The notes beneath the pieces were generated by a model that saw only the letters and a list, made by a program, of their open reading frames with translations, had not been told where the DNA came from and made no database searches. Shown here piece by piece: positions 1-64,000 of a DNA stretch of 64,000 bases. Numbering within the stretch: position 1 is the first letter of the stretch; each line of letters opens with the position of its first letter. The position numbers and the translations under genes are program-made. Origin of the DNA: a virus (taxonomy: Duplodnaviria; Caudoviricetes); the IMG/VR virus record IMGVR_UViG_3300036766_002286. The stretch is one strand, 5' to 3'.

Positions 1-284
1 ACGGCCCCAGCCCCGCGCACTTTAGGCAAGAAAGCAATAACACTGGATCGCAAAGATTTCCATGTGCGCTCGTTAACATTCTGCAATTTAAGCATAGCTA
101 GTCCGTCCGCATCTTCCCCGGATGCAAGTCTGATAAGTTCTGGCCTGAATATTTTTAGTAATATTGCGAGTCTGGCATTTGCTCGGCTTCTGTGTACTTT
201 GACTATGATAATTATAATACACAGTAGAACCCAACTCATGCTTATGGCAAATAAAGCTAGCTGTAGTACTTGATAAGTCCGCAT
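1..284 (-). CDS. Partial membrane-anchored protein, possibly HEAT-repeat protein (runs off window edge; not in ORF track)
   Basis: Manual translation MRTYQVLQLALFAISMSWVLLCIIIIIVKVHRSRANARLAILLKIFRPELIRLASGED... is open to base 1; N-terminal TM helix; directly downstream of the response regulator. Confidence 0.55.
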   Translation of the reverse strand, partial: MRTYQVLQLALFAISMSWVLLCIIIIIVKVHRSRANARLAILLKIFRPELIRLASGEDADGLAMLKLQNVNERTWKSLRSSVIAFLPKVRGAGA

Positions 285-288
285 CTGC

Positions 289-666
289 TTATCCTCGCGC
301 TAGCAAGGCCTGCACACGACGTACCAGTTCACCAGGATTAAAAGGCTTTGTTATATAGTCATTAGCCCCAGAAGCAAATCCCGCATCAATATCAGAGTCG
401 CCGGCGCGCGCCGTAAGTAAAATAACATCTAAATTTTTTGTTTCCAAATTTGCTCTTATTTTACGTAGTACATCAAGCCCTGATAGTCCAGGTATCATGT
501 AGTCAAGTATTAGCAATCTTGGGCAATTACTCGCTATTTCCTCAAGTGCCTCATAACCGCTTTCAACACAGCTCACCTCAAATCCTGCCTGTTCTAGTTT
601 AAAAGCTACCAGGTCTAATACATCCCGGTCATCTTCTGCTATCAGAATGCGAACTTTATTTTCCAT
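289..666 (-). CDS. Single-domain response regulator receiver (CheY-like)
   Basis: ILIAEDD, LLILDYMIPG, ILLTAR, DYITKPF receiver motifs; AGGAG before ATG 666. Confidence 0.9.
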   Translation of the reverse strand: MENKVRILIAEDDRDVLDLVAFKLEQAGFEVSCVESGYEALEEIASNCPRLLILDYMIPGLSGLDVLRKIRANLETKNLDVILLTARAGDSDIDAGFASGANDYITKPFNPGELVRRVQALLARG

Positions 667-952
667 TTTTATTTCTCCTTTTCTTACTTTTTTTGGATTT
701 GAGTTTTTGGATTTCTGCAAGTTGTTGCTCAAAACTCCTGTCCGGCCCCAAAAAAGCCCTCTGCAAGAATGCCGCCACATCTAGATCTGCATGCATTGAA
801 ACCCGCACCATAAACGAGAGGCGGTTGAGTTCCTCACTTTCAAAGGCAATTTCATCAGCTTTTAAAAATTCTTCTACAGTCATATTATGACGACCCATAG
901 TTTCTTCTAGCAGTTCCCGAAGTTCGTCAGCGCTCAAAAGTTTAGGTGCCAT
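656..952 (-). CDS. Hypothetical protein, Lys-rich C-terminus
   Basis: ORF; probable leaderless start 8 nt after GCACAAT. Confidence 0.55.
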   Translation of the reverse strand: MAPKLLSADELRELLEETMGRHNMTVEEFLKADEIAFESEELNRLSFMVRVSMHADLDVAAFLQRAFLGPDRSFEQQLAEIQKLKSKKSKKRRNKNGK

Positions 953-1083
953 ATAATATAATTGTGCACATCTTAGCAACCTTTGGCACTCATGGCATAA
1001 AGGTATCTCTCAAACATGCTTTTATTATCTAACTATTCAACACTCTAGCCCTTATAGTATATAAGTGGTATCGCTCTAGAAGA

Positions 1084-1112
1084 TTGCTAATTAAAGCCGA
1101 GCCCCTACAGTA
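1084..1112 (+). promoter_or_regulatory. Class A promoter of the PRP array
   Basis: TTGCTA-16bp(...GCCCC)-TACAGTA. Confidence 0.65.
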
Positions 1113-1173
1113 TGGGTATGAAACAAAGAAGTTTAATTGTGAAAATCATATACATAATAATCAAAGGAGCATA

Positions 1174-1740
1174 ATGAGCAAAGGGCTGTTAACTAAAAAA
1201 CAAGTTATTGCGCTGCTTGCAGATAACAAAAGCCTCGCCAATAAAAATCTAACAAAAATGGATTTATCCGGCCTTGACTTGTCAAAAGTTAACTTTCATG
1301 GAGCTATTTTGCAAGAAGCAAACTTATCTAATTGTAATTTAACTAAAGCAAATTTTTGGGGTGCAAATTTAGCCGACGCCAATCTCAGAGGTTCAGACCT
1401 CACCAAAGCAACTCTACAAGAGGCAAATTTACGTTACACTAATTTAGTTGGCGTAGTCGCAACTTCAGCAAAATTTTATAAAGCATTCTTATTGTGCGTT
1501 GATGCCAGTGGTGCCGACTTTACTGATGCGAACTTCATTGATGCGGATTTACAGTTCGCTGATTTTACTAAAGCTAATCTAAAAAACGCTGTTCTAAGAT
1601 GTGCTAAATTAACAGAAGTCACTTTTGAAGGAGCTAACTTACACAACACAGATTTTACCGATACAAATCTTGAGGAAGCTGATTTATTTGGCGCTAATCT
1701 TAAAGGTGCAATCGCCCCTGATGGGAGTATTCACCCATGA
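1174..1740 (+). CDS. Pentapeptide repeat protein (PRP1)
   Basis: A(N/D)LxX repeats; C-cap GAIAPDGSIHP; AGGAG before ATG 1174. Confidence 0.93.
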   Translation: MSKGLLTKKQVIALLADNKSLANKNLTKMDLSGLDLSKVNFHGAILQEANLSNCNLTKANFWGANLADANLRGSDLTKATLQEANLRYTNLVGVVATSAKFYKAFLLCVDASGADFTDANFIDADLQFADFTKANLKNAVLRCAKLTEVTFEGANLHNTDFTDTNLEEADLFGANLKGAIAPDGSIHP

Positions 1741-2150
1741 GCGAAATCACTCGTGTGGCTTTCTTAGAGATGGTTGCTTCTGGAATAAATACGGGCGACG
1801 TCAACGCAACAGGTCTAGACCTCTCGCATACAAATCTTATGGGCGCCAATCTTAGCCATGCAGACCTGTCCGGCGCCAACTTTTATGGTGCGAATCTTAG
1901 TTACACCAATCTTAGTTATGCAGTTTTTTTCAAAGCTAATTTTACGAAAGCTAATCTATCGTCCGCAGTTCTCATAGGCACAAATTTCTACAAGGCAGTC
2001 TTGATTGAAGCCGATCTCACAGACGTACGTGCAGACTATTCAACATTTTTCAAGGCCGCAAATTTAACCGGAGCACGTTTGTCTATTAGGGAATCAGTTT
2101 CCTCACAATTTTCCAAGACCATTATGCCAGACGGGTCTGTTCATCAATGA
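1737..2150 (+). CDS. Pentapeptide repeat protein (PRP2)
   Basis: Pentapeptide repeats; ITRxxFLE N-cap, IMPDGSVH C-cap; ATGA overlap. Confidence 0.92.
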   Translation: MSEITRVAFLEMVASGINTGDVNATGLDLSHTNLMGANLSHADLSGANFYGANLSYTNLSYAVFFKANFTKANLSSAVLIGTNFYKAVLIEADLTDVRADYSTFFKAANLTGARLSIRESVSSQFSKTIMPDGSVHQ

Positions 2151-2596
2151 GTAAAATCACTCGTGAGAGTTTTCTAGAAATAGTTAAAAACGATCTGCAC
2201 GGCACCAAGCACCGGCCGATGTCTATCAACTGTACTGGCCTAGATCTCACTCATACAGATCTCAGAGGTATTTGGCTATCTACATTAAATTTAGAAGGAT
2301 GTAATCTATTTGCAGCAGATCTCAGAGGTGCAAACTTTAGCTACTCGAATCTTACCAAAGCTAACCTTACCAAAGCTAATTTGTCACTCGCGACTCTCTT
2401 AGGCACAAATTTCTACAAGGCAGTCTTGATTGAAGCCGATCTCACAGTTATAAGAACCGATTATAGAACAAATTTTAAAGAAGCAAACCTAACCGGAGCT
2501 AATATTACTCGTATCAATTTTACCGATGCTCGCCTTATTAGCGCTAGTTTTTTGCATACCATTATGCCGGACGGCACTCTATGGAGACAACCATGA
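2147..2596 (+). CDS. Pentapeptide repeat protein (PRP3)
   Basis: Pentapeptide repeats; MSKITRESFLE cap; IMPDGTLWRQP end. Confidence 0.92.
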   Translation: MSKITRESFLEIVKNDLHGTKHRPMSINCTGLDLTHTDLRGIWLSTLNLEGCNLFAADLRGANFSYSNLTKANLTKANLSLATLLGTNFYKAVLIEADLTVIRTDYRTNFKEANLTGANITRINFTDARLISASFLHTIMPDGTLWRQP

Positions 2597-3018
2597 GTAA
2601 GATTACCCGGGAGAGCTTCTTAGAAAGGAGCAAAAAACGCTCAGCCCTACTCCCTGTTAACTGTACGGGTCTAGACCTATCATATGCAGACCTTAAGTGT
2701 GCGCATTTAGCTGGCTTAGATTTATCGGGTGCCAATCTCAATGGAGCCAACCTTAGTTATACAAACCTTAGCAATACATATCTTAAAAAAGCTAACCTTA
2801 CCAAGGCAAATTTGTCTTCAGCAACCATGTATGGTACAAATCTCTATAAAGCAATTTTAATTAACGCTACTCTTACTAACGTAATGGTCGATCATACAAC
2901 CATTTTTGAGGAAACTAATCTGCAGGGTGCTATTTTATCCCTTGATTTTCCTAGATTTTGGTTTGCAAATTTTACGAAAGTAATTATGCCAGACGGCACT
3001 CTATGGAGACAACCATGA
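2593..3018 (+). CDS. Pentapeptide repeat protein (PRP4)
   Basis: Same caps as PRP3; ATGA overlap sets start at 2593. Confidence 0.92.
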   Translation: MSKITRESFLERSKKRSALLPVNCTGLDLSYADLKCAHLAGLDLSGANLNGANLSYTNLSNTYLKKANLTKANLSSATMYGTNLYKAILINATLTNVMVDHTTIFEETNLQGAILSLDFPRFWFANFTKVIMPDGTLWRQP

Positions 3019-3455
3019 AAAAACTTACAAGTGAAAGTTTTCTAGAAATGGTTGCCGAAGGCGAGGTAATGCATAATATTAACGCTGAAGGCTTAGATCT
3101 TTCACATGCGAATCTACAAAGCGCAGATCTGTATCTCGTAAATCTAACTGGCGCTAATCTTTATGAAGCCAACCTTAGTTCTGCAGATCTAAGACGGGCA
3201 AATCTCACAAAAGCTAATCTCACAAAAACTAATCTCACTTCAGCAATTCTCTATAGCACAAATCTCTATAAAGCAGTTTTAATTGGCGCAGACCTCTCTT
3301 GTGTACTAACTGACCAGGGAACAATTTTTGAGCAAGCAAATTTTCTCCGCGCTCTGTTACCGGCTTCGGTGTATACAGTAACCTATGGGCGTTTACTAAT
3401 ACCAGACTTCACAAACGCTATTATGCCAGACGGCGTAACATATCAGCGTTGGTAA
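3015..3455 (+). CDS. Pentapeptide repeat protein (PRP5)
   Basis: Repeats; MKKLTSESFLE cap; ATGA overlap. Confidence 0.92.
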   Translation: MKKLTSESFLEMVAEGEVMHNINAEGLDLSHANLQSADLYLVNLTGANLYEANLSSADLRRANLTKANLTKTNLTSAILYSTNLYKAVLIGADLSCVLTDQGTIFEQANFLRALLPASVYTVTYGRLLIPDFTNAIMPDGVTYQRW

Positions 3456-3470
3456 CACAAGACCACTATT

Positions 3471-4154
3471 ATGAAAACTCTTTCGAAAGAACAAATAGTG
3501 CATAATGCAGCTAACGGTATAAGCATGTTGGGTATTGACGTCAAAGGTATTGACCTATCTGGTTGTGACCTAACTAAAGCTAAATTGACACATGCTAATT
3601 TTACCGGCGCAAATTTAGCCGGCGCAAGTTTATCGGGAGCCAATCTCTCGAACTCTATTTTAGATCATAGCGATATGTCAGACACCAACATAACTAGAGC
3701 TAACTTTCTTTATGCCAGTTTGCAAGAAGTTAATTTAAAAAGAACTAATGCTATAAGTAGCGGCGAGTATTTTACCAATATGTATAAAGCCAAACTTACT
3801 AAAGCCAACCCAACAGACGCTCAACTGCAAGGTGCCTGTTTGCTGGGGGTTATGGCCAACCTTACAAATTTTTCGAATGCTAATCTTACTAATACATATA
3901 TGCAGGAGATCGACTTATATTATGCCAATCTGACAAGGAGCATTCTAGCTAATGCTGATTTGCGTGGCGCAATTTTACATAGGGCGATTCTCCAAGCCAC
4001 CGTCATGTGTTACGCTAATTTGAGAGATGCGCAGCTTTACGTTAATTATCCAAAAACGCCCGCAGCTTTGTTTCAACCATACCGCTATGAGCCGCTGCTC
4101 GTAAACGTAAGTCTTACCGGCGCAATCATGCCCAATGGAAGTATTCATGACTAA
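3471..4154 (+). CDS. Pentapeptide repeat protein (PRP6)
   Basis: Repeats; loop insertion NAISSGEYFT; GAIMPNGSIHD cap. Confidence 0.92.
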   Translation: MKTLSKEQIVHNAANGISMLGIDVKGIDLSGCDLTKAKLTHANFTGANLAGASLSGANLSNSILDHSDMSDTNITRANFLYASLQEVNLKRTNAISSGEYFTNMYKAKLTKANPTDAQLQGACLLGVMANLTNFSNANLTNTYMQEIDLYYANLTRSILANADLRGAILHRAILQATVMCYANLRDAQLYVNYPKTPAALFQPYRYEPLLVNVSLTGAIMPNGSIHD

Positions 4155-4806
4155 GTTTATATCACAGCAAATTTCTGTGTCGCGCGCTCAAGTCCTAGAA
4201 ATTATAGCAAATAAGGGTACTTTAGCAGATACTGTTATTGATAGATTGGACCTGCAGGGTATAGATTTTAATGGAGTCAGTTTATCTAGGTCCAAGCTGA
4301 TATCCACTAACCTACCACACGCTAACTTATCTCACTGTGATTTAACCCAGGCAACTTTTCAACATAGTACGATTCATCATGCCAATCTGTCTCATAGTTT
4401 TCTGGCAGGAGCATATATGTATGAAATAAGTGGTAATAATGCCAACTTTTTTGAGGCGAATATGGTGAATATAGACTTGGCTGGAGCTGAGTTAAGTTTT
4501 GCAAATCTAACCGGGGTAGTTGCTGCGAGCGACGGTCATACGCGTGAAGCGATGTTTTATTATGCGGATCTCTCGAATGCTGATCTATCTCGAGCAGATT
4601 TTAGAGGTACAGATTTTATGGGCGTGAATTTTTCTAATGCAAATTTGACAAACACAGATCTAGAAAACGCTAATCTACAAGATATCCGCTGTTCTCGCGC
4701 TAATTTAAGTGGAGCGAATTTAACAAACGCTAAAGTGAAAATCCCCCAGCTAAAAACCGCCAACCTAACCAGAACTACCATGCCAGATGGGACGATACAT
4801 GAATAG
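4147..4806 (+). CDS. Pentapeptide repeat protein (PRP7)
   Basis: Repeats; TTMPDGTIHE cap. Confidence 0.92.
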   Translation: MTKFISQQISVSRAQVLEIIANKGTLADTVIDRLDLQGIDFNGVSLSRSKLISTNLPHANLSHCDLTQATFQHSTIHHANLSHSFLAGAYMYEISGNNANFFEANMVNIDLAGAELSFANLTGVVAASDGHTREAMFYYADLSNADLSRADFRGTDFMGVNFSNANLTNTDLENANLQDIRCSRANLSGANLTNAKVKIPQLKTANLTRTTMPDGTIHE

Positions 4807-4832
4807 CTATAATAGATACTTAAAGGCATTAA

Positions 4833-5690
4833 ATGAATAAAAAAGATATTGAATACATCGACAGCCAGGGTTCGCCGGCTGTTTTACGATATGGCGAGTC
4901 GTGGCACGGCACACCACTATCTAATGTAGATTTGTCTTATGCAGATATGTCACACACTGATTTATCCAATTTAGATTTTCATGGCACAAATTTTACAAAC
5001 GTAAATCTATCTTTTACAAAGCTGGAAAACTGTGATTTAAGCCAAACAAAACTTGATGGTGCTTGTTTTAATTATGCTGATCTCAGCTCCGCTAATTTAA
5101 CTTTGGCTTCAAGTGCCTTAGAATCTCCTATACAAGCCCAGGGTGCTCGTTTCATCTGTGCAAATTTATCTGGTTGCCAGCTGCCCGCGTCCTATATGCA
5201 CAAAGCCCGCCTATCTAGAGCAAATTTGACGAACACAGACCTGTCATACGCGGATCTCACTTCAGTATTTATGCTAGGCACAGCCCTACAAAAGGCAAAT
5301 CTCACTGCAGCTAACCTTCGTGAAGCTGTGCTGGGACGCAGTAATTTCACGCAAGCTAATCTAACAGGTGCAAATTTAACAGGCACTGAGCTTTCTGACA
5401 CAAACTTTACTGGGGCAATCATGCATAGAGTAAACTTAAGCGCCGCATATTTCTGTAGAACAATTATGCAAGGCACAGACCTGCAGGGCTCCAATATATC
5501 GAAAACACACCTTTTTAACACAGATATGACTAAAGCGAACCTTAGAGGTGTAGATTTCACCCAATGTATTTTTACAGGTAGTATGCAATACGCCAATCTT
5601 TATGGAGCCATTTTTGACCCCGACCACATATTCGAAGGCGACTCTTACTTCCGAGCGACTTTACCTGATGGTACTTTATATATACCATAA
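4833..5690 (+). CDS. Pentapeptide repeat protein (PRP8)
   Basis: Repeats; IEYIDSQG...GESW N-cap; DHIFEGDSYFRATLPDGTLY C-cap. Confidence 0.92.
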   Translation: MNKKDIEYIDSQGSPAVLRYGESWHGTPLSNVDLSYADMSHTDLSNLDFHGTNFTNVNLSFTKLENCDLSQTKLDGACFNYADLSSANLTLASSALESPIQAQGARFICANLSGCQLPASYMHKARLSRANLTNTDLSYADLTSVFMLGTALQKANLTAANLREAVLGRSNFTQANLTGANLTGTELSDTNFTGAIMHRVNLSAAYFCRTIMQGTDLQGSNISKTHLFNTDMTKANLRGVDFTQCIFTGSMQYANLYGAIFDPDHIFEGDSYFRATLPDGTLYIP

Positions 5691-5771
5691 ACCCATATTC
5701 TAATAGTATCTTCACTCTTGCTACTATACGTGCGCCCTAATAGTATATTATGTATAATATTTGGAGGCATT

Positions 5772-6380
5772 GTGCACACAAGCAAAGAACAGTTAACTAG
5801 AGAGCAAGTTCTCGAAAAAGTTTCAAACCACGACAGCTTCGCTCACACAGATCTGTCTGGAATGGATCTGTCTAGAATGAATTTGTCAGGGTTAAATTTT
5901 AATCACGCCGGTTTGTATGCAGCAAACCTGACCGGGGCTGATTTCACACAAGCAAGTCTGCTCGGCGCCACCCTAAGTGCGTCCCACATGCAGGGTGCTA
6001 GGTTCACACATGCAGACTTAACTTCCGCCTATTTAATAGCAGCGATAGCCCAGGGCACTGATTTCAGTTTTGCTAATTTACAAGACACCTATTTAATTAC
6101 CACCACTTTTGATAAAGCAAATTTTTATAAAGCCGACATGTCTAGAGCTAGAGTGCGCGGAGCGACTTTTCGTGGAGCGAATCTTGAAAATGCTAATTTA
6201 ACAAATACAGATCTCATCGAAGTTATATCTAATGCTAAATTTCACGCACGCCTTAATCAAGTTATACCGGACATGCTTATATCTTATACTGATTTAGCTT
6301 TTACTGACCTAAGTTTTGCAGACTTTACCAAAGCGAACCTAACGAACACAATAGCCCCAGACGGGTCTGTTCACCTATGA
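5772..6380 (+). CDS. Pentapeptide repeat protein (PRP9)
   Basis: Repeats; GGAGG before GTG 5772; LTREQVLEKV cap. Confidence 0.9.
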   Translation: MHTSKEQLTREQVLEKVSNHDSFAHTDLSGMDLSRMNLSGLNFNHAGLYAANLTGADFTQASLLGATLSASHMQGARFTHADLTSAYLIAAIAQGTDFSFANLQDTYLITTTFDKANFYKADMSRARVRGATFRGANLENANLTNTDLIEVISNAKFHARLNQVIPDMLISYTDLAFTDLSFADFTKANLTNTIAPDGSVHL

Positions 6381-7072
6381 GTACTTATAAAAATCTCACA
6401 AGGCAAAATATAATAGATAATGTTGCTAATAATGTAGATATGAAGTTTTGGCATATTCGGGGCATTGATTTGTCTTATGCTGATTTGACTAAAGCTCGTT
6501 TTTTTGCTGTTTCATTCGAGAATGTTAATCTTAAAGGGGCGAGCTTGTCCGGAGCTGACTTGCGAGGTGCTACATTAAACGATATTAATTTGTCCTACGC
6601 AAACTTAACCAGAGCAGATCTGTTCGGTGCTTCACTTAAACAAGCCAACCTCCAAGGTATTAACGCTATAAGTCATGGAAAGTATTTTACCGACATGCGC
6701 AACACCAAGCTTCAGGGGGCAAACTTTCATGGCGCACACTTGCAAGGCGTACAACTAATCCTAGCTAAAGCAGAGGGTGCTAATTTCTCATTCGCTAACT
6801 TGACTTCTGCAAATATGACCAGTATTAATCTGACGTCGGCAGATTTAACTAACACGAATATGACTAAAGTTACTCTTGTTCAAGCAACTGCGATAGATGC
6901 TATTTTAAAAAATACTATTATGACAGACGCCAATCTCACAGAATTAAGAGTTAACGGCAACTACCCTCAAACATTTAAAACAACGACAGACCCAGAAGCC
7001 TATGAATTACTACTATCTGACACCATTCTCACCAATGCCATTATGCCCAATGGTGTCATATATGCAAGTTAG
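6377..7072 (+). CDS. Pentapeptide repeat protein (PRP10), paralog of PRP6
   Basis: Repeats; NAISHGKYFT loop shared with PRP6. Confidence 0.92.
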   Translation: MSTYKNLTRQNIIDNVANNVDMKFWHIRGIDLSYADLTKARFFAVSFENVNLKGASLSGADLRGATLNDINLSYANLTRADLFGASLKQANLQGINAISHGKYFTDMRNTKLQGANFHGAHLQGVQLILAKAEGANFSFANLTSANMTSINLTSADLTNTNMTKVTLVQATAIDAILKNTIMTDANLTELRVNGNYPQTFKTTTDPEAYELLLSDTILTNAIMPNGVIYAS

Positions 7073-7143
7073 CTATAATATACATGTCAAGCACCACAAT
7101 CCTAAATTCGCCACAATAGTACTATTAAGTTAAGGAGAACCCT

Positions 7144-7959
7144 ATGAGAAAAAATATTAATTTCATTGACGGCTGGGGGAAACCAGCAACCCTTGTTTGG
7201 GGTGGGGACTGGAGTCACGTTCGCGGCAACTCAGCTGATTTTTCTTATGCCGACCTGTCTGGTGCGGATCTAACACCTCTCGGCGACTTGTGTGGCGCTA
7301 ATTTCCGCGGAGCAAACCTATCTAATACGACCCGCACTCATACTATAGATATTTTCTCTCTCATAGCCTACGATGCTGATTTCACTCAAGCCAATTTATC
7401 GAAAGCGTCATATCCTACGAGTTTTCCAGGCTTTCCCGGTGCGTATATGGTGCGATCTAAATTTAATGGAGCAAACCTTACCGAAATAAATTTAAGTAAC
7501 GCTGACCTTACTAGTGCTGATCTCAGTGCTGCAGACTTTACTAAAGCTAATCTCACATCAACTGTTTTAGTAGGAACAGTTTGCGGCTCAACCAATTTTT
7601 CTCAAGCAAATCTTACCAATGCTGATCTTCATGGTGCAGACTTATCTTGTGCAAATTTCACAGGCGCAATTATGATTGGTGCCAATCTCGGTCGTGTAGA
7701 TACCTCCACTGACTTTACTGACGCAGATCTCTCATATGCAGATTTCTCTCACGCTTTTCTAGATGAAGCAAATTTCACTAAAGCAAATTTATTTAAAGCA
7801 AATTTTTCTCATGCTAGGAAACTTAACAAAGAGGAGGACTGGTCAGGAGCTAGCTTTCGTGGGGCTAACCTAACCGAAGCCATTTTCGACCCCGACCACA
7901 AATTTGAAGGTGACGCTTATATTGGTGCCACCCTGCCAGACGGTACTTTGTACCGGTAA
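7144..7959 (+). CDS. Pentapeptide repeat protein (PRP11)
   Basis: Repeats; INFIDGWG..W N-cap; FEGDAYIGATLPDGTLYR C-cap. Confidence 0.92.
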   Translation: MRKNINFIDGWGKPATLVWGGDWSHVRGNSADFSYADLSGADLTPLGDLCGANFRGANLSNTTRTHTIDIFSLIAYDADFTQANLSKASYPTSFPGFPGAYMVRSKFNGANLTEINLSNADLTSADLSAADFTKANLTSTVLVGTVCGSTNFSQANLTNADLHGADLSCANFTGAIMIGANLGRVDTSTDFTDADLSYADFSHAFLDEANFTKANLFKANFSHARKLNKEEDWSGASFRGANLTEAIFDPDHKFEGDAYIGATLPDGTLYR

Positions 7960-7981
7960 GTTATAAAATAACACCCGCACC

Positions 7982-8010
7982 TTGCTATTAGTAATACAGC
8001 ATCTACAGTA
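7982..8010 (+). promoter_or_regulatory. Class A promoter
   Basis: TTGCTA-16bp-TACAGTA followed by AAGGAG. Confidence 0.65.
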
Positions 8011-8032
8011 TAAATAAACCAAGGAGACCTCT

Positions 8033-8626
8033 GTGAGTAAACCTAATATAGAATATACTGATCGTAATGATAACGAACAACGTCTACAATGGGACAAGTC
8101 GTGGGCAGACCTCGATTTATGTGGCGCTAATTTTGCAGGCGCCGATCTCAAGGGTGCTAACTTCGCACATTGTGACTTACGTGGCGCTATTTTATACAAG
8201 GCTAATCTAGAGGGCGCTGATTTTCGTAGTGCTGCTATGGTCTCAGCTGACTTAAGTGAAGCTGTCTTAGCTGGCGCAGATCTCTCACATGCAGATCTAT
8301 CATACGCCAAGTTACCTGGAGCAAATCTAGAATCGGCTGATCTGCGTGACGCTAACCTTAATGAAGCTGACCTAAGTGAAGCTAATTTAGTTAATGTCAT
8401 GTTTCACGGCGCTGAATTGAAAAGAGCTAATCTAGCTAATACTAATTTAGAAGGTGCTAATTTTTATCAAGCAACTCTGTATAAGGCTAATCTAGAGGGC
8501 GCTGATTTGCTCGACACTGACTTTAGCGGAGCAACCTTATTTGGTGTGTTATTGTCTGTTCGGCAACGAAATGTATGTCTTGGACGGGACGATGGTATTT
8601 TCGGTGGAGAGACAGCGCATGAATAA
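8033..8626 (+). CDS. Pentapeptide repeat protein (PRP12)
   Basis: Repeats; KPNIEYTDRN..LQWDKSW N-cap. Confidence 0.93.
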   Translation: MSKPNIEYTDRNDNEQRLQWDKSWADLDLCGANFAGADLKGANFAHCDLRGAILYKANLEGADFRSAAMVSADLSEAVLAGADLSHADLSYAKLPGANLESADLRDANLNEADLSEANLVNVMFHGAELKRANLANTNLEGANFYQATLYKANLEGADLLDTDFSGATLFGVLLSVRQRNVCLGRDDGIFGGETAHE

Positions 8627-9047
8627 GCCTAATATAAAATATATTGATCGCAATGGTAACCCTCAGGAATTATCATGGGGCGAATCATGGGTAGGCATAG
8701 ATTTGGCTGGCGCTAACCTACAGGCCACTGATCTGCGGCAAGCTGAGCTGCCAAAGGCCAACCTGCAAGACGCAAATTTAAGTGGAGCAGATTTGAGACG
8801 TGCTGATTTATGTGATGCTAGTTTGCAAGGCGCTAACCTAGAGCGTGCTAATTTAGGTGGTGCTTACTTTTGGAGAGCTAATTTAAGTCACACCAATCTG
8901 CAACACACTAATTTACTAGGCGTTAATTTTGAAGATGCCAATTTAAGCCAAGCCGACTTTACAAATGCCGATCTGCAAGGTGTGACGCTTACTTTGCATC
9001 AACAAAAAGAGTGCATAGGATATAGTACAACTTCGAGAGACGCATGA
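8619..9047 (+). CDS. Pentapeptide repeat protein (PRP13)
   Basis: Repeats; KPNIKYIDRNGNPQELSWGESW cap; QQKECIGY end. Confidence 0.93.
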   Translation: MNKPNIKYIDRNGNPQELSWGESWVGIDLAGANLQATDLRQAELPKANLQDANLSGADLRRADLCDASLQGANLERANLGGAYFWRANLSHTNLQHTNLLGVNFEDANLSQADFTNADLQGVTLTLHQQKECIGYSTTSRDA

Positions 9048-9138
9048 TGCATAAGCCTAATGTAAAATATATTGATAGTCTAGGTAACCCGCAGGAACTT
9101 GTCTGGGGCGACTCATGGGTAGGCATAGATTTGGCGGG
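8779..9138 (+). repeat. 360-bp exact direct repeat, copy 1 (copy 2 at 12123-12482)
   Basis: Base-by-base comparison; constant offset of 3344. Confidence 0.93.
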
Positions 9139-9484
9139 CGCTAATTTAACTAGCGCCAATCTGGTTGGTGCTAATTTAACTGGTGCTAATTTAACTAACG
9201 CCAATTTGACAGATGCAGCGCTGATTAGTGCAATCCTTCATGATGCAGATTTAAGTGACGCAAATCTACGCAAGGCTTGTCTAGTGCGTGCTACACTGCG
9301 TAATGCTAATCTGACGCGAGCAGATTTACGGGGCGCCACTTTAAATAGCACTAACTTATATGGTGCTGATTTAAGTGCCACTAATCTCACCAATGCTATT
9401 TTAACAGGCATAACCTTGTCAGAACAACAAAAAATCGCATGTATTGGTTATAATGAGTCAACTCCACAGCCAGCAGATATTTAA
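9044..9484 (+). CDS. Pentapeptide repeat protein (PRP14)
   Basis: Repeats; QQKIACIGY end. Confidence 0.93.
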   Translation: MMHKPNVKYIDSLGNPQELVWGDSWVGIDLAGANLTSANLVGANLTGANLTNANLTDAALISAILHDADLSDANLRKACLVRATLRNANLTRADLRGATLNSTNLYGADLSATNLTNAILTGITLSEQQKIACIGYNESTPQPADI

Positions 9485-9612
9485 GTGTATAAGTCTACTA
9501 TGAGATGCTATTGTCCACTTATTCATATTAACTACCAAACACCTACCACATAAAGTCTCTTACATTTCGCTATATCCCATGAATAATACCAGAACAACAA
9601 AGAAGAATAACC

Positions 9613-9720
9613 ATATTTAATAAATACGGCCCACAAACCAAATATATTAAGAATTTATTTTATGAAGTCCATAAATTAAACAAAGAGCAAATAACTGCTT
9701 TGCAAAGTTCTGTTGCTTAG
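9613..9720 (+). pseudogene. Truncated paralog of the 13691-14113 gene
   Basis: IFNKYGPQTKYIKNLFYEVHKLNKEQITALQSSVA* vs MFDKYGPQTKYIKRLLDEVYSLNQDQITDLQKSVT; ATG changed to ATA. Confidence 0.8.
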
Positions 9721-9807
9721 GTCGAAACTATCTAAATACGCGTGATCCCCATCCTCTGACTTCATACCTGGTCTGCATTCAATATAATGTCTATAAGGTC
9801 TTATTTT

Positions 9808-10752
9808 TTATTTTGATTTTATATCCCAACCATCAGCTATAATACAGCCATTTAGATTTGCGCCTATAAAGTTAGCATCTCCTAGCCCAGCACCTCTTAA
9901 ATCAGCAAAACTCAAATCAGCATTACCAAAATCGACGTGGTTTAAGTAAGCATCATTAAGCTTGGCATAACTTAAATCAGCACCACTCAGATCACTGTCA
10001 CTTAAGTCAGCACTAGTCAAATTGGCATACCTTAAATTAGCGCAACTTAAATTAGACTGATACAACAGCACGCGGCTTAGATCTGTTTTGCTGAGATCCG
10101 CTCCACGCATATTGGTTTCACTTAGCTTAACGCCGCTCAAGTTAACTCCACCTAAATTGGCTTCAACTAAGTTGGCTCTACTTAAATCTACCTTGTCTAG
10201 CTTGGTGCCTTTACTTAAATCCACCCCACCTAAATAGGCTCCACTCAAGTCGACGCCAACCAAAATAGTTTGACTCAAGTCAGCGCCTTTAAAACTAACC
10301 TTACTTAAATTAGCACCGGTGAAATCGGCGGCATATAAATTGGCTCTAAATAAATTAGCGGCGAGTAAAGTAGCTCCATTAAGCTTGGCGTTAGTTAAAT
10401 CAGCATCGTGTAAAGTAGCTCCATTTAAAACAGCTTTACTTAAATTAGCACTGCTCAGATTAGTATTATTTAGATTAGTATTATTTAGATACGCACTATG
10501 TAAGTTAACCATATACATGCGAGCGTCCTCTAAGTTGGCCCCATTTATACTAGCACTAGATAAATCAGCGTTACGCAAATCAGTTTCAGATAGATCTGCT
10601 CCATCTAAACTAGCTCTGCTTAAGTCCGCACCATTTAAATTAGCACCACTTAAATTGGCTCTACGTAAATCTTTTACTTGTCCATCTAATACAAGTATTG
10701 CGTCTTTTCCATCACAATCAATGTGAGGTACTTCACGATGTTTAGTTGTCAT
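9808..10752 (-). CDS. Pentapeptide repeat protein (PRP15, longest)
   Basis: Long repeat run; HIDCDGKDAILVL N-cap; GCIIADGW end. Confidence 0.93.
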   Translation of the reverse strand: MTTKHREVPHIDCDGKDAILVLDGQVKDLRRANLSGANLNGADLSRASLDGADLSETDLRNADLSSASINGANLEDARMYMVNLHSAYLNNTNLNNTNLSSANLSKAVLNGATLHDADLTNAKLNGATLLAANLFRANLYAADFTGANLSKVSFKGADLSQTILVGVDLSGAYLGGVDLSKGTKLDKVDLSRANLVEANLGGVNLSGVKLSETNMRGADLSKTDLSRVLLYQSNLSCANLRYANLTSADLSDSDLSGADLSYAKLNDAYLNHVDFGNADLSFADLRGAGLGDANFIGANLNGCIIADGWDIKSK

Positions 10753-11140
10753 TGGTTTTCTCCTGTGCTTGCATAATCCATCCTTCTGTAAAAATACAGC
10801 CATCCCAATTTACCCCAGTTAGATCTGCGCCGTGCAAATTTGCGCCAGTCAAGTTAGCATTATTAAGGTCAGCACCATTCAAATTAGCATTAGTTAAATT
10901 GGCAAAACTCAGATCGGCGCTGCTTAAATTAGCGTCGTTTAATTTGACACCATACAGATAGGCATCTCTCAAGTCAGCTCCGCTTAAATTAGAGCCCCGC
11001 AGATCTTTAAATTCGCCACCCAATGTAAATATTGCATTTTTACCCTTACGATCAATATAGGGTATTTTATTAGATCTTGGCGTTATTACGAACTCTTTTT
11101 GATCGACCAGCTTTGATTCTTCCTGAGATTTATCACTCAT
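10742..11140 (-). CDS. Pentapeptide repeat protein (PRP16)
   Basis: Repeats; YIDRKGKNAIFTL cap; GCIFTEGW end; AGGAG before ATG 11140. Confidence 0.92.
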   Translation of the reverse strand: MSDKSQEESKLVDQKEFVITPRSNKIPYIDRKGKNAIFTLGGEFKDLRGSNLSGADLRDAYLYGVKLNDANLSSADLSFANLTNANLNGADLNNANLTGANLHGADLTGVNWDGCIFTEGWIMQAQEKTNDN

Positions 11141-11167
11141 AAGTACTCCTTGCATCCAGTTGTATCT

Positions 11168-11196
11168 TACTATAGGCGCTTAAGTCGTCTACACAA
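11168..11196 (-). promoter_or_regulatory. Class A promoter
   Basis: TTGTGT-16bp(..GCGCC)-TATAGTA on the minus strand. Confidence 0.65.
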
Positions 11197-11203
11197 ATAA
11201 TAT

Positions 11204-11290
11204 ATGTTCAAAGCTGATTTTTCAGGCACTGTACTCCGAGCCGCTTATAATGAGGCTGCCTTACCAGATGGCACTTTGTATCAACAATAA
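11204..11290 (+). pseudogene. PRP 3'-end remnant
   Basis: MFKADFSGTVLRAAYNEAALPDGTLYQQ* matches the LPDGTLY C-cap. Confidence 0.7.
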
Positions 11291-11378
11291 GTCTCTTACT
11301 GTCATGATGTATCTCTAAAATTTCTTATCTTGATAGCAATTAGCCCCAATAGTATCATTAAACTAAGGAGCTAGAATA

Positions 11379-11660
11379 ATGAACCAAACACCCGTTCCGT
11401 CAGTTTCTACGATAGTTTCTACGATCAGAGCTATGATTGTTCATTATGAAATGGACTTTCTGGTGCGCAGGCAGAGTGGGAAAATGAGTCAAAAACAAAT
11501 AGACGACGACATCGAAATTATCGAAGATGCCAATAAGGCGATGGAAACGTTACTAAAGGACGATCTACGCTTGCGTGAGTACATCACCGAACTAGAAGAA
11601 GAAAACCGCCAACTTCGTTCCAGCCAGCCAGGACAGTTCTATACGCCGAGTGGAGAATAA
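11379..11660 (+). CDS. Small coiled-coil protein, divergent member of the AIR..ELQALL..RIAELE family
   Basis: STIRAMI...METLL..LREYITELEEENRQL; AGGAG SD. Confidence 0.7.
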   Translation: MNQTPVPSVSTIVSTIRAMIVHYEMDFLVRRQSGKMSQKQIDDDIEIIEDANKAMETLLKDDLRLREYITELEEENRQLRSSQPGQFYTPSGE

Positions 11661-11662
11661 CG

Positions 11663-12391
11663 ATGACCAAACCAAATGTTAAATACAGAGATCGTAATGG
11701 TAACGAGCAACATCTACAATGGGACAAGTCGTGGGCAGACCTCGATTTATGTGGCGCTAATTTTGCAGGTTGCGATCTCATCGGTGCTAACTTCGCCGGC
11801 GCTGACTTACGTGGTGCTATTTTGTACAAGGCTAATCTGCGTGACGCTGATTTCCGTAGTGCTTCTATGATTTGTGCTGACCTAAGTGAAGCTATCTTAA
11901 CTGGCACTGATTTTAGCAATGCGGATTTATCACACGCAAAGCTGCGGGGAGCAAATCTAGAATCGGCTGTTCTAAGGGGCGCTAACCTTAATGAAGCTGA
12001 CCTACGTGAAGCTAATCTAATTAATGTCGCCTTTGCGGGCGCAGAATTGAAAAAAGCTAACTTAAGTAATACTAGTTTGGAAGGGGCTAATTTTTATGGG
12101 GCAACTCTGTATTACGCTAATCTAAGTGGAGCAGATTTGAGACGTGCTGATTTATGTGATGCTAGTTTGCAAGGCGCTAACCTAGAGCGTGCTAATTTAG
12201 GTGGTGCTTACTTTTGGAGAGCTAATTTAAGTCACACCAATCTGCAACACACTAATTTACTAGGCGTTAATTTTGAAGATGCCAATTTAAGCCAAGCCGA
12301 CTTTACAAATGCCGATCTGCAAGGTGTGACGCTTACTTTGCATCAACAAAAAGAGTGCATAGGATATAGTACAACTTCGAGAGACGCATGA
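11663..12391 (+). CDS. Pentapeptide repeat protein (PRP17), chimera of a PRP12-like N-part and the PRP13 C-part
   Basis: N-part closely similar to 8033-8626; C-part identical to PRP13. Confidence 0.93.
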   Translation: MTKPNVKYRDRNGNEQHLQWDKSWADLDLCGANFAGCDLIGANFAGADLRGAILYKANLRDADFRSASMICADLSEAILTGTDFSNADLSHAKLRGANLESAVLRGANLNEADLREANLINVAFAGAELKKANLSNTSLEGANFYGATLYYANLSGADLRRADLCDASLQGANLERANLGGAYFWRANLSHTNLQHTNLLGVNFEDANLSQADFTNADLQGVTLTLHQQKECIGYSTTSRDA

Positions 12392-12482
12392 TGCATAAGC
12401 CTAATGTAAAATATATTGATAGTCTAGGTAACCCGCAGGAACTTGTCTGGGGCGACTCATGGGTAGGCATAGATTTGGCGGG
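12123..12482 (+). repeat. 360-bp exact direct repeat, copy 2
   Basis: Identical to 8779-9138. Confidence 0.93.
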
Positions 12483-12855
12483 AGCCGATTTAAGCGGTGT
12501 AGAGTTAGCCGGCGCTAACTTTTCTAATGCTAATTTGAGACGCGCTAATATGCGACGTACTAACTTAGGCGCAGCAAATCTAAGCGCTGCTTGTTTGGTT
12601 GATTCCGACCTAATTAAAGCTAATTTATGCAGCGCAAATCTGAAAGACGCTAATTTGCGTAGCGCTGATTTAAATCACGCGGATTTAAGTAACACTGACT
12701 TAAGTAATGCTAACTTACGTTTCACTAATTTACGACGTGCTGATTTGCAGGGTGCTGATTTATCAGGCGCCGAACTACGAGGAGTTGAGCTATCTAGCCG
12801 CCAGAAAAAGGCGTGCATTGGTCTTAGTGAAACTGTACAGTCTTCTTATGAGTAG
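12388..12855 (+). CDS. Pentapeptide repeat protein (PRP18)
   Basis: N-cap identical to PRP14, different repeat body. Confidence 0.93.
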   Translation: MMHKPNVKYIDSLGNPQELVWGDSWVGIDLAGADLSGVELAGANFSNANLRRANMRRTNLGAANLSAACLVDSDLIKANLCSANLKDANLRSADLNHADLSNTDLSNANLRFTNLRRADLQGADLSGAELRGVELSSRQKKACIGLSETVQSSYE

Positions 12856-13612
12856 ATCGAATCTTAAATATATTGACCAAGACGGCCACCCACAAGAATT
12901 AAAGTGGGGAGAAAGATGGTCAGAATTTGCCCTGGCTGAGGCTAATTTATCTAATTCCGACTTGTCTGGCGCAGATCTCACTAACGTATGTTTAGATAAA
13001 TCAAATTTAACTAACGCCAATTTATCAGGCATAACCGCCACTTCAGAAGTATGTATGCAAGAAGCAAATCTTGAGGGAGCCAATCTTTCTAAGGCATTTC
13101 TTCCTGGAGCTTATTTGACACGCTCAAATTTCTCTTATGCTAATCTTACTTCCATAGAGCTGTCTAATGCAGATCTTACAGGCGTTAAGTTACTAAGAAC
13201 AGACCTAACCGGAGCAAATCTTTCAGGTGCTATCATGGTAGGCTCCCAGGCTTTGCAAGCTATTTTTACTAAAGCCGACCTGATAGAGACAGACCTGTAC
13301 GGATCCGAACTGGGCAATTCCAAATTTATAGGTGCTAATTTATCTCGCGCCAATTTATCTAGAGCAGAACTGTATGATGCAGATTTTTCTGGCGCAGATC
13401 TAACAGATGCTAGGTTTGTAAATACTAGTGTACATGGAACAAATTTCACTAAAGCAAATCTTTTAGGCGTGGATTTTTCCACCACCCAACATCTAGAACT
13501 ATGCTGTATGCAGTACGCTAATCTCACTGGCGCCCGCTTTCCGGAAGACCACGTATTTGAAGGCAACGCTTATATTGGTGCTACTTTACCAGACGGTACT
13601 TTGTACCGGTAA
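12848..13612 (+). CDS. Pentapeptide repeat protein (PRP19)
   Basis: Repeats; LKYIDQDGHPQELKWGERW cap; FEGNAYIGATLPDGTLYR end. Confidence 0.93.
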   Translation: MSRSNLKYIDQDGHPQELKWGERWSEFALAEANLSNSDLSGADLTNVCLDKSNLTNANLSGITATSEVCMQEANLEGANLSKAFLPGAYLTRSNFSYANLTSIELSNADLTGVKLLRTDLTGANLSGAIMVGSQALQAIFTKADLIETDLYGSELGNSKFIGANLSRANLSRAELYDADFSGADLTDARFVNTSVHGTNFTKANLLGVDFSTTQHLELCCMQYANLTGARFPEDHVFEGNAYIGATLPDGTLYR

Positions 13613-13637
13613 GCTATAAAAGTCCCAATAAAGTCTC

Positions 13638-13666
13638 TTGCTTTTAGTCACATTCCGCGTACAGTA
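13638..13666 (+). promoter_or_regulatory. Class A promoter
   Basis: TTGCTT-16bp-TACAGTA followed by AAGGAG. Confidence 0.65.
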
Positions 13667-13690
13667 CTTAAATAATCAAGGAGAACTACC

Positions 13691-14113
13691 ATGTTTGATA
13701 AATACGGTCCACAAACTAAATATATTAAGAGGTTACTAGATGAGGTCTATTCGTTAAACCAGGACCAAATAACTGATTTGCAAAAATCTGTTACTCACTC
13801 TACAAACCGCGCAGCCGAGGGTATTGCCTGGCGCGCTGCTATAAGCGTTTCTCACCACCCTGCCGGAGATGCCATCGGAGAAACTGTAAGTGCTTCATCT
13901 AACAACGCCTGGGACGCCGCCGCGCAAGTCACCGAATCCGCTTGTAAGAATATTGATCAAGATGCCACTTCCGCAATTCGTGGGGTTTCATCAGCACTAG
14001 CTGTCCGCGATCGTATTGGTGGTAAATTCACTCAAGAACATTATGATGTCCTTACTAAGCCTTGGCGTAAAATTGTCGGCTCAATTCATCCAGACGATAA
14101 AAATCTAATATAA
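13691..14113 (+). CDS. Hypothetical protein resembling actinophage Ala/Trp-rich (AWDAA) proteins
   Basis: YGPQT N-terminus, AWRAA/AWDAA core, ALAVRDRIG..FTQEHYDVLTKPWR..IHPDD end. Confidence 0.65.
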   Translation: MFDKYGPQTKYIKRLLDEVYSLNQDQITDLQKSVTHSTNRAAEGIAWRAAISVSHHPAGDAIGETVSASSNNAWDAAAQVTESACKNIDQDATSAIRGVSSALAVRDRIGGKFTQEHYDVLTKPWRKIVGSIHPDDKNLI

Positions 14114-14147
14114 AAATATGCTCGCGCAAGCCACACGTAAGTAACTG

Positions 14148-16589
14148 TTACAATCCGCGTAATTCCCCAAAAGCAGCTATACTAACCTCCAGTGGTGATC
14201 CACTACCATCACGCTTTGAGCGATCTTTAGGATAACCAACAACCGATCCAGCAGCACTAATTCCTATTGGTAATTTTATTCCCACTCCAGCAGCAACTAT
14301 ACCTGCTTCAGCTTTTCGCAAAGTCATACATCGCACTCCACCAGTTCCTCTACCTTTAGTTGGATAATCAGCCACACTACTTACTTTAACAGAGCCCATA
14401 TCTGATATTGTAACTACTACTGCCAAACTTCCCGGCTCATAGCATGTAAATAAGATTACTTCATTACCATCAGCAACTCTAATCCCAGCCATTCCGCCGG
14501 CAGTCATGCCCTTGCTTGCAACCAAGTTTAAGTTAAATCTAAGTAACTGTGCATCTGTAGTTACAAATATACCATCAAATGACTCTGCGCACTTGCTTGA
14601 TAGGGCCACCACCCCGACAACTTTATCTTTAGGTTTTAAAGTTATAATAGGCTTAGGGTCTAATCTAAGTGGGAATTCACTAGTAAGAATTTTTTTAATA
14701 AATCCTTGTGCAGTTCCCATAACGATAGCTTGTCCGTTACTTGCATCAAATAACCCTACAGCGCTTTCACCGGGCTCAAAAGAAAAAACTTCTTTGCATA
14801 ATACACCCCTAGAAGATCCAGCTGCAATTGGTAGATCTATTACAGAGCACCGCATAAGGCGGCCATGCGAGGTAACTACTCCAATTATCGCTCTGTTAGT
14901 TGTAATGGCCTGTGATAGTACAACATCATGTTTTGAGGCTTTACCACTGAAAGGCTCGATCCCATAGCGCCCTATAAGGCCGGTTGTAGTTAAGACTACT
15001 ATACACGGGTCATCTGGTATTTCTAAGGATACCGATGCAGAGCTCACTATAGCAAGGTCTTTAACTAGACGTGATTTTCGCGGCGTTCCATGCAACTTAC
15101 TTACTTCTCCCAGCTCGGTAGATACCAGCTCACGCATGACTTTATCAGAAGATAATAACTTATTTAGCTCAGCTATAGTCACCTTGAGGTCTTTTAGCTC
15201 ACCTTTAAGGCTTGCTACTTCTAAACTAGTCAGTCTACGTAACGGCATTTCTAAAATAACATCTGTTTGTATATCTGATAGCGCAAACGCCTTCGAAAGC
15301 TTTTCTCTAGCTACAGCCGTACTGCTACTAGATTTAATAATCTTTATGACTTTGTCTATAGATACTAGAGCTAGCACTAACCCTTCTACTATATGTTCGC
15401 GTGCTTTGGTCTTAGCTAAACGGAATACTGTACGCCTACGAACGACTTCTAAACGGTGTTTTAGATATAGGCTGCACAATTCTAACAGTCCTAGAGTTTT
15501 AGGTTCCCCATCCACTAAAGCTACGTTATTCACTGAAAAAGTTTCCTGCAGGGGAGTTAGTCGGTACAATTCATCTAGTACTGCTTGAGGATTAAAACCA
15601 TTTTTGCATTCTATAACCAAATGTAATCCGGGAGTTTTTCTATCTGTAAAGTCATTAATATTAGATACTCCGGTCAATTTTTTTGCATTTACTAAAGCTT
15701 TTACTCGTTCCATTATTTTTACAGGTCCCACATTATACGGAAGCTCTGTTATAACAATTGCTTTTTTCCGACCTGTTGTATCTTCAATTGTAGCTGATGC
15801 TCGCAGCATAAAAGATCCACGGCCAGTAACATAGGCCTCTTTTATACCTTCACGACCTATTATAATCCCACCCGTAGGCAAATCTGGCCCTAGAATAAAT
15901 TTCATTAATTCTGACAGACTCATTGTCGGATTCAATAGCAGTGCTTGCAATCCTTTTATAACCTCAACAAGATTGTGCGGAGGCATGTTTGTAGCCATAC
16001 CTACAGCAATTCCAGTTGACCCATTAACTAGCAAATTAGGAAATCCAGCTGGCATAACTTCAGGCTCGACTCCCGTTCCATCATAAGTCTCTGTCATGTT
16101 TACAGTATCTTCATCTATACCTTCAACTAAACTTAAAGCTGACGCAGCCATCCTACATGCCGTGTATCTACTCGCAGAAGCTGGATCATCTAGAGAACCA
16201 AATCCTCCATGTGGGTCTATTAAAGGTAATCGCATAGACCAAGCTTGTGCCAGACGTACAAGTGCTTCGTAAATGGCCATGTCGCCATGTGGGTGATATT
16301 TTCCCATTGTATCACCCACCACTTTAGCACACTTGTTGTAAGGTGCTTTTGGTAGCATTCCTTGCGCATATAGTGACCATAGAATGCGTCGATGCACCGG
16401 TTTTAGTCCATCGCGCACATCAGGCAATGCTCGTGCTACTATGACACTCATAGCGTATTCTAGAAATGATCCACTAAGCTCTTTAGATACATCTATATCA
16501 GTAGTACCACTTAAGACAAGTGCACTACTAGATTTGCTAGCAGCTTTAGTCGCCCGCGGTTTAGCTTTTTTAGTTGCCACAATCCACAT
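14148..16589 (-). CDS. parC: Type IIA topoisomerase A subunit, actinobacterial topoisomerase IV (ParC)-like
   Basis: RALPDVRDGLKPVHRR, YHPHGD, catalytic RYT, LLVNGSTGIAVGMATNMPPHNL; CTD AGGMAGI and KGRGTGGVRC; no GyrA-box seen. Confidence 0.85.
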   Translation of the reverse strand: MWIVATKKAKPRATKAASKSSSALVLSGTTDIDVSKELSGSFLEYAMSVIVARALPDVRDGLKPVHRRILWSLYAQGMLPKAPYNKCAKVVGDTMGKYHPHGDMAIYEALVRLAQAWSMRLPLIDPHGGFGSLDDPASASRYTACRMAASALSLVEGIDEDTVNMTETYDGTGVEPEVMPAGFPNLLVNGSTGIAVGMATNMPPHNLVEVIKGLQALLLNPTMSLSELMKFILGPDLPTGGIIIGREGIKEAYVTGRGSFMLRASATIEDTTGRKKAIVITELPYNVGPVKIMERVKALVNAKKLTGVSNINDFTDRKTPGLHLVIECKNGFNPQAVLDELYRLTPLQETFSVNNVALVDGEPKTLGLLELCSLYLKHRLEVVRRRTVFRLAKTKAREHIVEGLVLALVSIDKVIKIIKSSSSTAVAREKLSKAFALSDIQTDVILEMPLRRLTSLEVASLKGELKDLKVTIAELNKLLSSDKVMRELVSTELGEVSKLHGTPRKSRLVKDLAIVSSASVSLEIPDDPCIVVLTTTGLIGRYGIEPFSGKASKHDVVLSQAITTNRAIIGVVTSHGRLMRCSVIDLPIAAGSSRGVLCKEVFSFEPGESAVGLFDASNGQAIVMGTAQGFIKKILTSEFPLRLDPKPIITLKPKDKVVGVVALSSKCAESFDGIFVTTDAQLLRFNLNLVASKGMTAGGMAGIRVADGNEVILFTCYEPGSLAVVVTISDMGSVKVSSVADYPTKGRGTGGVRCMTLRKAEAGIVAAGVGIKLPIGISAAGSVVGYPKDRSKRDGSGSPLEVSIAAFGELRGL

Positions 16590-16644
16590 CCGGCATCATA
16601 GATTTTATTGAGTCTTGTACAACATAATATTTCCGCATCTATAA

Positions 16645-16673
16645 TACTGTCCGCTATTTGCTAAATAGCGCAA
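16645..16673 (-). promoter_or_regulatory. Class A-type promoter of the topoisomerase gene
   Basis: TTGCGC-16bp-GACAGTA. Confidence 0.55.
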
Positions 16674-16770
16674 GCACCCTTTATTTTAGCCCATATTTGA
16701 TGCTATATAAATATATTATTTATATTAAAGATATCAAAAGTTATTTAGTATTTTATCAAAATATTTCAAG

Positions 16771-18030
16771 TTAGCTTTTCAGAATTAACATAACGAACTC
16801 ACTCCACCAGCCATCTGTTGTCTTAGCTGTTCCAGCGTCATCTGCCCCAACTAGTTTTATAGTGAAATCAGCCACTCGTCCGAACGTTTGCAGAAAACAT
16901 GTATTAGTAACGGTAAGAAAATATGCTGTATATTCGGTATCAACACTAGTGCCGGTATCAACTACACACCCGTCTACTAGCACTTCACCTAAATATATTC
17001 CATCTGACTGTATGAAACCATCTATAGTTCCATCAAAATCGCCATCTAGTTTAACATCCAGTGTCATTGAACCTTTAATATCAGTAGTTAATACCCGTGC
17101 TTTAACACTCACTGTCTCTGAGTTAACTGCTACCTTAACGTCCTGTATGGTAGCCAAAAACGCAGTTTCACTAGCCCACACCAGATAGCCGGTATAATTA
17201 ATATTATCTGCCGGCACGTTGTTTTCTAGTTGTTGTTTTGCAGCTATAATCCAATCTAGATATGCAGAAACTCTAGTAAAAATAGTAGGGCTCTCTAGGC
17301 AGTCGCCTTCACCATAGGAAACTATTCCAAGCAGTACGGGTTTTTTCGATCCTACAAATCCAACCAGCGGCCCGCCACTATCTCCGTTGCATGCCCCAAC
17401 GAATGCTCCAACGCTTTTGTTGTAAAAACCCGCCGTAATTTGTAAGCTTGGTATAAAATCAGGAAACCATTTGCTAGCACTTTTACCATAGTCACTTTGT
17501 TTACTAGAACCTAAACGTTTAGCAGCATTACCCCACTCATCAACTCCCCACCCATATAAAGACATACTCCCAGGCTTTGTCCGAGCAAATTTATCATTTT
17601 TACCAGTTAGTGCTAGCGGCGTCATAGACGATGGTGCCGCTAGTCGTATAAGTGCTATATCATTGCCTGTCACAAAATTATCTATGTTAAATCCCGTATG
17701 TTCAATAAAGTCTACAACTTGAATTTTCGGGAAATTAGCTCCACTCGTTCCTCCAACTCCAACAAGCAGTTGTTCTGGATTCAGCCCATCGACACAGTGG
17801 GCTGCAGTTAAAACGTAAAAAGGGTCAATTAAGGTACCTGTACAAATCCCAGATGGATACCATACTCCAGGTAGTTCATTATAATATAATTGTACCGCCC
17901 AAGGGGCTTTAGAGTTTGCTATTCGTTGTACCGGATATACTATTGCATTTGCATCTATAGCCGGTAGAACCATGATGGTAATTAGCATAGCGTTTATTGT
18001 AATAAAAATTGCTCGGATGATTTTTTGCAT
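16771..18030 (-). CDS. Secreted trypsin-like (S1) serine protease with C-terminal extension
   Basis: LTAAHC, NDIALIRL, CNGDSGGPL catalytic triad; signal peptide; CACTAT-7nt-ATG start. Confidence 0.92.
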   Translation of the reverse strand: MQKIIRAIFITINAMLITIMVLPAIDANAIVYPVQRIANSKAPWAVQLYYNELPGVWYPSGICTGTLIDPFYVLTAAHCVDGLNPEQLLVGVGGTSGANFPKIQVVDFIEHTGFNIDNFVTGNDIALIRLAAPSSMTPLALTGKNDKFARTKPGSMSLYGWGVDEWGNAAKRLGSSKQSDYGKSASKWFPDFIPSLQITAGFYNKSVGAFVGACNGDSGGPLVGFVGSKKPVLLGIVSYGEGDCLESPTIFTRVSAYLDWIIAAKQQLENNVPADNINYTGYLVWASETAFLATIQDVKVAVNSETVSVKARVLTTDIKGSMTLDVKLDGDFDGTIDGFIQSDGIYLGEVLVDGCVVDTGTSVDTEYTAYFLTVTNTCFLQTFGRVADFTIKLVGADDAGTAKTTDGWWSEFVMLILKS

Positions 18031-18311
18031 AGTAGAGATAGTGTGGTTCTTATAACCTCTGTCAAAAAGCTCTATTAGCACTAATTGTGTTGTCTAGTTG
18101 TGATTTAATATTAAAAAATAAAGCTGCATAAAATAATTTACTTATCTCAGAGCTCTCACAATATTAAATAGTGTACAAAGTCTATTTAGTTATTCTTCAA
18201 CTACACCAATGGTTTACGGCTAATTTTACTCAGATTAATACCCAAAAACTTATCCCAGTAATAAGTCGGTTACTTACAAGCTATTTCGCTAAAACTCGCA
18301 CAATCATAGGT

Positions 18312-21251
18312 ATGTATACATTTTCTAGATTTTGTAAGCGAGTCGTAAGGCTGCTGTTAGTTTGCGGCCTTTTAGCGTTACCCAGCTTAATCCTCTCCAA
18401 CGGAGCAACCGCTATAGCAGGAACAAGATATTGGGTAGGTGGAACTGGAAACTGGGATGCATCAACTACTACACATTGGTCAGAAACGTCTGGGGGTGCC
18501 GGCGGCGCTGCTGTACCTACTTTTGAAGATGCAGTTATATTTAACTCAGCATCGAACGCAACAGCCTATACGGTTACAGTAACTACGGCTGCGAATGCTG
18601 CTGATATCACTTTTGCTAATCCGGCTTCTGGTGCTTTAACATTTGCTGGGTCATCTACTTTAAATGTGTATGGAAACTTTGCTATAAGCTCCGCTATTAC
18701 TAGAAACTTTACAGGAGCACTTAATTTTGTAGCCACATCTACAGGTAAAACTATTACAGCAAATGGAATAACTTTTGATTCAACTACAACTTTTGAAGGA
18801 GTTGGGGGTGGATGGACTTTGCAAGACGCCTGGCAAACCTCTGCTAGCTTTTGGCTGAAGGCGGGATCGTTGAATACAAATGGAAAAACTGTTACCGTCT
18901 TTGGGGGGATGTATCTTCAAGCTGGGACTACTCGTGCATTAACACTTGGCGCAAGCGTAGTGACTGCCTCAGGGGGATGGATCGCAGGCCAAGATCCAAA
19001 CGGACTAACTATTGATGCTGGCACCTCCATAATAAATACCCCAACCCTGTCAGGAGGAGACCTAACATATAATGTCGTTAACTTCGACGCTGTAAATAAT
19101 TTGAGCATATCCGGTACTAACACATTTGCAACCGTAACGTACTCAGGCGCAGGACCGGGTGCCGGGGCAGGCGAGACTACTGCTAATATGATACTGAGTG
19201 ATAATCAAATCATAGGCACATTAATCATAAATGGTGATTCAACAACAGATCGAGTTCTTGTCACATCTGATACAATAGGAACGCCAAGAACATTAACAGT
19301 GAACACACTACTAACTGTAACTAATATAGACTTTCGTGATATTACTGGTGCTGGAGCGATATCTTGGAATCTGGCTGCAATTACAGGAAAATCCGGTGAT
19401 GCTGGAGGAAATAGTGGAATAACTTTTACACCAAGTGCTACACAAACAGCGAACGGAACCACATCTTTTAGCTGGTCAGACGTCTCTCGTTGGACATCTA
19501 GAGTCCCACTACCGCAAGATGACGTGATCATTAATTTACCATTTGAAGCAGACCAAACAATATTAATGGACATGGGTCGTTCAGGAAGAAATATAGACTT
19601 TACAGGCACAACATGGACGGGCACACTAACTCTAGACCCTGCAGGCAACGATCAAGGAGAGGGAGATATTTTTGGTTCATTAACCCTAGTTCCCAACATG
19701 ACTGTGCTAGCGGAAAGATACTGGGTATTTGCAGGCAGAGCAAATTACACCCTAACAACAGCTGGAATAATATTAGAACGTAGCATTTTTCTACAGGCCC
19801 CAGGTGGCACACTAACATTGGGTGGCAACCTAACTCTGGGCCCAACGAGATTCCTGAACGTCTACGCAGGTACATTAGATGTTTCGGCTTCTAATTATAT
19901 AATCTCAGCGGGGAGTATCCTAGCCCAAGATTCTACAACGACAATAAATTTTGGCTCGGCCGTTCATCTAATAACTGGTGCGGGTACTGCGTTATCCGTT
20001 AATTCAGATAGTACTCTCAACTCAGGAACTTCCATTATTAAATTTACAGACACTTCAGATACAGAGATATATGTAAGTGGCGGTGGTAAAACATATAACA
20101 ATGTGTGGTTTTCACGCGGATCCTCAACTGGAGATATCTATATAGATGGAGCCAATACATTTGCAGACTTCAAGGACGATGGAACTTCTGCTCACACAAT
20201 ATACTTTCAAGAAGATACTATTCAAACCTTTAATACTTTCACAGTTTCTGGCTCAGCTGGTAATTTAATTTCTCTTGACACGGCTTGGCCTGATGTTATC
20301 GGAACATATACACTCACTAAGGCAGGCTCCGGTCAGATATCTAGCGATTATTTAAACATTCAACACGCCATTGCTACCCCGGCTAACACATGGTATGCCG
20401 GGGTGAATAGTGTTAACAATCAGGCAGTCTCGCCAAATGGATCAGGTTGGATTTTTTCGGTACCAGTGCCCCCTACCACAACAACTACTACCACTACAGT
20501 ACCCGCTACAACCACAACCACTACAATACCAGCAACAACTACAACCACTATTATTATTCCAAACACATCAACTACGACACCGGCAACAATCCCAGAAACC
20601 ACAACAACTACTATTGCACCACTCGGTATTCCGAGTGCACCTTTTGGTGTGACTGGTATTCCAGGCAACCGTCGTGTAGTATTACATTGGGAAGCTCCTA
20701 TAGACTCTGGTGATACTCCCATTGTAGATTATGTAGTAGAGTACACTATAGATGGTGGTAGATCTTGGGATTCTATACGTACAGGCCAATCTGCCAGGAC
20801 AAGGGCGGTTTTAGTAAACCTACAAAATGGTCAACCCTACAAGTTCAGAGTTATAGCAGTAAACGACTCTGGACAAAGTGATCCATCCAGCGCATCTGCG
20901 CGTATTATACCAAGAGCACCAGCACTACCACCTGTAGTACAAACTACCACTACAACTACTACGGTTGCGATAAGTGTGCCGACTACAGTACTAGAAAGTG
21001 GCACAACTTCTACGGTCACAACAGTCCTTAGCTCAACATCTACTAGTGTAGCAAACAATATCTCAACTACGACTATCCCAGTTATAGTTATCACAGTTAC
21101 AAATAGTACAGTAATAGAAACTATGACCACAACTATAATTAGAACATGCGTTCTTGCAGCGGGCGGCCAGAAGTGTACTACAAGAACACAACAGCGCAGG
21201 CTAGTAAATTATGGGTTTTCAGCGCACTCTTTCATAGATTCTAGGCGGTAA
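18312..21251 (+). CDS. Large secreted protein: Gly/Thr-rich beta-strand passenger, Thr linker, FN3 domain, conserved Cys2-RR tail
   Basis: Signal peptide; RYWVGGTGNWDAS..HWS..SGGAGGA start; FN3 (LHWEAP..YKFRVIAVN); tail shared with 41198-44860. Confidence 0.8.
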   Translation: MYTFSRFCKRVVRLLLVCGLLALPSLILSNGATAIAGTRYWVGGTGNWDASTTTHWSETSGGAGGAAVPTFEDAVIFNSASNATAYTVTVTTAANAADITFANPASGALTFAGSSTLNVYGNFAISSAITRNFTGALNFVATSTGKTITANGITFDSTTTFEGVGGGWTLQDAWQTSASFWLKAGSLNTNGKTVTVFGGMYLQAGTTRALTLGASVVTASGGWIAGQDPNGLTIDAGTSIINTPTLSGGDLTYNVVNFDAVNNLSISGTNTFATVTYSGAGPGAGAGETTANMILSDNQIIGTLIINGDSTTDRVLVTSDTIGTPRTLTVNTLLTVTNIDFRDITGAGAISWNLAAITGKSGDAGGNSGITFTPSATQTANGTTSFSWSDVSRWTSRVPLPQDDVIINLPFEADQTILMDMGRSGRNIDFTGTTWTGTLTLDPAGNDQGEGDIFGSLTLVPNMTVLAERYWVFAGRANYTLTTAGIILERSIFLQAPGGTLTLGGNLTLGPTRFLNVYAGTLDVSASNYIISAGSILAQDSTTTINFGSAVHLITGAGTALSVNSDSTLNSGTSIIKFTDTSDTEIYVSGGGKTYNNVWFSRGSSTGDIYIDGANTFADFKDDGTSAHTIYFQEDTIQTFNTFTVSGSAGNLISLDTAWPDVIGTYTLTKAGSGQISSDYLNIQHAIATPANTWYAGVNSVNNQAVSPNGSGWIFSVPVPPTTTTTTTTVPATTTTTTIPATTTTTIIIPNTSTTTPATIPETTTTTIAPLGIPSAPFGVTGIPGNRRVVLHWEAPIDSGDTPIVDYVVEYTIDGGRSWDSIRTGQSARTRAVLVNLQNGQPYKFRVIAVNDSGQSDPSSASARIIPRAPALPPVVQTTTTTTTVAISVPTTVLESGTTSTVTTVLSSTSTSVANNISTTTIPVIVITVTNSTVIETMTTTIIRTCVLAAGGQKCTTRTQQRRLVNYGFSAHSFIDSRR

Positions 21252-21298
21252 AAGATTTTATACAGGATGCTAGTTTTGAACAAAGACAACTCAACTGT

Positions 21299-22225
21299 TC
21301 ACAGATCGCTTTTAGCTTGTACCTCTAGCATATCTATGAGTAAAGCTGGATCAGACAATAGAAATGTATGACGAGCCCCAGGAACAATCACAATTTGAGC
21401 GCCCAACCTTAGAGCGGATTTCCGTTGCATCTCTGGAGATAAAACTTCATCAAACTCAGGAATAAGCCACCGGCAGGATGGAAGGTCTAAATCATTCCAT
21501 CTATGTCCATTTAGTGCGCGCATGCAAGCACCGCTCACGACTAACGTACGTAATGGCGGATGGTGAAGTAATGATTCTATTGACACTTGTCCAAAAAAAG
21601 CAGGAATGAGTTGTATATTGTGAATAAAATCCGTCAGTGAAAAGGATCGATCATGAAAGTCCACACTTTTATTATAAGGATCACTTGCAGACGCGCTTAA
21701 ATCCCGCCAACATGTTGTACTCGCTACTATTGTTATGTCTTTAAATCTACCCGGAGATCTTTCAACGGCTGCCAGTGCAACCGGGCCACCAAGAGAAAAC
21801 CCGACAAGGCGCATACTTGCCCAACCTAAATCATTCGCTACTGCGAGCACACAATCCGCTGCTAAATCGAAACTAAAAGGCTTGCCTCCACGCGACAACC
21901 CATGTCCAGGCAAGTCAATAATTGCAAAAGGAGAAGTTATCTTATTTATTACACCAACCCAAGCAGATTCCGCACATTGACCCCAGCCATGTATAAATAT
22001 TATTGGAGACATATTTGGGTCAATACCTGGAGAGTAGCGAAAGCCCACAACACCGTCACGGCACTGAACTGTTCTGCGCTCCCCTGGCAATAAACATTCG
22101 CTCGACGCCACACCCACGGCCTCTCGAATCGCACCAACAAACGATCTTAATATGTCGTTACCAATCGTACCCGCAGCAACCGCGAAAGTAGCGGCGTCAG
22201 AAATGATACGGCGCGGCAATAGCAT
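21299..22225 (-). CDS. Alpha/beta-fold hydrolase
   Basis: FIHGWG, IDLPGHG, GFSLGG nucleophile elbow, PGARH. Confidence 0.88.
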   Translation of the reverse strand: MLLPRRIISDAATFAVAAGTIGNDILRSFVGAIREAVGVASSECLLPGERRTVQCRDGVVGFRYSPGIDPNMSPIIFIHGWGQCAESAWVGVINKITSPFAIIDLPGHGLSRGGKPFSFDLAADCVLAVANDLGWASMRLVGFSLGGPVALAAVERSPGRFKDITIVASTTCWRDLSASASDPYNKSVDFHDRSFSLTDFIHNIQLIPAFFGQVSIESLLHHPPLRTLVVSGACMRALNGHRWNDLDLPSCRWLIPEFDEVLSPEMQRKSALRLGAQIVIVPGARHTFLLSDPALLIDMLEVQAKSDL

Positions 22226-22331
22226 ACTATAAATTGTGCACAAAATCAACAAGACAGCACACAATTATATAAAAATCTGCGTACTATATATAATATGTGC
22301 ATATAACTAGTCATACAGCACTGTATGACAT

Positions 22332-22805
22332 GTGATTTTTAGACATGAACATAGAAAAAAATACAAGGTAAGTATACTTATCATATTTGGAGCTCTTATA
22401 ACCAGTCAAGCCCCGGTAAAGGCCGCCACTATAAAAGAAGCCTCCTTCGCCAACTCAGTTCTGCAGTCTATATACATACTACCCGAGCTTACTATTGACG
22501 TTAAGGATTCTGTGGTTACTTCTTTAAATTTTACTTCCAGTAAAAAAGGTGTAATTAAACAAGCCCGCAACATGTGTATGATGGCACGCAAATCCAATGG
22601 AGAACAGCTCTTATATGAATTTATCACAGAAAAATATAATAACATGCAAGCGGCCATAGATAGTTATCCAGACAATCAAGATTTTCTTTTGGGAGTATTT
22701 GCCTCTGATATAATTATAGTTTCTCTAGCTGCCGGCCCTGGTGGTTTTTGTCCAAAGTACAATAACACTGTTGTTAACGCTATTGATCGCTGGGCCAGTA
22801 CTTAA
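22332..22805 (+). CDS. Secreted hypothetical protein, weakly DUF732-like
   Basis: Signal peptide; ARNMC...GFCPKY cysteine pair. Confidence 0.5.
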   Translation: MIFRHEHRKKYKVSILIIFGALITSQAPVKAATIKEASFANSVLQSIYILPELTIDVKDSVVTSLNFTSSKKGVIKQARNMCMMARKSNGEQLLYEFITEKYNNMQAAIDSYPDNQDFLLGVFASDIIIVSLAAGPGGFCPKYNNTVVNAIDRWAST

Positions 22806-22889
22806 AAAAAACAATACACAACACACTCTTTGCTATGGTGCTTGGTTACTTAATTATTTTAGCTAATAACGTATTTTAAAATTTCAGTT

Positions 22890-23759
22890 TTAAGAAAACC
22901 AGGTTTGTAATCGCGCCCTATGTAGTGCTAGAGCCCCACCAACCGTTGCTACAACCACACTAGTTTCAGCATGGCTATTATCTACTTTTAAATCAACCCC
23001 CGGCCAGTTGTCCAGAGCGGTTTCACCTTCATGCTGTAATGCTTTCGGGTCGGCAATCACACCGTCACGGGTTAATAGTCTAGCTGCTTTAATATCATGT
23101 TCCACATGTAAACGGACCAAAAACATCCCAATCTCTCTACAGTGTCCAGCTTCTTTAGGAAATCTCCCATCCCCCATATACACTGATGTCCCGCTAGCAA
23201 GCAAACCTAAAATACGAGGCACTACCATACGCACGTAACGCTCCGGATCTTCTTCTCGTGCCTCGCTACCAAGATATTGTAGTGCTCGTCGCGTCTCTGG
23301 TGTTCGCGACCAACCGGTCAACCCATGTAATGGATCGCGTGTAATATCCCACAATGCATCCACTATAAATTCGGCATGTTGGGACTTCAGATCTAACATT
23401 TCTGCAACTTCAATTATTGCAGAAGCTTTATCTGGCATATAAGCGAGTTTTTCTAAAATTGTGGTTGCCTCTAATTTTATTCCATCAGCCACCCCAGCTC
23501 GCACATGTTCTTGAGCTCCTAAAAAACTCATAACTGCTGGACCTATTGTATCTTTACCACTTGCCTGCGGTCCGGACACTACTAAAGCTACAACTGTGCC
23601 CTCTGCCAAATTTTTCATGGCCGAAGTAGCAATATCGTCTGGCGTACCCATAATTTTTGCAGTATGCATGAATTTCTCTTTAGTGCGCACGTGATCGTAC
23701 GCCGCTAACACAATACTCCCAGTGTGTTTATAATGCATAAGCACCGCCCTTTTCCTCAC
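22890..23759 (-). CDS. Phage-type deoxynucleoside monophosphate kinase (start uncertain)
   Basis: SGPQASGKDT P-loop, RRALQYLGSEAR, GDGRFPKE, HEGET motifs. Confidence 0.75.
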   Translation of the reverse strand: MRKRAVLMHYKHTGSIVLAAYDHVRTKEKFMHTAKIMGTPDDIATSAMKNLAEGTVVALVVSGPQASGKDTIGPAVMSFLGAQEHVRAGVADGIKLEATTILEKLAYMPDKASAIIEVAEMLDLKSQHAEFIVDALWDITRDPLHGLTGWSRTPETRRALQYLGSEAREEDPERYVRMVVPRILGLLASGTSVYMGDGRFPKEAGHCREIGMFLVRLHVEHDIKAARLLTRDGVIADPKALQHEGETALDNWPGVDLKVDNSHAETSVVVATVGGALALHRARLQTWFS

Positions 23760-23774
23760 TTATTATTGTGCATA
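23755..23774 (-). promoter_or_regulatory. 20-bp element TATGCACAATAATAAGTGAG, copy 1
   Basis: Identical copy at 24507-24526; contains GCACAAT. Confidence 0.7.
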
Positions 23775-23880
23775 GAAGTAGTATTTAGGCATTTAATCTG
23801 CCTAAAGATGCAGTCTATGAACCCTGTAATATATGCTAAATACTGGTGCGGTCATATGTCACGTCTATTTATACTATATG

Positions 23881-24459
23881 TTAGATCTCTGATTTACGGG
23901 CTAAAATTTCAAATATCGCTATTTTCAATTTTTCTAGATCACCATCATTAACGACATGTTCATCGGCTAGTACAATAGGTCTTGCTTTATCTAAAGCAGA
24001 AAGCTCCGCTATGTCTCGATTATCTAGCTCAATTTTTGACAAGCTACGATTACCACGCAGTGCTGCTCTTTTGTATCGAAGGGCCATTGGAGTATGTATC
24101 GCAATCGTTATCATTTGCGTAGCTATTTCTTTTCTAAATATTTCAACTTCTGCCAGTGAATAAATTCCATCTATTACGACTTTGTTACCGGCCTCTAATA
24201 AAGTTTTAATACCTGCAACGGATCTCTTCGCCATCACATCCATGCCCTCAAGCACTCTAAGATCTTCGCGCACTATTTTCTCATTTTCATGATTACGCAC
24301 TAACCCGCGTCTATCTATTTCATTAAGTACAACATCACCAAAATACACTACACTATAACCATTCTCACGTAAAAATTCTGTGACCGTAGATTTTCCCGCT
24401 CCAGCTAATCCAACAAAACCTACTAGTTGTGGCATCTTATCATTTATTTCTATGTTCAT
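23881..24459 (-). CDS. P-loop kinase, dephospho-CoA-kinase-like (archaeal/CPR type)
   Basis: GLAGAGKST, YFGDVV, VVIDG, RD.AE, AD..VVNDG. Confidence 0.75.
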   Translation of the reverse strand: MNIEINDKMPQLVGFVGLAGAGKSTVTEFLRENGYSVVYFGDVVLNEIDRRGLVRNHENEKIVREDLRVLEGMDVMAKRSVAGIKTLLEAGNKVVIDGIYSLAEVEIFRKEIATQMITIAIHTPMALRYKRAALRGNRSLSKIELDNRDIAELSALDKARPIVLADEHVVNDGDLEKLKIAIFEILARKSEI

Positions 24460-24506
24460 TTCAGTTTACCAATTCCTACTTGTGCTTTACATATTGTACA
24501 TAAAGG

Positions 24507-24526
24507 CTCACTTATTATTGTGCATA
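24507..24526 (-). promoter_or_regulatory. 20-bp element, copy 2
   Basis: Identical to 23755-23774. Confidence 0.7.
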
Positions 24527-24696
24527 CTTAAGTGTAATAAGCATATACCCCGGATAAAACATAAGTCACACAACCAAGTTTCAATGGTCAGGAGGCCCAA
24601 CATTCTCGCACGTCAACTAACTAATAATACTAGGGTAGTTTACTAACAAAAAGGCAGGGAAAATTTTTTTAGTCAGTATTAATATTTATAATAATA

Positions 24697-27216
24697 TTAC
24701 AACAAAACTCTTTTTATCAAATCCTCATTTATCAATTTCGCCCATCTACTAGATCCTGGGGCATTTGATGCACCATTCCCTGAACAGATTACTTCAACAG
24801 AAAATCCAACTTTAGCAAGCTCGCCTAAAATAAAATTACCTGGCCCACAATTAGACATTTCTTCCTGGCACCATACAATAGGTAGACCACCTGTTTTAGA
24901 TGCTTCCAATAATTCACACAATTCTATAATTGGTAGCGGGTACAGGTCTTCAATTCTAATAATCTGTATGTCCTTTATATTGCTAGCCGCAGCTGCCTCT
25001 ACAATATTCGCCCCAAGTTTACTATAACATAAAATTGTTTTGCGCACTTCAGAATTTTTGTTAGTTACAAGCAGCGACTGCCATCTGCCTTCTGATAGCT
25101 CACTAACTGCGGATCTTGATCCAATCGCCCGCAACTGTGATTTGGGGGTAAATATTATAAGTGGACAGCGCGGGGACTCCAAAGCTTGTGCCCTAAGCAA
25201 ATGAAATATCTGTGCTCCTGTACTAGGACAAGACAATCGTAATGCTCCAGGCGTAGCGAGTTGTAGGAATCTCTCAACACGTGCTGATGAATGTTCCGGA
25301 CCCTGCCCCTCAGCGCCATGAGGCAGTAGTAGCACTAGTCCAGAAGGATATTCCCATTTGGATTCTCCATTACTTATACAAGTATCAATTGTAATTTGTG
25401 CCCCGTTCGCAAAGTCCCCAAACTGTGCTTCCCACAATACTAGCGTGTTTCCACGGGCCTCTACATCATATCCATATTCAAAAGATAACGCTGCATATTC
25501 GCTAAGAAGTGAATCATATACTTGAAATTTACCAGGCCCAAGAGTGGAAAATCTAGAATTTCTCACACCAGTTTTTTGATCAACTACTATAGCATGCCTT
25601 TGGGCAAAAGTTCCTCGTGCACTATCTTGCCCGCTAAGTCGTATATTTTTACCCTGGCAAAGCAGCGACCCGTACGCCAATGCTTCGCCAACAGCAAAAG
25701 TTAAGGATCCTGCTCGTAAATCACTCAATTGTTCATCTAAAATCCGCTGGATTTTTTCATGGGTGTTCGGCTGTTTAAAGTAAAGATGTTCAGCTATTTT
25801 TAGTAAATCATCAGTTCTTACTCGAGTATCTACTACCGTTTTCGCGCATGTTGGCATAACTACAGGTAGTGTGTTATAAGCTGTTGTTTGTAATGCTTTT
25901 ATATCGGCTTCTATTGTCTTAAAATTTTCTAGAGCACTCTGATACAGCGTCTCTGCATCTCCGCTCTCTAAATTACCTCTCTCTTTTAGAACATCACAAT
26001 ATTGCTTGTAAGCGTTCGGCAGTTTTTCAATTTTGTTATATAGCAGCGGTTGAGTGTATATTGGGTCATCACCCTCATTGTGGCCATTTGTCCGCCAGGC
26101 CTGTACATGTACTATCACATCTGATTGCAATTTTTCTCGCAAGAAAAGCGCTAATTTTCCAGCTCTAAAGCACGCTTCGCAATCTAAACCGTTCACACGA
26201 ATAATAGGCGTATCACATGCCCGCCCCGGACTTGATGCAAACCGCCCAGATCGTCCAGCCTCCGGGTTTGTCGTGAACCCTAGTTGATTATCTACTATAA
26301 TATGTATTGCTCCGGAAACCTCAAATGCCTCAAGTTTTTGCATCTGAAGCACTTCAGATACCACACCTTGTCCACAAAATGCTGCGTCTCCATGTACAAG
26401 GACTCCTAAAGTACTTGTGCCTGTATCTCTCAAAGCCCGAACCATACCTAAGGTTACTGGCGTTACTGCCTCCAAATGCGACGGATTCCAAAGCATAGAT
26501 ACTGCTATTTTATCATCTAACGGGTATCGTCCATCAAATCCTATATGTACATTAACATCTCCAAGTCCTTTTGGCGTATCCTGCAGCTGATCTGAAAATG
26601 CCACAAACAATTCCGCAGCACTCATACCCACAACATGACATAAAATGTTGAACCGTCCGCGATGTGGAGATCCTATTAAAACTTTTTTGATACCGACATC
26701 TGGTACATTTACCATTATACCGGTAAAAACACTTAGTATATTCTCTGATCCCTCAATCCCAAAACGTTTCACACTAGAAAAGCGCAATCCAAAGGTTTCT
26801 TCCAGTGCCTCACAGCTAGCTAGTTGTATTAGTAGCGAATCTTGTGTTGTCTCGTCTATGGTTAAATATTTATATTCTAGAAAAGCTGCTCTGGCGATTT
26901 TCGCACTGTCTGGTTCCATATGAGAAGTCTCTATACTTATCGCACCACACCACGTAGCAATCAAGCGCGAAAGGAGTACTTCAGCTTTAATAGGAGAGTC
27001 AATCTGGCATCCTAGTTCATTGATCCATAATTCGTTGTCTGAGCCAAGACTATGGAAAGCCAAGGTTAGCTCTGGAAGAAAGATTACATCACAAAGAGGA
27101 TTAGTTTTGGCACTAATATGTCCGAACTGAATGAAACTATTCACAAGATTCAAACCATTGATTATGTTCATGGTCATTTGCTTGGTTTCTGGGTTTTTGC
27201 TATCCGTCATTATCAC
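24697..27216 (-). CDS. sucA: 2-oxoglutarate (or 2-oxoadipate) dehydrogenase E1, divergent, no fused E2 domain
   Basis: NPSHLEAV, HGDAAFCGQG ThDP motif, GQDSARGTFAQRH, WEAQFGDFANGAQ, LPHGAEGQGPEHSSAR. Confidence 0.88.
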   Translation of the reverse strand: MIMTDSKNPETKQMTMNIINGLNLVNSFIQFGHISAKTNPLCDVIFLPELTLAFHSLGSDNELWINELGCQIDSPIKAEVLLSRLIATWCGAISIETSHMEPDSAKIARAAFLEYKYLTIDETTQDSLLIQLASCEALEETFGLRFSSVKRFGIEGSENILSVFTGIMVNVPDVGIKKVLIGSPHRGRFNILCHVVGMSAAELFVAFSDQLQDTPKGLGDVNVHIGFDGRYPLDDKIAVSMLWNPSHLEAVTPVTLGMVRALRDTGTSTLGVLVHGDAAFCGQGVVSEVLQMQKLEAFEVSGAIHIIVDNQLGFTTNPEAGRSGRFASSPGRACDTPIIRVNGLDCEACFRAGKLALFLREKLQSDVIVHVQAWRTNGHNEGDDPIYTQPLLYNKIEKLPNAYKQYCDVLKERGNLESGDAETLYQSALENFKTIEADIKALQTTAYNTLPVVMPTCAKTVVDTRVRTDDLLKIAEHLYFKQPNTHEKIQRILDEQLSDLRAGSLTFAVGEALAYGSLLCQGKNIRLSGQDSARGTFAQRHAIVVDQKTGVRNSRFSTLGPGKFQVYDSLLSEYAALSFEYGYDVEARGNTLVLWEAQFGDFANGAQITIDTCISNGESKWEYPSGLVLLLPHGAEGQGPEHSSARVERFLQLATPGALRLSCPSTGAQIFHLLRAQALESPRCPLIIFTPKSQLRAIGSRSAVSELSEGRWQSLLVTNKNSEVRKTILCYSKLGANIVEAAAASNIKDIQIIRIEDLYPLPIIELCELLEASKTGGLPIVWCQEEMSNCGPGNFILGELAKVGFSVEVICSGNGASNAPGSSRWAKLINEDLIKRVLL

Positions 27217-27490
27217 CCCTTTTATCCTATTAACTCTACAATTGATTGTGCTAATTCCTAAGGGTAAGGCATATAATACAGCGGTATTTACGGTAACCTA
27301 CCATCTTTCATTTATCGTGATTAGGTATATCAATCCTAGTTATAACTGGTTGCACCGGCCCAGCTGTCAAGCACAATAAATATACATGGCTGTCACCTCT
27401 AGGTTATTTGAAAGCAATCAAATAGCAAGGAAAATAGTTATAGTTAATTAGCATCTCGCGCGTATAGTATAAAACAATACAGGAGATATT

Positions 27491-27811
27491 ATGAGTGAAT
27501 CTTTACCAACCAGTGCAATCCGCTGGAGCATAGAACAACTTGACGCACGAATGGAGTCCGAGTGGCTTGAAAGCGACGAATACAAAAACAGGGAACGAGG
27601 TCGTGGTGCGTCAGAGCCTAACCGTGAGTGGTGGGAAACGAAATTCTTTTACAAGGAAATCCGCGAGCAGAATGAACAGTTGCAAGCCTTGTCGAATGCA
27701 CTCAAAGAAAAACAGGAAAAACTCGATAACACAATTGGTGTGCTGTCCGAACAATTGACAGTCATCCATATCCAACGGGCACGAATAGCAGAACTAGAGG
27801 GAGGTAAGTAA
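27491..27811 (+). CDS. Small protein, AIR..QLQAL..RIAELE family
   Basis: PTSAIRWSIE...EQLQAL...RARIAELE; AGGAG SD. Confidence 0.8.
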   Translation: MSESLPTSAIRWSIEQLDARMESEWLESDEYKNRERGRGASEPNREWWETKFFYKEIREQNEQLQALSNALKEKQEKLDNTIGVLSEQLTVIHIQRARIAELEGGK

Positions 27812-27975
27812 TGGGATTTTTGATAGGTGATAAGATTCGCAGAATCGACGACAAAACCCGTTGTGGCAAGGTATTGGATTTTGAGGAGTGTCCTGATTTT
27901 TATAGTGGTGTGAGTATTATCACGCCAGAGGGCGGCCATGAACTTTGGCGTTTGGAGGATTGTGAACATGACTGA
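27811..27975 (+). CDS. 54-aa hypothetical protein (not in ORF track)
   Basis: MGFLIGDKIRRIDDKTRCGKVLDFEECPDFYSGVSIITPEGGHELWRLEDCEHD; GGAGG SD; TAATG coupling. Confidence 0.6.
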   Translation: MGFLIGDKIRRIDDKTRCGKVLDFEECPDFYSGVSIITPEGGHELWRLEDCEHD

Positions 27976-28189
27976 GTTAATGATGGACACTGAAAGTTGC
28001 ATGAAGATTTTAAGCGATATTAAAGGAATCAAAGCAACAATTAAAGCCTATGAAACACATGTTTCCAGTGATCTCAACAGAATAAACCCAGGAACCGTTC
28101 TTGACTTGATAACACAAATCGAGAGCGGATTTCAAGAGTTGCGAAAAACCCTTCTCAATGCCTCCTACTCTGAGTTCGCAAAGGAATAA
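27968..28189 (+). CDS. Hypothetical protein
   Basis: ORF in coupled operon; GGAGG SD. Confidence 0.65.
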   Translation: MTELMMDTESCMKILSDIKGIKATIKAYETHVSSDLNRINPGTVLDLITQIESGFQELRKTLLNASYSEFAKE

Positions 28190-28191
28190 CT

Positions 28192-28530
28192 ATGACAAGC
28201 ACAATTCCAGCACTAAATAGACTTGAAGAGTGGTTGCAAAGCAATCCAGAGATAGTCGCATTTGGTCAAACTGCTGCCGTCGACTCATACTTAAATGCTG
28301 TGTCAACCAATGCTCCACTTACTGGCAGAGATGAGGATCATCATGCTGCTTTCAAACGCAACCAAGGAGAGAGTAACCGTGCTGCCTACAATCGCTTCTT
28401 GCGTGAACAAGAGGATCGTGCTGCAGTTAAGGTGTGGATCGCCAACGGACGTCTTAACTATCACGATCTGTTGTGCCCTTTTCCTACACCTTCAGATGAA
28501 GCTCTAGAAAAATGGTTTGGAGCTGAGTGA
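28192..28530 (+). CDS. Hypothetical protein
   Basis: ORF in coupled operon. Confidence 0.7.
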   Translation: MTSTIPALNRLEEWLQSNPEIVAFGQTAAVDSYLNAVSTNAPLTGRDEDHHAAFKRNQGESNRAAYNRFLREQEDRAAVKVWIANGRLNYHDLLCPFPTPSDEALEKWFGAE

Positions 28531-28531
28531 C

Positions 28532-28756
28532 ATGACCATCGAACCATGGCAAGAGAGACACAAAGCATTCTTTGGCGAATATCCAAAGCGACAGCGTTCC
28601 AAAATCACAGATGATCTTAATCAAGACAATGCAAACGACTATTCGTGGGAAGAGCGCTTTGAGATCGAAAAAGGTCGTCCTCCAACCAGCGAGGAACGTG
28701 CGGACTTCGTTGATATGCTCAATGGTATTTTTGGCACTAATAAGGAGGCATCATGA
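28532..28756 (+). CDS. Hypothetical protein
   Basis: ORF in coupled operon; GGAG SD. Confidence 0.65.
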   Translation: MTIEPWQERHKAFFGEYPKRQRSKITDDLNQDNANDYSWEERFEIEKGRPPTSEERADFVDMLNGIFGTNKEAS

Positions 28757-29043
28757 CCGACATCAACTCTAAGCGCTCGTCTGCTTCCCTGCTACCAACA
28801 GACGCAATCCGCTTAGTTATCAGAGACCTTGAAGAACAAGTCAGAACTGGCGAAAGTTATGCTAGTCCGTCCGAAGCAACAGAGCAGTTGCGGGCTTTAG
28901 AGGATGCACTCACAGCGAAAGACCAACGAGTGGCAGAATTCGTAGTCGTAATCAGAGGGCTAATTGAATCGTCAGATACATTGACTCCGTATGTAGAAAG
29001 TCGCTTGCGAAAACTTCTCACAAAAGACGAGTTAACAAGATGA
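28753..29043 (+). CDS. Small protein, AIR..QLRAL..RVAE family
   Basis: PTDAIRLVI...EQLRALEDALTAKDQRVAE. Confidence 0.8.
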   Translation: MTDINSKRSSASLLPTDAIRLVIRDLEEQVRTGESYASPSEATEQLRALEDALTAKDQRVAEFVVVIRGLIESSDTLTPYVESRLRKLLTKDELTR

Positions 29044-29225
29044 CCGCTGACAATACTAGAAACAAAATAACAATTAAAGGAATCACTATGACTAATAAAA
29101 AGCCATGTAGCGAGTGTAACGATACAGGAATTATTTATACTGGTGATTGGTTCGACCCGACAGAAAAGTGTTGGAAGTGTAAATCCAACAAGTACCAAGA
29201 AAAAATCATTAAGGCAAAATCATGA
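29040..29225 (+). CDS. Small CxxC..CxxC zinc-finger protein (start may be 29088)
   Basis: CSECNDTG...CWKC. Confidence 0.6.
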   Translation: MTADNTRNKITIKGITMTNKKPCSECNDTGIIYTGDWFDPTEKCWKCKSNKYQEKIIKAKS

Positions 29226-29446
29226 CCGTCAACAATGAATTATCAACCATCGCAATCCGACATTGCATTGAAGGATTGACTGACCCCGACAAGTTATATC
29301 GTGATATGGAACGGTATGGCGCCGAAATCGAGTTGCAAGCCTTGTTGGATGCACTCACCGAAGCACAGACAGAAATCAAAAAACTAAATACCGAAATAGA
29401 CAACATGGTGAACTTGACCGAACACCTACTTGAAGGGAAACTGTAA
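29222..29446 (+). CDS. Small protein, AIR..ELQALL family
   Basis: STIAIRHCIE...AEIELQALLDALTE. Confidence 0.8.
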   Translation: MTVNNELSTIAIRHCIEGLTDPDKLYRDMERYGAEIELQALLDALTEAQTEIKKLNTEIDNMVNLTEHLLEGKL

Positions 29447-29507
29447 TGACTAATATCAATGCCGCCACTTCACCAACCAACGCAGTTAAAAAATGTGAGA
29501 AACCATA

Positions 29508-29846
29508 ATGGGAACAAACTTCTACCTCCAAGAAAAGCCACCGTGCTCAGAGTGCAAACGAGAATTTGAGCGACTACACATTGGCAAGTCATCTGGTGGC
29601 TGGTGTTTTTCTCTTCATGTGATCCCAGAACTTGGTATCAATAACCTATCGGACTGGGAAAACCGGTGGTATGAGCCGGGTGCAACAATTTGGAATGAAT
29701 ACGACGAACAAGTCAGTCCCTCTGATATGTATATGACAATTGCAGAGCGACCGCCAGACCAATGTCGCCAGCGTCATGATATTGGTAGGTATTGTCTCGG
29801 CTGGGGTGACGGAACTTATGATTTCGTTCCAGGGGAGTTTTCATAA
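29508..29846 (+). CDS. Phage-type conserved hypothetical protein
   Basis: MGTNFY..CxxC..HIGKSSGGWCF..NEY..GEFS signature, recognised from phage hypothetical proteins. Confidence 0.75.
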   Translation: MGTNFYLQEKPPCSECKREFERLHIGKSSGGWCFSLHVIPELGINNLSDWENRWYEPGATIWNEYDEQVSPSDMYMTIAERPPDQCRQRHDIGRYCLGWGDGTYDFVPGEFS

Positions 29847-30085
29847 TGACTACTATCCCATCAACCGACGCAATCCGCGATGTTATAGCGGAACTAAAAT
29901 TATTCGATGCGGCGGGATATCAGAATGGTGAGTTATCCGAAATGATTATGCGAGCCAACGCACAATTGCAGTTTATGGCAGACGACTATCAGCGTCTAGC
30001 ATAAGATAACGGAACAAAAGATGCATATATAAAGAAACTGGAAAAAGATCTTACCAACCTCTTTGAGGCTGTATGTAAAGCATGA
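29846..30085 (+). pseudogene. AIR-family gene with an in-frame TAA at 30002-30004
   Basis: PSTDAIRDVI...AQLQFMADDYQRLA*DNGTKDAYIKKLE. Confidence 0.75.
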
Positions 30086-30100
30086 ATATGGGAGAAATTT

Positions 30101-30502
30101 ATGACAAACACTAACAAAGCTCACTCGCACACTGATCTGAGTACAACAGACAAAACTATAATAGATTTATCCGGCGGACTATTAGTATTACTTGAACATC
30201 TAGATTCATGCCCACTCTGCCGCGGCGTCGGAACTCAAGAGTGTCATGTAGTGGGCGATCTTCAGTACAGTCTGCGCCAAGCATATCTCAACTACAACAC
30301 TATACACTCCTCTATCAGTTCAGTAGATTTAGCTGCCTCATCACTGCCACTCCATGACCATCTTGTCTCATGTTCAATATGTCGTCAAGACGGCACTCAA
30401 TGGTGCGACGCAGTAGAAAAGCTTCAAAGCAATCTGCGGTTATTACATCTAAACGCTATTCGTTTCTATACGGAGCATCAGGGGGAACAAAATGAGACCT
30501 AA
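30101..30502 (+). CDS. Protein with two tandem HxxxCxxC-x7-C modules
   Basis: HLDSCPLCRGVGTQEC / HLVSCSICRQDGTQWC. Confidence 0.7.
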   Translation: MTNTNKAHSHTDLSTTDKTIIDLSGGLLVLLEHLDSCPLCRGVGTQECHVVGDLQYSLRQAYLNYNTIHSSISSVDLAASSLPLHDHLVSCSICRQDGTQWCDAVEKLQSNLRLLHLNAIRFYTEHQGEQNET

Positions 30503-30920
30503 TGTGCACTACACAGACAACGTCGGTAATCCAAAAGAATTAGTATGGAGTGAGTCATGGGAAGGAAAAGATCTACGCCAGGCCCTTCTACAGGGTGCCA
30601 ATTTACATGACGCTAATCTGTTTGGAGCCGATTTGGGCGGCGCTAGTTTGGCTAGAGCCGACTTATCTAGCTCCGAGCTATCAGGAGTCAATTTATCTAA
30701 TGCTAATCTATGCGATGCTTACATGCACGGCGCGAATCTGCATGGTGCCCTTCTTATTAACGCCGAACTCCGTCGCGCTGATTTGACTAATGCCGATTTG
30801 TGTGGTGCTAATTTTGCTGGTGCAGATATGCGTGAAGCCGACCTGCATGGAGTAAATCTAGATCGTGTCGCCTTGTCTTTCAAGCAGCAAAAAGAATGTA
30901 TTGGTTATGGCGAGATATAG
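30492..30920 (+). CDS. Pentapeptide repeat protein (PRP20)
   Basis: RPNVHYTDNVGNPKELVWSESW cap; repeats; QQKECIGY. Confidence 0.93.
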   Translation: MRPNVHYTDNVGNPKELVWSESWEGKDLRQALLQGANLHDANLFGADLGGASLARADLSSSELSGVNLSNANLCDAYMHGANLHGALLINAELRRADLTNADLCGANFAGADMREADLHGVNLDRVALSFKQQKECIGYGEI

Positions 30921-30933
30921 GAGAAGTACTATT

Positions 30934-31194
30934 ATGAATTCACCATCAAAAGATTCACAGTTAATACCTGAATTAAAAACAGATGCAATTCAGACATGTA
31001 TTGATTGGGCCATCACTCAAAGCAACTATTATACGCCAAATAAGTTAGCCATATGTTCTAAGGCTACTTTGCAGCTAGAAGCCCTTTTCAATGAAATATC
31101 TGATTTAGCCAGAACCGTACGCGCACTTGAAAGCGAAAACGCACAGTTAAAGATTGATAAACAAAAATTGTGGATGAAAAGCGACAATGACTGA
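30934..31194 (+). CDS. Small protein, AIR-family
   Basis: TDAIQTCID...ATLQLEALF...VRALESENAQLK; AGGAG SD. Confidence 0.75.
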   Translation: MNSPSKDSQLIPELKTDAIQTCIDWAITQSNYYTPNKLAICSKATLQLEALFNEISDLARTVRALESENAQLKIDKQKLWMKSDND

Positions 31195-31564
31195 ATTTCG
31201 CTCCACTTATTATAGAGCAGATGGAGACTATTTTGAAAATGGGAATAAAATTATTTCTATAGCTGACAATGACGTCGCTCAAGATCCTACGGAAGATTTT
31301 CTTAATGATTATATACTTGGCTTCCCATATGAGAGCGCTTTTGATATTATTGAAGAATATTACAACGGCAATACCCTAGTCAAGTTCCGCACCCTCCATT
31401 TAGGGGCTAGTGAACCATGCGCCAGGTGTAAAGGGCGTGGTGTTGTCACTTCGGTTACCCCAAACGGTCCCGATACTCCATTTGGTTCGTGTAAGCGCAA
31501 ATGTCCTGACTGCCTCGTTCAATACTTTACGTTACTTGATCCTAATCCAGCCTGGACAGTATAA
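31187..31564 (+). CDS. Hypothetical protein with DnaJ-type CxxCxGxG zinc finger
   Basis: CARCKGRG...CPDC. Confidence 0.65.
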   Translation: MTEFRSTYYRADGDYFENGNKIISIADNDVAQDPTEDFLNDYILGFPYESAFDIIEEYYNGNTLVKFRTLHLGASEPCARCKGRGVVTSVTPNGPDTPFGSCKRKCPDCLVQYFTLLDPNPAWTV

Positions 31565-31576
31565 TAATAAAAAAAT

Positions 31577-31807
31577 ATGAGTATTCCACCAGTATCTTCA
31601 ACCAATAGCCACAATCAACCTTGTCTACATAATAATGAAGAAATGTGTGATGTTTGTATGGCTGAGGCTTACCTCTTATATGAAGAAGAAGCCCTGGTTG
31701 CAGAAGCATTACGACTTGACCGCGAGGAAGCAAACTATTATCGTCGGCTCGAAGACGAACAATTGCAGCAAGAACAGCACAGAACAGATCATGGAAGCGA
31801 CTATTAA
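31577..31807 (+). CDS. Hypothetical acidic protein
   Basis: ORF; CxH..CxxC. Confidence 0.55.
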   Translation: MSIPPVSSTNSHNQPCLHNNEEMCDVCMAEAYLLYEEEALVAEALRLDREEANYYRRLEDEQLQQEQHRTDHGSDY

Positions 31808-31872
31808 TTCACAACCAGGTCTACGCTACTACATTGATATAAACCCAAAGGATATTGCTAATAGAGTTTTAA

Positions 31873-32544
31873 CTATGCTCTGCGTAGGGTTAAATCATAA
31901 CCAATACATTCATCTATCTGTTTTTGTGTAAGAGTAACATTCATGAGATCTGCACCACTTAAATCTGTGCCGGACAAATTCGCACCCGTTAGGTTTACAC
32001 GTTTTAGATCTGCTCTTTGTAAATTAGCATCCTCAAGGTCTGCATCTTGCAAATTTGCGAATTGCAAGTCTGCGCCAGTCAAATTTGCCCGAGTTAGACC
32101 TGCAGTCTTAAGGTTTGCGTATCTAAAGTCTGCTCTTTTTAAGTTAGCATCTACCAAAAATGCATCCTCTAAATCTGCGCAATATAAGTTTGCTTTTTGT
32201 AAGTCTGCTAAACTAAGATCTGCATTTTTTAAACACACGCCTCCAGATAAGTTCGCCTCAAATAAGTTTGCTCCTTGCAAGTTGGCGCAAGTGAGATCCG
32301 CATTCATCAAGTCAGCAAATCGTAAGTCAGCGGAAGTAAGATTTGTATCACACATAATCGCACCGCTAAGAGTTGCTCTAAACAAAGACACTCTTTGTAG
32401 ATCAGCACCAGTTAAGTTCGCGTTAGCTAAGTTGCCACCATCCAAATCTACATCCTTTAAGTCTATGCAAGTAAGGTTTGCTCCCCATAAGCTTATCTTG
32501 GCGTTCACTTTCGCTATAACTTCTTCTCTAGTAAATTCACTCAT
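31873..32544 (-). CDS. Pentapeptide repeat protein (PRP21)
   Basis: FTREEVIAKV cap; repeats; QIDECIGY. Confidence 0.93.
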   Translation of the reverse strand: MSEFTREEVIAKVNAKISLWGANLTCIDLKDVDLDGGNLANANLTGADLQRVSLFRATLSGAIMCDTNLTSADLRFADLMNADLTCANLQGANLFEANLSGGVCLKNADLSLADLQKANLYCADLEDAFLVDANLKRADFRYANLKTAGLTRANLTGADLQFANLQDADLEDANLQRADLKRVNLTGANLSGTDLSGADLMNVTLTQKQIDECIGYDLTLRRA

Positions 32545-32596
32545 AGTATTTCTCCTTTGTTTTTAATGCGTTTCCCTATTACAGTTCTCTGTCCAT

Positions 32597-33064
32597 TTAG
32601 ACAAATGTTGCTTGAGCTTGTTGACCGGCTGATAAATATTGACGATGCGATTTATCAATTTTCGCGTTTGTCAGATCAGCGCCATTAAAATTAGTATCCT
32701 CCTTTCGATTAAGACCAATCCCTAAGTTAGCCTGACTCAAATCAGCGTCTGTTAGATTAGCATCACTCAAATTAGCACCTTTAAGATTAGCTTTAGTAAA
32801 ATTAGCACCCTGCAAGTGAGCGTACATCAAACACGTCCAACTCAAATTAGCACCACTAAAATTCGCACCCTCAAGGTACGCACACCATAAAGTAGCTTTC
32901 GTCAGATTAGATTCACTAAAATTAAACGCCACTAGTTCGCTATAATTAAAATCGACGTCTGTTAAATCCATCCCACTTAAATTAGGATCATCTATAAGAA
33001 CTTCACTTTAACTGTCCCGGCTTGCACTCTTCTTAGTACTTCCCCCTCTAGTAAGCCCGACCAT
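32597..33064 (-). pseudogene. Pentapeptide repeat protein (PRP22) with a disrupted 5' cap
   Basis: AAGGAGG-ATG at 33064 is in frame with the 32971 ORF but has TAA at codon 19; the shifted frame reads EVLRRVQAG. Confidence 0.75.
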
Positions 33065-33123
33065 TATAGTCCTCCTTTAATTGTTTGATCTTTAATTTTA
33101 TACTATTTATCACTAGGTTATAT

Positions 33124-33152
33124 TACTATATAGGCTAGCGATTAATACACAA
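33124..33152 (-). promoter_or_regulatory. Class A promoter
   Basis: TTGTGT-16bp(..GCCTA)-TATAGTA. Confidence 0.65.
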
Positions 33153-33225
33153 TACCTATAACATATAATAGAGTATTATAATAGCAGCTATAGGCATTAA
33201 CGCTAGACCAGGCACAATATATTAT

Positions 33226-34752
33226 ATGACATCTATTCTCGCGACTAATATAGATCTAAAGAATCTTGCTAATCGAGCTCTCGCTAGCTGCTCTATTCCT
33301 TGGCAGCTTGACACAGGCTCAGTTACTGTCCGTACTCCTATTACTGGCTCTATCTTGGGCAAGGTTCCATATCATCAAGTAGATCTAGACGAAACAACCA
33401 AAATAGCTACTAATGTATTCAAAATTTGGCGTAGTATCCCAGCCCCACAAAGAGGGGCTGTTATTCGTAATTTAGGTAATTTACTTATAACAAATAAAGT
33501 TGCTTTAGCTAATCTTATTCAAATAGAAGTGGGTAAAATTCGCTCTGAAGCTTTAGGTGAAATTCAAGAAATGATTGATATTTGTGAATTTGCAGTAGGG
33601 CAATCTCGCCAGCTTTACGGCCGCACTATTGCATCAGAACGCCCTGATCATACGCTAAGCGAATCTTGGCTTCCCGCCGGACCTGTTGGCATAATTAGTG
33701 CTTTCAACTTTCCAGCAGCAGTCTGGGCCTGGAATGCAGCTCTCGCTATTGTTTGCGGGGATCCTGTAATATGGAAACCAAGTGAACTTACACCCCTAAC
33801 ATCTCTAGCTATCAATCATCTGGCTCGCCAAGCAGCCAAGGCAGCCAATGCTCCAGAGGATTTATTTCAAATTGTTTTAGGTGGTGCTGACCTTGGTGCA
33901 AAAATGTCTGCATCTCCGCAACTGCCTATTATCAGTGCTACCGGGTCAACTTCAATGGGCCACAAAGTAGCCCTAGCTACGGCCTCTAGGTTTGCAAAAA
34001 GTATTCTTGAGCTTGGTGGCAATAATGCAGCTATTGTTACCCCGACAGCTAATTTAGATCTTGCCATTCGTGCCATAACATTTTCTGCCGTCGGCACTGC
34101 TGGTCAAAGGTGTACTACCCTACGACGACTAATCGTAGCTAACCCAATATATGATGAGCTATGTGAGCGTCTCATTGCCACCTATGCTAGTCTCACCATA
34201 GGAGATCCAAGAAAAACAGAAACTCTAGTCGGTCCTCTTATCAATATGACCGCTGCTATAAACATGGAGGCCGCAGTTGAACAGAGCAACTTTGACGGAT
34301 GCCAACTTTTAACCCCGGTTAACCGCCTTTTATCAGGTCTCTATCCTCAAGCTGCCTATTATTCACCTTTGCTAGTTGCCATGCCTAAACAAACAGAAAT
34401 TGTCCGTAAAGAAACTTTTGCCCCTATTTTATATATTATGAAATATGATGATCTAGATGAGGCTATTGCGATCCACAATGACGTACCTCAAGGCCTGTCT
34501 TCAAGTATTTTTACCACCGATATTCAAGATTCCGCGCGATTTTTAGGACCAAGTGGCTCTGATTGTGGAATCGCAAATGTAAATATTGGACCTTCAGGAG
34601 CTGAAATTGGTGGAGCTTTCGGTGGAGAAAAAGAAACCGGCGGTGGCCGAGAATCCGGATCCGATGCTTGGAAAGGATATATGCGCAGGGCTACTAATAC
34701 TGTTTGTTACTCGGACACTCCACTTTTAGCCCAAGGTGTAACATTTATTTAA
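33226..34752 (+). CDS. pcd: ALDH7-family aldehyde dehydrogenase (piperideine-6-carboxylate / aminoadipate-semialdehyde dehydrogenase)
   Basis: ISAFNFP, LELGGNNA, GTAGQRCTT, ETFAPILY, GAEIGGAFGGEKETGGGRESGSDAWK. Confidence 0.9.
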   Translation: MTSILATNIDLKNLANRALASCSIPWQLDTGSVTVRTPITGSILGKVPYHQVDLDETTKIATNVFKIWRSIPAPQRGAVIRNLGNLLITNKVALANLIQIEVGKIRSEALGEIQEMIDICEFAVGQSRQLYGRTIASERPDHTLSESWLPAGPVGIISAFNFPAAVWAWNAALAIVCGDPVIWKPSELTPLTSLAINHLARQAAKAANAPEDLFQIVLGGADLGAKMSASPQLPIISATGSTSMGHKVALATASRFAKSILELGGNNAAIVTPTANLDLAIRAITFSAVGTAGQRCTTLRRLIVANPIYDELCERLIATYASLTIGDPRKTETLVGPLINMTAAINMEAAVEQSNFDGCQLLTPVNRLLSGLYPQAAYYSPLLVAMPKQTEIVRKETFAPILYIMKYDDLDEAIAIHNDVPQGLSSSIFTTDIQDSARFLGPSGSDCGIANVNIGPSGAEIGGAFGGEKETGGGRESGSDAWKGYMRRATNTVCYSDTPLLAQGVTFI

Positions 34753-34758
34753 CACAAA

Positions 34759-36114
34759 TTAGCTATTAACTTCAGCTATTGTTTCTCTTAAAGCTTCAAG
34801 TACAAAATTTATACTGTCCGCATCAATACATAGTGGTGGCCGAAAACGTATAGAGTTTCCTCCGCATCCCAGAATTATTATAAAGTGCCGAGCTAGCCCT
34901 TCAAGTACTAAATCACGCATCTCAAGGGTTTTAAATGATATTGCACACATCAACCCGCGACCCCGCGGGTTAAATACTACCTCCGGGTACTCAGCGGCGA
35001 TCTTTTGCAGTCCGTTTAGTAACAGCGACCCCATGAAGTCCGCATTCGCAAATAGGTTTTCTGTCTCAAACACTTCTAAAATACGGGTCGCTCTCACCAT
35101 ATCTGTCAAGTTTCCACCCCAAGTAGAATTTATGCGCGACGGCACGCAAAACACGTTAGAGGGTACCAAATCAACTCTACGACCAGCCATGATTCCGCAC
35201 ACTTGAATTTTTTTACCAAATACCACAATATCAGGCTGTAGACATAACTGTTGGTACGCCCAGGGGGTACCAGTAATGCCACCTCCAGATTGAATCTCAT
35301 CTAAAATAAACAAAGCATCGAATTCTATACACAGGTTCTGTAATGCTAGTAAAAACTCAGCTCTCAAATGGCGGTCTCCACCTTCGCCTTGAATTGGCTC
35401 TGCGATAAAACAAGCAATATCATCTTTAAATTCTATAAATGCAGCCCTAGCTTGTGCGATCGCATTCAATTCTAGCTGTTCAAGTTTTTTGTTGTCATTA
35501 TCAGAAAAGTTCTCTGCTGGAGCTTCAATGCGTGGCCAGTCAAATTTTGGAAATCTAGCAATTTTTACTGGATCAGTATTTGTTAAACTTAGTGTATAGC
35601 CACTGCGCCCATGAAAAGCATGTTCCAGGTGGAGAACTTTTGTACCAAGTTTCTCTGATTTACCCAGCATAGCATTATGTTGTTGCTTCCAATCAAAAGC
35701 CACTTTCAATGCATTCTCAACAGCCGCAGCGCCGCCTTCAATAAAAAACAAATGAGGTAGTGCCGAATCTCCCATTACTCGACTAAATGTTTCTATGAAC
35801 TGCACCATCTCCAAACTAGAAAAGTCAGAATTTGCCGGTTTGTTTATAGCAGTCGTCAATAATTTATCTAAAAATGCGCCATTTTCAGCTAAAGCCGGGT
35901 GATTCATTCCTAAAGCACTTGATGCAAAAAAGCTTCCAAAGTCCAACCAATTTTCATCATTTTTAGCGTCATATAGATAAGGAGTACGTGATAATTCTAA
36001 GTCTAGCTCGATCGGATCCATGCCAGCAGCTAAAATATGTTTTGAGAGTCGCTCATGGAGAGTTTTAGTATTTTCACAAGTCTCCTTGTCGATAATTTTT
36101 CCATTTTCATTCAT
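34759..36114 (-). CDS. lat: L-lysine 6-transaminase
   Basis: AVENALKVAFDWK, AFHGRSGYTLSLTNTDP, FPKFDWPRI, EPIQGEGGD, FGKK, SRINSTWGGNL. Confidence 0.92.
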   Translation of the reverse strand: MNENGKIIDKETCENTKTLHERLSKHILAAGMDPIELDLELSRTPYLYDAKNDENWLDFGSFFASSALGMNHPALAENGAFLDKLLTTAINKPANSDFSSLEMVQFIETFSRVMGDSALPHLFFIEGGAAAVENALKVAFDWKQQHNAMLGKSEKLGTKVLHLEHAFHGRSGYTLSLTNTDPVKIARFPKFDWPRIEAPAENFSDNDNKKLEQLELNAIAQARAAFIEFKDDIACFIAEPIQGEGGDRHLRAEFLLALQNLCIEFDALFILDEIQSGGGITGTPWAYQQLCLQPDIVVFGKKIQVCGIMAGRRVDLVPSNVFCVPSRINSTWGGNLTDMVRATRILEVFETENLFANADFMGSLLLNGLQKIAAEYPEVVFNPRGRGLMCAISFKTLEMRDLVLEGLARHFIIILGCGGNSIRFRPPLCIDADSINFVLEALRETIAEVNS

Positions 36115-36143
36115 AATATACAGTCCTCAATTACCAGATATAG

Positions 36144-36533
36144 TTATTTTAGTCTCTCGACTAGTTCACTTGGTGAAGCAATAATTTCTCTAAAAAGCAC
36201 ATGGCGGCACAGCTCATTATCATCGGCATTCAAGGCGTAGATTGGTTTTCCAACCGCAACAGCATACCCAATTTCCAAAGTCGTACTATTACCAGTATAA
36301 CCATCTTTATTAAATACAAAAACAACATCAGCCATTTGAATTTTGTAAAAATGATCATGAGTAAGCCCAAGGGCTATAAATTTTTTATAATCATCAGACA
36401 TTGCTGCCCACTCATCTTGGCCAGAGTGTAGATAGGGCTCAAAAACAACAACCCCAAGATCTTTTAACTGCACGGCAGATTTTCTCATTTCCGACTTAAA
36501 GCGGCGACTTCCGCACATGACAATTGTTTTCAT
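36144..36533 (-). CDS. Nucleoside 2-deoxyribosyltransferase-like fold protein
   Basis: CGSRRF, HFYKI..AD.VFVFNKDGY.G.ST.LEIGYA...GKPIY. Confidence 0.65.
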   Translation of the reverse strand: MKTIVMCGSRRFKSEMRKSAVQLKDLGVVVFEPYLHSGQDEWAAMSDDYKKFIALGLTHDHFYKIQMADVVFVFNKDGYTGNSTTLEIGYAVAVGKPIYALNADDNELCRHVLFREIIASPSELVERLK

Positions 36534-36638
36534 ATACTATATAGTGCTCTACATGTGAATTTCTGCAATTGTTACCACTATGTCCAAGTAATCTTTATAA
36601 AGCTTGCCAAATCTCAAATTAAACGCACTAATATATCA

Positions 36639-37136
36639 ATGACCCTCTCTCAGACAATATTTTCTATAATTCCAAGCGTCCGCCAAGCTCCAGCCCAAGA
36701 ACAAATAAGTATGGCCATTTCCATTTTATGGGCTATGGCTCTTGGCGCTATTATTGGTCTCGAGCGTAAAAAAGCTGCTAAAGCTTCTGGTATTCGTACT
36801 AGTATGCTTATAGCAGGTGCCTCTGCTTTAGTTGTGGCAGTCTCCGTCTCTCTAACCGCTGCTGGCACTCTCGGTGACGCTAGTCGAGGCATTCATGGAG
36901 TTATCACTGGTATCGGCTTTCTTGGCGCCGGAGCCATTTTTCGCCCTCAGGAAGGTATGGTGTCCGGCCTAACAACAGCTGCCTCTATTTTTTATACAGC
37001 CGCAGTCGGCTGCGCGGTTGCTGCCGGCTTTGGTATTGTAGCCACATTTTCTACCTTGTTTGCAATTTTCGTTCTCCGTGGTATTGGCGCTCTTCAACAT
37101 AAAAACCCCAATCATAGCACAACTGATTCTGATTAA
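36639..37136 (+). CDS. MgtC/SapB family membrane protein
   Basis: LGAIIGLER, SGIRT, VITGIGFLGAGAI, GLTTAASI. Confidence 0.9.
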   Translation: MTLSQTIFSIIPSVRQAPAQEQISMAISILWAMALGAIIGLERKKAAKASGIRTSMLIAGASALVVAVSVSLTAAGTLGDASRGIHGVITGIGFLGAGAIFRPQEGMVSGLTTAASIFYTAAVGCAVAAGFGIVATFSTLFAIFVLRGIGALQHKNPNHSTTDSD

Positions 37137-37630
37137 AGGTCAGTCGTAGGGTATAAACTATTTATTATTTCGTCCCCCAAAGCTTTTATAGCTTTCCATT
37201 TCGCAGACTCATCACTTCCAGGCACCAGCCGTGCAAAACCCAAAGTTATACTATCCCCTTGTCCCCTACTGCCTATGCTGGTTTCGCCTAAAACCGAAGC
37301 ATCCCCTACGTATAAAATTCCTTGGCAGGCATCTAGAACAGATTTAGAGAAGTTCGCTACATCTATATTAGATTTACAAGCCATAAAAGACACCACCACC
37401 GGCCTTGACGCTAAAGGAAGATTCCGGTCTCCAACTAACCAGCCGTTTGGTCTGGCAGATAACATCATTATACCTAAGTTACGTTCAAAGTTTTTTGGCT
37501 TCGACCACACAGTTTTCAGTTTAGGGTTACGTCTAAAGTTACTTTTAGATTGTAGAGCTAGGGGTACGGCTATCCAAAATGCCTGTTCCCAGGCTTCATT
37601 AACTATCAAGTTACTTGTTGGCATTAGCAT
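37133..37630 (-). CDS. RusA-like Holliday junction resolvase
   Basis: DVANFSKSVLDACQGILYVGDASV resembles RusA DxxNxxKxxxD..G...DD.V. Confidence 0.6.
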   Translation of the reverse strand: MLMPTSNLIVNEAWEQAFWIAVPLALQSKSNFRRNPKLKTVWSKPKNFERNLGIMMLSARPNGWLVGDRNLPLASRPVVVSFMACKSNIDVANFSKSVLDACQGILYVGDASVLGETSIGSRGQGDSITLGFARLVPGSDESAKWKAIKALGDEIINSLYPTTDL

Positions 37631-37776
37631 ACATCTTATTGTGCAAGCCATCTGAAACATGGCACTCATTGTTCTCTAGAATTTGGTATTTAAAGTATAT
37701 TTATCAAGTGATTATCCTTGACAGTATGCTCAGCCCCAATAGTATAGGATATAATTATAAGTATCAAAAGGAATTT

Positions 37777-38046
37777 ATGACTCAATCTAAATTTATAAAT
37801 AATGCCAAATCTGATTACAATGACTTTTCTCAGCCCAGGTTTGCTTCTTATGCAGATTTAAAAAATGCTCATAGGCTTGTCTGGGAAAAGCATTTTATAG
37901 CTTATGGTGTTTTACTGCCAGACACTTCTCAAGAAGTCAGAGATATCGCTTTTTTACTATGGACTACATCAAAGGCAGCAAGTCCGATGGCTATATTTGC
38001 TTATTGTCTAAAAGTAGCTTACGCTCTAAGCGAACAGGTTGTTTAG
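37777..38046 (+). CDS. Hypothetical protein
   Basis: ORF after TTGACA/GCCCCAATAGTA and AAGGA. Confidence 0.55.
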   Translation: MTQSKFINNAKSDYNDFSQPRFASYADLKNAHRLVWEKHFIAYGVLLPDTSQEVRDIAFLLWTTSKAASPMAIFAYCLKVAYALSEQVV

Positions 38047-38108
38047 AATTTTTCATTTGTACTATCGAACAGCGCCGCAAGAGTATATCTTATACATAGG
38101 AGTTTATA

Positions 38109-38435
38109 ATGAAAAAATGGTACAAAGATGAGCTGAAACAGAACATAGGCATACCAGCGTCCATACAATTTTTGGCATGGCTTAATGACGATTGCAATAA
38201 GACCCAACGAGATTTATGTACAATAAAGGTAGCAAGATTTCTTGTTGGTGTGTATATTGATGATGGTCCTCATCCCTATCGTTACCTAGATGCTGGCATA
38301 AATCCTACAGTAGAACTTCCGGTTTCATTATTATGGGCTCGTTTAGCCAAAATCTCACCACCACTTACTTTTGTATCAAGACCTAATAAGAAAGACTATC
38401 CACCAGATAGTAAAATACTGTCCTCTAGACAGTAA
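38109..38435 (+). CDS. Hypothetical protein
   Basis: Class A-like promoter 38057-38085; AGGAG. Confidence 0.65.
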   Translation: MKKWYKDELKQNIGIPASIQFLAWLNDDCNKTQRDLCTIKVARFLVGVYIDDGPHPYRYLDAGINPTVELPVSLLWARLAKISPPLTFVSRPNKKDYPPDSKILSSRQ

Positions 38436-38503
38436 TTGTTACTAGTTGAAATGAGCAAGTATTAGAAGTTGCATATTTTAGCATTCCCGGCACAATATTT
38501 ACT

Positions 38504-39241
38504 ATGACTGCTCTCTCACTTCCAGATCTAGATTCTCGTTTTAAAGACTTTACTGACTTCAGTCCAATAGAGATACTGGCTTGCTTAAATAACGATTATG
38601 ACATATCAGATCCTTTTGCAGCAAGACTTATCAGCTACAGCTCTAAAGCTATTCAACGTTGGCACACTCTAACCTCAGCTGCAGTCACACAAAATCAGCA
38701 TGATATAGTAGAAGCAGCTAAGTTACTTTTAGCTTTTTGTAGTCTTATTAAAGAAAAACACGATGATGTACCTGCATGGTTTGAATCTTATCCCTTGGAT
38801 GGAATTCTTATATCTCGTACCGACCTTTTTGCGGTCTCTATTAACAAAGCGGACCCTTCTAATTTTTCTGCTCTTTTATACGACGCTTATGGTCTTGTAG
38901 ACTCTCCCCGTTCTTTGTTGGCTTCCATAGTACCACAGTTTGCAGATATTTATGGTACTGATGCTGGTCTTGCGGGTGCGTGGTTTAGCTGGTCAGAATG
39001 TGTTTGGTTAGCAGAGCTTGCAGGCCTCCATTTTGTGGTTGACGGGACTTCTAAAGAAAATGCCTGTGATAATTTAGTAGAGTTAATTCTAGACGTAGTA
39101 CCTATGATAGCTGATGATGAACTGGCATGGAACGATGACCCAGATATTTTCGCTAAAATAAAAACTTTAATCGATAATGAGCATGATCTGCGTATTTTAC
39201 TATTTGGTAAAAAACATTTCTACAAGGAAACCACAGGATGA
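38504..39241 (+). CDS. Hypothetical acidic protein
   Basis: 245-aa ORF; TTGCAT-16-CACAAT-7nt-ATG; coupled to pth. Confidence 0.7.
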   Translation: MTALSLPDLDSRFKDFTDFSPIEILACLNNDYDISDPFAARLISYSSKAIQRWHTLTSAAVTQNQHDIVEAAKLLLAFCSLIKEKHDDVPAWFESYPLDGILISRTDLFAVSINKADPSNFSALLYDAYGLVDSPRSLLASIVPQFADIYGTDAGLAGAWFSWSECVWLAELAGLHFVVDGTSKENACDNLVELILDVVPMIADDELAWNDDPDIFAKIKTLIDNEHDLRILLFGKKHFYKETTG

Positions 39242-39810
39242 ATACCATTTTGATAGTTGGTTTAGGTAACCCAGAAGACAGATTTGCTAGAACCCCTCAT
39301 AATGTAGGTTTCGATGTTATAGATATTTTAGAAAATAGCTATAAACCACTAATACAGGCAAATCTGTCAAACGTTCTAGTTCGCACCGTAACTACCCAAG
39401 ATCTCACAATAGTACTAGCCAAGCCCCTTACTTACATGAATGGCTCTGGTTTAGCTGTTAAAGCCCTTATGGAAAAATACAGTGTCGTAGATCCAACAAA
39501 TATTATAGTAATTCACGATGAGCTTGATTTCAATCCTGGTCAAGTGCGCATCAAACTGGGCGGCGGTATAGCCGGCCACAATGGTTTGCGTTCCATAGTT
39601 GAACACATTGGTACTCCAGAGTTCATTAGAGTCCGCATTGGGGTAGGCAAACCCCCAGCCGGCACCTCTGGTCTAGACTATGTGCTAGCTGTCCCAGATA
39701 AAGCCACCTTGATTATATTAAATGAGGCCATCAAAGTAGCGGCAGACGCCACTGAGTTTATATGCTCTCGCGGTATATCATACGCCACACAACAAATTAA
39801 TTCTCTATAA
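39238..39810 (+). CDS. pth: Peptidyl-tRNA hydrolase
   Basis: LIVGLGNP, T.HNVGF, KPLTYMN.SG, HDELD, GHNGLRSI, RVRIGVGKP. Confidence 0.95.
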   Translation: MNTILIVGLGNPEDRFARTPHNVGFDVIDILENSYKPLIQANLSNVLVRTVTTQDLTIVLAKPLTYMNGSGLAVKALMEKYSVVDPTNIIVIHDELDFNPGQVRIKLGGGIAGHNGLRSIVEHIGTPEFIRVRIGVGKPPAGTSGLDYVLAVPDKATLIILNEAIKVAADATEFICSRGISYATQQINSL

Positions 39811-39815
39811 TCACA

Positions 39816-41060
39816 CTAGCGTCGGGTATTTACCCACCCGTAATACGCCGGCCCGAAGTTTATTAAGTCCCGCATAATAGTTTTCGTCGTACATGTTTGT
39901 CCGGAAGTTGCAGCTGTACAAGTTTTTGTTATTGTCGTAGTCATGGTCTCTATTATAGTTATAATAGGAGCACTTATCACATCAATAGGCGTTTCAACAA
40001 CCTCAGCTCGAACTTATGTCCTACTATATATTCTCAAAACTTTACGTGGAGTAATTGCCCCCGTAGTCTCTGATGGCGAACTTTGACCACCAGCATTTAC
40101 TGCTATAATTCTGAACTTATAAGCAACATTGTTTTTCAATCCCAAAATAGTAACACTTGTACCTGTTCCTCTATTAAAATTTCGCCCAGCCCAAAACATT
40201 CCACCATCTGAGCTATATTGTATAATGTAGTTTGTAATTGGAAAATTGCCAAAATATATAGGCATTCTCCAGGTCAAATATACTGATCCATCTCCAGGAG
40301 TACCTATAATTTTAAGCGGCCTATTAGGTGCTACATTTAATATAGTAGGCGGCAGAGTCTGTACTACAGGTGCTATAGTTACTACAACTGAAGTTACAGT
40401 AGCAGCCTGTTGTATGGTAGTAGATGTTGTTGCTGGAATCATTAAGATGCTTCCTGTCGGTACAGTTACTTTAATCGGGACTGTAATTGTTGTAGTAACT
40501 AGCACAGTCGTTGGAACTGCAGGTATTGTAGTAGTTTGTACTAACGTTGTAGGTATAATAGTTACCGCTGTTGTGGTAGTTTCCGCGTTCCCCGAAGTTT
40601 CTCCAGGTGATCTTGGTGTAACAAAAATTTGCTGCGATGCGAGCGACCTCTGTCCATTTTGGTCTATTGCTATCACCCGGAACTTATACGAAGTGTCATT
40701 TAGCAAATGCACTATCACATCTTGCGTGTTTGCTGAGGTACCTGAATTTTGGGTCATCCACGCTAAACTGTCTACTGTAGCATATTCTATAATGTAGGTA
40801 TCAACTGTCAATTCCCCAAGGCTCGAAGGCGCAGCCCAAGTCAAAGAAACTTTTTTATTTCCTGGACTACCCAGCACATCAGTTGGAGAGCTTAACTGGG
40901 TCCCCTCCACGGTTGTAGTGGAGGCCTTACTTTCACTAAGTGCATATTTAATAGGAGAAATTCTAGTACCAGTAGTTCCAGCCGGAACCAAAACGGCCAT
41001 GAGTACTATAACTGTGAATAACAGCAGCCAACGCTTAAAATTTAATCTAAAAGTACTCAT
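39816..41060 (-). CDS. Secreted protein with two FN3 domains; ORF stops at an in-frame TAA (40014-40016), with the Cys2-RR tail encoded in frame beyond it
   Basis: Signal peptide, two FN3 domains, Thr linker; continuation ...IIETMTTTITKTCTAATSGQTCTTKTIMRDLINFGPAYYGWVNTRR*. Confidence 0.75.
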
Positions 41061-41197
41061 ACTATAATTGTGGCTACACGCCTTCGCCACACATTCCACA
41101 ATATTACTATATTAATAAGGCTTTAGCCACTTTAACCTTATTATTAAGGTTTTTGTCTATTTATAATAATATGTGTGCGACAAACCTATGACTAATT

Positions 41198-44100
41198 TTA
41201 TCGTCTAGAATCTATAAAAGAGTGTGATGAAAATCCATAGTTTATTAGTCTATGCATTTCTGTCTTTGTGGTGCACTTCTGACCACCTTTTTCTAACACA
41301 CAAGTTCTAGTGATATTTGTAGTCAAGGTTTCTATCACCGTAATGTTTGTAATTGTAATATTTCTAGGAACTGCTGTAGTCGTAGTAGTACTATTCTCTA
41401 CAACTGTTGTAGTAGTACTAGATGGAGTACTTACCGGCAATTCTAAGGTGACTCTAGGAGATACTGCAGATACAACACCCTCTCCCACCATATTGACAGC
41501 CCGTACCCTAAATTGATATGTTTTTCCACCTTTTAGATCTGCCAGAGTTACTCTAGGAACAGATGTTAAACTGTTCGCAAAAGTTGTCCAAGACCGTCCG
41601 TTATTTGTAGTGAATTCTACCAAATATACAATAATAGGTGCCCCACCCGTATTTTCAGGAGCTGACCATTTCAAAAATACTTTATTATTTTTTATAGTAA
41701 TTGTTATAGATGTCGGAGCATCTGGCACTGCTGGTGCTATTGTTGTTGTGGTAACTGGTGGCATAGTTGTAGTAGCAGGAATTGTTGTAGTAGTGGTGGT
41801 AGCTGGTGTTGTAGTTGTAGGAGCTGCTGTAGTAGTTGTAGTTACTCCAGGTGTAACATTCGAAGATGTAGCAGATACTGCTCCAAATCCTAACGCATTT
41901 TGTGCACTCACTCTAAATTGATGTACAGTTCCATTAGTAAGTCCAGTTACAGTTGCTCCAGTTGATGCGGACACTCCATCTGTAAAAGTTGTCCAAGATG
42001 TTCCAGAGTTTGTAGTGTACTCTACCAAGTAATCAGTAATTGCAGATCCACCCGTGTTCGGTGCAGACCATGTCAATGTAGCGGTTGTATTACCAGCTGT
42101 TCCACTAACCGTACCAACTCTTGCAGGTTCCGTAGTAACATTCACAATTCGTCCAGCACCAACATCTACAGCTAGCAGTAAATTACCCATACTTTCTTTG
42201 CTACTTCCAATTACTATTGTATTTTCATAACCAAGTCTTCCGACAGATCCAGCGCCCCAACATTTTATTTTACCTCCATTTAATAGAGCACAAGCATGGG
42301 CACCCGCAGCTACAACCGCTGAGACAGTACGCCCTGCACCAAAGTTTATTGCTAGTAAATTGTCTCCCATCTCGTTGGCATCATCACCTATTGAGTCAGC
42401 ACTACCCTGCCCAAGTTGTCCATTAGAACTAATACCCCAGCATTTTAGCGTTGTATTATCCAGAACTCCGCAAACAAAACCAGTCCCAGCAACTACAGCA
42501 GTTGCCGTACGTCCGGAACCCAAATTTACTGCTGGTAGATTATCACCCATTTCATTACTACCATCTCCACGATTACTAGTATCACCTTGCCCAAGTCGGC
42601 CGCTGGTTCCCGCTCCCCAACATTTCACAGTGTTATTATCTAATAATGCACATACAATATTATCTCCAGCGCTAATCTTTTGTGCGGTACGTCCAGTTCC
42701 TAGACTTACTGCAGATAAGTTATCACCCATCTCATTGGCGCCGTCTCCACGCGTTGCGGTATCACCCAAACCTAGCTCACCAGATCCATTAGATCCCCAA
42801 CATTTCACACTAGCATTATCTAAAAGTGCACAAACTTGTCCATTACCAGCAGTAATAGATGTAGCTGTGCGCCCACTACCTAAATTCACAGCAGGCAAAC
42901 TATCACCCATCTCTCCGGAGGCATCTCCACGGTTATCAGTGTCTCCTAAACCAAGGGAACCAACAGTATTTGCACCCCAGCACTTTACTGTAGCATTATC
43001 TAATATTGCACACGTAAAACCAGAACCAAGTGCTATAGCAGTAGCTGTACGCCCAGTTCCTAAATCTACTACAGGTAAGTTATCTCCCATTTCATTAGCA
43101 CCGTCTCCGCGCGTTGTGGTATCACCATAACCAAGCCTGCCCTGAGCCCCGTTCCCCCAACATTTTACTGTAGCATTGTCTAATATAGCACACGAATGCG
43201 CAGACCCCGCTACAACAATACTTGCTGTACGCCCAGTTCCTAAATCAACTGCTGGCAGATTATCTCCCATTTCAGATGTGGCATCGCCTCGATTATTAGT
43301 ATCTCCATAACCAAGTTGTCCATTACTATTAGATCCCCAACATTTTACAGCACTATTATCTAAAATAACACACGTGGCTGTTGCTTGTGAAGCCATGTTA
43401 CTACTTATAGCAGGCACTGTTCGACTACTGCCCAAGCTTACTTCAGCTAAATTATCACCCATAGCATTTAAGCTTTTTCCTCTATCTGTAATGTCTCCAT
43501 ATCCTAGTAGTCCATCGGAATTACCTCCCCAACATTTTATGGTAGAGTTATCTAATATCACACAGGTCTGTCCGCCTTCACCATTACCATTTCCAGCACT
43601 AAGTGTTTTAGCTGTTCGCCCCGATCCTAAGTCTACAACTGCTAAGTTGTCTCCCATTTCATTAGCACCGTCTCCCCTATCATTAACATCATTATAACCA
43701 AGATATCCTAAATTATTTGCTCCCCAACATTTCACAGTATCATTATCTAATATCGCACAGATCTGTCCAGCGCCGCCCGCACTCAATACTTTTGCAGTTC
43801 GTCCAGTGCCCAAGTCTATAGCAGGAAGATTATCTCCCATCTCACTTGTATTATCACCACGATTATTAGTATCTCCTAAACCAAGTTTTCCTTGTGAATT
43901 GCTGCCCCAGCATTTAGAAGTATTATTATCTAAAATAGCACAACTAACAAGAGCACCGGTACTAATAGTTCTAGCAGTTCGCCCGGTTCCTAAGTTAACC
44001 GCTAGTAAGTTGTCTCCCATTTCATTAGCACCGTCTCCACGTGATGTAGTGTCTTCATAACCCAAACGTCCTAGTGCTCCATTCCCCCAACATTTTACTG

Positions 44101-44860
44101 TATCATTATCTAACAAGGCACAAGTGTGATTTTGGCCACCAGTACTAATTATTTTAGCTGTACGTCCAGTTCCCAAGTCAACTACTGGTAAGCTATCTCC
44201 CATCTCTCCGGCCCCATCACCGCGTGCAGCTACATCTCCCAATCCAAGCTGTCCAAAAGTATTAGACCCCCAACATTTCACAGTATCATTATCTAATAAG
44301 GCGCATGTAAAATTGGTTCCAGCACTGACCCTTTTGGCTGTACGCCCAGTTCCCAAATTAACAGCTAGTAAGCTATCTCCCATCTCTCCGGCCCCATCAC
44401 CGCGCCAGGTTACATCTCCATAACCAAGTTGTCCTTCCGTATTACGTCCCCAACATTTCACTGTGTTATTATCAAGTATCACACAAGTGTGTGCCGATCC
44501 AGCACTGATCATTTTGGCTGTGCGCCCAGTTCCTAAGTCAACTGTTGGTAAGTTATCTCCCATCTCATTTATATTATCACCACGTATAATAAGATCCCCG
44601 TAGCCTAATTGTCCGGAAGAATTACGTCCCCAACATTTCACTGTGTTATTATCAAGTATCACACAAGTATGCGATCCACCGGCTGATATGTAATATCCTA
44701 AACTTATTGCTTGCGTACCGAGTCCGTTCGCATCACTAATGACTGCTTCACCAGGCTCAGCTTGAACGCTATTATATGACACTAAACTTGGCAGTATTAA
44801 AAGCGCACAAACTACCAGCAATCCCATAGCTTGTTTGAAGGTTTTCGTAGTTACACTCAT
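41198..44860 (-). CDS. Secreted RCC1/BLIP-II-repeat protein (14 repeats) with two FN3 domains and the Cys2-RR tail
   Basis: 14 LDNxTVKCWG-type repeats, most followed by GxLGxGD..RGD..EMGDNL; FN3 motifs; Thr linkers. Confidence 0.9.
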   Translation of the reverse strand: MSVTTKTFKQAMGLLVVCALLILPSLVSYNSVQAEPGEAVISDANGLGTQAISLGYYISAGGSHTCVILDNNTVKCWGRNSSGQLGYGDLIIRGDNINEMGDNLPTVDLGTGRTAKMISAGSAHTCVILDNNTVKCWGRNTEGQLGYGDVTWRGDGAGEMGDSLLAVNLGTGRTAKRVSAGTNFTCALLDNDTVKCWGSNTFGQLGLGDVAARGDGAGEMGDSLPVVDLGTGRTAKIISTGGQNHTCALLDNDTVKCWGNGALGRLGYEDTTSRGDGANEMGDNLLAVNLGTGRTARTISTGALVSCAILDNNTSKCWGSNSQGKLGLGDTNNRGDNTSEMGDNLPAIDLGTGRTAKVLSAGGAGQICAILDNDTVKCWGANNLGYLGYNDVNDRGDGANEMGDNLAVVDLGSGRTAKTLSAGNGNGEGGQTCVILDNSTIKCWGGNSDGLLGYGDITDRGKSLNAMGDNLAEVSLGSSRTVPAISSNMASQATATCVILDNSAVKCWGSNSNGQLGYGDTNNRGDATSEMGDNLPAVDLGTGRTASIVVAGSAHSCAILDNATVKCWGNGAQGRLGYGDTTTRGDGANEMGDNLPVVDLGTGRTATAIALGSGFTCAILDNATVKCWGANTVGSLGLGDTDNRGDASGEMGDSLPAVNLGSGRTATSITAGNGQVCALLDNASVKCWGSNGSGELGLGDTATRGDGANEMGDNLSAVSLGTGRTAQKISAGDNIVCALLDNNTVKCWGAGTSGRLGQGDTSNRGDGSNEMGDNLPAVNLGSGRTATAVVAGTGFVCGVLDNTTLKCWGISSNGQLGQGSADSIGDDANEMGDNLLAINFGAGRTVSAVVAAGAHACALLNGGKIKCWGAGSVGRLGYENTIVIGSSKESMGNLLLAVDVGAGRIVNVTTEPARVGTVSGTAGNTTATLTWSAPNTGGSAITDYLVEYTTNSGTSWTTFTDGVSASTGATVTGLTNGTVHQFRVSAQNALGFGAVSATSSNVTPGVTTTTTAAPTTTTPATTTTTTIPATTTMPPVTTTTIAPAVPDAPTSITITIKNNKVFLKWSAPENTGGAPIIVYLVEFTTNNGRSWTTFANSLTSVPRVTLADLKGGKTYQFRVRAVNMVGEGVVSAVSPRVTLELPVSTPSSTTTTVVENSTTTTTAVPRNITITNITVIETLTTNITRTCVLEKGGQKCTTKTEMHRLINYGFSSHSFIDSRR

Positions 44861-45013
44861 ACCCTACTATTATGCCGTATTTTAGCGCTTTTGCACTCAT
44901 TATGAATGTGGTATTATAACTATTACTCTCATATAAAAATCACATATTAACTGGTACTGGCTATATTACAGTCCGTGTATGCGCTGTATGCAATAACAAT
45001 AACAATAATATAA

Positions 45014-45916
45014 ATGGCATCCACGTCTACTTCCGAACCACACGACTTACGCTCTTTTTTCCGCGCGGTCGGTGGATTTTCTCCTGAACACGCTTTACTA
45101 CAAGCCCCACTAGTTAGAGCTGATTGCCAAGGTGTTGTAGAAATGTTGGATAAAGAATCTAGCAAAGTTACTTCAGAGCCATTGAAAGTTGAAGCTTTCA
45201 TCGATGGCATTCAAAGTGCATTGTGTATAACCTATAGGGAACATCGCCCAGTGTACTTAACTTACACAGCAGCCGGTGCTGTAGGTGCGCACAGCAAATT
45301 ACTAGAAATGAACGAAAAACTTTGTGTTGTTTATTCTAGAGCGGACAGCGAATGGATTTCTTCACTAAATACTTCTATTCCTGGAATCGAATTATTACAA
45401 GAACGTCCAGATGAACTTACTAATGCAGCTATCTCACAACTTGGCGCACAAAGAGATACATTAGAGCGCGCTCTTGTTTCTAGTTTAGTAGACTCCGGCC
45501 ACACCTCGCTGCTTATTGATGGATCTCTCCTTGGTAAAACTTATCGCCCCGAACTTGTAGGTGTTGTAAAATCACACGCCACAAAGTATTTACTAGATGA
45601 ATCTGCTCTCTGGAGTTTACCAGCAGGTTGGCGTTCAGCGCGATTTAAACTCCCCATTGGCATGCAAGGATCTACTACCGATAGATATTCATGTTATTTA
45701 CGTATGCATTCAGCTCAGTTTCAAGCTTGGAATTTCGGTCTTATTCGCCTAGAAAGTTTTGATCCAGATCTTCTTGATCCTCTAGCTGCATTAGCTCTTA
45801 ATGAAAAACAAGCCTCAGCTTCTAGAGATAAACGCTATGACCGCCATTTAGCCGGCGTACGTGCTGTAGAAGATGTACTAAGAGCCAGACGCCCGTCTGT
45901 GTTTACACTTGTATAA
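45014..45916 (+). CDS. nurA: NurA-like nuclease
   Basis: FIDG, LLIDGSL, VGVVKSH, RYSCYLR, GLIRLE, terminal E..LR; directly upstream of HerA. Confidence 0.78.
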   Translation: MASTSTSEPHDLRSFFRAVGGFSPEHALLQAPLVRADCQGVVEMLDKESSKVTSEPLKVEAFIDGIQSALCITYREHRPVYLTYTAAGAVGAHSKLLEMNEKLCVVYSRADSEWISSLNTSIPGIELLQERPDELTNAAISQLGAQRDTLERALVSSLVDSGHTSLLIDGSLLGKTYRPELVGVVKSHATKYLLDESALWSLPAGWRSARFKLPIGMQGSTTDRYSCYLRMHSAQFQAWNFGLIRLESFDPDLLDPLAALALNEKQASASRDKRYDRHLAGVRAVEDVLRARRPSVFTLV

Positions 45917-45976
45917 CATATACTATGACTTTTTCAACATTTCAGCACAGTAATATTTTAATATTAGGAGTTTCAA

Positions 45977-47842
45977 ATGCCTACAGAAAATAACACAACA
46001 CCGCAAGTAAAACTAGGTCGAGTGTATTTACCTACTACCCCAGGTACTCCAGTCGGACGTTTTGAATTCGTAGTTGAACGCAATGACGGCAACTCTGTAG
46101 AAGTAGGTATGCCCGTAGCAGCCGATACAACAGAAGGTACTGTTGTTGGTACTATTGTAGACATGCGTACTGTGGGTTCTGATCACGATCCTATTACAGC
46201 TGATCTCGCATCTGATGGCAGATGTGCTGATTTACCAGAAGTTGTCGTAGCCCAAGTTCAAGTCTTTCACTCTAAATTACTTCGTCCAGTTAGAGCAGGT
46301 ATAGTTAGAGCTGCAACCAAAGATGAGATGTTACTTGCTACCGGTTATGATCGCATGGACTGGCCTATTCCAGCAGGTGTTGTTCCACTAGCCGACGGCA
46401 CAACTGCTCGTATTTGTTTTGATGGCACTTCTCTTCTTGGCCCGGAAGCGGCTCACTTAAATGTAGGAGGCTTAAGTGGTCAGGCCGCTAAAACATCTTA
46501 TATTGGAATGCTTCTAAGATCTGCTATCCATTCTGGTGGTCCACAGCATCGAGTGGCCTCCTTAGTATTTAATGTTAAAGGTGAAGACTTGATTTGGTTG
46601 GATGAAAAACCTACGTCTGGTTATGAGCTCACCTCAGAAGACTTAGATATGTATAAATCATTAGGTATTCCAGCTACCCCTTTCGAAGATGTCACAGTCT
46701 ATGCCCCATCTCTTCCAGCTGGTTCAGACGCTACAAGGTGCCCAAGACAAGATGCTTTACCGTTAGGCTGGGACCTAGCCATGGTTTGGCGTTATTTGAA
46801 ATATTTTATTAACACAAGTTTTTATGATGACGAAAAACTAACTTCATTTTTATATGAATTTGGAGCTGAATGTCTTAATAATCCAGATCACACTAAGCGT
46901 GTAGATACTTTTGATAAGCTGGATGCTTGGTTTAAAGGAATTTTAGAGCGGCCACTAGAAGAACATGAAAAAGAAAGTCCTATTGTTTGGCGGGCCCATC
47001 ACAGAGCAACCGTCTGGCGTATTCGTCGTATGTTATCTGGCGCAGTACTGGCCGGTTCCCAAGGTTTAGTTGTTCATGGTAAAGCAACGAACGGCACTGA
47101 CATTCCAGATTCTAACTGGCATCATGGTCAAGTTATTGTTGTAGACATCGCAGGCCTGTCTACAAATGTGCAGTCAGCTGTTATTGCACGCACTATTGAA
47201 AGACTTCTAAAAAGTGCCGCCGACGGAGAACTTGGTGTAGATCACTTGGTTGTTGTCGCAGACGAGCTTAATGCATTTGCTCCATCTCAGGGAGCTGAAA
47301 TGTCTAACGTTAAAAAAGTTCTCCAAAAGGTCTCAACTCAAGGTCGTTATGCTGGTATTTCTCTTTGGGGTGCTGGCCAAAAATTAAGTAAGATAGATGA
47401 AATGATACGCGATAACGCAGCCACCAGAGCACTCGGTATCACTTCTGATGGCGAGCTCGCTTCTGGCATTTATGGCTCTATGTCATCTGGTCTAGTAGAA
47501 CGTATTGCAACTTTACCTAAAGGATATATGGCATTATCACATTATTCTTTTAGAAGCACGTTAATCGTACGCTTTCCCAGACCTGCCTGGCGTACAGGTA
47601 AATCTCGCACTACTGGTGGTACAAAACTTAAAATCACTAGTGTTTTAGATTTATCTCCTCGTTCACTTGAGCGCCTCAGTGAAGGTAATTCGCCTGAAAT
47701 TGTCGATAGCATAATTTCTAGTGCAGGTTCTCAACAAGAAGCTTTAGAGAAGTTACAAAAAGCCCGTATTCCAGATATGAAAAAAGTCGCTTTGCACGAA
47801 CCTTCAACGTACGATCCAGAAAATCCCTACGATTTTGATTAA
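45977..47842 (+). CDS. herA: HerA-family ATPase (bacterial type)
   Basis: N-terminal barrel region; variant Walker A HLNVGGLSGQAAKTSY; FNVKGEDL; Walker B VADELNAFAP; QGR. Confidence 0.85.
   Translation: MPTENNTTPQVKLGRVYLPTTPGTPVGRFEFVVERNDGNSVEVGMPVAADTTEGTVVGTIVDMRTVGSDHDPITADLASDGRCADLPEVVVAQVQVFHSKLLRPVRAGIVRAATKDEMLLATGYDRMDWPIPAGVVPLADGTTARICFDGTSLLGPEAAHLNVGGLSGQAAKTSYIGMLLRSAIHSGGPQHRVASLVFNVKGEDLIWLDEKPTSGYELTSEDLDMYKSLGIPATPFEDVTVYAPSLPAGSDATRCPRQDALPLGWDLAMVWRYLKYFINTSFYDDEKLTSFLYEFGAECLNNPDHTKRVDTFDKLDAWFKGILERPLEEHEKESPIVWRAHHRATVWRIRRMLSGAVLAGSQGLVVHGKATNGTDIPDSNWHHGQVIVVDIAGLSTNVQSAVIARTIERLLKSAADGELGVDHLVVVADELNAFAPSQGAEMSNVKKVLQKVSTQGRYAGISLWGAGQKLSKIDEMIRDNAATRALGITSDGELASGIYGSMSSGLVERIATLPKGYMALSHYSFRSTLIVRFPRPAWRTGKSRTTGGTKLKITSVLDLSPRSLERLSEGNSPEIVDSIISSAGSQQEALEKLQKARIPDMKKVALHEPSTYDPENPYDFD
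47820..47840 (+). repeat. 21-bp direct repeat AAAATCCCTACGATTTTGATT, copy 1 (herA 3' end)
   Basis: Identical to 49092-49112. Confidence 0.9.
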
Positions 47843-47849
47843 TTAGTAG

Positions 47850-48194
47850 TTATTTAACGTTTATACACCTAAAAGCAATTCTTTTCGCTACTCCTAAAAC
47901 CATAGAGCTTATTGAAATATCTGGCCATATGCCTTTAGTCTTCCAATCATCTACCAATACTTGAGCAGCAGCAGCTGAAGTAAATTTTGCTTCCCACATA
48001 TTAAATAACCTTCTGGCTAAATTATCCGTATCTTTAACAAGGATCTGATCAAACTGTTCTTGTGTAAGGCCTTCACCATCAAGTATAGAATAAGTATTAT
48101 CAAGCCATCTATTGTACGCTATATAGCGTTTTTCATCTACACTATTTAGAAACTCATCTGTATTGTTTGGATTTATTTCTTCTGATTCATTCAT
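47850..48194 (-). CDS. Small acidic protein, W..GLTQE family
   Basis: AYNRW..GLTQEQFD..MWEAKF..AA..L..KGIWP. Confidence 0.75.
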   Translation of the reverse strand: MNESEEINPNNTDEFLNSVDEKRYIAYNRWLDNTYSILDGEGLTQEQFDQILVKDTDNLARRLFNMWEAKFTSAAAAQVLVDDWKTKGIWPDISISSMVLGVAKRIAFRCINVK

Positions 48195-48222
48195 ATTATC
48201 TCCTTGGAGTATATTTATTTAG

Positions 48223-48522
48223 TTATAAAGATTCCGGCCATAATTTTTCAGTTTTCAAGTACTCTATTAAACTTGTCGCAGCACCCTCTGCAGAAAGTTT
48301 TGCGATCCACATTTCAAACATTATTTTGCCGATAGCATTATATGCATCTTTTTCGATAATTTTGTCATACTGTTCTTGGGTAAGTCCCGCAGCACTTAAT
48401 ACAATATGGATCATAACCCGCCAATTCCAATACGCCGCAAAGTCATCACGATCCACCGGCTCTTGAGTATACCCAATAACGTTATTTACATTATTTGGAT
48501 TTATTTCCTCTGATTCGTTTAT
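48223..48522 (-). CDS. Small protein, W..GLTQE family; ancestral ATG changed to ATA at 48522 (fallback GTG 48456)
   Basis: Upstream frame reads INESEEINPNN, matching the paralog start MNESEEINPNN; GGAGG SD. Confidence 0.65.
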   Translation of the reverse strand: MNESEEINPNNVNNVIGYTQEPVDRDDFAAYWNWRVMIHIVLSAAGLTQEQYDKIIEKDAYNAIGKIMFEMWIAKLSAEGAATSLIEYLKTEKLWPESL

Positions 48523-49016
48523 AAAAGCCCTCCACTTCCAACAGGCCCTGTACTACTAGCTAAATTTGCATATTTAACATCAAGTTTCGTACCAGTGAAA
48601 TCAGCACCTTTAAAGCGTCTCGTATCTAAGTTATTAACATTTGTAAAATCAGCATTAGTCAAATTAGCATTGGTAAAGTCGGTCTCCTTGCATTGAGCAT
48701 TAGTCAAATTAGCGCGAGTAAAATTTCCATAGCCAAAATCCGCCGCCCACAACTCGGTATTTGTTAAATTAGCATCGGTGAAATTTGCTCCACCCATCTC
48801 AGCAAATCTAAAATCCGCTTCTGAAAAATCCGCTCCAGAAAAATTGACATCACACATACAAGCCCCTGAAAAATCAGCATTTCTAAAATCACAGCCAGTA
48901 AAATCTGTAGTATAGTCATTTAAGCCTAATGCCACGTCCCCGTCCCCTAAAATCATGATAGCAGGGCTTCCGTTTTTATCTATATATGCCACTTTACGAT
49001 ATGATGGTGTAGTCAT
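48519..49016 (-). CDS. Pentapeptide repeat protein (PRP23, ADF-type repeats)
   Basis: YIDKNGSPAIMIL cap; A(D/N)F repeats. Confidence 0.9.
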   Translation of the reverse strand: MTTPSYRKVAYIDKNGSPAIMILGDGDVALGLNDYTTDFTGCDFRNADFSGACMCDVNFSGADFSEADFRFAEMGGANFTDANLTNTELWAADFGYGNFTRANLTNAQCKETDFTNANLTNADFTNVNNLDTRRFKGADFTGTKLDVKYANLASSTGPVGSGGLL

Positions 49017-49091
49017 TGTTACACTCCTTGATCAAAGTATACTATTAGGGCGATTCGCATATTTAGTATAATATCACAGTGATCAATAAAT

Positions 49092-49112
49092 AAAATCCCT
49101 ACGATTTTGATT
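49092..49112 (+). repeat. 21-bp direct repeat, copy 2
   Basis: Identical to 47820-47840. Confidence 0.9.
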
Positions 49113-49203
49113 TATTTCATTGTAATACTGACAATTTCAGGGGCAAGTTTCAACACCAAACCTTATTGCCTTAATGATGTTAGCCTACACAATATTATAA
49201 ATA

Positions 49204-52200
49204 ATGTCACAAACCAAATCATTCTCTACAAAAGCACCTTCCAGTAAAACTAGGCACGCATCCAAGCATCACTCGCGCACCCTAGCCCAAATAGTATTAG
49301 GTGTTCTCATTACTGCAGTCAGCGTGCTAGGCTTTAGTATAGGAGACGTCGCTCACGCCGCAGGCGCAAGAGTAACTATATGTCACAGGACAAGAAGCAC
49401 AACAAATCCTTATCGCCAAATCACAATATCTAATAGCGGCGTTAATAGCCATCGCAATAATCATACAGGCGGGGTTTGGGATTCTAGTAAACTTAATGGT
49501 GGGTCTTGGGGAGATGTTGTACCTGGCGGAGATTCTGACGCAGACGCTTTTTGGAGTACCGGTTCAGCTGGACCAAACTCACTAAACTGGGATGCAAGCG
49601 GTAAAGCCTTTCTCATGACTGGTGGAGCAAATCTTACAAAATGTGGTAAAATGACCGCTCAACAATTTTATGAAATATCTAAAGCCGCAGGAGATTCTGA
49701 TGCCACTATAGCAGCAGATCTAGAAGAACAAGCCGCCAACGAAGACGCAGCTCTTCGCCCAAGTGGGGGTTGGACGTCTAGTAACGTAGCTGCAGCGGTA
49801 GGTACTGTATCAATTACCACTAATAATCCAACATCTGTTGGTGTAAGCACAGCAACCTTAAATGGTACAATTGTAACAGGTGGCACATCAACTACTCCTA
49901 AATTTGAATATGGTACTACCACAAGTCTAGGTACAACTGTTTCTGGTGGGAGTGCTGCTACCGGCACTATCACTTCAACTGCGTCACTAAGCGGGTTAAG
50001 CACAAGTACCACCTATTATTATAGAGCAATTGGAGAAATTGGCTCAACGGATACTTTGGGAACTTATTACGGGGATATTTTATCTTTTACCACCGGTAAG
50101 GATACTCGTACAGTCACACTCTCTGCTAGTGCAACTCCTATCAACAATTCTGCAACTTCCACATTAAGCACAACAGTCTCGACAGGTACTGCTGGAACAA
50201 CCACATACACCGTTATAACAGGTACTATATATTGCACAATTAGCGGGACAACTTTAACTGCACATGCAACCAATACCGGAACATGTACAGTACAAGCTTC
50301 CGATGCCGGCGATAGCACGTATAATCCAGCCGTATCAAATATAGTTTCTATTACAGTGCAAGCACTCACGTCTAGGACTTTAACATTAGCCGGAAATAAT
50401 GCCAGCTATGTATTTACAGCTACTCCACCAACAATGACTTCCACGCCCTCAGCTGGTGTTGGATCTGGCACAAAATCTTTCTCTAGTTCCACAACCAGCA
50501 TATGTACAATAAACTCAACAAGCGGTTTAGTTGCTTTTGTAGATGCCGGCACCTGTACTATTGGTTCTTCAATTACCTCCGGCGGCGGATTTGCGGCAGC
50601 TACAGCTACAAACGTAAGTTTTGATGTTACAGCAGCTGCCAGAACACTTACTTTAAGTGGTGACTCTGGTCCGTATGTGGTTACAGATACCCCACCAACA
50701 ATGAGCGCCACGCCCTCAGTCGGCACTGGAACGAAATCATTTTCCAGCTCGACTACAAGTGTTTGTACAGTTAATTCCTCAAGTGGTTTAGTAGCTTTTG
50801 TTGCCGCTGGTACTTGTACTATTGGATCTTCAATTACAGCCTCATTAGGGTATGCATCAGCTACTGCCAGCACAAGAAGTTTTACAGTTACAGCAGTACC
50901 AGCTACGACTACGACTACAACTACCACGACTACAACCACCACCGTGCCGGCCACAACTACAACCACGACAACAGCACCAGCTACAACCACAACTACTACA
51001 ACTACGACCACAACAACCGTACCAAGTACAACAACAACCACCGTACCAAGTACAACAACAACCGTACCAAGTACAACAACCACACCAACTACGACAACTA
51101 CGACTAGTATACCAAAAGCTTCACATAACACTTCCACATCTACAATTCCACGACCCATAACCACTCCCCCCGGCCGCCAATCTACAACTACTACAACCAC
51201 AACCACAACTATCCCACCAGTTACAACTACGACATCTGTTACGACAACTACAACAGAAACTAGCATAGTCACAAACACACAGCCAAGTATATTTAGTAGC
51301 CCGACTACAGCAACCAAAACAACAATTCCAGCTACACCGCTACAGACCACATTAGCAACTGATAATGCAATAAATACTATTGATCTAGGTTCTGGACCGG
51401 TGACTGTAGCTAACACAAACGAACAATCTATTGCTCAAAGTAGTCAAGCCCAAAGATCTTTAACACAAATATCTGCAGAAAAAGTTCAAGGCTTTACTCC
51501 AGGTTCTGGAGTAACTGTAGAGATAATTGGTGCTCGCACCGTTGGACAGTTTGTTATTCTACCCAGCAGAACTGTTGATAGTATCACAATTGCCGCAGCC
51601 TTACAAGAATCAATCAATAGAACCGCTACCGATTTTGCCAGTATTGACACCGCAACCGCCATACAAAAACCATCTAGTATAATACTGCAATCAACAAACT
51701 TAACTTTATCAACTGATAAACAAATGGAACAGACCTTCAAAGATTCTGAGCTAACAAACCCTGTACGGCTAAGCACTCTAGATACTACACAAAGTAAAGC
51801 CTGGGTTAAAGTTGGAGCAAAAGTTGCAGGCTATACACCCGGTAGTATAGTTTATCTAGCACTCACATCGAGCCCAATTATTATAAGTGAAGCACTTGTT
51901 GATAGTCAGGGGAACGCAACGGTTTCTGGCATGTTTCCAGCAGAAATTGCCGGTAATGGCGGACATAGTTTACGTGTTGTAGGAACTCGCCAATTCGGAG
52001 ATGTGACAGTTAACGCTAAAGGAGAAATTCAACTATCAGATGCAACTCTAGCAGAAGTTGTGCGCTTTGATATGCAAACAAGCGCCACCGTCAGATACTC
52101 AGGTCAAAATCCAACCGGCGGTAATAGCATCGCAATTAGAGTAGTACCTTTGCGCGCACCATTACCATGGTGGACGCTGTGGATATGTAGTTGGACAGTA

Positions 52201-52443
52201 TTTTTAGGATTAATATTGAAACTTAGCCGTAAACTGCGCGGCTATAAAGAATTGATTATAGGCACAGCTGTGCTTCTAATATCCATGTTCCCAGCCCTAT
52301 ATTATGGTTGGCGCGAAATTGCCTACCCAGTCATGTATTGGGGTGCAGGAATAGCTTTGCTCGGAATTATACTTCTATGGCTAGTCCCAGCAATTAGGCG
52401 TCGACAAAAACCACAAACACCTAAAGCCGAAAGTCAATTATAA
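49204..52443 (+). CDS. Large membrane-anchored surface protein (TICH domain, Ig/FN3-like repeats, Thr-rich stalk, C-terminal TM helices)
   Basis: Signal peptide; VTICHRT.S.TNPY; repeated SSSTTSxCTxNSxSGLVAFV; poly-Thr; 3 hydrophobic helices. Confidence 0.8.
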   Translation: MSQTKSFSTKAPSSKTRHASKHHSRTLAQIVLGVLITAVSVLGFSIGDVAHAAGARVTICHRTRSTTNPYRQITISNSGVNSHRNNHTGGVWDSSKLNGGSWGDVVPGGDSDADAFWSTGSAGPNSLNWDASGKAFLMTGGANLTKCGKMTAQQFYEISKAAGDSDATIAADLEEQAANEDAALRPSGGWTSSNVAAAVGTVSITTNNPTSVGVSTATLNGTIVTGGTSTTPKFEYGTTTSLGTTVSGGSAATGTITSTASLSGLSTSTTYYYRAIGEIGSTDTLGTYYGDILSFTTGKDTRTVTLSASATPINNSATSTLSTTVSTGTAGTTTYTVITGTIYCTISGTTLTAHATNTGTCTVQASDAGDSTYNPAVSNIVSITVQALTSRTLTLAGNNASYVFTATPPTMTSTPSAGVGSGTKSFSSSTTSICTINSTSGLVAFVDAGTCTIGSSITSGGGFAAATATNVSFDVTAAARTLTLSGDSGPYVVTDTPPTMSATPSVGTGTKSFSSSTTSVCTVNSSSGLVAFVAAGTCTIGSSITASLGYASATASTRSFTVTAVPATTTTTTTTTTTTTVPATTTTTTTAPATTTTTTTTTTTTVPSTTTTTVPSTTTTVPSTTTTPTTTTTTSIPKASHNTSTSTIPRPITTPPGRQSTTTTTTTTTIPPVTTTTSVTTTTTETSIVTNTQPSIFSSPTTATKTTIPATPLQTTLATDNAINTIDLGSGPVTVANTNEQSIAQSSQAQRSLTQISAEKVQGFTPGSGVTVEIIGARTVGQFVILPSRTVDSITIAAALQESINRTATDFASIDTATAIQKPSSIILQSTNLTLSTDKQMEQTFKDSELTNPVRLSTLDTTQSKAWVKVGAKVAGYTPGSIVYLALTSSPIIISEALVDSQGNATVSGMFPAEIAGNGGHSLRVVGTRQFGDVTVNAKGEIQLSDATLAEVVRFDMQTSATVRYSGQNPTGGNSIAIRVVPLRAPLPWWTLWICSWTVFLGLILKLSRKLRGYKELIIGTAVLLISMFPALYYGWREIAYPVMYWGAGIALLGIILLWLVPAIRRRQKPQTPKAESQL

Positions 52444-52509
52444 GCATTTCGCTGTCTTGTTTTTCTGATATTAGCCGGTACAGTAATACTTAAGCCAGGA
52501 GATCAAAAA

Positions 52510-52806
52510 ATGAGCAATAATAACTTCTCGAACCATACTATCCCGCCAAGTTTTGATTTCTCTCCAGAAGATATTACATCTGGCCGCGCGTCTGCTTATG
52601 TAAGACAGATTGTATCACACCATACTGTAACAAAAATTCTTGAAAATGGAACCTATATCACCTCAACTCCACTAATAGTTGGTATTTTCGGTTCTGGTGC
52701 AACTCCAGAAAAAGCAAGTATTGCTTTTCTAAAAGCAATAGAAGAGACACTTTGCGGGCCTTTAGGCAATCTCGACTTCAAAATACCAACAATAAACAAT
52801 AACTAA
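52510..52806 (+). CDS. Divergent HicB-like protein (orphan)
   Basis: AYV...ILENGTY...TPLIVGIFGSGATPE.A...IEE; paralog of 59309; class A promoter 52457-52485. Confidence 0.55.
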   Translation: MSNNNFSNHTIPPSFDFSPEDITSGRASAYVRQIVSHHTVTKILENGTYITSTPLIVGIFGSGATPEKASIAFLKAIEETLCGPLGNLDFKIPTINNN

Positions 52807-52820
52807 TTAAAGGAGATTAT

Positions 52821-52997
52821 ATGACTATTGAAGAACAACTCACAGACGTAACTATCCAGCGCGATAAATGGGAAGCTTTAGCCAAATTATTAGGGTTGCA
52901 TTTAAGCGCCGCTTGCGGGGGTTGGGAATACGAACCCGGTAACTGTTGTTATGCTGCTGTAGAAGAATTAAAGCGCGTTGAAAAACACGGTTTTTAA
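52821..52997 (+). CDS. 58-aa hypothetical protein (not in ORF track)
   Basis: MTIEEQLTDVTIQRDKWEALAKLLGLHLSAACGGWEYEPGNCCYAAVEELKRVEKHGF; AGGAG SD. Confidence 0.6.
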   Translation: MTIEEQLTDVTIQRDKWEALAKLLGLHLSAACGGWEYEPGNCCYAAVEELKRVEKHGF

Positions 52998-53024
52998 TAA
53001 AAACTAAAGATATTTATTACAGTT

Positions 53025-53747
53025 TTAGAATCGCTCGGGATTGTAACCTTTCACGCCTTCTAAGACAGCATCTGTAAATATAGTTTTAGTTAAATTAGCT
53101 CCACGCATATCCACTCCAGTTAAATTAGCGCCTGTAAAGTTAGCTTCTTTCAGGTCTGCTTCATATAGATCCGCTTCACTCAAGTCAATTCCTGTAAAGT
53201 CTGCTCTGTGTAAATCTGCATTTCTAAGATTAGTTTTTTTAAAGTTAGCACCTTGTAATTTAGCTTCCCCTAATTTAATACCAGAAAGTTCTGCATTCTC
53301 TAGATTGGCCTCACGCAAGTCAACGTCGCACATATTTGCATTATGCAAACAAGCCGATCGCAAGTCTGCTTTATATAAAATTGCTGCAGTCATGTCAGAT
53401 TTTTGTGAGTTCAAGCCAAAACACTCAGTATTTGTCATATTAGCAAATCTTAGAGTAGCTCCATTCATACGGGCCCGAATCAAGCATGCACCTGTCAGGT
53501 CAGTTGAACTAAGATTAATATCTCCAAGCCACGCCTCTTGCAAATTAGCACCCTGCAAATGAGATTCTGATAGGTCATACTTATTTTTATCTACCAAAAT
53601 ATATTCAGCTAAAAATAGTCCTCTAAAATCAACTTCATCTAAAGTCACGCCCCGCCATGATTCCCCACGAGTTAAGGTAACTTTACCCCATCTTTTATGC
53701 TTGCATACAATAGTATTATTTCCTTTTGATTTCCATAATTGTACCAT
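53025..53747 (-). CDS. Pentapeptide repeat protein (PRP24)
   Basis: Repeats; GESW cap; AGGAG; promoter 53770-53797. Confidence 0.92.
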   Translation of the reverse strand: MVQLWKSKGNNTIVCKHKRWGKVTLTRGESWRGVTLDEVDFRGLFLAEYILVDKNKYDLSESHLQGANLQEAWLGDINLSSTDLTGACLIRARMNGATLRFANMTNTECFGLNSQKSDMTAAILYKADLRSACLHNANMCDVDLREANLENAELSGIKLGEAKLQGANFKKTNLRNADLHRADFTGIDLSEADLYEADLKEANFTGANLTGVDMRGANLTKTIFTDAVLEGVKGYNPERF

Positions 53748-53868
53748 AAAAATTCTCCTTTTCATAGAAACTATTAGCGCTATAGTCTTAAAGCCAATAA
53801 GTTTGACATAGCATATAATTGCTTTTAGCTACTAAGCCATCATAGTAATTATATAACCCGGAGGATAC

Positions 53869-54150
53869 ATGAAAAACTCAATTGAAGGTACTAAGGCGAT
53901 CACGAAATGTATAGATCTAGCAGCAGACAAATCTCTGTATCGCCCGCACGCTCTACAAGCCAGAAGCGAGCTGCAAGCTTTGTTAGATACGCAGGAGAGA
54001 ACATCAAAAATAGCAACTCAGCTCTACAACGAATTAAAACTTCATGACTTCTGTCGCGCTACCAGCGAAGAGTATGATCGAAGAGATGATCTAGGCGAAA
54101 GCTTCGAACAAGCCCTAGCTGACTATGAGCAAACCTTTCTAGGTAAGTAA
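53869..54150 (+). CDS. Small protein, AIR-family
   Basis: TKAITKCID...ARSELQALLD; promoter 53819-53847. Confidence 0.75.
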   Translation: MKNSIEGTKAITKCIDLAADKSLYRPHALQARSELQALLDTQERTSKIATQLYNELKLHDFCRATSEEYDRRDDLGESFEQALADYEQTFLGK

Positions 54151-54217
54151 GCACAAAAAATAAATATTTGTAATAAGCCCTTTAGCCACAACAGTAATAA
54201 CTTAACCCGGAGGATAT

Positions 54218-54526
54218 ATGGAAAGCTCGACTGCAAACAATGAAGATATTGAATACGATTTTGATCTTATCGTAACACTGCAAGACGGTACATCCGCCAC
54301 AGTCGGCGCAATGTTAAATGATGACGGTACTATTCAATTTGATGAAAATGCCTCACCTCTAGTCACAGAAGCAGTTAATAAACTTATGAATGGCAAAAGC
54401 ATTAGTAATGCTATCCTTGATAACAGATCCAATGACTCGGTATCTATAAAATCTTTTACTTTTACAGACTCATTATCACCAGACGGCGAAACTTCCCTGG
54501 AAATTAAAGCGATAATAAAAGAGTAA
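54218..54526 (+). CDS. Hypothetical acidic protein
   Basis: Promoter 54168-54196; GGAGG. Confidence 0.7.
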   Translation: MESSTANNEDIEYDFDLIVTLQDGTSATVGAMLNDDGTIQFDENASPLVTEAVNKLMNGKSISNAILDNRSNDSVSIKSFTFTDSLSPDGETSLEIKAIIKE

Positions 54527-54530
54527 TCTA

Positions 54531-54923
54531 ATGACTACCGAAGAAGTTAGCAACGATATACAAGCCCGCATAAAAGAACTCGTAGCCCTAGAAAATGGCT
54601 GGCTAGATGGCGAGGGCGTACAAATCAATAATGAAACAGCCGAGCTAGTACTTCAGGTGTTAGATCAGCTAAAAGATATCAAAAAAACCACTTTAGGAAT
54701 ATTTCCAACCGAAGAAGGCGGACTGCGCTGTCAATGGGTTGTTGGTAAGCACGAAGTAGTTTGGGAAGCCAACGCAAGTACGCAATTTATGTCGCGACGA
54801 CAAATAATGCAACTCGCTTCCATTTCAATTGAGGTGCCAACAGATGAATTAAATATTATAGAATGCGTACACCACTTAACAAATTTTTTAACTGGAAATG
54901 TAAAATCATACGACGTATCTTAA
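54531..54923 (+). CDS. Hypothetical protein (GWxDGEG..P..EGG..W type)
   Basis: LENGWLDGEG...IFPTEEGGLRCQW. Confidence 0.7.
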   Translation: MTTEEVSNDIQARIKELVALENGWLDGEGVQINNETAELVLQVLDQLKDIKKTTLGIFPTEEGGLRCQWVVGKHEVVWEANASTQFMSRRQIMQLASISIEVPTDELNIIECVHHLTNFLTGNVKSYDVS

Positions 54924-55038
54924 AGCATTTTCAAAGGTGCAATTAAATAATCGTTAAAGATCCCTAAAGCAATGTACATGCTTACATACCGGCAGTTAGG
55001 CTTGCCTAGGCCGTAATAAAAAACCGTGTTACTGCAGA

Positions 55039-55362
55039 CTAAGGGTCTGCATCAAAGAAAATTTTACGTTTTCGAATAATTTTATTACGAGCATCAGAAA
55101 TCATAGAATTAGTGACCTTCTGCCACTTACCCTCAGTCTCCAATTTAGTCCTTAGCTTTAATGCACATGATTCAATAGACTCATTAGCGTTGAACATATC
55201 TTCAAGAAAGGACGATAAAAGATCCGGGTGTCCTGCTGTATTGTCATGAATACTAAGCATATTAAGCTCTTCTTCAGTCAGACCTGTAACCATACGGCAC
55301 ACATCATCACACCAAGCAAAAAAAGTCAACATCTGCCCTAAAACGGTCTCTGCTTCCGACAT
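55039..55362 (-). CDS. Small acidic protein, W..GLTEE family
   Basis: FAWCDD..TGLTEEEL..MFNA..S.E.CA..L..EGKW. Confidence 0.75.
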   Translation of the reverse strand: MSEAETVLGQMLTFFAWCDDVCRMVTGLTEEELNMLSIHDNTAGHPDLLSSFLEDMFNANESIESCALKLRTKLETEGKWQKVTNSMISDARNKIIRKRKIFFDADP

Positions 55363-55413
55363 ATCTTATCTCCTAGCAGTTATCTCTGTTAAGGTTATTT
55401 ATAAGATCAACAC

Positions 55414-55713
55414 TCATCGCTTTACCTTGTACATATTCGCCCCATAAAAACTAGCGCCCTCACACCGAGCATTCGTAAAGTTAGCATTGAGGCAGTTAGC
55501 ACTAATGAAATTAGCGTCTTTTAAATTAGCACCTTGAAAATTAGCGTCTTCTAAATCAGCACCTTGAAAATTAGCGTGGTATAGATTAGCGCCCTCAAAA
55601 TCAGCTCCCCGCAAGTCGGCACCACATAAAAGAATTTTTGGTAAATTGGCTCCACGTAAACTCTCTTTGGCCGCCACCTTTCTCACTATTTCTCTCTTTT
55701 TAGATCCAAACAT
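55414..55713 (-). CDS. Pentapeptide repeat protein (PRP25)
   Basis: REIVRKV cap; GAN(L/F) repeats. Confidence 0.9.
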   Translation of the reverse strand: MFGSKKREIVRKVAAKESLRGANLPKILLCGADLRGADFEGANLYHANFQGADLEDANFQGANLKDANFISANCLNANFTNARCEGASFYGANMYKVKR

Positions 55714-55821
55714 TTGGTTCTCCCTTGTCCATTTTCTTTGACTTGTTTGTATCTTATCTTCCAGTAATTATCTAAGTTAATGCCATTGCGTCCAAATTTA
55801 TCTGTAAAATATTTCTTTAAT

Positions 55822-56247
55822 TTAATATCGTTCCCACGGCCACAGGCCTATGGATTTTCCTTTGTCTGTTATGGTATTAACTGCTTCCTGTACAGAGAGT
55901 TTTGATTCCCACATTTTCACAAAAAGTTCATTCGCATCATTCGTATTTACATCAAAAATCTACTCGAATTGTTCCTGTGTGCAACCCATAGCCACAAGTG
56001 CCTCACCTATCTTATCATACCAGCTCCAATACGCCGCGTCCGCCGGGTCTCGCATTGCTTTTGTAATATCTTCGAGCATATCTGTACCAAACTCTGATTT
56101 AAACATATCTTGAAACTCTTTATATTCCTGCTCTATTTCAGCAGCTAACGCGTAGTAATTTTCCTCTATAATATCCCAGTTAATTCCAGCTGCGCTCGAT
56201 GCTGGTTTCTTTGTGGGTTTCTTTGTGGGTTTCTTTGCTTTTGTCAT
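55822..56247 (-). pseudogene. W..GxTQE family gene with an in-frame TAG at 55960-55962
   Basis: GCTQEQFE*IFDVNTNDANELFVKMWESKLSVQEAVNTITDKGKSIGLWPWERY* aligns with 47850. Confidence 0.8.
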
Positions 56248-56264
56248 ATCCTTTCTCCTTTAAT

Positions 56265-56552
56265 TTAATTGTTAGCGTTTTTCTGGTTTTCATTTCTGGC
56301 GTTTCCCAGGTCCACAACAACCGCTCCCGCAGTAAACGGCCGAACCCCCGCACCAAACATTGTTCTCAAAAGTTCAACATTATCGGCCACAACAGTAATA
56401 TCATGGTCAAGCTGTTTTGCCGCAGCATATACCTCATTACACCACTCAAAAAAGCCAGATTCTACCAATTGTAGCACCGTATTAGCAGCAGCTTCAAATC
56501 TTTTAGCCACCGTGTCTGATACTGTTGGTTCTACTTTTTCTGGCTCAATCAT
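56265..56552 (-). CDS. Small protein, possible divergent member of the W..GLTQE family
   Basis: FFEWCNEV...LRTMFGAG. Confidence 0.6.
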   Translation of the reverse strand: MIEPEKVEPTVSDTVAKRFEAAANTVLQLVESGFFEWCNEVYAAAKQLDHDITVVADNVELLRTMFGAGVRPFTAGAVVVDLGNARNENQKNANN

Positions 56553-56562
56553 AATTCATCTC

Positions 56563-56928
56563 CTAGTAGTTGGGCATCGCTGGGGGTATTTTTAAATTCT
56601 GTTTTAATTTATCAGGATCAAAAATCTTATAGGGCCCTAGCTTTTGAGCTTTCCAGCGATCTGTGAGCATTTTTGCACCTTCTTGTGTTGTCCGGCCAGC
56701 ATTGTACATTTTCTCCAATTCCTCATTCGCATCCCATTCCATGTCTTCTTCAAAGGTAATCATATCCAATTCCTCTTGAGTGAGCCCAGTTGCGTCAAAT
56801 GCATCGTCACACCACTTAAATTGCAAGATGAAAGCAGCATCTATAGCTGCTATATCTGCTGGAGTTTTTGCATCTGCGTAAAACTCGGAATCATATAGAA
56901 ACTCTGTTGGTTTAGTGTCATCATTCAT
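56563..56928 (-). CDS. Small very acidic protein, W..GLTQE family
   Basis: FKWCDD..TGLTQEELD..MYNAG.T.QEGA..L. Confidence 0.75.
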   Translation of the reverse strand: MNDDTKPTEFLYDSEFYADAKTPADIAAIDAAFILQFKWCDDAFDATGLTQEELDMITFEEDMEWDANEELEKMYNAGRTTQEGAKMLTDRWKAQKLGPYKIFDPDKLKQNLKIPPAMPNY

Positions 56929-56988
56929 ATTTTTCTCCTCAGTATTTGTTTATGTTACTATTGGCGCTAAATTTTAACTAAAGTTAAG

Positions 56989-57222
56989 CTAGACGGATCT
57001 CGACTTTTTTGGCTTCCCGCTACCACCTATTTTACCTTGAATATAAGATCTTCTATTAGAACTTACTTTCTTTTTCCGGCGGCCTACCTCATTTCCAATA
57101 AAATCAATTCTTACCTCTTCTAAAAAAGTATCTGGAGCCATTCGACGTTCGCTAGAATCTCTGGAAGCTTTAGCTCTTTTGTTTAGACGCTTTTGGCTTT
57201 TGGATATAGCCTTATTGCTCAT
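56989..57222 (-). CDS. Small basic hypothetical protein
   Basis: Lys/Arg-rich ORF; AGGAG. Confidence 0.55.
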   Translation of the reverse strand: MSNKAISKSQKRLNKRAKASRDSSERRMAPDTFLEEVRIDFIGNEVGRRKKKVSSNRRSYIQGKIGGSGKPKKSRSV

Positions 57223-57272
57223 TGGTTTCTCCTGCCATCTGTATGCTGCAACAGCTCATATTGCAAAGCAAA

Positions 57273-57485
57273 TTATTCTTCCTCTTTGTTTACAGCGTCA
57301 GCTACAATTTTCTCTATTTTTTGACTTAGTTCTTTCATCACTTTATCTAAGGTGCATTGCAGTTCATTACGTTCTTCGCTTGGAGGAATGCGAAACAATT
57401 GTTGTGTCAAATCCTGGGCGCAGTCACCAACCACCTCTGCAAAGTCTCTATAAAGAGTTTTTTTGTCGAATTTTGATTTTGTCAT
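57273..57485 (-). CDS. Hypothetical protein
   Basis: AGGAG; promoter 57516-57544. Confidence 0.65.
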   Translation of the reverse strand: MTKSKFDKKTLYRDFAEVVGDCAQDLTQQLFRIPPSEERNELQCTLDKVMKELSQKIEKIVADAVNKEEE

Positions 57486-57566
57486 ATTTGCTCCTTTTAG
57501 GTATTAACATTAATATACTGTCAGCGCCTACAGCATAAAAACAAGTAGTTACTCAGACATATTGTT

Positions 57567-57923
57567 TTATATGCGCTTGAATTCTCTATCTAATTCCCAC
57601 TCGCTTATAGCTACTGTAGGCAAGTCGCGGTCTGAGTCCATTACAATATACTGTCCTTCTCTAGCAGACATGCTGTCATTAGCCTCATCATAGTATAGAC
57701 GTATATTAATAGCACCATAAGGGTCTATACTAGTATCTGTTAAATTATATCTGTTGCGAAATTCATTTTGTCCACCGCACCACATAGCTATAAAATCACA
57801 TTGTTCCAAGAATTCTTTTACAGCTTGTTCACTTTTATTTTTCGGGATCATAGGTACTTGCATAACACTAAACACCGCCGATGACATGTAGTTTCCGGGT
57901 TCTCGTGTTAAATCTTTGTTCAT
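57567..57923 (-). CDS. Phage-like hypothetical protein
   Basis: Coupled operon; WCGG..A.EG.YIV. Confidence 0.65.
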   Translation of the reverse strand: MNKDLTREPGNYMSSAVFSVMQVPMIPKNKSEQAVKEFLEQCDFIAMWCGGQNEFRNRYNLTDTSIDPYGAINIRLYYDEANDSMSAREGQYIVMDSDRDLPTVAISEWELDREFKRI

Positions 57924-58114
57924 ATAATTACCTCGCGGTCGTACATGTCCTCCAGATCCTCATTTTTCTGCAATCTTTTTGCAATAGACGCTCTGCGTGC
58001 ATTTATGATAGCTATTTCACTAGCATCTAGCTCGTCGGTATCCCAAGGTTGTAACAAAGTCAAGCTCTCTATAAGTTTTTGTTTGGCTTCATCTGGTGTT
58101 TGTTCTGTGGTCAT
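57920..58114 (-). CDS. Hypothetical protein
   Basis: AGGAG SD; coupled. Confidence 0.65.
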   Translation of the reverse strand: MTTEQTPDEAKQKLIESLTLLQPWDTDELDASEIAIINARRASIAKRLQKNEDLEDMYDREVII

Positions 58115-58115
58115 T

Positions 58116-58382
58116 TTATTTCTCCTTTGTTTCTAGTGCGTGGATTATTTCGCGCAGATATTCGTCTTGCTCACGGATTTCTTTGAGGAAAAAATCTTTG
58201 AGCCACTGTTCACGCGGTGCTGAGTGGAATGCAACCTCATTGCGTAGCCATGCGGCATCTCCTCGTTCCATGACACTTTCTTCACTCCAATAGTCGTCGG
58301 GTCGGGTGAAATAAGTTGCTCGCCATTCCTCGCGACTTCTCCCGTCTTCTTGACCAAAGTGCTTAAATCTTGGCTCGCTCAT
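58116..58382 (-). CDS. Hypothetical protein sharing the FFxKEIREQ module with 27491
   Basis: FFLKEIREQDEYL vs FFYKEIREQNEQL; ALETKEK end. Confidence 0.7.
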   Translation of the reverse strand: MSEPRFKHFGQEDGRSREEWRATYFTRPDDYWSEESVMERGDAAWLRNEVAFHSAPREQWLKDFFLKEIREQDEYLREIIHALETKEK

Positions 58383-58383
58383 A

Positions 58384-58584
58384 TTATTTCTCCTTTGTTT
58401 CTAGTGCATTAAAATTGATAAGCAAGTTATGCAGGTCTGACTCCACTTCTGCTAAATCTGCTGTCATCGTCGCCAGGGCATTTGCGGCAATATCTACTCT
58501 TTGCTGTGCTATACGCTTCGCTTGGCGCGCGTCGCTTATTTCCTGCAACAGTTCTAAACGATTTTCGTCAGATGGCACATTCAT
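58384..58584 (-). CDS. Small coiled-coil protein
   Basis: ALETKEK end identical to neighbour. Confidence 0.65.
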   Translation of the reverse strand: MNVPSDENRLELLQEISDARQAKRIAQQRVDIAANALATMTADLAEVESDLHNLLINFNALETKEK

Positions 58585-58585
58585 T

Positions 58586-58903
58586 TTATTTTCCCTTTTT
58601 TAGTTCACTTTTAAGTCTTTTAATTTCGCGTTTCGCTTCCTCTAGTTGTTCTGGCATTTTCTCTTTTTTCTTTCGTTCTCTTTTTTTAGCTCTATCTTCT
58701 TTAATTTTTTCAAGCCGCACTCTTTCTAGATTCTCATCATATTCTCGCAACAATCTGGCGCTAGTTGTACCAATAGGCAACTGTAGTACACAGTCCTGGA
58801 CCTCAGGTGCGTACAGACTACTATCTTCTGAGTAAGCCTCTTCAGCATATTCTTCTAGTTCGCGTGCAATTTTTTCTCTGATATCTTTTTCTGTTTGTGA
58901 CAT
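58586..58903 (-). CDS. Charged coiled-coil hypothetical protein
   Basis: First gene after promoter 58934-58962. Confidence 0.65.
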   Translation of the reverse strand: MSQTEKDIREKIARELEEYAEEAYSEDSSLYAPEVQDCVLQLPIGTTSARLLREYDENLERVRLEKIKEDRAKKRERKKKEKMPEQLEEAKREIKRLKSELKKGK

Positions 58904-59078
58904 ATATCCCTCTTGCAGCTCATCCTTGGTTTATACTGTAATGGCTAGCTCCACTCCCCCAAATCTCTATTATATACTACCAGTCTTTAGCAGCACACTA
59001 AGTATCGCCAAGGCTCTGATGCTACTTGCGCTGGTACCGTAAGCCGGTATAGTAATACATAAACCCTGGAGGTTACAG

Positions 59079-59312
59079 ATGAGCAGAGCAGACTACAAGA
59101 ATCAGAAAGTTCCAAATGATCTAACAACACCATTAGCTAATGTTCCTTTTAACGAAGTTCAAAAAAAGTCAGAAGAAGAATTCATGGCACTTTGTACAGA
59201 GGCAGAAAGACGTCTGACGACACCAGCAGCATTAGAGCAAGATCGCCGGTGCAAGGCAATCTTCCACGCAGCAGCTAAAGGTACTGCAGAACAAAAGGAG
59301 ATATCAAAATGA
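59079..59312 (+). CDS. Hypothetical protein
   Basis: Promoter 59026-59054; GGAGG. Confidence 0.65.
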   Translation: MSRADYKNQKVPNDLTTPLANVPFNEVQKKSEEEFMALCTEAERRLTTPAALEQDRRCKAIFHAAAKGTAEQKEISK

Positions 59313-59641
59313 GTAACAGCAATCTCTCAAACCATAAACCATCCTTCAATGCTTCTCAACCAACCGGTTGCATTCCAGAGCAACTTATAGCAGCATATAT
59401 CGAACGTGTACTCAAACACATTACACTTGAACTTCTAGATGACGGCACTTGGTTTGCTATGACTCCATTAATTACAGATGTTTGGGGCGCTGGGACAAAT
59501 TCAGCCGCAGCCGAAGCTGACCTTCGTGAAGTCTTAGAAGAGTGGATTTTTATGACCCTAAGTGACTATAATAGTGAGGTACCAGTAATAGATGGCATGG
59601 ACCTAAATGTAATCAGGCTAGCAAGCTCACCTGGCCAGTAA
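59309..59641 (+). CDS. HicB-family antitoxin-like protein (orphan)
   Basis: AAYIE...ELLDDGTWFA..P....WGAG....A..DLREVLEEWI...VPVIDGMDL. Confidence 0.75.
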   Translation: MSNSNLSNHKPSFNASQPTGCIPEQLIAAYIERVLKHITLELLDDGTWFAMTPLITDVWGAGTNSAAAEADLREVLEEWIFMTLSDYNSEVPVIDGMDLNVIRLASSPGQ

Positions 59642-59737
59642 ATATTTAATTTCAATGCCATGCAACAAAGCCTGTAGTACTTGCAGTTGTAGAATTTGCC
59701 ATTACAGTAATAATATAGTTATTGAAGGAGAAGTGCA

Positions 59738-60388
59738 ATGAAACCCAATGTAAAATATACTGACCGCTATGGTAATTCCCAAGAATTACAATGGAACAAG
59801 TCATGGGAAGGTATAGATTTGGCCGGAGCTGACTTAAGAAACGTTAATTTGCGTGGTGCCGACCTGTCTGGCGCAAATTTACGTGAGGCCAATTTGCAGC
59901 ATGCGAACCTATACAGTGCTCGTTTACAAAAGACTGATCTGCAGCATGCTAATCTATCTGATACCGACCTGCGGAGTGTTTATATGCACAGTGCTGATCT
60001 AAAAGGCGCTAATTTAAGCGGAGCAAACACCGCCGGTGCTAATTTGGCTTTTGCTAACTTGCAAGGTGTTACTTTACATCCCAACAGTTTAAATGGCGTT
60101 ACCCTAGGTGGAGCTAATTTGACTAATATTAATCTATCTGGTATTGATTTGCGTTACACTAATTTTTTTGGTGCTTGTCTGGCTGGCGCTGATTTATCTA
60201 ACACCGAGTTGCTCGCCACTGACCTGACTAACGCTGATTTGACTGACGCTAATCTTTACGGTGCTAATTTAGAAGGCGCTAATCTGGGCAATGCCATACT
60301 ATCTATCAAACAACAAACCGAGTGCATCGGGTATAATCTAGCTTTACGGATAGACAAGTCACAGGTAAATTGCGGTTGTGATGAATAG
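59738..60388 (+). CDS. Pentapeptide repeat protein (PRP26)
   Basis: KPNVKYTDRYGNSQELQWNKSW cap; QQTECIGY; promoter 59681-59709. Confidence 0.93.
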   Translation: MKPNVKYTDRYGNSQELQWNKSWEGIDLAGADLRNVNLRGADLSGANLREANLQHANLYSARLQKTDLQHANLSDTDLRSVYMHSADLKGANLSGANTAGANLAFANLQGVTLHPNSLNGVTLGGANLTNINLSGIDLRYTNFFGACLAGADLSNTELLATDLTNADLTDANLYGANLEGANLGNAILSIKQQTECIGYNLALRIDKSQVNCGCDE

Positions 60389-60635
60389 TTTAACAAAAGT
60401 TACAGACGGGAGGCATCAATGTAATCTTCCTTATAAAAGTTCCGAGTATCCCAAGGGCGAGTATGGATACGCAGGTGATATTTACCAGTGCGAGTGTGGT
60501 ATCTACTATCAAGTTAAAAGAGAAAGCGAATATGGTAGGTTAATAGAATGGAAAAAACTTTCGAAAAGCATGGTCGCCTCTATGGTAAAAGGCAAGCAAA
60601 TCACAAAGAAACTAAAAGGGCGGTCCAATGGGTAA
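60378..60635 (+). CDS. Small Cys-containing hypothetical protein
   Basis: HQC.LP...GDIYQCECG. Confidence 0.65.
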   Translation: MMNSLTKVTDGRHQCNLPYKSSEYPKGEYGYAGDIYQCECGIYYQVKRESEYGRLIEWKKLSKSMVASMVKGKQITKKLKGRSNG

Positions 60636-61044
60636 GAAAAATATAAACTATATTGATAGCCAAGGTACCAGACAAGAACTTATTTGGGGCGAATCTTGGG
60701 TAGGTAAAAACCTATCCAGTGTCGATCTATATGGCGCTGATTTACGTGAAGCTGACCTATCCAGAGCAAACCTAGCGCATGCTAATTTGTCTTGTGCCGA
60801 TCTGCAGGGTGCTGACCTGCATGTAGCTTATTTGTATGGTATTAAGCTAAAAGGAGCAAACCTACGAGACGTTAATTTGAGTGGCGCTAATTTATCACAT
60901 GCTAATCTTGTCAACGCTGACTTAACCAACGCAGAGTTGCATGGTACCAATTTATTGGGCGCTGATTTAACAAATGTCGTATTGTCTGAGCATCAAAAAG
61001 AAGTAAGCATAAATTACAGCGAAACTATAGGACAAGCTCTATGA
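60628..61044 (+). CDS. Pentapeptide repeat protein (PRP27)
   Basis: INYIDSQG.RQELIWGESW cap; repeats. Confidence 0.93.
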   Translation: MGKKNINYIDSQGTRQELIWGESWVGKNLSSVDLYGADLREADLSRANLAHANLSCADLQGADLHVAYLYGIKLKGANLRDVNLSGANLSHANLVNADLTNAELHGTNLLGADLTNVVLSEHQKEVSINYSETIGQAL

Positions 61045-61081
61045 AAATTGCAAAATTCAGTTTAACAGTACAGGCACCAAA

Positions 61082-61444
61082 ATGACCGTTCTATCAACTG
61101 GTGCAGAAAAAAGAATTACTGATGCCCTCATTAAAACGAATTTGGCGTTGGATGCAGTAATAAAAGCAAACAAGCAGCAGCTTGCAGCCAAGTCCGCGCT
61201 CCGCCTCGCAATCAAAGGTCCAACATCACTAGGCAACACGAGTATTACAGGCAAAGTCACATTAGCCAGAACAGACGGGCGTCAAGTCATAACCCCATAT
61301 AGAAGTTATTTAGCAGTTGATATTTCGTGGTTGGATTTTCTTGCCACCCAACCAGCCGCCGACTATATCCAAAAAGAGTGGGATGAAACAAAGCAAGGCG
61401 TTCTCCTTCGTTCCCCTGTTATTCGCCGCGGCAAGGAAGCATAA
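61082..61444 (+). CDS. Hypothetical protein
   Basis: ORF coupled to the next gene. Confidence 0.6.
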   Translation: MTVLSTGAEKRITDALIKTNLALDAVIKANKQQLAAKSALRLAIKGPTSLGNTSITGKVTLARTDGRQVITPYRSYLAVDISWLDFLATQPAADYIQKEWDETKQGVLLRSPVIRRGKEA

Positions 61445-61647
61445 TGACCACACCACTAATAGACCTATCGCCTCTAGTCCTTCGAGACATTTTGTCTACT
61501 TATTTGACTGAACACCCCAGGCAATCCATGTATGTGCTGCACGCAACATATATGCTGCAGCACCTCGTAGATGACAGGCAACAGTTGTAGGCCCGTGTTA
61601 CAGAATTAGAAACCGAAAACAAACAACTCAAAGGAGAAATGAAATGA
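61444..61647 (+). pseudogene. AIR-family-like gene with an in-frame TAG at 61588-61590
   Basis: ...LQHLVDDRQQL*ARVTELETENKQLKGEMK; paralog 62020 reads DDRHRLQIRVLELE. Confidence 0.75.
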
Positions 61648-61985
61648 ATGAAACACAACAAGTGACTGCTCCACCAACCGACGCAATCTTGTGTTGCCTA
61701 GAACAAGTAAGATATCCATATTCTCGTGTCAAAGAGGCAAGAACAGAGCTGCAGGCATTACAGAATGCACTCGCAGTAAAAGACGGCATGTTGCAGGTAG
61801 CGAATGCAACAGTGAAAGCGCAAAGGGCGACGATAGCGGAACAAGATGTGCGTATCGCAGAACTAGAAACCAAATGTTCGGAAGCTGCAACTATTCTTGC
61901 GAAATTTTCTTATATTCTAACAACAAAAACTAGTGTCGAAAAAACGGTCGCATTGGCTCAACTAATAAAGGAATATCATCTATGA
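61644..61985 (+). CDS. Small protein, AIR-family
   Basis: PPTDAILCCLE..ARTELQALQ..DVRIAELE. Confidence 0.8.
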   Translation: MNETQQVTAPPTDAILCCLEQVRYPYSRVKEARTELQALQNALAVKDGMLQVANATVKAQRATIAEQDVRIAELETKCSEAATILAKFSYILTTKTSVEKTVALAQLIKEYHL

Positions 61986-62019
61986 TCACCAAAAACCAAC
62001 AACTCAAAGGAGAAATGAA

Positions 62020-62280
62020 ATGAGCAATACGACCGCACCACCAACCACCGCAATTTATAAAGCTATCAAAGAGATGTGGGATCCTCGGGACAGAGAGGAT
62101 GCCGCCAACGAGATGCGGGCGTGGATAGATGACCGACATCGACTTCAAATCAGGGTTCTCGAACTAGAAAGCGCAAGAATGCTGTCTATCAGGGGGATAG
62201 GCATTCTCATTGATAAGTCAGACAACATGACTGAAGCCGAAAAAGCTGAAGCTCGCAAATTGCTTTTGGGGACGCTATGA
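62020..62280 (+). CDS. Small protein, AIR-family
   Basis: PPTTAIYKAIK..ANEMRAWIDD..RVLELE. Confidence 0.8.
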   Translation: MSNTTAPPTTAIYKAIKEMWDPRDREDAANEMRAWIDDRHRLQIRVLELESARMLSIRGIGILIDKSDNMTEAEKAEARKLLLGTL

Positions 62281-62486
62281 TAACGCCACTAACTGACCCA
62301 ATTCGAAGGGTGATTAACTGGGACGACGTTCAAGCCGAAGACGGACTTAGTGAACTCAAACTCGCAGTCGCCCATGCATGGAATGTTCCCGGATGTCAAA
62401 AGAGAGCTAAAGCTGAAGTGCAGGCATTGTTAGATGATAACCTGCAGTTACGAGCCGAAAACAAGCTACTCAAAGGAGAAAGTTAA
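62277..62486 (+). CDS. Small protein, AIR-family
   Basis: TDPIRRVI..AKAEVQALLDD..ENKLLKGES. Confidence 0.75.
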   Translation: MITPLTDPIRRVINWDDVQAEDGLSELKLAVAHAWNVPGCQKRAKAEVQALLDDNLQLRAENKLLKGES

Positions 62487-62932
62487 TGAGCAATGAAATC
62501 ACACAAGCAATCGCCGCAAGCAACCACGAAGCGCTACGCCACCCGACCATTTCAGACAGCCTTATATACGGCGCAATCAGCGACTGTATTTATTGGGTTG
62601 ATAATTCACAACTCGCGGACGAAACATCTCCCAAAGCGTGGGAGCAGTTGTGGAACTTGTTGAATTCCCGTGCAACCAAAGACGCACGAATAGCAAAACT
62701 AGAAAGGCAACTCAGACGTCCAACCGAGGCAACCAATCACGTTGCACTACTCAACGAGAGCCTTCTTATATATGACGCAAGCATCGAATGCATCAAGTTC
62801 GCTGATGGTTCAAAAGTCTGGTTCGAAACAGTCCCCAAAGCGCGTAAACAGTTGCGAGACTTGTTGGTGGTGCTAACAACGAAAGACACACGAATAGTAG
62901 AACTAGAAAAGCAGCTCAAAGGAAAAAGCTAA
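62486..62932 (+). CDS. AIR-family protein with two tandem modules
   Basis: AWEQLWNLL..TKDARIAKLE and ARKQLRDLL..TKDTRIVELE. Confidence 0.8.
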   Translation: MSNEITQAIAASNHEALRHPTISDSLIYGAISDCIYWVDNSQLADETSPKAWEQLWNLLNSRATKDARIAKLERQLRRPTEATNHVALLNESLLIYDASIECIKFADGSKVWFETVPKARKQLRDLLVVLTTKDTRIVELEKQLKGKS

Positions 62933-63231
62933 TGAGCAATGAAACCACACCACCAACCAACGCAATCCGCCGGGCAATTGAGCAAGCATGTGAAACCGGT
63001 TATGGTCCCAGACACAACGCGGACCACCAGTTGGATGCCTTGTTGGCTGCACTCAAAGAAACACAAACACTGGCTGGCAAGTTGTTGGATATGGCCACCG
63101 AAGCAGAAACGAAACTCACCATGAGGGATGCACGAATAGTAGAACTAGAAAACACCATTAAAAGGACTGAAATGGAAACAGAAAGAGAAATGGAACTTGA
63201 CGCAGAAATTGAGGCAGGGAAAGATTGGTGA
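62932..63231 (+). CDS. Small protein, AIR-family
   Basis: PPTNAIRRAIE..HQLDALL..DARIVELE. Confidence 0.8.
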   Translation: MSNETTPPTNAIRRAIEQACETGYGPRHNADHQLDALLAALKETQTLAGKLLDMATEAETKLTMRDARIVELENTIKRTEMETEREMELDAEIEAGKDW

Positions 63232-63479
63232 TGACTACGGAACTCCCACCAACCAACGCAATCCGCGAGGCTATCGAATTGGTTCAACTCGAAGATATAG
63301 AAAGTTGGCAAAAACTCGCAAACCAAGCCCCAGAGCAGTTGCAATTTTTGATAGATGACCACGCACGCGTGCAAAATCTAGTGACAGTGAACGGGGCATA
63401 TAGTGATAACCCAGAAGCGGACGCTTACTGGGACTCGTGGAGGGAATGCCATGACAACATTCAAAGAACAACTGGATAA
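63231..63479 (+). CDS. Small protein, AIR-family
   Basis: PPTNAIREAIE..EQLQFLIDD. Confidence 0.75.
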   Translation: MTTELPPTNAIREAIELVQLEDIESWQKLANQAPEQLQFLIDDHARVQNLVTVNGAYSDNPEADAYWDSWRECHDNIQRTTG

Positions 63480-63699
63480 AGATGTTAATGATGCGGTGAA
63501 CGCCTGCATCGCTGCAAATGAAACATTTGGTGCTCTTAAGTATGCAGTACGACTTAACCCGGAAACAGCCAATGGTGCTCAAGAAGATCTTGAAACTGCT
63601 CAGGCAGCAGCGTGGCACTCACAATCAGTACTCAGCAATGCAGTCTCGGCAAGGAACGAAGAAACCACCCGACTTGCACAAGGAGGTGCACCGCGATGA
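63451..63699 (+). CDS. Hypothetical helical protein
   Basis: GGAGG before ATG 63451. Confidence 0.6.
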   Translation: MTTFKEQLDKDVNDAVNACIAANETFGALKYAVRLNPETANGAQEDLETAQAAAWHSQSVLSNAVSARNEETTRLAQGGAPR

Positions 63700-63849
63700 A
63701 ATATATCTGGAGCCCAGGCAAACGCACGAATAACAGAACTAGAAAACCAACCAAAGGAGAATCAACATGAGTAAACATACCAGTAAACAAGTCTTATCTA
63801 AAATAAGAAACAATAAGTTCGCTAGGAACTACCTGGCAGGAGGCATCTA

Positions 63850-64000
63850 ATGACTGATCAAATTTGGGCCGGCATTTATAGTGATAAGCTGGCAGCTCAA
63901 AGTAAATATGACACTGCTGTTTTTGCTAAACAAGCAGCACTAGACACCGCCAACCAAGCAGATCAAGCTTGGGTTTCTGCCAAAAAAGTTCTAATTAATA
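63850..64000 (+). CDS. Partial hypothetical protein (runs off window edge)
   Basis: GGAGG SD; MTDQIWAGIYSDKLAAQSKY... is open to the end. Confidence 0.55.
   Translation, partial: MTDQIWAGIYSDKLAAQSKYDTAVFAKQAALDTANQADQAWVSAKKVLIN

Follow-up and report, generated by a model that had tools for sequence, protein, structure and literature searches.

An array of pentapeptide-repeat protein genes beside a parC-like gene on a 616-kb replicon

Genes and features of the locus

The window, the whole 64-kb stretch of DNA that was analysed, forms part of a replicon represented by a 616-kb contig. A six-frame scan of the window recovered all 27 intact, stand-alone pentapeptide-repeat protein (PRP) genes that an earlier sequence-only reading had placed there, including the 19 within 1174-13612, which cover 91.6% of that span; one further PRP gene (P0139) is present on the same contig. 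Two extra six-frame matches proved to be antisense shadow ORFs and were rejected. About a quarter of the window consists of intact PRP genes under selection, making it an extreme case. The main features are as follows.

1084-1112, + strand: example of the promoter-like motif that heads PRP units and small accessory ORFs
1174-1740, 1737-2150, 2147-2596, 2593-3018 and 3015-3455, + strand: PRP1-5, helical head, P[DN]G tail
3471-4154 and 4147-4806, + strand: PRP6-7, helical head, P[DN]G tail
4833-5690, + strand: PRP8, beta-hairpin head, P[DN]G tail
5772-6380 and 6377-7072, + strand: PRP9-10, helical head, P[DN]G tail
7144-7959, + strand: PRP11, beta-hairpin head, P[DN]G tail
8033-8626, 8619-9047 and 9044-9484, + strand: PRP12-14, hairpin head, QQxxCIG tail; the PRP genes of the first block copy
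9550-9717, + strand: dead partial copy (5' part) of the 13691 ORF, with an early stop and no start codon; closes the first block copy
9808-10752, − strand: PRP15, 314 aa, about 55 repeats
10742-11140, − strand: PRP16; the PRP15-16 unit has its own promoter motif at 11196
11231-11290, + strand: suggestive relic of a lost PRP gene, of which the 3' end remains (PDG tail plus stop codon)
11379-11660, + strand: 93-aa non-PRP ORF within the array, no family
11663-12391, + strand: PRP17, a chimera, PRP12-like then PRP13-like
12099-12493, + strand: 395-bp near-identical tract, 97.5% identical to 8756-9149
12388-12855, + strand: PRP18
12848-13612, + strand: PRP19, hairpin head, PDG tail
13691-14113, + strand: 140-aa ORF (phrog_8332), own promoter motif at 13638
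14148-16589, − strand: ParC-type topoisomerase IIA A subunit (PF00521 and PF03989)
30492-30920, + strand: PRP20, hairpin head, QQxxCIG tail
31873-32544, − strand: PRP21, helical head, QxxxCIG tail
32597-32971, − strand: PRP22; promoter motif of the PRP21-22 unit at 33152
48519-49016, − strand: PRP23, hairpin head, most acidic rod
53025-53747, − strand: PRP24, promoter motif at 53797
55414-55713, − strand: PRP25, 99 aa, basic, without a tail cap
59738-60388, + strand: PRP26, promoter motif at 59681
60628-61044, + strand: PRP27

The description of the 19 genes as one array holds as a grouping at 1174-13612 but not as a single operon, the order along the DNA being 14 PRP genes on the + strand, two on the − strand, one non-PRP ORF and three more PRP genes on the + strand. 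Translational coupling is borne out by overlaps at 11 of the 18 array junctions (seven of 4 nt, three of 8 nt and one of 11 nt). PRP units and small accessory ORFs are preceded by a promoter-like motif, TTG-N(11-15)-GC[CG]-N(1-4)-A[CT]AGTA. The window has 14 strict matches to it, an 8-fold enrichment over shuffled sequence (1.7 ± 1.4, maximum 7); generic sigma-70 and terminator scans gave no excess over chance. The 13691 ORF belongs to a phage family of unknown function and lies in a duplicated block, outside the conserved context of parC; ESM Atlas returned no family for it.

With starts assigned from ribosome-binding sites, the PRPs are 99-314 aa long, close to the earlier estimate of about 100-315 aa. 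NCBIfam PRP models are matched by all 27, and the two proteins scanned against Pfam PF00805 gave E values of 2e-74 and 2e-51 (245 and 172 bits, cut-off 20). Each carries 15-55 repeats of the [ASTV][DN][LF]xx type and has no more than about 35 residues after the rod. The sequence-only reading had the proteins as signal-less, and a clear hydrophobic signal or transmembrane segment is absent: 19-residue hydropathy stays at or below 1.3 except in PRP1, where it reaches 1.62 with the peak inside the rod. A secreted or membrane role was rejected. An assembly artefact was likewise rejected because the paralogues are 35% identical and 12453-26589 is matched at 100% identity by an independent Logan contig; that contig ends at 12453, inside the 395-bp tract, as expected of a true repeat.

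Duplication, recombination and selection

The array records a segmental duplication of block 8033-9717 to 11663-14113. The dead copy at 9550-9717 retains 75% nucleotide identity to 13628-13795 (68% amino acid identity over 34 residues, E 2e-11), while the putative relic at 11231-11290 matches PRP19 by tblastn at 71% over 14 aa, at an E of 0.2-0.5 that makes it suggestive only. PRP17 shows about 82% nucleotide identity to PRP12 until about 12110, then becomes PRP13-like and is identical from 12143 to the stop. The 395-bp tract spans a gene junction and is a product of recent recombination or conversion. Two head and two tail modules occur in all four pairings, the fourth being the helical head and QxxxCIG tail of PRP21. 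The closest paralogues are array neighbours (PRP2-5 at 45-53%; PRP6 with PRP10 at 44%). Gene-specific loops occur in about seven rods, and loop positions are conserved between the old paralogues PRP6 and PRP10. The locus is a birth-and-death array, or gene accordion, of PRP genes, in which genes of 15-nt periodicity undergo tandem duplication and recombination within the rods, with changes in length, cap swaps and relics as the outcome.

In the cleanest PRP pair dN/dS is 0.35 overall, 0.13 at inward positions (95% CI 0.02-0.32), 0.22 in the cap, 0.56 at outward positions and 1.08 at i+1 (0.5-2.2); older pairs give 0.15-0.30. Between most paralogues synonymous substitution has come close to saturation, yet all 27 full-length genes are intact. 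Purifying selection acts on the beta-helix core and caps and holds them, surfaces are near-neutral and outward residues drift, and some genes acquire loops; drift alone could account for most of the variation on the surface. A large, diversified, recombining and selected PRP repertoire does exist here and is exceptional, which upholds that side of the earlier reading. The term "diversifying" stands for divergence and mosaicism but not for positive selection, a frequent trace of an arms race: none was detected in the single pair that was informative, with 26 codons in each class.

The parC neighbour

A parC-like gene lies 536 bp from the last PRP gene with one small gene, the 13691 ORF, between them, just as described from the sequence alone. 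Its product exceeds the cut-off of NF004044 and falls below those of the gyrA models, keeps the invariant catalytic R141-Y142, has a degenerate GyrA box and groups in a tree with actinobacterial ParC, apart from GyrA, with support 100. The window holds no topoisomerase B subunit. The gene is convergent (tail-to-tail) with the array and not co-transcribed with it, and 23 of the 64 non-PRP genes in the window are as near a PRP gene as parC is (about 36%, the proportion expected from local gene density).

The earlier reading had named an absence of conserved linkage in relatives as grounds for refutation, and that is the outcome. The comparison used nine related parC loci, with flanks of 1-10 kb and ParC identities of 52-62% and with the sister clade (L246 and L259) included; none of the nine has a PRP gene, as checked by HMM. 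A PRP-like ORF occurs at 2 of 238 type IIA A-subunit loci, in both cases a long multidomain protein. Pattern scans with ParC turned up no close relatives among metagenome, genome or viral contigs. Gene content at the parC 3' junction varies among the related loci, and since this site is also variable in relatives, the neighbourhood is probably incidental. parC looks like a backbone gene, a neighbour outside the PRP system, and the PRP zone would have grown into the tail-to-tail gap at its 3' end. With no conserved linkage, chance-level adjacency and proteins of HetL/Np275 type, the functional topoisomerase link put forward earlier is unsupported, and the parC neighbourhood should not be cited in favour of a new system of topoisomerase control.

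Fold, relatives and possible roles

[quoted passage not shown] The best structure matches are HetL, Np275-276 and the designed beta1 (Foldseek TM 0.69 for HetL; VIA Z 23-24, rmsd 2.4-2.6 over about 180 residues), and the best models are HetL/Alr5209. HetL (All3740, PDB 3DU1), Np275/Np276 (2J8K) and Alr5209 (6OMX) have in common with the present proteins the A(D/N)Lxx consensus, the Rfr beta-helix and a single-domain cytoplasmic form. The PRPs here differ from HetL in scoring below the cut-off of its equivalog NF047416 (113.7 bits for PRP19 against 260; best E of the 27, 1.5e-52), in their private hairpin head and in their tandem arrays. Moreover, the HetL equivalog binds HetR in heterocyst-forming cyanobacteria, whereas the flanking genes here are of actinobacterial type and, judged by them, the host is not a cyanobacterium; the likeness would be solely one of how the proteins work. 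An HMM search of 1.84 billion representatives found the hairpin head in proteins of this contig only, plus an unrelated beta-propeller repeat family; a word-based search with the head gave no match. A homologue search with PRP11 returned generic PRPs only (28-43%), as did phage and plasmid collections (under 60%).

Among other repeat proteins, the phage PRP-DUF5758 early proteins (PF00805 and PF19062) are also mobile-element rods whose length is altered by recombination in 15-nt units, but each is a single gene whose DNA repeats are nearly identical and whose product has a C-terminal domain, unlike the many old paralogues with diverged repeats and no additional domain found here. In three members, two scanned against Pfam and one looked up in precomputed annotation, there are pentapeptide families only and no DUF5758 domain. 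PipB/PipB2, SopA/NleL and IcmE/DotG carry extra N-terminal, HECT-like or membrane domains that the present PRPs lack, and their models gave repeat-only matches far below cut-offs. Ankyrin, MORN, FNIP and LRR expansions in giant viruses and intracellular bacteria combine tandem birth-and-death, variable surfaces and accessory regions; in the present case the fold differs, a secretion signal is absent and the replicon is of an uncultured, bacterial type. No account of a comparable PRP array or expansion came to light in the literature searched.

That the PRPs act as MfpA/Qnr-like T-segment mimics, modulating or protecting the replicon's ParC or host gyrase, is very unlikely. MfpA does share the Rfr fold with them (VIA Z about 21), the array lies close to parC and most PRPs are mildly acidic. 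The likeness to MfpA, Qnr, AlbG, McbG and EfsQnr extends to rod dimensions and, in one tail class, a short C-terminal helix. The group dimerises end to end through a C-terminal helix-strand module; predicted structures here show a 7-residue helix at the MfpA-equivalent place, then disorder, in the QQxxCIG class and none in the PDG class. Nine PRPs have a short helix at the site of the MfpA dimer helix. Some rods, as in Qnr, have projecting loops. However, PRP19 scores 67 bits on the Qnr model (cut-off 240) and 37 on MfpA (cut-off 360), and the best E values over the 27 are 1.2e-27 for Qnr and 7.9e-20 for MfpA, against 1e-52 for HetL; membership in either family was rejected on these curated NCBIfam cut-offs. 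On an MfpA tail profile the PRPs reach at most 13.7 bits against 40-63 in its own MfpA-like training set. MfpA and QnrB1 bind GyrB, and GyrA alone was not pulled down (PMC7980463, PMC7897471); the partner subunit is B, whereas the adjacent gene here encodes A. A Met occupies the Ser83-equivalent site of this ParC, and quinolone protection would therefore add little. To these points and the locus comparisons above can be added that the MfpA/Qnr group, which binds the ATPase domain of GyrB/ParE and rescues poisoned enzyme in an ATP-dependent way, is single-copy and conserved, whereas the PRPs here are multi-copy, surface-variable, of widely differing length and without the MfpA tail motif; one conserved target would not call for dozens of paralogues that are 35% identical and free to vary on their surfaces. 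Co-folding of ParC 30-510 with PRP19 scored 0.00 and was given no weight either way.

The view that the rods are Ocr/ArdA-like DNA-mimic decoys that titrate DNA-binding proteins of host defence, such as restriction enzymes, Cas effectors and sensors, is doubtful. It accords with their shape, the net negative charge of 21 of the 27, their cytoplasmic character, the accessory region of a mobile-like replicon and the promoter motif common to small ORFs. MfpA/Qnr proteins have a strongly negative surface, in Qnr as a stripe on faces 1-2 (PMC3089455), but net charge per coil has the same median, -0.8, here and in 85 unrelated PRPs (p 0.79), four PRPs of the window are neutral to basic (pI up to 9.2), outward positions are not conserved, PADLOC gave no match and no paper was found on PRPs as anti-defence mimics. 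None of the 27 has an acidic face, a comparison of low power in which the MfpA-like controls also had none; by sequence-level charge count the 12 controls were no more acidic than generic PRPs, and the charge and stripe test, which did not separate the two, thus says little against mimicry. Nothing tested points to DNA mimicry. A possible but unlikely alternative is a recombination-driven expansion of largely redundant genes, in which periodic DNA amplifies easily, the paralogues lack specific targets and selection demands only folding or a high total dose (bulk scaffold, solute or ion binding). The dN/dS values (close to 1 at i+1, strongly constrained on core and caps only), the relics and chimeras, and a tandem array of seven membrane-anchored PRPs in an Acidimicrobiia genome would fit it, but the 27 genes have stayed intact despite near-saturated synonymous sites, coupling and promoters are kept, loop positions are conserved in PRP6 and PRP10, and an AT-rich replicon would be expected to shed useless DNA.

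We consider it probable, if far from certain, that the locus is a lineage-specific birth-and-death array of HetL/Np275-type cytoplasmic PRPs, putative protein-binding rods, and that it sits in the accessory part of an Actinomycetota-linked replicon of 616 kb. HetL binds the surface of HetR in competition with another ligand (PMC7476756). By analogy, and these are the weakest steps of the proposal, the rods would be made from the replicon's own promoters alongside other small accessory ORFs and might serve as competitive binders or decoys of many host or rival-element proteins, each paralogue presenting a different surface and no single enzyme being targeted. It is tempting, though rather unlikely to be right, to go further and see a recombination-diversified library of small solenoid binders, with exchangeable caps, differing lengths and loops of their own, that jams many host regulators or defence proteins at the same time, a few perhaps touching the topoisomerase B subunit; if true, the giant extrachromosomal element would carry a natural "antibody repertoire" built of repeat proteins.

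PRPs are common and almost all are without a known partner, the two named cases being gyrase and HetR (PMC7476756), and even a few partners found here would reveal roles of stand-alone PRPs and also show how replicons of this unclassified 0.4-0.8 Mb class deal with their hosts. For this the array is a compact test set of small soluble proteins on a common scaffold that differ in caps, length and loops. The 64-kb window has 27 PRP genes; Nostoc PCC 7120 has 32 across its entire genome (PMC7476756).

The pentapeptide-repeat array

The expansion of pentapeptide-repeat proteins (PRPs) in the window is real and striking. A six-frame scan for pentapeptide runs recovered 27 genuine PRP reading frames (PRP1 to PRP27, in coordinate order), including the 19 within 1174-13612 that form the array, at the coordinates that the sequence-only reading had given. 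With start codons picked via ribosome-binding sites, the proteins are 99-314 aa long, and a convincing signal or membrane segment is absent from all 27, in agreement with their earlier description as signal-less, stand-alone proteins. The array genes occupy 91.6% of their span, and at 11 of the 18 junctions adjacent genes share 4, 8 or 11 nt, which bears out the claim of coupled genes. The array is laid out in three parts:

Part 1: 14 PRP genes, + strand
Part 2: 9808-11140, - strand, two PRP genes
Part 3: a 93-aa unrelated ORF, then three PRP genes, + strand

An independent Logan contig is identical (100%) to window 12453-26589. Directly ahead of the array lies a stand-alone response-regulator receiver gene (289-666, -).

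All 27 PRPs score best on the HetL (best E 1.5e-52) and Alr5209 (2.6e-46) models and far more weakly on Qnr (best E 1.2e-27) and MfpA (7.9e-20); PRP19, for example, reaches 67 bits on Qnr and 37 on MfpA, against cut-offs of 240 and 360 bits. The predicted structures of PRP19 (pLDDT 96) and PRP26 (pLDDT 83) each show an Rfr beta-helix preceded by a hairpin, and their closest structures are HetL, Np275-276 and designed beta1 solenoids, with MfpA and Qnr ranking behind. Whereas MfpA-like proteins (12/12) end in a C-terminal helix with an A..HG[LA] motif, the window PRPs score at most 14 bits against the MfpA-like tail profile, and nine of them, constituting one tail class, have a shorter helix at that position and so may dimerise.

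The PRPs sit on a 616,293-bp JGI contig, which carries elsewhere a further PRP with an identical head (N-terminal cap) type; the GC content of the source DNA is 41%, and the 64-kb window contains no tRNA genes. Strong PRP matches were found in 45 of 121 Acidimicrobiia genomes, most with 1-3 matched stretches, and named phages and plasmids carry one PRP or a few each; Nostoc PCC 7120 has 32 PRP genes genome-wide (PMC7476756). One Acidimicrobiia genome (66% GC) carries a chromosomal seven-gene tandem array, with two more such genes on another contig (loci L240 9542-14034, G060:C45, and L242). This array has no topoisomerase nearby and differs from that of the window in its caps and in its membrane anchors, its proteins having a common Arg-rich/hydrophobic N-terminus. 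Tandem PRP arrays therefore recur, but one of this scale is exceptional for a replicon of less than a megabase, and we found no published description of such an array in the literature.

Turnover within the array

The nearest paralogue of most PRPs is a neighbouring gene, and median local identity between paralogues is 37%. The block 8033-9717 recurs at 11663-14113, and PRP17 is a chimera created inside the rod, PRP12-like up to ~12110 and then identical with PRP13. The features concerned are as follows:

8039-8509 vs 11669-12139: duplicated-block segment, 82% identity
8756-9149 vs 12099-12493: duplicated-block segment, 97.5% identity
9550-9717: dead copy of the 13691 ORF, at the end of the first block
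11231-11290: possible relic of a PRP tail (C-terminal cap)

Each of the two heads (a short helix or a hairpin, Y.D..G) is found with each of the two tails (P[DN]G or QQxxCIG), and loops of 4-22 residues peculiar to single genes are present in about seven rods. Beyond this contig, 1.84 billion representatives yielded no match to the hairpin head.

The sole unsaturated long pair has an overall dN/dS of 0.35, with 0.13 at inward, 0.22 at cap and 0.56 at outward positions, and 1.08 (CI 0.5-2.2) at position i+1 of the repeat; older pairs give 0.15-0.30. The low values in core and caps, with i+1 near 1, argue that the proteins are maintained as folded rods with free surfaces. Of the 'diversifying' repertoire proposed earlier, chimera formation, block duplication and divergence hold, whereas positive selection was not demonstrated in these pairs.

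The motif TTG-N(11-15)-GC[CG]-N(1-4)-A[CT]AGTA occurs 14 times in the window versus 1.7 in shuffles. Copies of it, strict or loose, precede PRP1, 9, 12, 16, 22, 24 and 26, the 13691 ORF and numerous small accessory ORFs; parC, too, has a loose copy upstream. The motif looks like a putative general promoter type of the replicon.

The parC neighbourhood

The gene at 14148-16589 (-) encodes a type IIA topoisomerase A subunit, and family models and tree uphold its identification as ParC-like. Its relatives (52-62%) come from uncultured replicons, in a clade adjoining actinobacterial ParC. Two nearby genes enter the comparison:

13691-14113, +: 140-aa ORF of phage family phrog_8332, within the 536-bp gap between the last PRP and parC
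22890-23738, -: phage-type deoxynucleoside monophosphate kinase (phrog_139), kept at ~60% near parC in four relatives

The relatives' parC regions share further window genes at 44-62% (the dNMP-kinase-like 282-aa gene, MgtC and the 37133 ORF), which marks parC as an old backbone gene. In related replicons of 45-71% GC (L007, L008, L091, L239, L244, L245, L246, L259), parC is kept with pyk, uvrA, phoH, ruvAB, MgtC, RNase H, DnaJ-like or type IV pilus genes, in shuffled order. At its 3' end there, a gene for pyruvate kinase or MgtC converges on it, and several loci have variable small genes inserted, from which we infer a tolerant insertion site. At the quinolone site equivalent to Ser83 (HGDMAIYE), the ParC of the window carries Met, as do five relatives of another clade; most have Ser. 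The last 45 residues encoded by the 13691 ORF match hypothetical proteins from phages of Clavibacter and Skermania, which fits an actinobacterial host.

Possible roles of the rods and other window genes

That the array acts as a topoisomerase system, as the sequence-only reading proposed from its position, is not supported by the evidence, and we regard topoisomerase modulation as very unlikely. Array and parC converge tail-to-tail, 23 of the window's 64 non-PRP genes lie equally close (within 536 bp) to a PRP, and the duplicated block took in the 13691 ORF and left out parC. A lack of such linkage in relatives had been named beforehand as a point of refutation, and this was the outcome: Pfam found no PRP within 1-10 kb of parC at nine related loci, two from the sister clade, and a profile built from the window's own PRPs found none at the eight of them with DNA. 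PRP-like ORFs occur at 2 of 238 fetched type IIA A-subunit loci, both being long multidomain proteins. Moreover, MfpA targets the GyrB ATPase domain (PMC7980463) and QnrB1 pulls down GyrB, not GyrA alone (PMC7897471), but the 64-kb window has no topoisomerase B subunit.

DNA mimicry is unproven. Net charge ranges from +4 to -15 (pI 4.3-9.2), the charge per coil is the same as in 85 unrelated PRPs (p 0.79), and none of the rods showed an acidic face; as MfpA-like controls were not set apart either, the test is too weak to count against mimicry. That the PRPs are decoys of defence proteins seems improbable. A redundant or dose-driven expansion is somewhat easier to credit, if still doubtful. We slightly favour a spread of competitive binders. 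The array shows amplification, chimera formation, loss and purifying selection on core and caps; the two known partners of PRPs are each bound through a protein surface, HetL acting by competition for a site on HetR (PMC7476756). Cytoplasmic rods varied in length, caps and loops would, by this account, compete for surfaces of host or rival proteins.

Elsewhere, the window encodes 2-oxoglutarate dehydrogenase E1 (24697-27216, -), convergent piperideine-6-carboxylate dehydrogenase and lysine 6-aminotransferase (33226-36114), and peptidyl-tRNA hydrolase (39238-39810, +). A further set (18171-21251, +; 40014-41099, -; 41198-44860, -; 49204-52443, +; 16771-18081, -) consists of large secreted-looking proteins that combine Thr-rich linkers with fibronectin-III domains, RCC1-like repeats occurring in one of them, and of a trypsin-like protease; a C-terminal module is common to 21066-21253 and 41196-41386 (74% nt identity). 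At 45014-47842 (+), a 300-aa ORF precedes a P-loop ATPase of 621 aa that gives weak profile matches of the FtsK/terminase type, possibly a NurA-HerA-like pair, the pairing being a guess. A second expanded family comprises small coiled-coil ORFs (27491-29846, +; 53869-54150, +; 58116-58903, -; 61644-63479, +) with a recurrent pattern, PTxAI....I......EA..ELQALLD, and the promoter motif ahead of many.

Follow-up and report, generated by a model that had tools for sequence, protein, structure and literature searches.

A two-cysteine C-terminal tail shared by secreted, stalked adhesin-like proteins of one sediment contig

Four secreted, stalked adhesin-like proteins encoded on one uncultivated 616,293-bp sediment contig share a 47-residue, two-cysteine C-terminal tail that is a real, selected module and that probably tethers or assembles the proteins bearing it. 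Two copies end intact genes in the window (the whole stretch of DNA analyzed, 64,000 nucleotides), a third lies in the window behind an in-frame TAA, and a fourth ends P0006, an intact 1236-residue RCC1 protein encoded on the same contig outside the 64-kb window. The window features referred to below are:

16771..18030 (-): gene for a secreted protease of S1 type (chymotrypsin fold), transcribed away from P0005 and proposed as its partner
18312..21251 (+): P0005 gene, 979 aa; signal peptide, beta-rich passenger (to approximately residue 716), then a single FN3 between two Thr stalks, and the tail
18312..18413 (+): Sec signal peptide predicted for P0005, approximately 34 residues (...GATA / IAG), cleavage site placed by eye
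20664..20894 (+): FN3 domain of P0005 (Pfam PF00041, E 3.3e-12)
21108..21248 (+): tail copy 1, the last 47 residues of P0005, with the cysteines at -34 and -25 and RR at the very end
39819..39959 (-): tail copy 3, the most diverged, with all invariant positions present; untranslated without read-through of the TAA
40014..40016 (-): in-frame TAA parting gene 3 (ending ...RIYSRT*) from tail copy 3
40014..41060 (-): gene 3 in its encoded form (348 aa), a signal peptide and two FN3 domains joined by a Thr-rich linker, with the stop TAA at 40014-40016
41198..44860 (-): P0002 gene, 1220 aa; a signal peptide and 14 RCC1 blades, then two FN3 domains, each followed by a Thr stalk, and the tail
41201..41341 (-): tail copy 2, end of P0002

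Conservation and distribution of the tail

All four tails follow the pattern IETMTTTI-x-(R/K)TC-x8-C-T-x-(K/R)T ... L(V/I)N(Y/F)G ... RR-COOH, in which the cysteine pair at -34 and -25 from the end and the final RR are constant. The conserved C-terminal stretch covers 47-52 residues and holds 19-20 invariant positions, both cysteines and the terminal RR among them, whereas the adjoining stalks are alike at just 32-36% between some pairs. Nucleotide identity between tails is 53-74%, and comparison of tails 1 and 2 gives a dN of 0.15 against a saturated dS of 1.44, from which we conclude that the module is old and under purifying selection. A six-frame hmmsearch of the window recovered the three copies at E values of 1e-32 to 1e-34, with the next best match at 0.59, so that their likeness is far above chance. 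With pI values of 9.3-10.8 and net charges of +2.4 to +4.5 the tails are basic, and mature P0005 and gene 3 contain no cysteine outside them. The C-termini quoted in the first-pass annotation for the genes at 18312-21251 (+) and 41198-44860 (-) agree with the sequence to the letter.

The tail is not found outside this one contig in the public data searched. Scans of the tails against Pfam and NCBIfam (E up to 10) returned a single chance match, Phage_Mu_Gp45 at E 0.061; a sequence profile search of the PDB returned none, and an ESM Atlas feature search gave no usable match. Among 1.84 billion representatives, a profile search retrieved only a bearer itself and P0129, which we rejected as a tail bearer because on reading it proved to be a spurious repeat translation; a word-based profile search of 5.8 billion clusters (E up to 10) retrieved only three proteins of the same contig. 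Neither tblastn against phages and plasmids nor inspection of related loci in metagenome, viral and genome contig collections located a copy. Synteny based on HerA identified four related loci, all tail-less, and a HerA scan of genome contigs gave no match. At one of these related loci (L002), a subtilase adjoining herA ends in SLH. A literature search yielded nothing specific on such a tail. Because the tail is confined to one contig, it offers no co-occurrence signal and no comparative signature of a sorting system. The first-pass annotation had expected a profile of the tail to hit strictly C-terminal positions on exported proteins, as it does here; no recurrence in other genomes alongside a dedicated enzyme or receptor was seen.

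Modular bearers and a tail behind a stop codon

Ahead of the constant tail the bearers carry different passengers (a beta-rich family, RCC1 propellers, or FN3 alone), which bears out the earlier description of three kinds of passenger on signal-peptide proteins. Pfam matches place FN3 domains in all three window genes, and counting KCWG blades in P0002 gives 14, the number of RCC1 repeats first reported. The signal peptides were recognized by eye as Sec-type, with hydrophobic 19-mers scoring 1.9-2.3 on the Kyte-Doolittle scale, and the motif said to be common to two of them (LLVCGLLALPSL / LVVCALLILPSL) is correct; a lipoprotein signal was rejected because the Cys lies mid-way in the hydrophobic region, with Val at -1. 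A Thr stalk immediately precedes the tail in P0005 and P0002 as described, but in gene 3 the stalk lies between the two FN3 domains and the Thr fraction over the 60 residues preceding the tail is 0.08. Shuffling among the paralogues involves passengers, FN3 domains and signal peptides alike; the proposed swapping of passengers can be viewed directly in P0006, a mosaic of P0005-type and P0002-type modules. PHROG searches of the bearers produced just generic FN3 and RCC1 domain matches, which lends nothing to the suggestion of particle display.

The P0005 passenger belongs to a widespread unnamed family. Its homologues mostly begin at RYWVGGTGNWD, right at the domain (86 of the 119 listed), and some bear other attachment modules, either prepilin-type N-termini (P0015, P0063) or a C-terminal PG_binding_1 (P0030, P0032, P0036), indicating that the signal peptide and the FN3-stalk-tail of P0005 are grafted modules. 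The database gene call for P0005 begins at the same ATG (18312). Another protein of the window, P0004, is arranged alike, running from a signal or anchor through domains to a long Thr stalk, with TM helices in the tail's place.

The gene starting at 41060 had been said to encode the third tail. That tail is present in the same frame at 39819-39959 (-), but the gene ends earlier, at the TAA, beyond which the frame stays open for 65 codons (39819-40013, -) up to a TAG at 39816-39818. The letters in the TAA region are identical in an independent Logan assembly, at a depth of ~40, of the one run that is probably the source sample. TAA ends 42 of the window's 69 long ORFs, more than any other stop, and we therefore rejected reassignment of this codon. 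Copy 3 is cut off by a stop, with no decay visible, which shows that the tail-less protein is tolerated.

Predicted structure and comparison with known systems

AlphaFold2 models of the two most different tails, computed from a 4-sequence alignment and hence of moderate confidence, fold each into a strand-turn-strand long beta-hairpin (pLDDT 65-80 and 73-85). With a 2-residue turn the two cysteines would be direct cross-strand partners, and the disulfide beta-hairpin proposed earlier is recovered to this extent, as a prediction. The tail is accordingly predicted to be a long two-stranded beta-ribbon with a Cys-Cys staple near its tip and a short aromatic and basic end; as modeled, this ribbon is not a stand-alone fold. 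Arg and Lys occupy both ribbon faces (register read by eye from the models), leaving the ribbon without an obvious binding or lipid face, and membrane beta-barrel insertion was rejected on the same ground. Foldseek against the PDB returned no significant match, the best (E 0.43) being stem hairpins of alpha-haemolysin-type pores.

Hydropathy, regular expressions and NCBIfam agree with the first-pass annotation that the tail has neither a TM helix nor an LPxTG or PEP-CTERM-type motif. The last 60 residues of the bearers, searched for a membrane-spanning segment followed by a basic tail, reach a best Kyte-Doolittle 19-mer of 0.67-1.28, against 1.9-2.3 for their own signal peptides and 2.2 for the TM helices of P0004, and of a basic tail they have just the terminal RR. 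A regular-expression scan of the four bearers found no LPXTG-like pentapeptide near the C-terminus. The bearers are built in the same order as the sortase LPXTG substrates on monoderm surfaces, from signal peptide and passenger through repeats and a Thr-rich stalk that spans the wall to a C-terminal element with a basic end; they differ in that the tail has no motif, no hydrophobic segment and no NCBIfam match. Signals of the exosortase, archaeosortase and rhombosortase systems (PEP-CTERM, PGF-CTERM, GlyGly-CTERM and kin) are likewise unmatched among NCBIfam/TIGRFAM models at E up to 10, and the TM helix is missing.

Among systems that do without such a helix, the T9SS C-terminal domain (TIGR04183 / TIGR04131) is also an all-beta C-terminal sorting element, borne by signal-peptide proteins with diverse passengers, but it is a 70-100-residue beta-sandwich of Bacteroidota, whereas the tail is half that size, lies on a replicon linked to Actinobacteria, and has no NCBIfam match to either model. 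Dockerin (PF00404) is a small C-terminal module of secreted cellulosomal proteins that follows many passengers, usually after a Thr/Pro-rich linker, and serves as a common address for docking on a scaffold. The tail lacks its Ca-binding loop-helix duplication, is a predicted disulfide beta-hairpin as opposed to a helical EF-hand-like fold, and does not match its Pfam model at E up to 10; nor is a counterpart resembling cohesin known here. The non-covalent wall-binding modules PG_binding_1 and SLH share C-terminal attachment, and PG_binding_1 ends some passenger homologues as well, but these are helical modules of 45-60 residues, often repeated, with no sequence similarity to the tail. Thanatin, arenicin and protegrin, and the T4 fibritin foldon, offer a further lead: the tail resembles them in its size, its charge and its one disulfide, which bridges the strands close to the turn, but they are free peptides or a phage-fibre trimerization unit with no sequence relation to it. 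Thanatin docks on a beta-sandwich by strand augmentation.

Possible roles of the tail

We tentatively favor reading the tail as a docking or anchoring module at the cell-proximal end of modular surface adhesins. The tail closes a cassette that opens with a signal peptide and continues through a variable passenger, FN3 and a Thr-rich stalk. After Sec export it would fasten the adhesin-like passengers, on their stalks, to the envelope or to a partner protein without a membrane helix or sortase, either by beta-strand augmentation, by its net positive charge on anionic envelope polymers, or both. Here we infer export, disulfide, attachment and partner alike. An extension of this reading, possible but on balance doubtful, makes the tail an address tag in a display system that is new and has no kinship with those already known. 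The disulfide-stapled basic hairpin would plug into an envelope receptor encoded by the replicon or by its host, on the logic of cohesin and dockerin but with a new fold; a stop codon that removes the tail would then switch a protein from bound to released.

The main rival to docking is assembly: the hairpins would join into a small beta-barrel or sheet and gather the adhesins into multivalent bundles, making the tail an oligomerization nucleus and not an anchor, as in the T4 fibritin foldon, a C-terminal hairpin that nucleates assembly, or in beta-barrel pores, to which each protomer contributes a stem hairpin. An isolated ribbon of 18+18 residues is unlikely to be stable alone, and the closest geometry in the PDB is that of the alpha-haemolysin-type stem hairpins, at a non-significant E of 0.4 or more. 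The passengers (propellers, a beta-rich domain, FN3), however, are typical monomeric beads on a string, and charge on both ribbon faces disfavors tight homo-oligomers as well as membrane insertion. We regard assembly as rather unlikely. It is less likely again that the tail has no separate function and is the conserved end of a small paralogous family, a Thr-stalk cap kept by descent while recombination replaced the N-terminal parts. Such an origin would suit the occurrence of only four bearers on one contig, the movement of FN3 and stalk together with the tail, and the loss of one copy behind a stop codon; against it stand strong purifying selection despite saturated synonymous divergence and the contrast between 19-20 invariant positions and 32-36% stalk likeness for some pairs, since a cap so constrained still needs a job.

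The first-pass annotation had proposed a candidate sorting or attachment signal, a role read from the tail's position alone, with the S1 protease as a possible processing partner. As a processed signal, the tail would be cleaved by a dedicated enzyme, possibly this protease, and the protein transferred to a wall or surface acceptor, in the manner of sortase, exosortase or PorU. The strictly C-terminal position on exported proteins with differing passengers fits, as does the divergent arrangement of the protease gene and P0005. Yet the tail has neither a TM helix with a basic cluster nor an LPxTG/PEP/PGF-type motif, and whole bearer proteins matched no NCBIfam sorting-signal model at E up to 10. 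The protease adjoins only one of the three tail loci, and its GACNGDSGGP motif has Gly (by eye) at the specificity position, where the Asp of trypsin gives Arg/Lys specificity. The tail, moreover, occurs on one contig, whereas established sorting signals are present in many genomes alongside their enzyme. With neither processing enzyme nor scaffold found, there is no support for an enzyme-processed signal partnered by the S1 protease, and we consider processing of any such kind improbable. Release of the tail as a cationic, disulfide-stapled beta-hairpin peptide resembling thanatin, arenicin or protegrin is very improbable. Its charge, single disulfide and predicted hairpin geometry would suit that role, but the proteins it would be cut from are adhesin-like and 350-1236 aa long, a conserved cleavage motif ahead of the tail is missing, the neighborhood has no immunity or export gene, and toxin or bacteriocin families show the reverse of a constant C-terminus behind variable N-termini.

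For the present the finding reaches no further than a single contig of a single sample, where four genes bear the tail. Should docking or anchoring prove correct, a 47-residue tether that needs neither helix nor sortase would make a compact display tag for actinobacterial hosts. As an attachment module, the tail would show how an enigmatic 616-kb replicon, whether a giant extrachromosomal element or a tiny symbiont, dresses a cell surface with exchangeable binding domains, and it would bear on how that replicon meets or holds other cells.

Copies of the tail and their extent

Three copies of a 47-residue C-terminal module with two cysteines and a terminal RR, here called the tail, occur in the window:

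21108-21248, +: tail 1, at the end of P0005 (gene 18312-21251, 979 aa)
41201-41341, -: tail 2, at the end of the RCC1 protein P0002 (gene 41198-44860, 1220 aa)
39819-39959, -: tail 3, beyond gene 3 (40014-41060, FN3-only, 348 aa as encoded)

A profile built from the three recovers exactly these copies from the six-frame translation of the window (E 1e-32 to 1e-34; next-best match, E 0.59). The C-termini quoted by the first-pass annotation for ORFs 18171/18312-21251 (+) and 41198-44860 (-) are exact; the third tail is present as well, but the gene starting at 41060, to which it had been assigned, stops before it. As encoded, gene 3 ends in ...RIYSRT followed by TAA (40014-40016, -), and tail 3 lies in the same frame within the next 65 codons, closing at TAG 39816-39818. 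Of the 69 ORFs of at least 120 codons in the window, 42 stop at TAA, which makes it the main stop codon here; it is therefore not reassigned. Logan independently assembled the only public run with this DNA, and that assembly has the same letters at a depth of ~40; the run is probably the source sample itself and is available as contigs, in which rare variants would not show. We thus read tail 3 as belonging to a gene interrupted recently or, with lower probability, as lying behind a read-through site.

Used as the query of a word-based search through 5.8 billion protein clusters, tail 1 returned P0005 (as the database calls the first gene), P0002 and a new 1236-aa RCC1 protein, P0006, a fourth bearer outside the window; all three lie on one 616,293-bp JGI contig. 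The three-tail profile found nothing further in these clusters at E up to 10. When 1.84 billion representatives were searched exhaustively with HMMER, the query protein and a single spurious repeat translation were the only hits. No locus emerged when contigs from metagenomes, viruses and species genomes were scanned with degenerate patterns, and there were zero matches in phage and plasmid sequences, Pfam, NCBIfam, PDB sequences or the ESM Atlas. In libraries this large, a profile of 52 positions built on three sequences reaches significance only at ~30-35 bits, so relatives under roughly 40% identity would escape detection.

Tails 1 and 2 share 74% DNA identity (pS 0.64, dS 1.44 and saturated, dN 0.15), and tail 3 shares 53-54% with either (pS > 0.8, dN 0.45-0.48). 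The copies are thus old, and purifying selection has preserved the peptide; a recent duplication artefact is ruled out. The tail is a real, selected and undescribed module of very local occurrence (four genes, one contig, one sample).

Anatomy and predicted fold

The conserved portion (47-52 residues, nineteen to twenty invariant columns) reads IETMTTTI-x-(R/K)TC-x8-C-T-x-(K/R)T, then L(V/I)N(Y/F)G, about ten residues, and RR at the extreme end. Counted from the C-terminus, the cysteines of all four proteins stand at -34 and -25, and they are the sole cysteines of mature P0005 and of the gene 3 product. The tails are basic (pI 9.3-10.8), and no LPxTG-, PEP- or PGF-like motif occurs in the four bearers. 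Nor does the tail hold a TM helix, its best 19-residue hydropathy being 0.67-1.28, whereas the bearers' signal peptides reach 1.9-2.3 and the TM helices of another protein of the window 2.2:

49204-52443, +: P0004, stalked surface protein whose TM helices take the place that the tail has in the tail-bearers

P0004 (1079 aa, no family match) begins with an N-terminal anchor or signal, continues with repeated domains rich in Thr/Ser, a Thr stalk longer than 100 residues and a further domain, and ends in C-terminal TM helices.

AlphaFold2, given the last 102 residues of P0001 or 64 residues of the third tail at the same 4-sequence alignment depth, predicts a single long strand-turn-strand for both:

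P0001 end: strands 39-72 and 75-98, two-residue turn 73-74, cross-strand pair C69-C78, core pLDDT 65-80
Third tail: strands 17-34 and 37-54, two-residue turn 35-36, cross-strand pair C31-C40, core pLDDT 73-85

Each model places the cysteines at a non-hydrogen-bonded pair position, the favoured place for a cross-strand disulfide in hairpins; the last 10-14 residues have pLDDT < 50. Foldseek gave no significant match, its top rows (E 0.43 and weaker) being alpha-haemolysin-type pore stem hairpins, which rank there simply as long isolated hairpins existing in the PDB. Membrane insertion of the ribbon is rejected because, in the register of the models, Arg/Lys residues occupy both faces.

Passengers and surroundings

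The P0005 passenger is a beta-rich domain (18426-20459, +) without a Pfam or NCBIfam model; P0002 and P0006 carry 14 RCC1 blades each, enough for two seven-bladed propellers, and gene 3 has two FN3 domains and no other passenger. The P0005 passenger family is large and unnamed (2928 matches at E up to 1e-5), with sources that include Omnitrophota and a Thermoplasmata archaeon. Among the 119 members listed, 86 lack a signal peptide and have M-x-x-RYWVGGTGNWD as their very start; other listed homologues have prepilin-type N-termini or a C-terminal PG_binding_1. Since most start at the domain, and that of P0005 ends at GSGWIF (residue ~716), the signal peptide and stalk-FN3-stalk-tail of P0005 are added modules. 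Soon after the conserved GSGWIF, 43 of the 119 (P0010-P0128) end in a short hydrophobic ...NFF(L/F)(M/L)F, perhaps itself an undescribed terminal tag.

Judged by sequence identity, P0006 is a mosaic paralogue. Its signal peptide shares the MYTFSR start with P0005. Identity to P0002 is 55% along the whole protein, RCC1 passenger included. The last FN3 matches P0005 at 73-87% and P0002 at 33-43%, and the tail-proximal stalk matches P0002 at 71% and P0005 at 36%. Such a mosaic is evidence of recombination among surface-protein genes.

No neighbour is common to the three tail loci. P0005 lies between a divergent S1 protease and a convergent alpha/beta hydrolase; P0002 and gene 3, in tandem, are flanked by a peptidyl-tRNA hydrolase and a gene pair, the larger a putative herA, neither member with a Pfam match.

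16771-18030, -: secreted S1 protease, also with a C-terminal domain of ~150 residues without family match
22332-22805, +: ~150-aa protein near the P0005 locus, with a clear signal peptide (...SQAPVKA/AT), two cysteines and no family match

Among the HerA relatives (56-63% identity) are two metagenome contigs of low GC (40-41%; L001 and L003), and no tail was found at any related locus. L001 and L003, with HerA 62% identical to the window's and matching base composition, could be members of the nearest known lineage. On a third contig (L002, 69% GC, HerA 63% identical) the product of the herA-adjacent gene (6873-9998, -) is a 1041-aa subtilase with SLH domains at its end; relatives thus put a known wall-binding module on large exported proteins.

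Role of the tail

A C-terminus that stays constant while the N-terminal cargo varies is the hallmark of address or attachment modules. The bearers' succession of parts, from signal peptide through passenger, FN3 and Thr stalk to tail, is that of wall-anchored proteins of monoderm bacteria, whose last element is cell-proximal. On these grounds we favour, tentatively, a docking or anchoring role. Since a long ribbon of two strands requires a partner, the main rival is oligomerisation, though we consider it rather unlikely; a family-specific stalk cap without separate function seems less probable again. There is only a slim chance that an enzyme processes the tail as a sorting signal: the S1 protease proposed as its partner is unsupported in that part, with Gly (by eye, in GACNGDSGGP) in place of trypsin's S1-pocket Asp and nothing pointing to cleavage at the Arg-rich tail. 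Membership in the LPXTG, exosortase-type, T9SS CTD or dockerin systems fails in each case on a defining feature. A released peptide is very improbable, as toxin families show the reverse arrangement.

The first-pass description was thus largely correct, and its sorting or attachment function is plausible in outline but unproven; display on particles found no support. Under the docking or anchoring reading, a disulfide-stapled basic hairpin, lying cell-proximal, would dock or anchor these stalked proteins.
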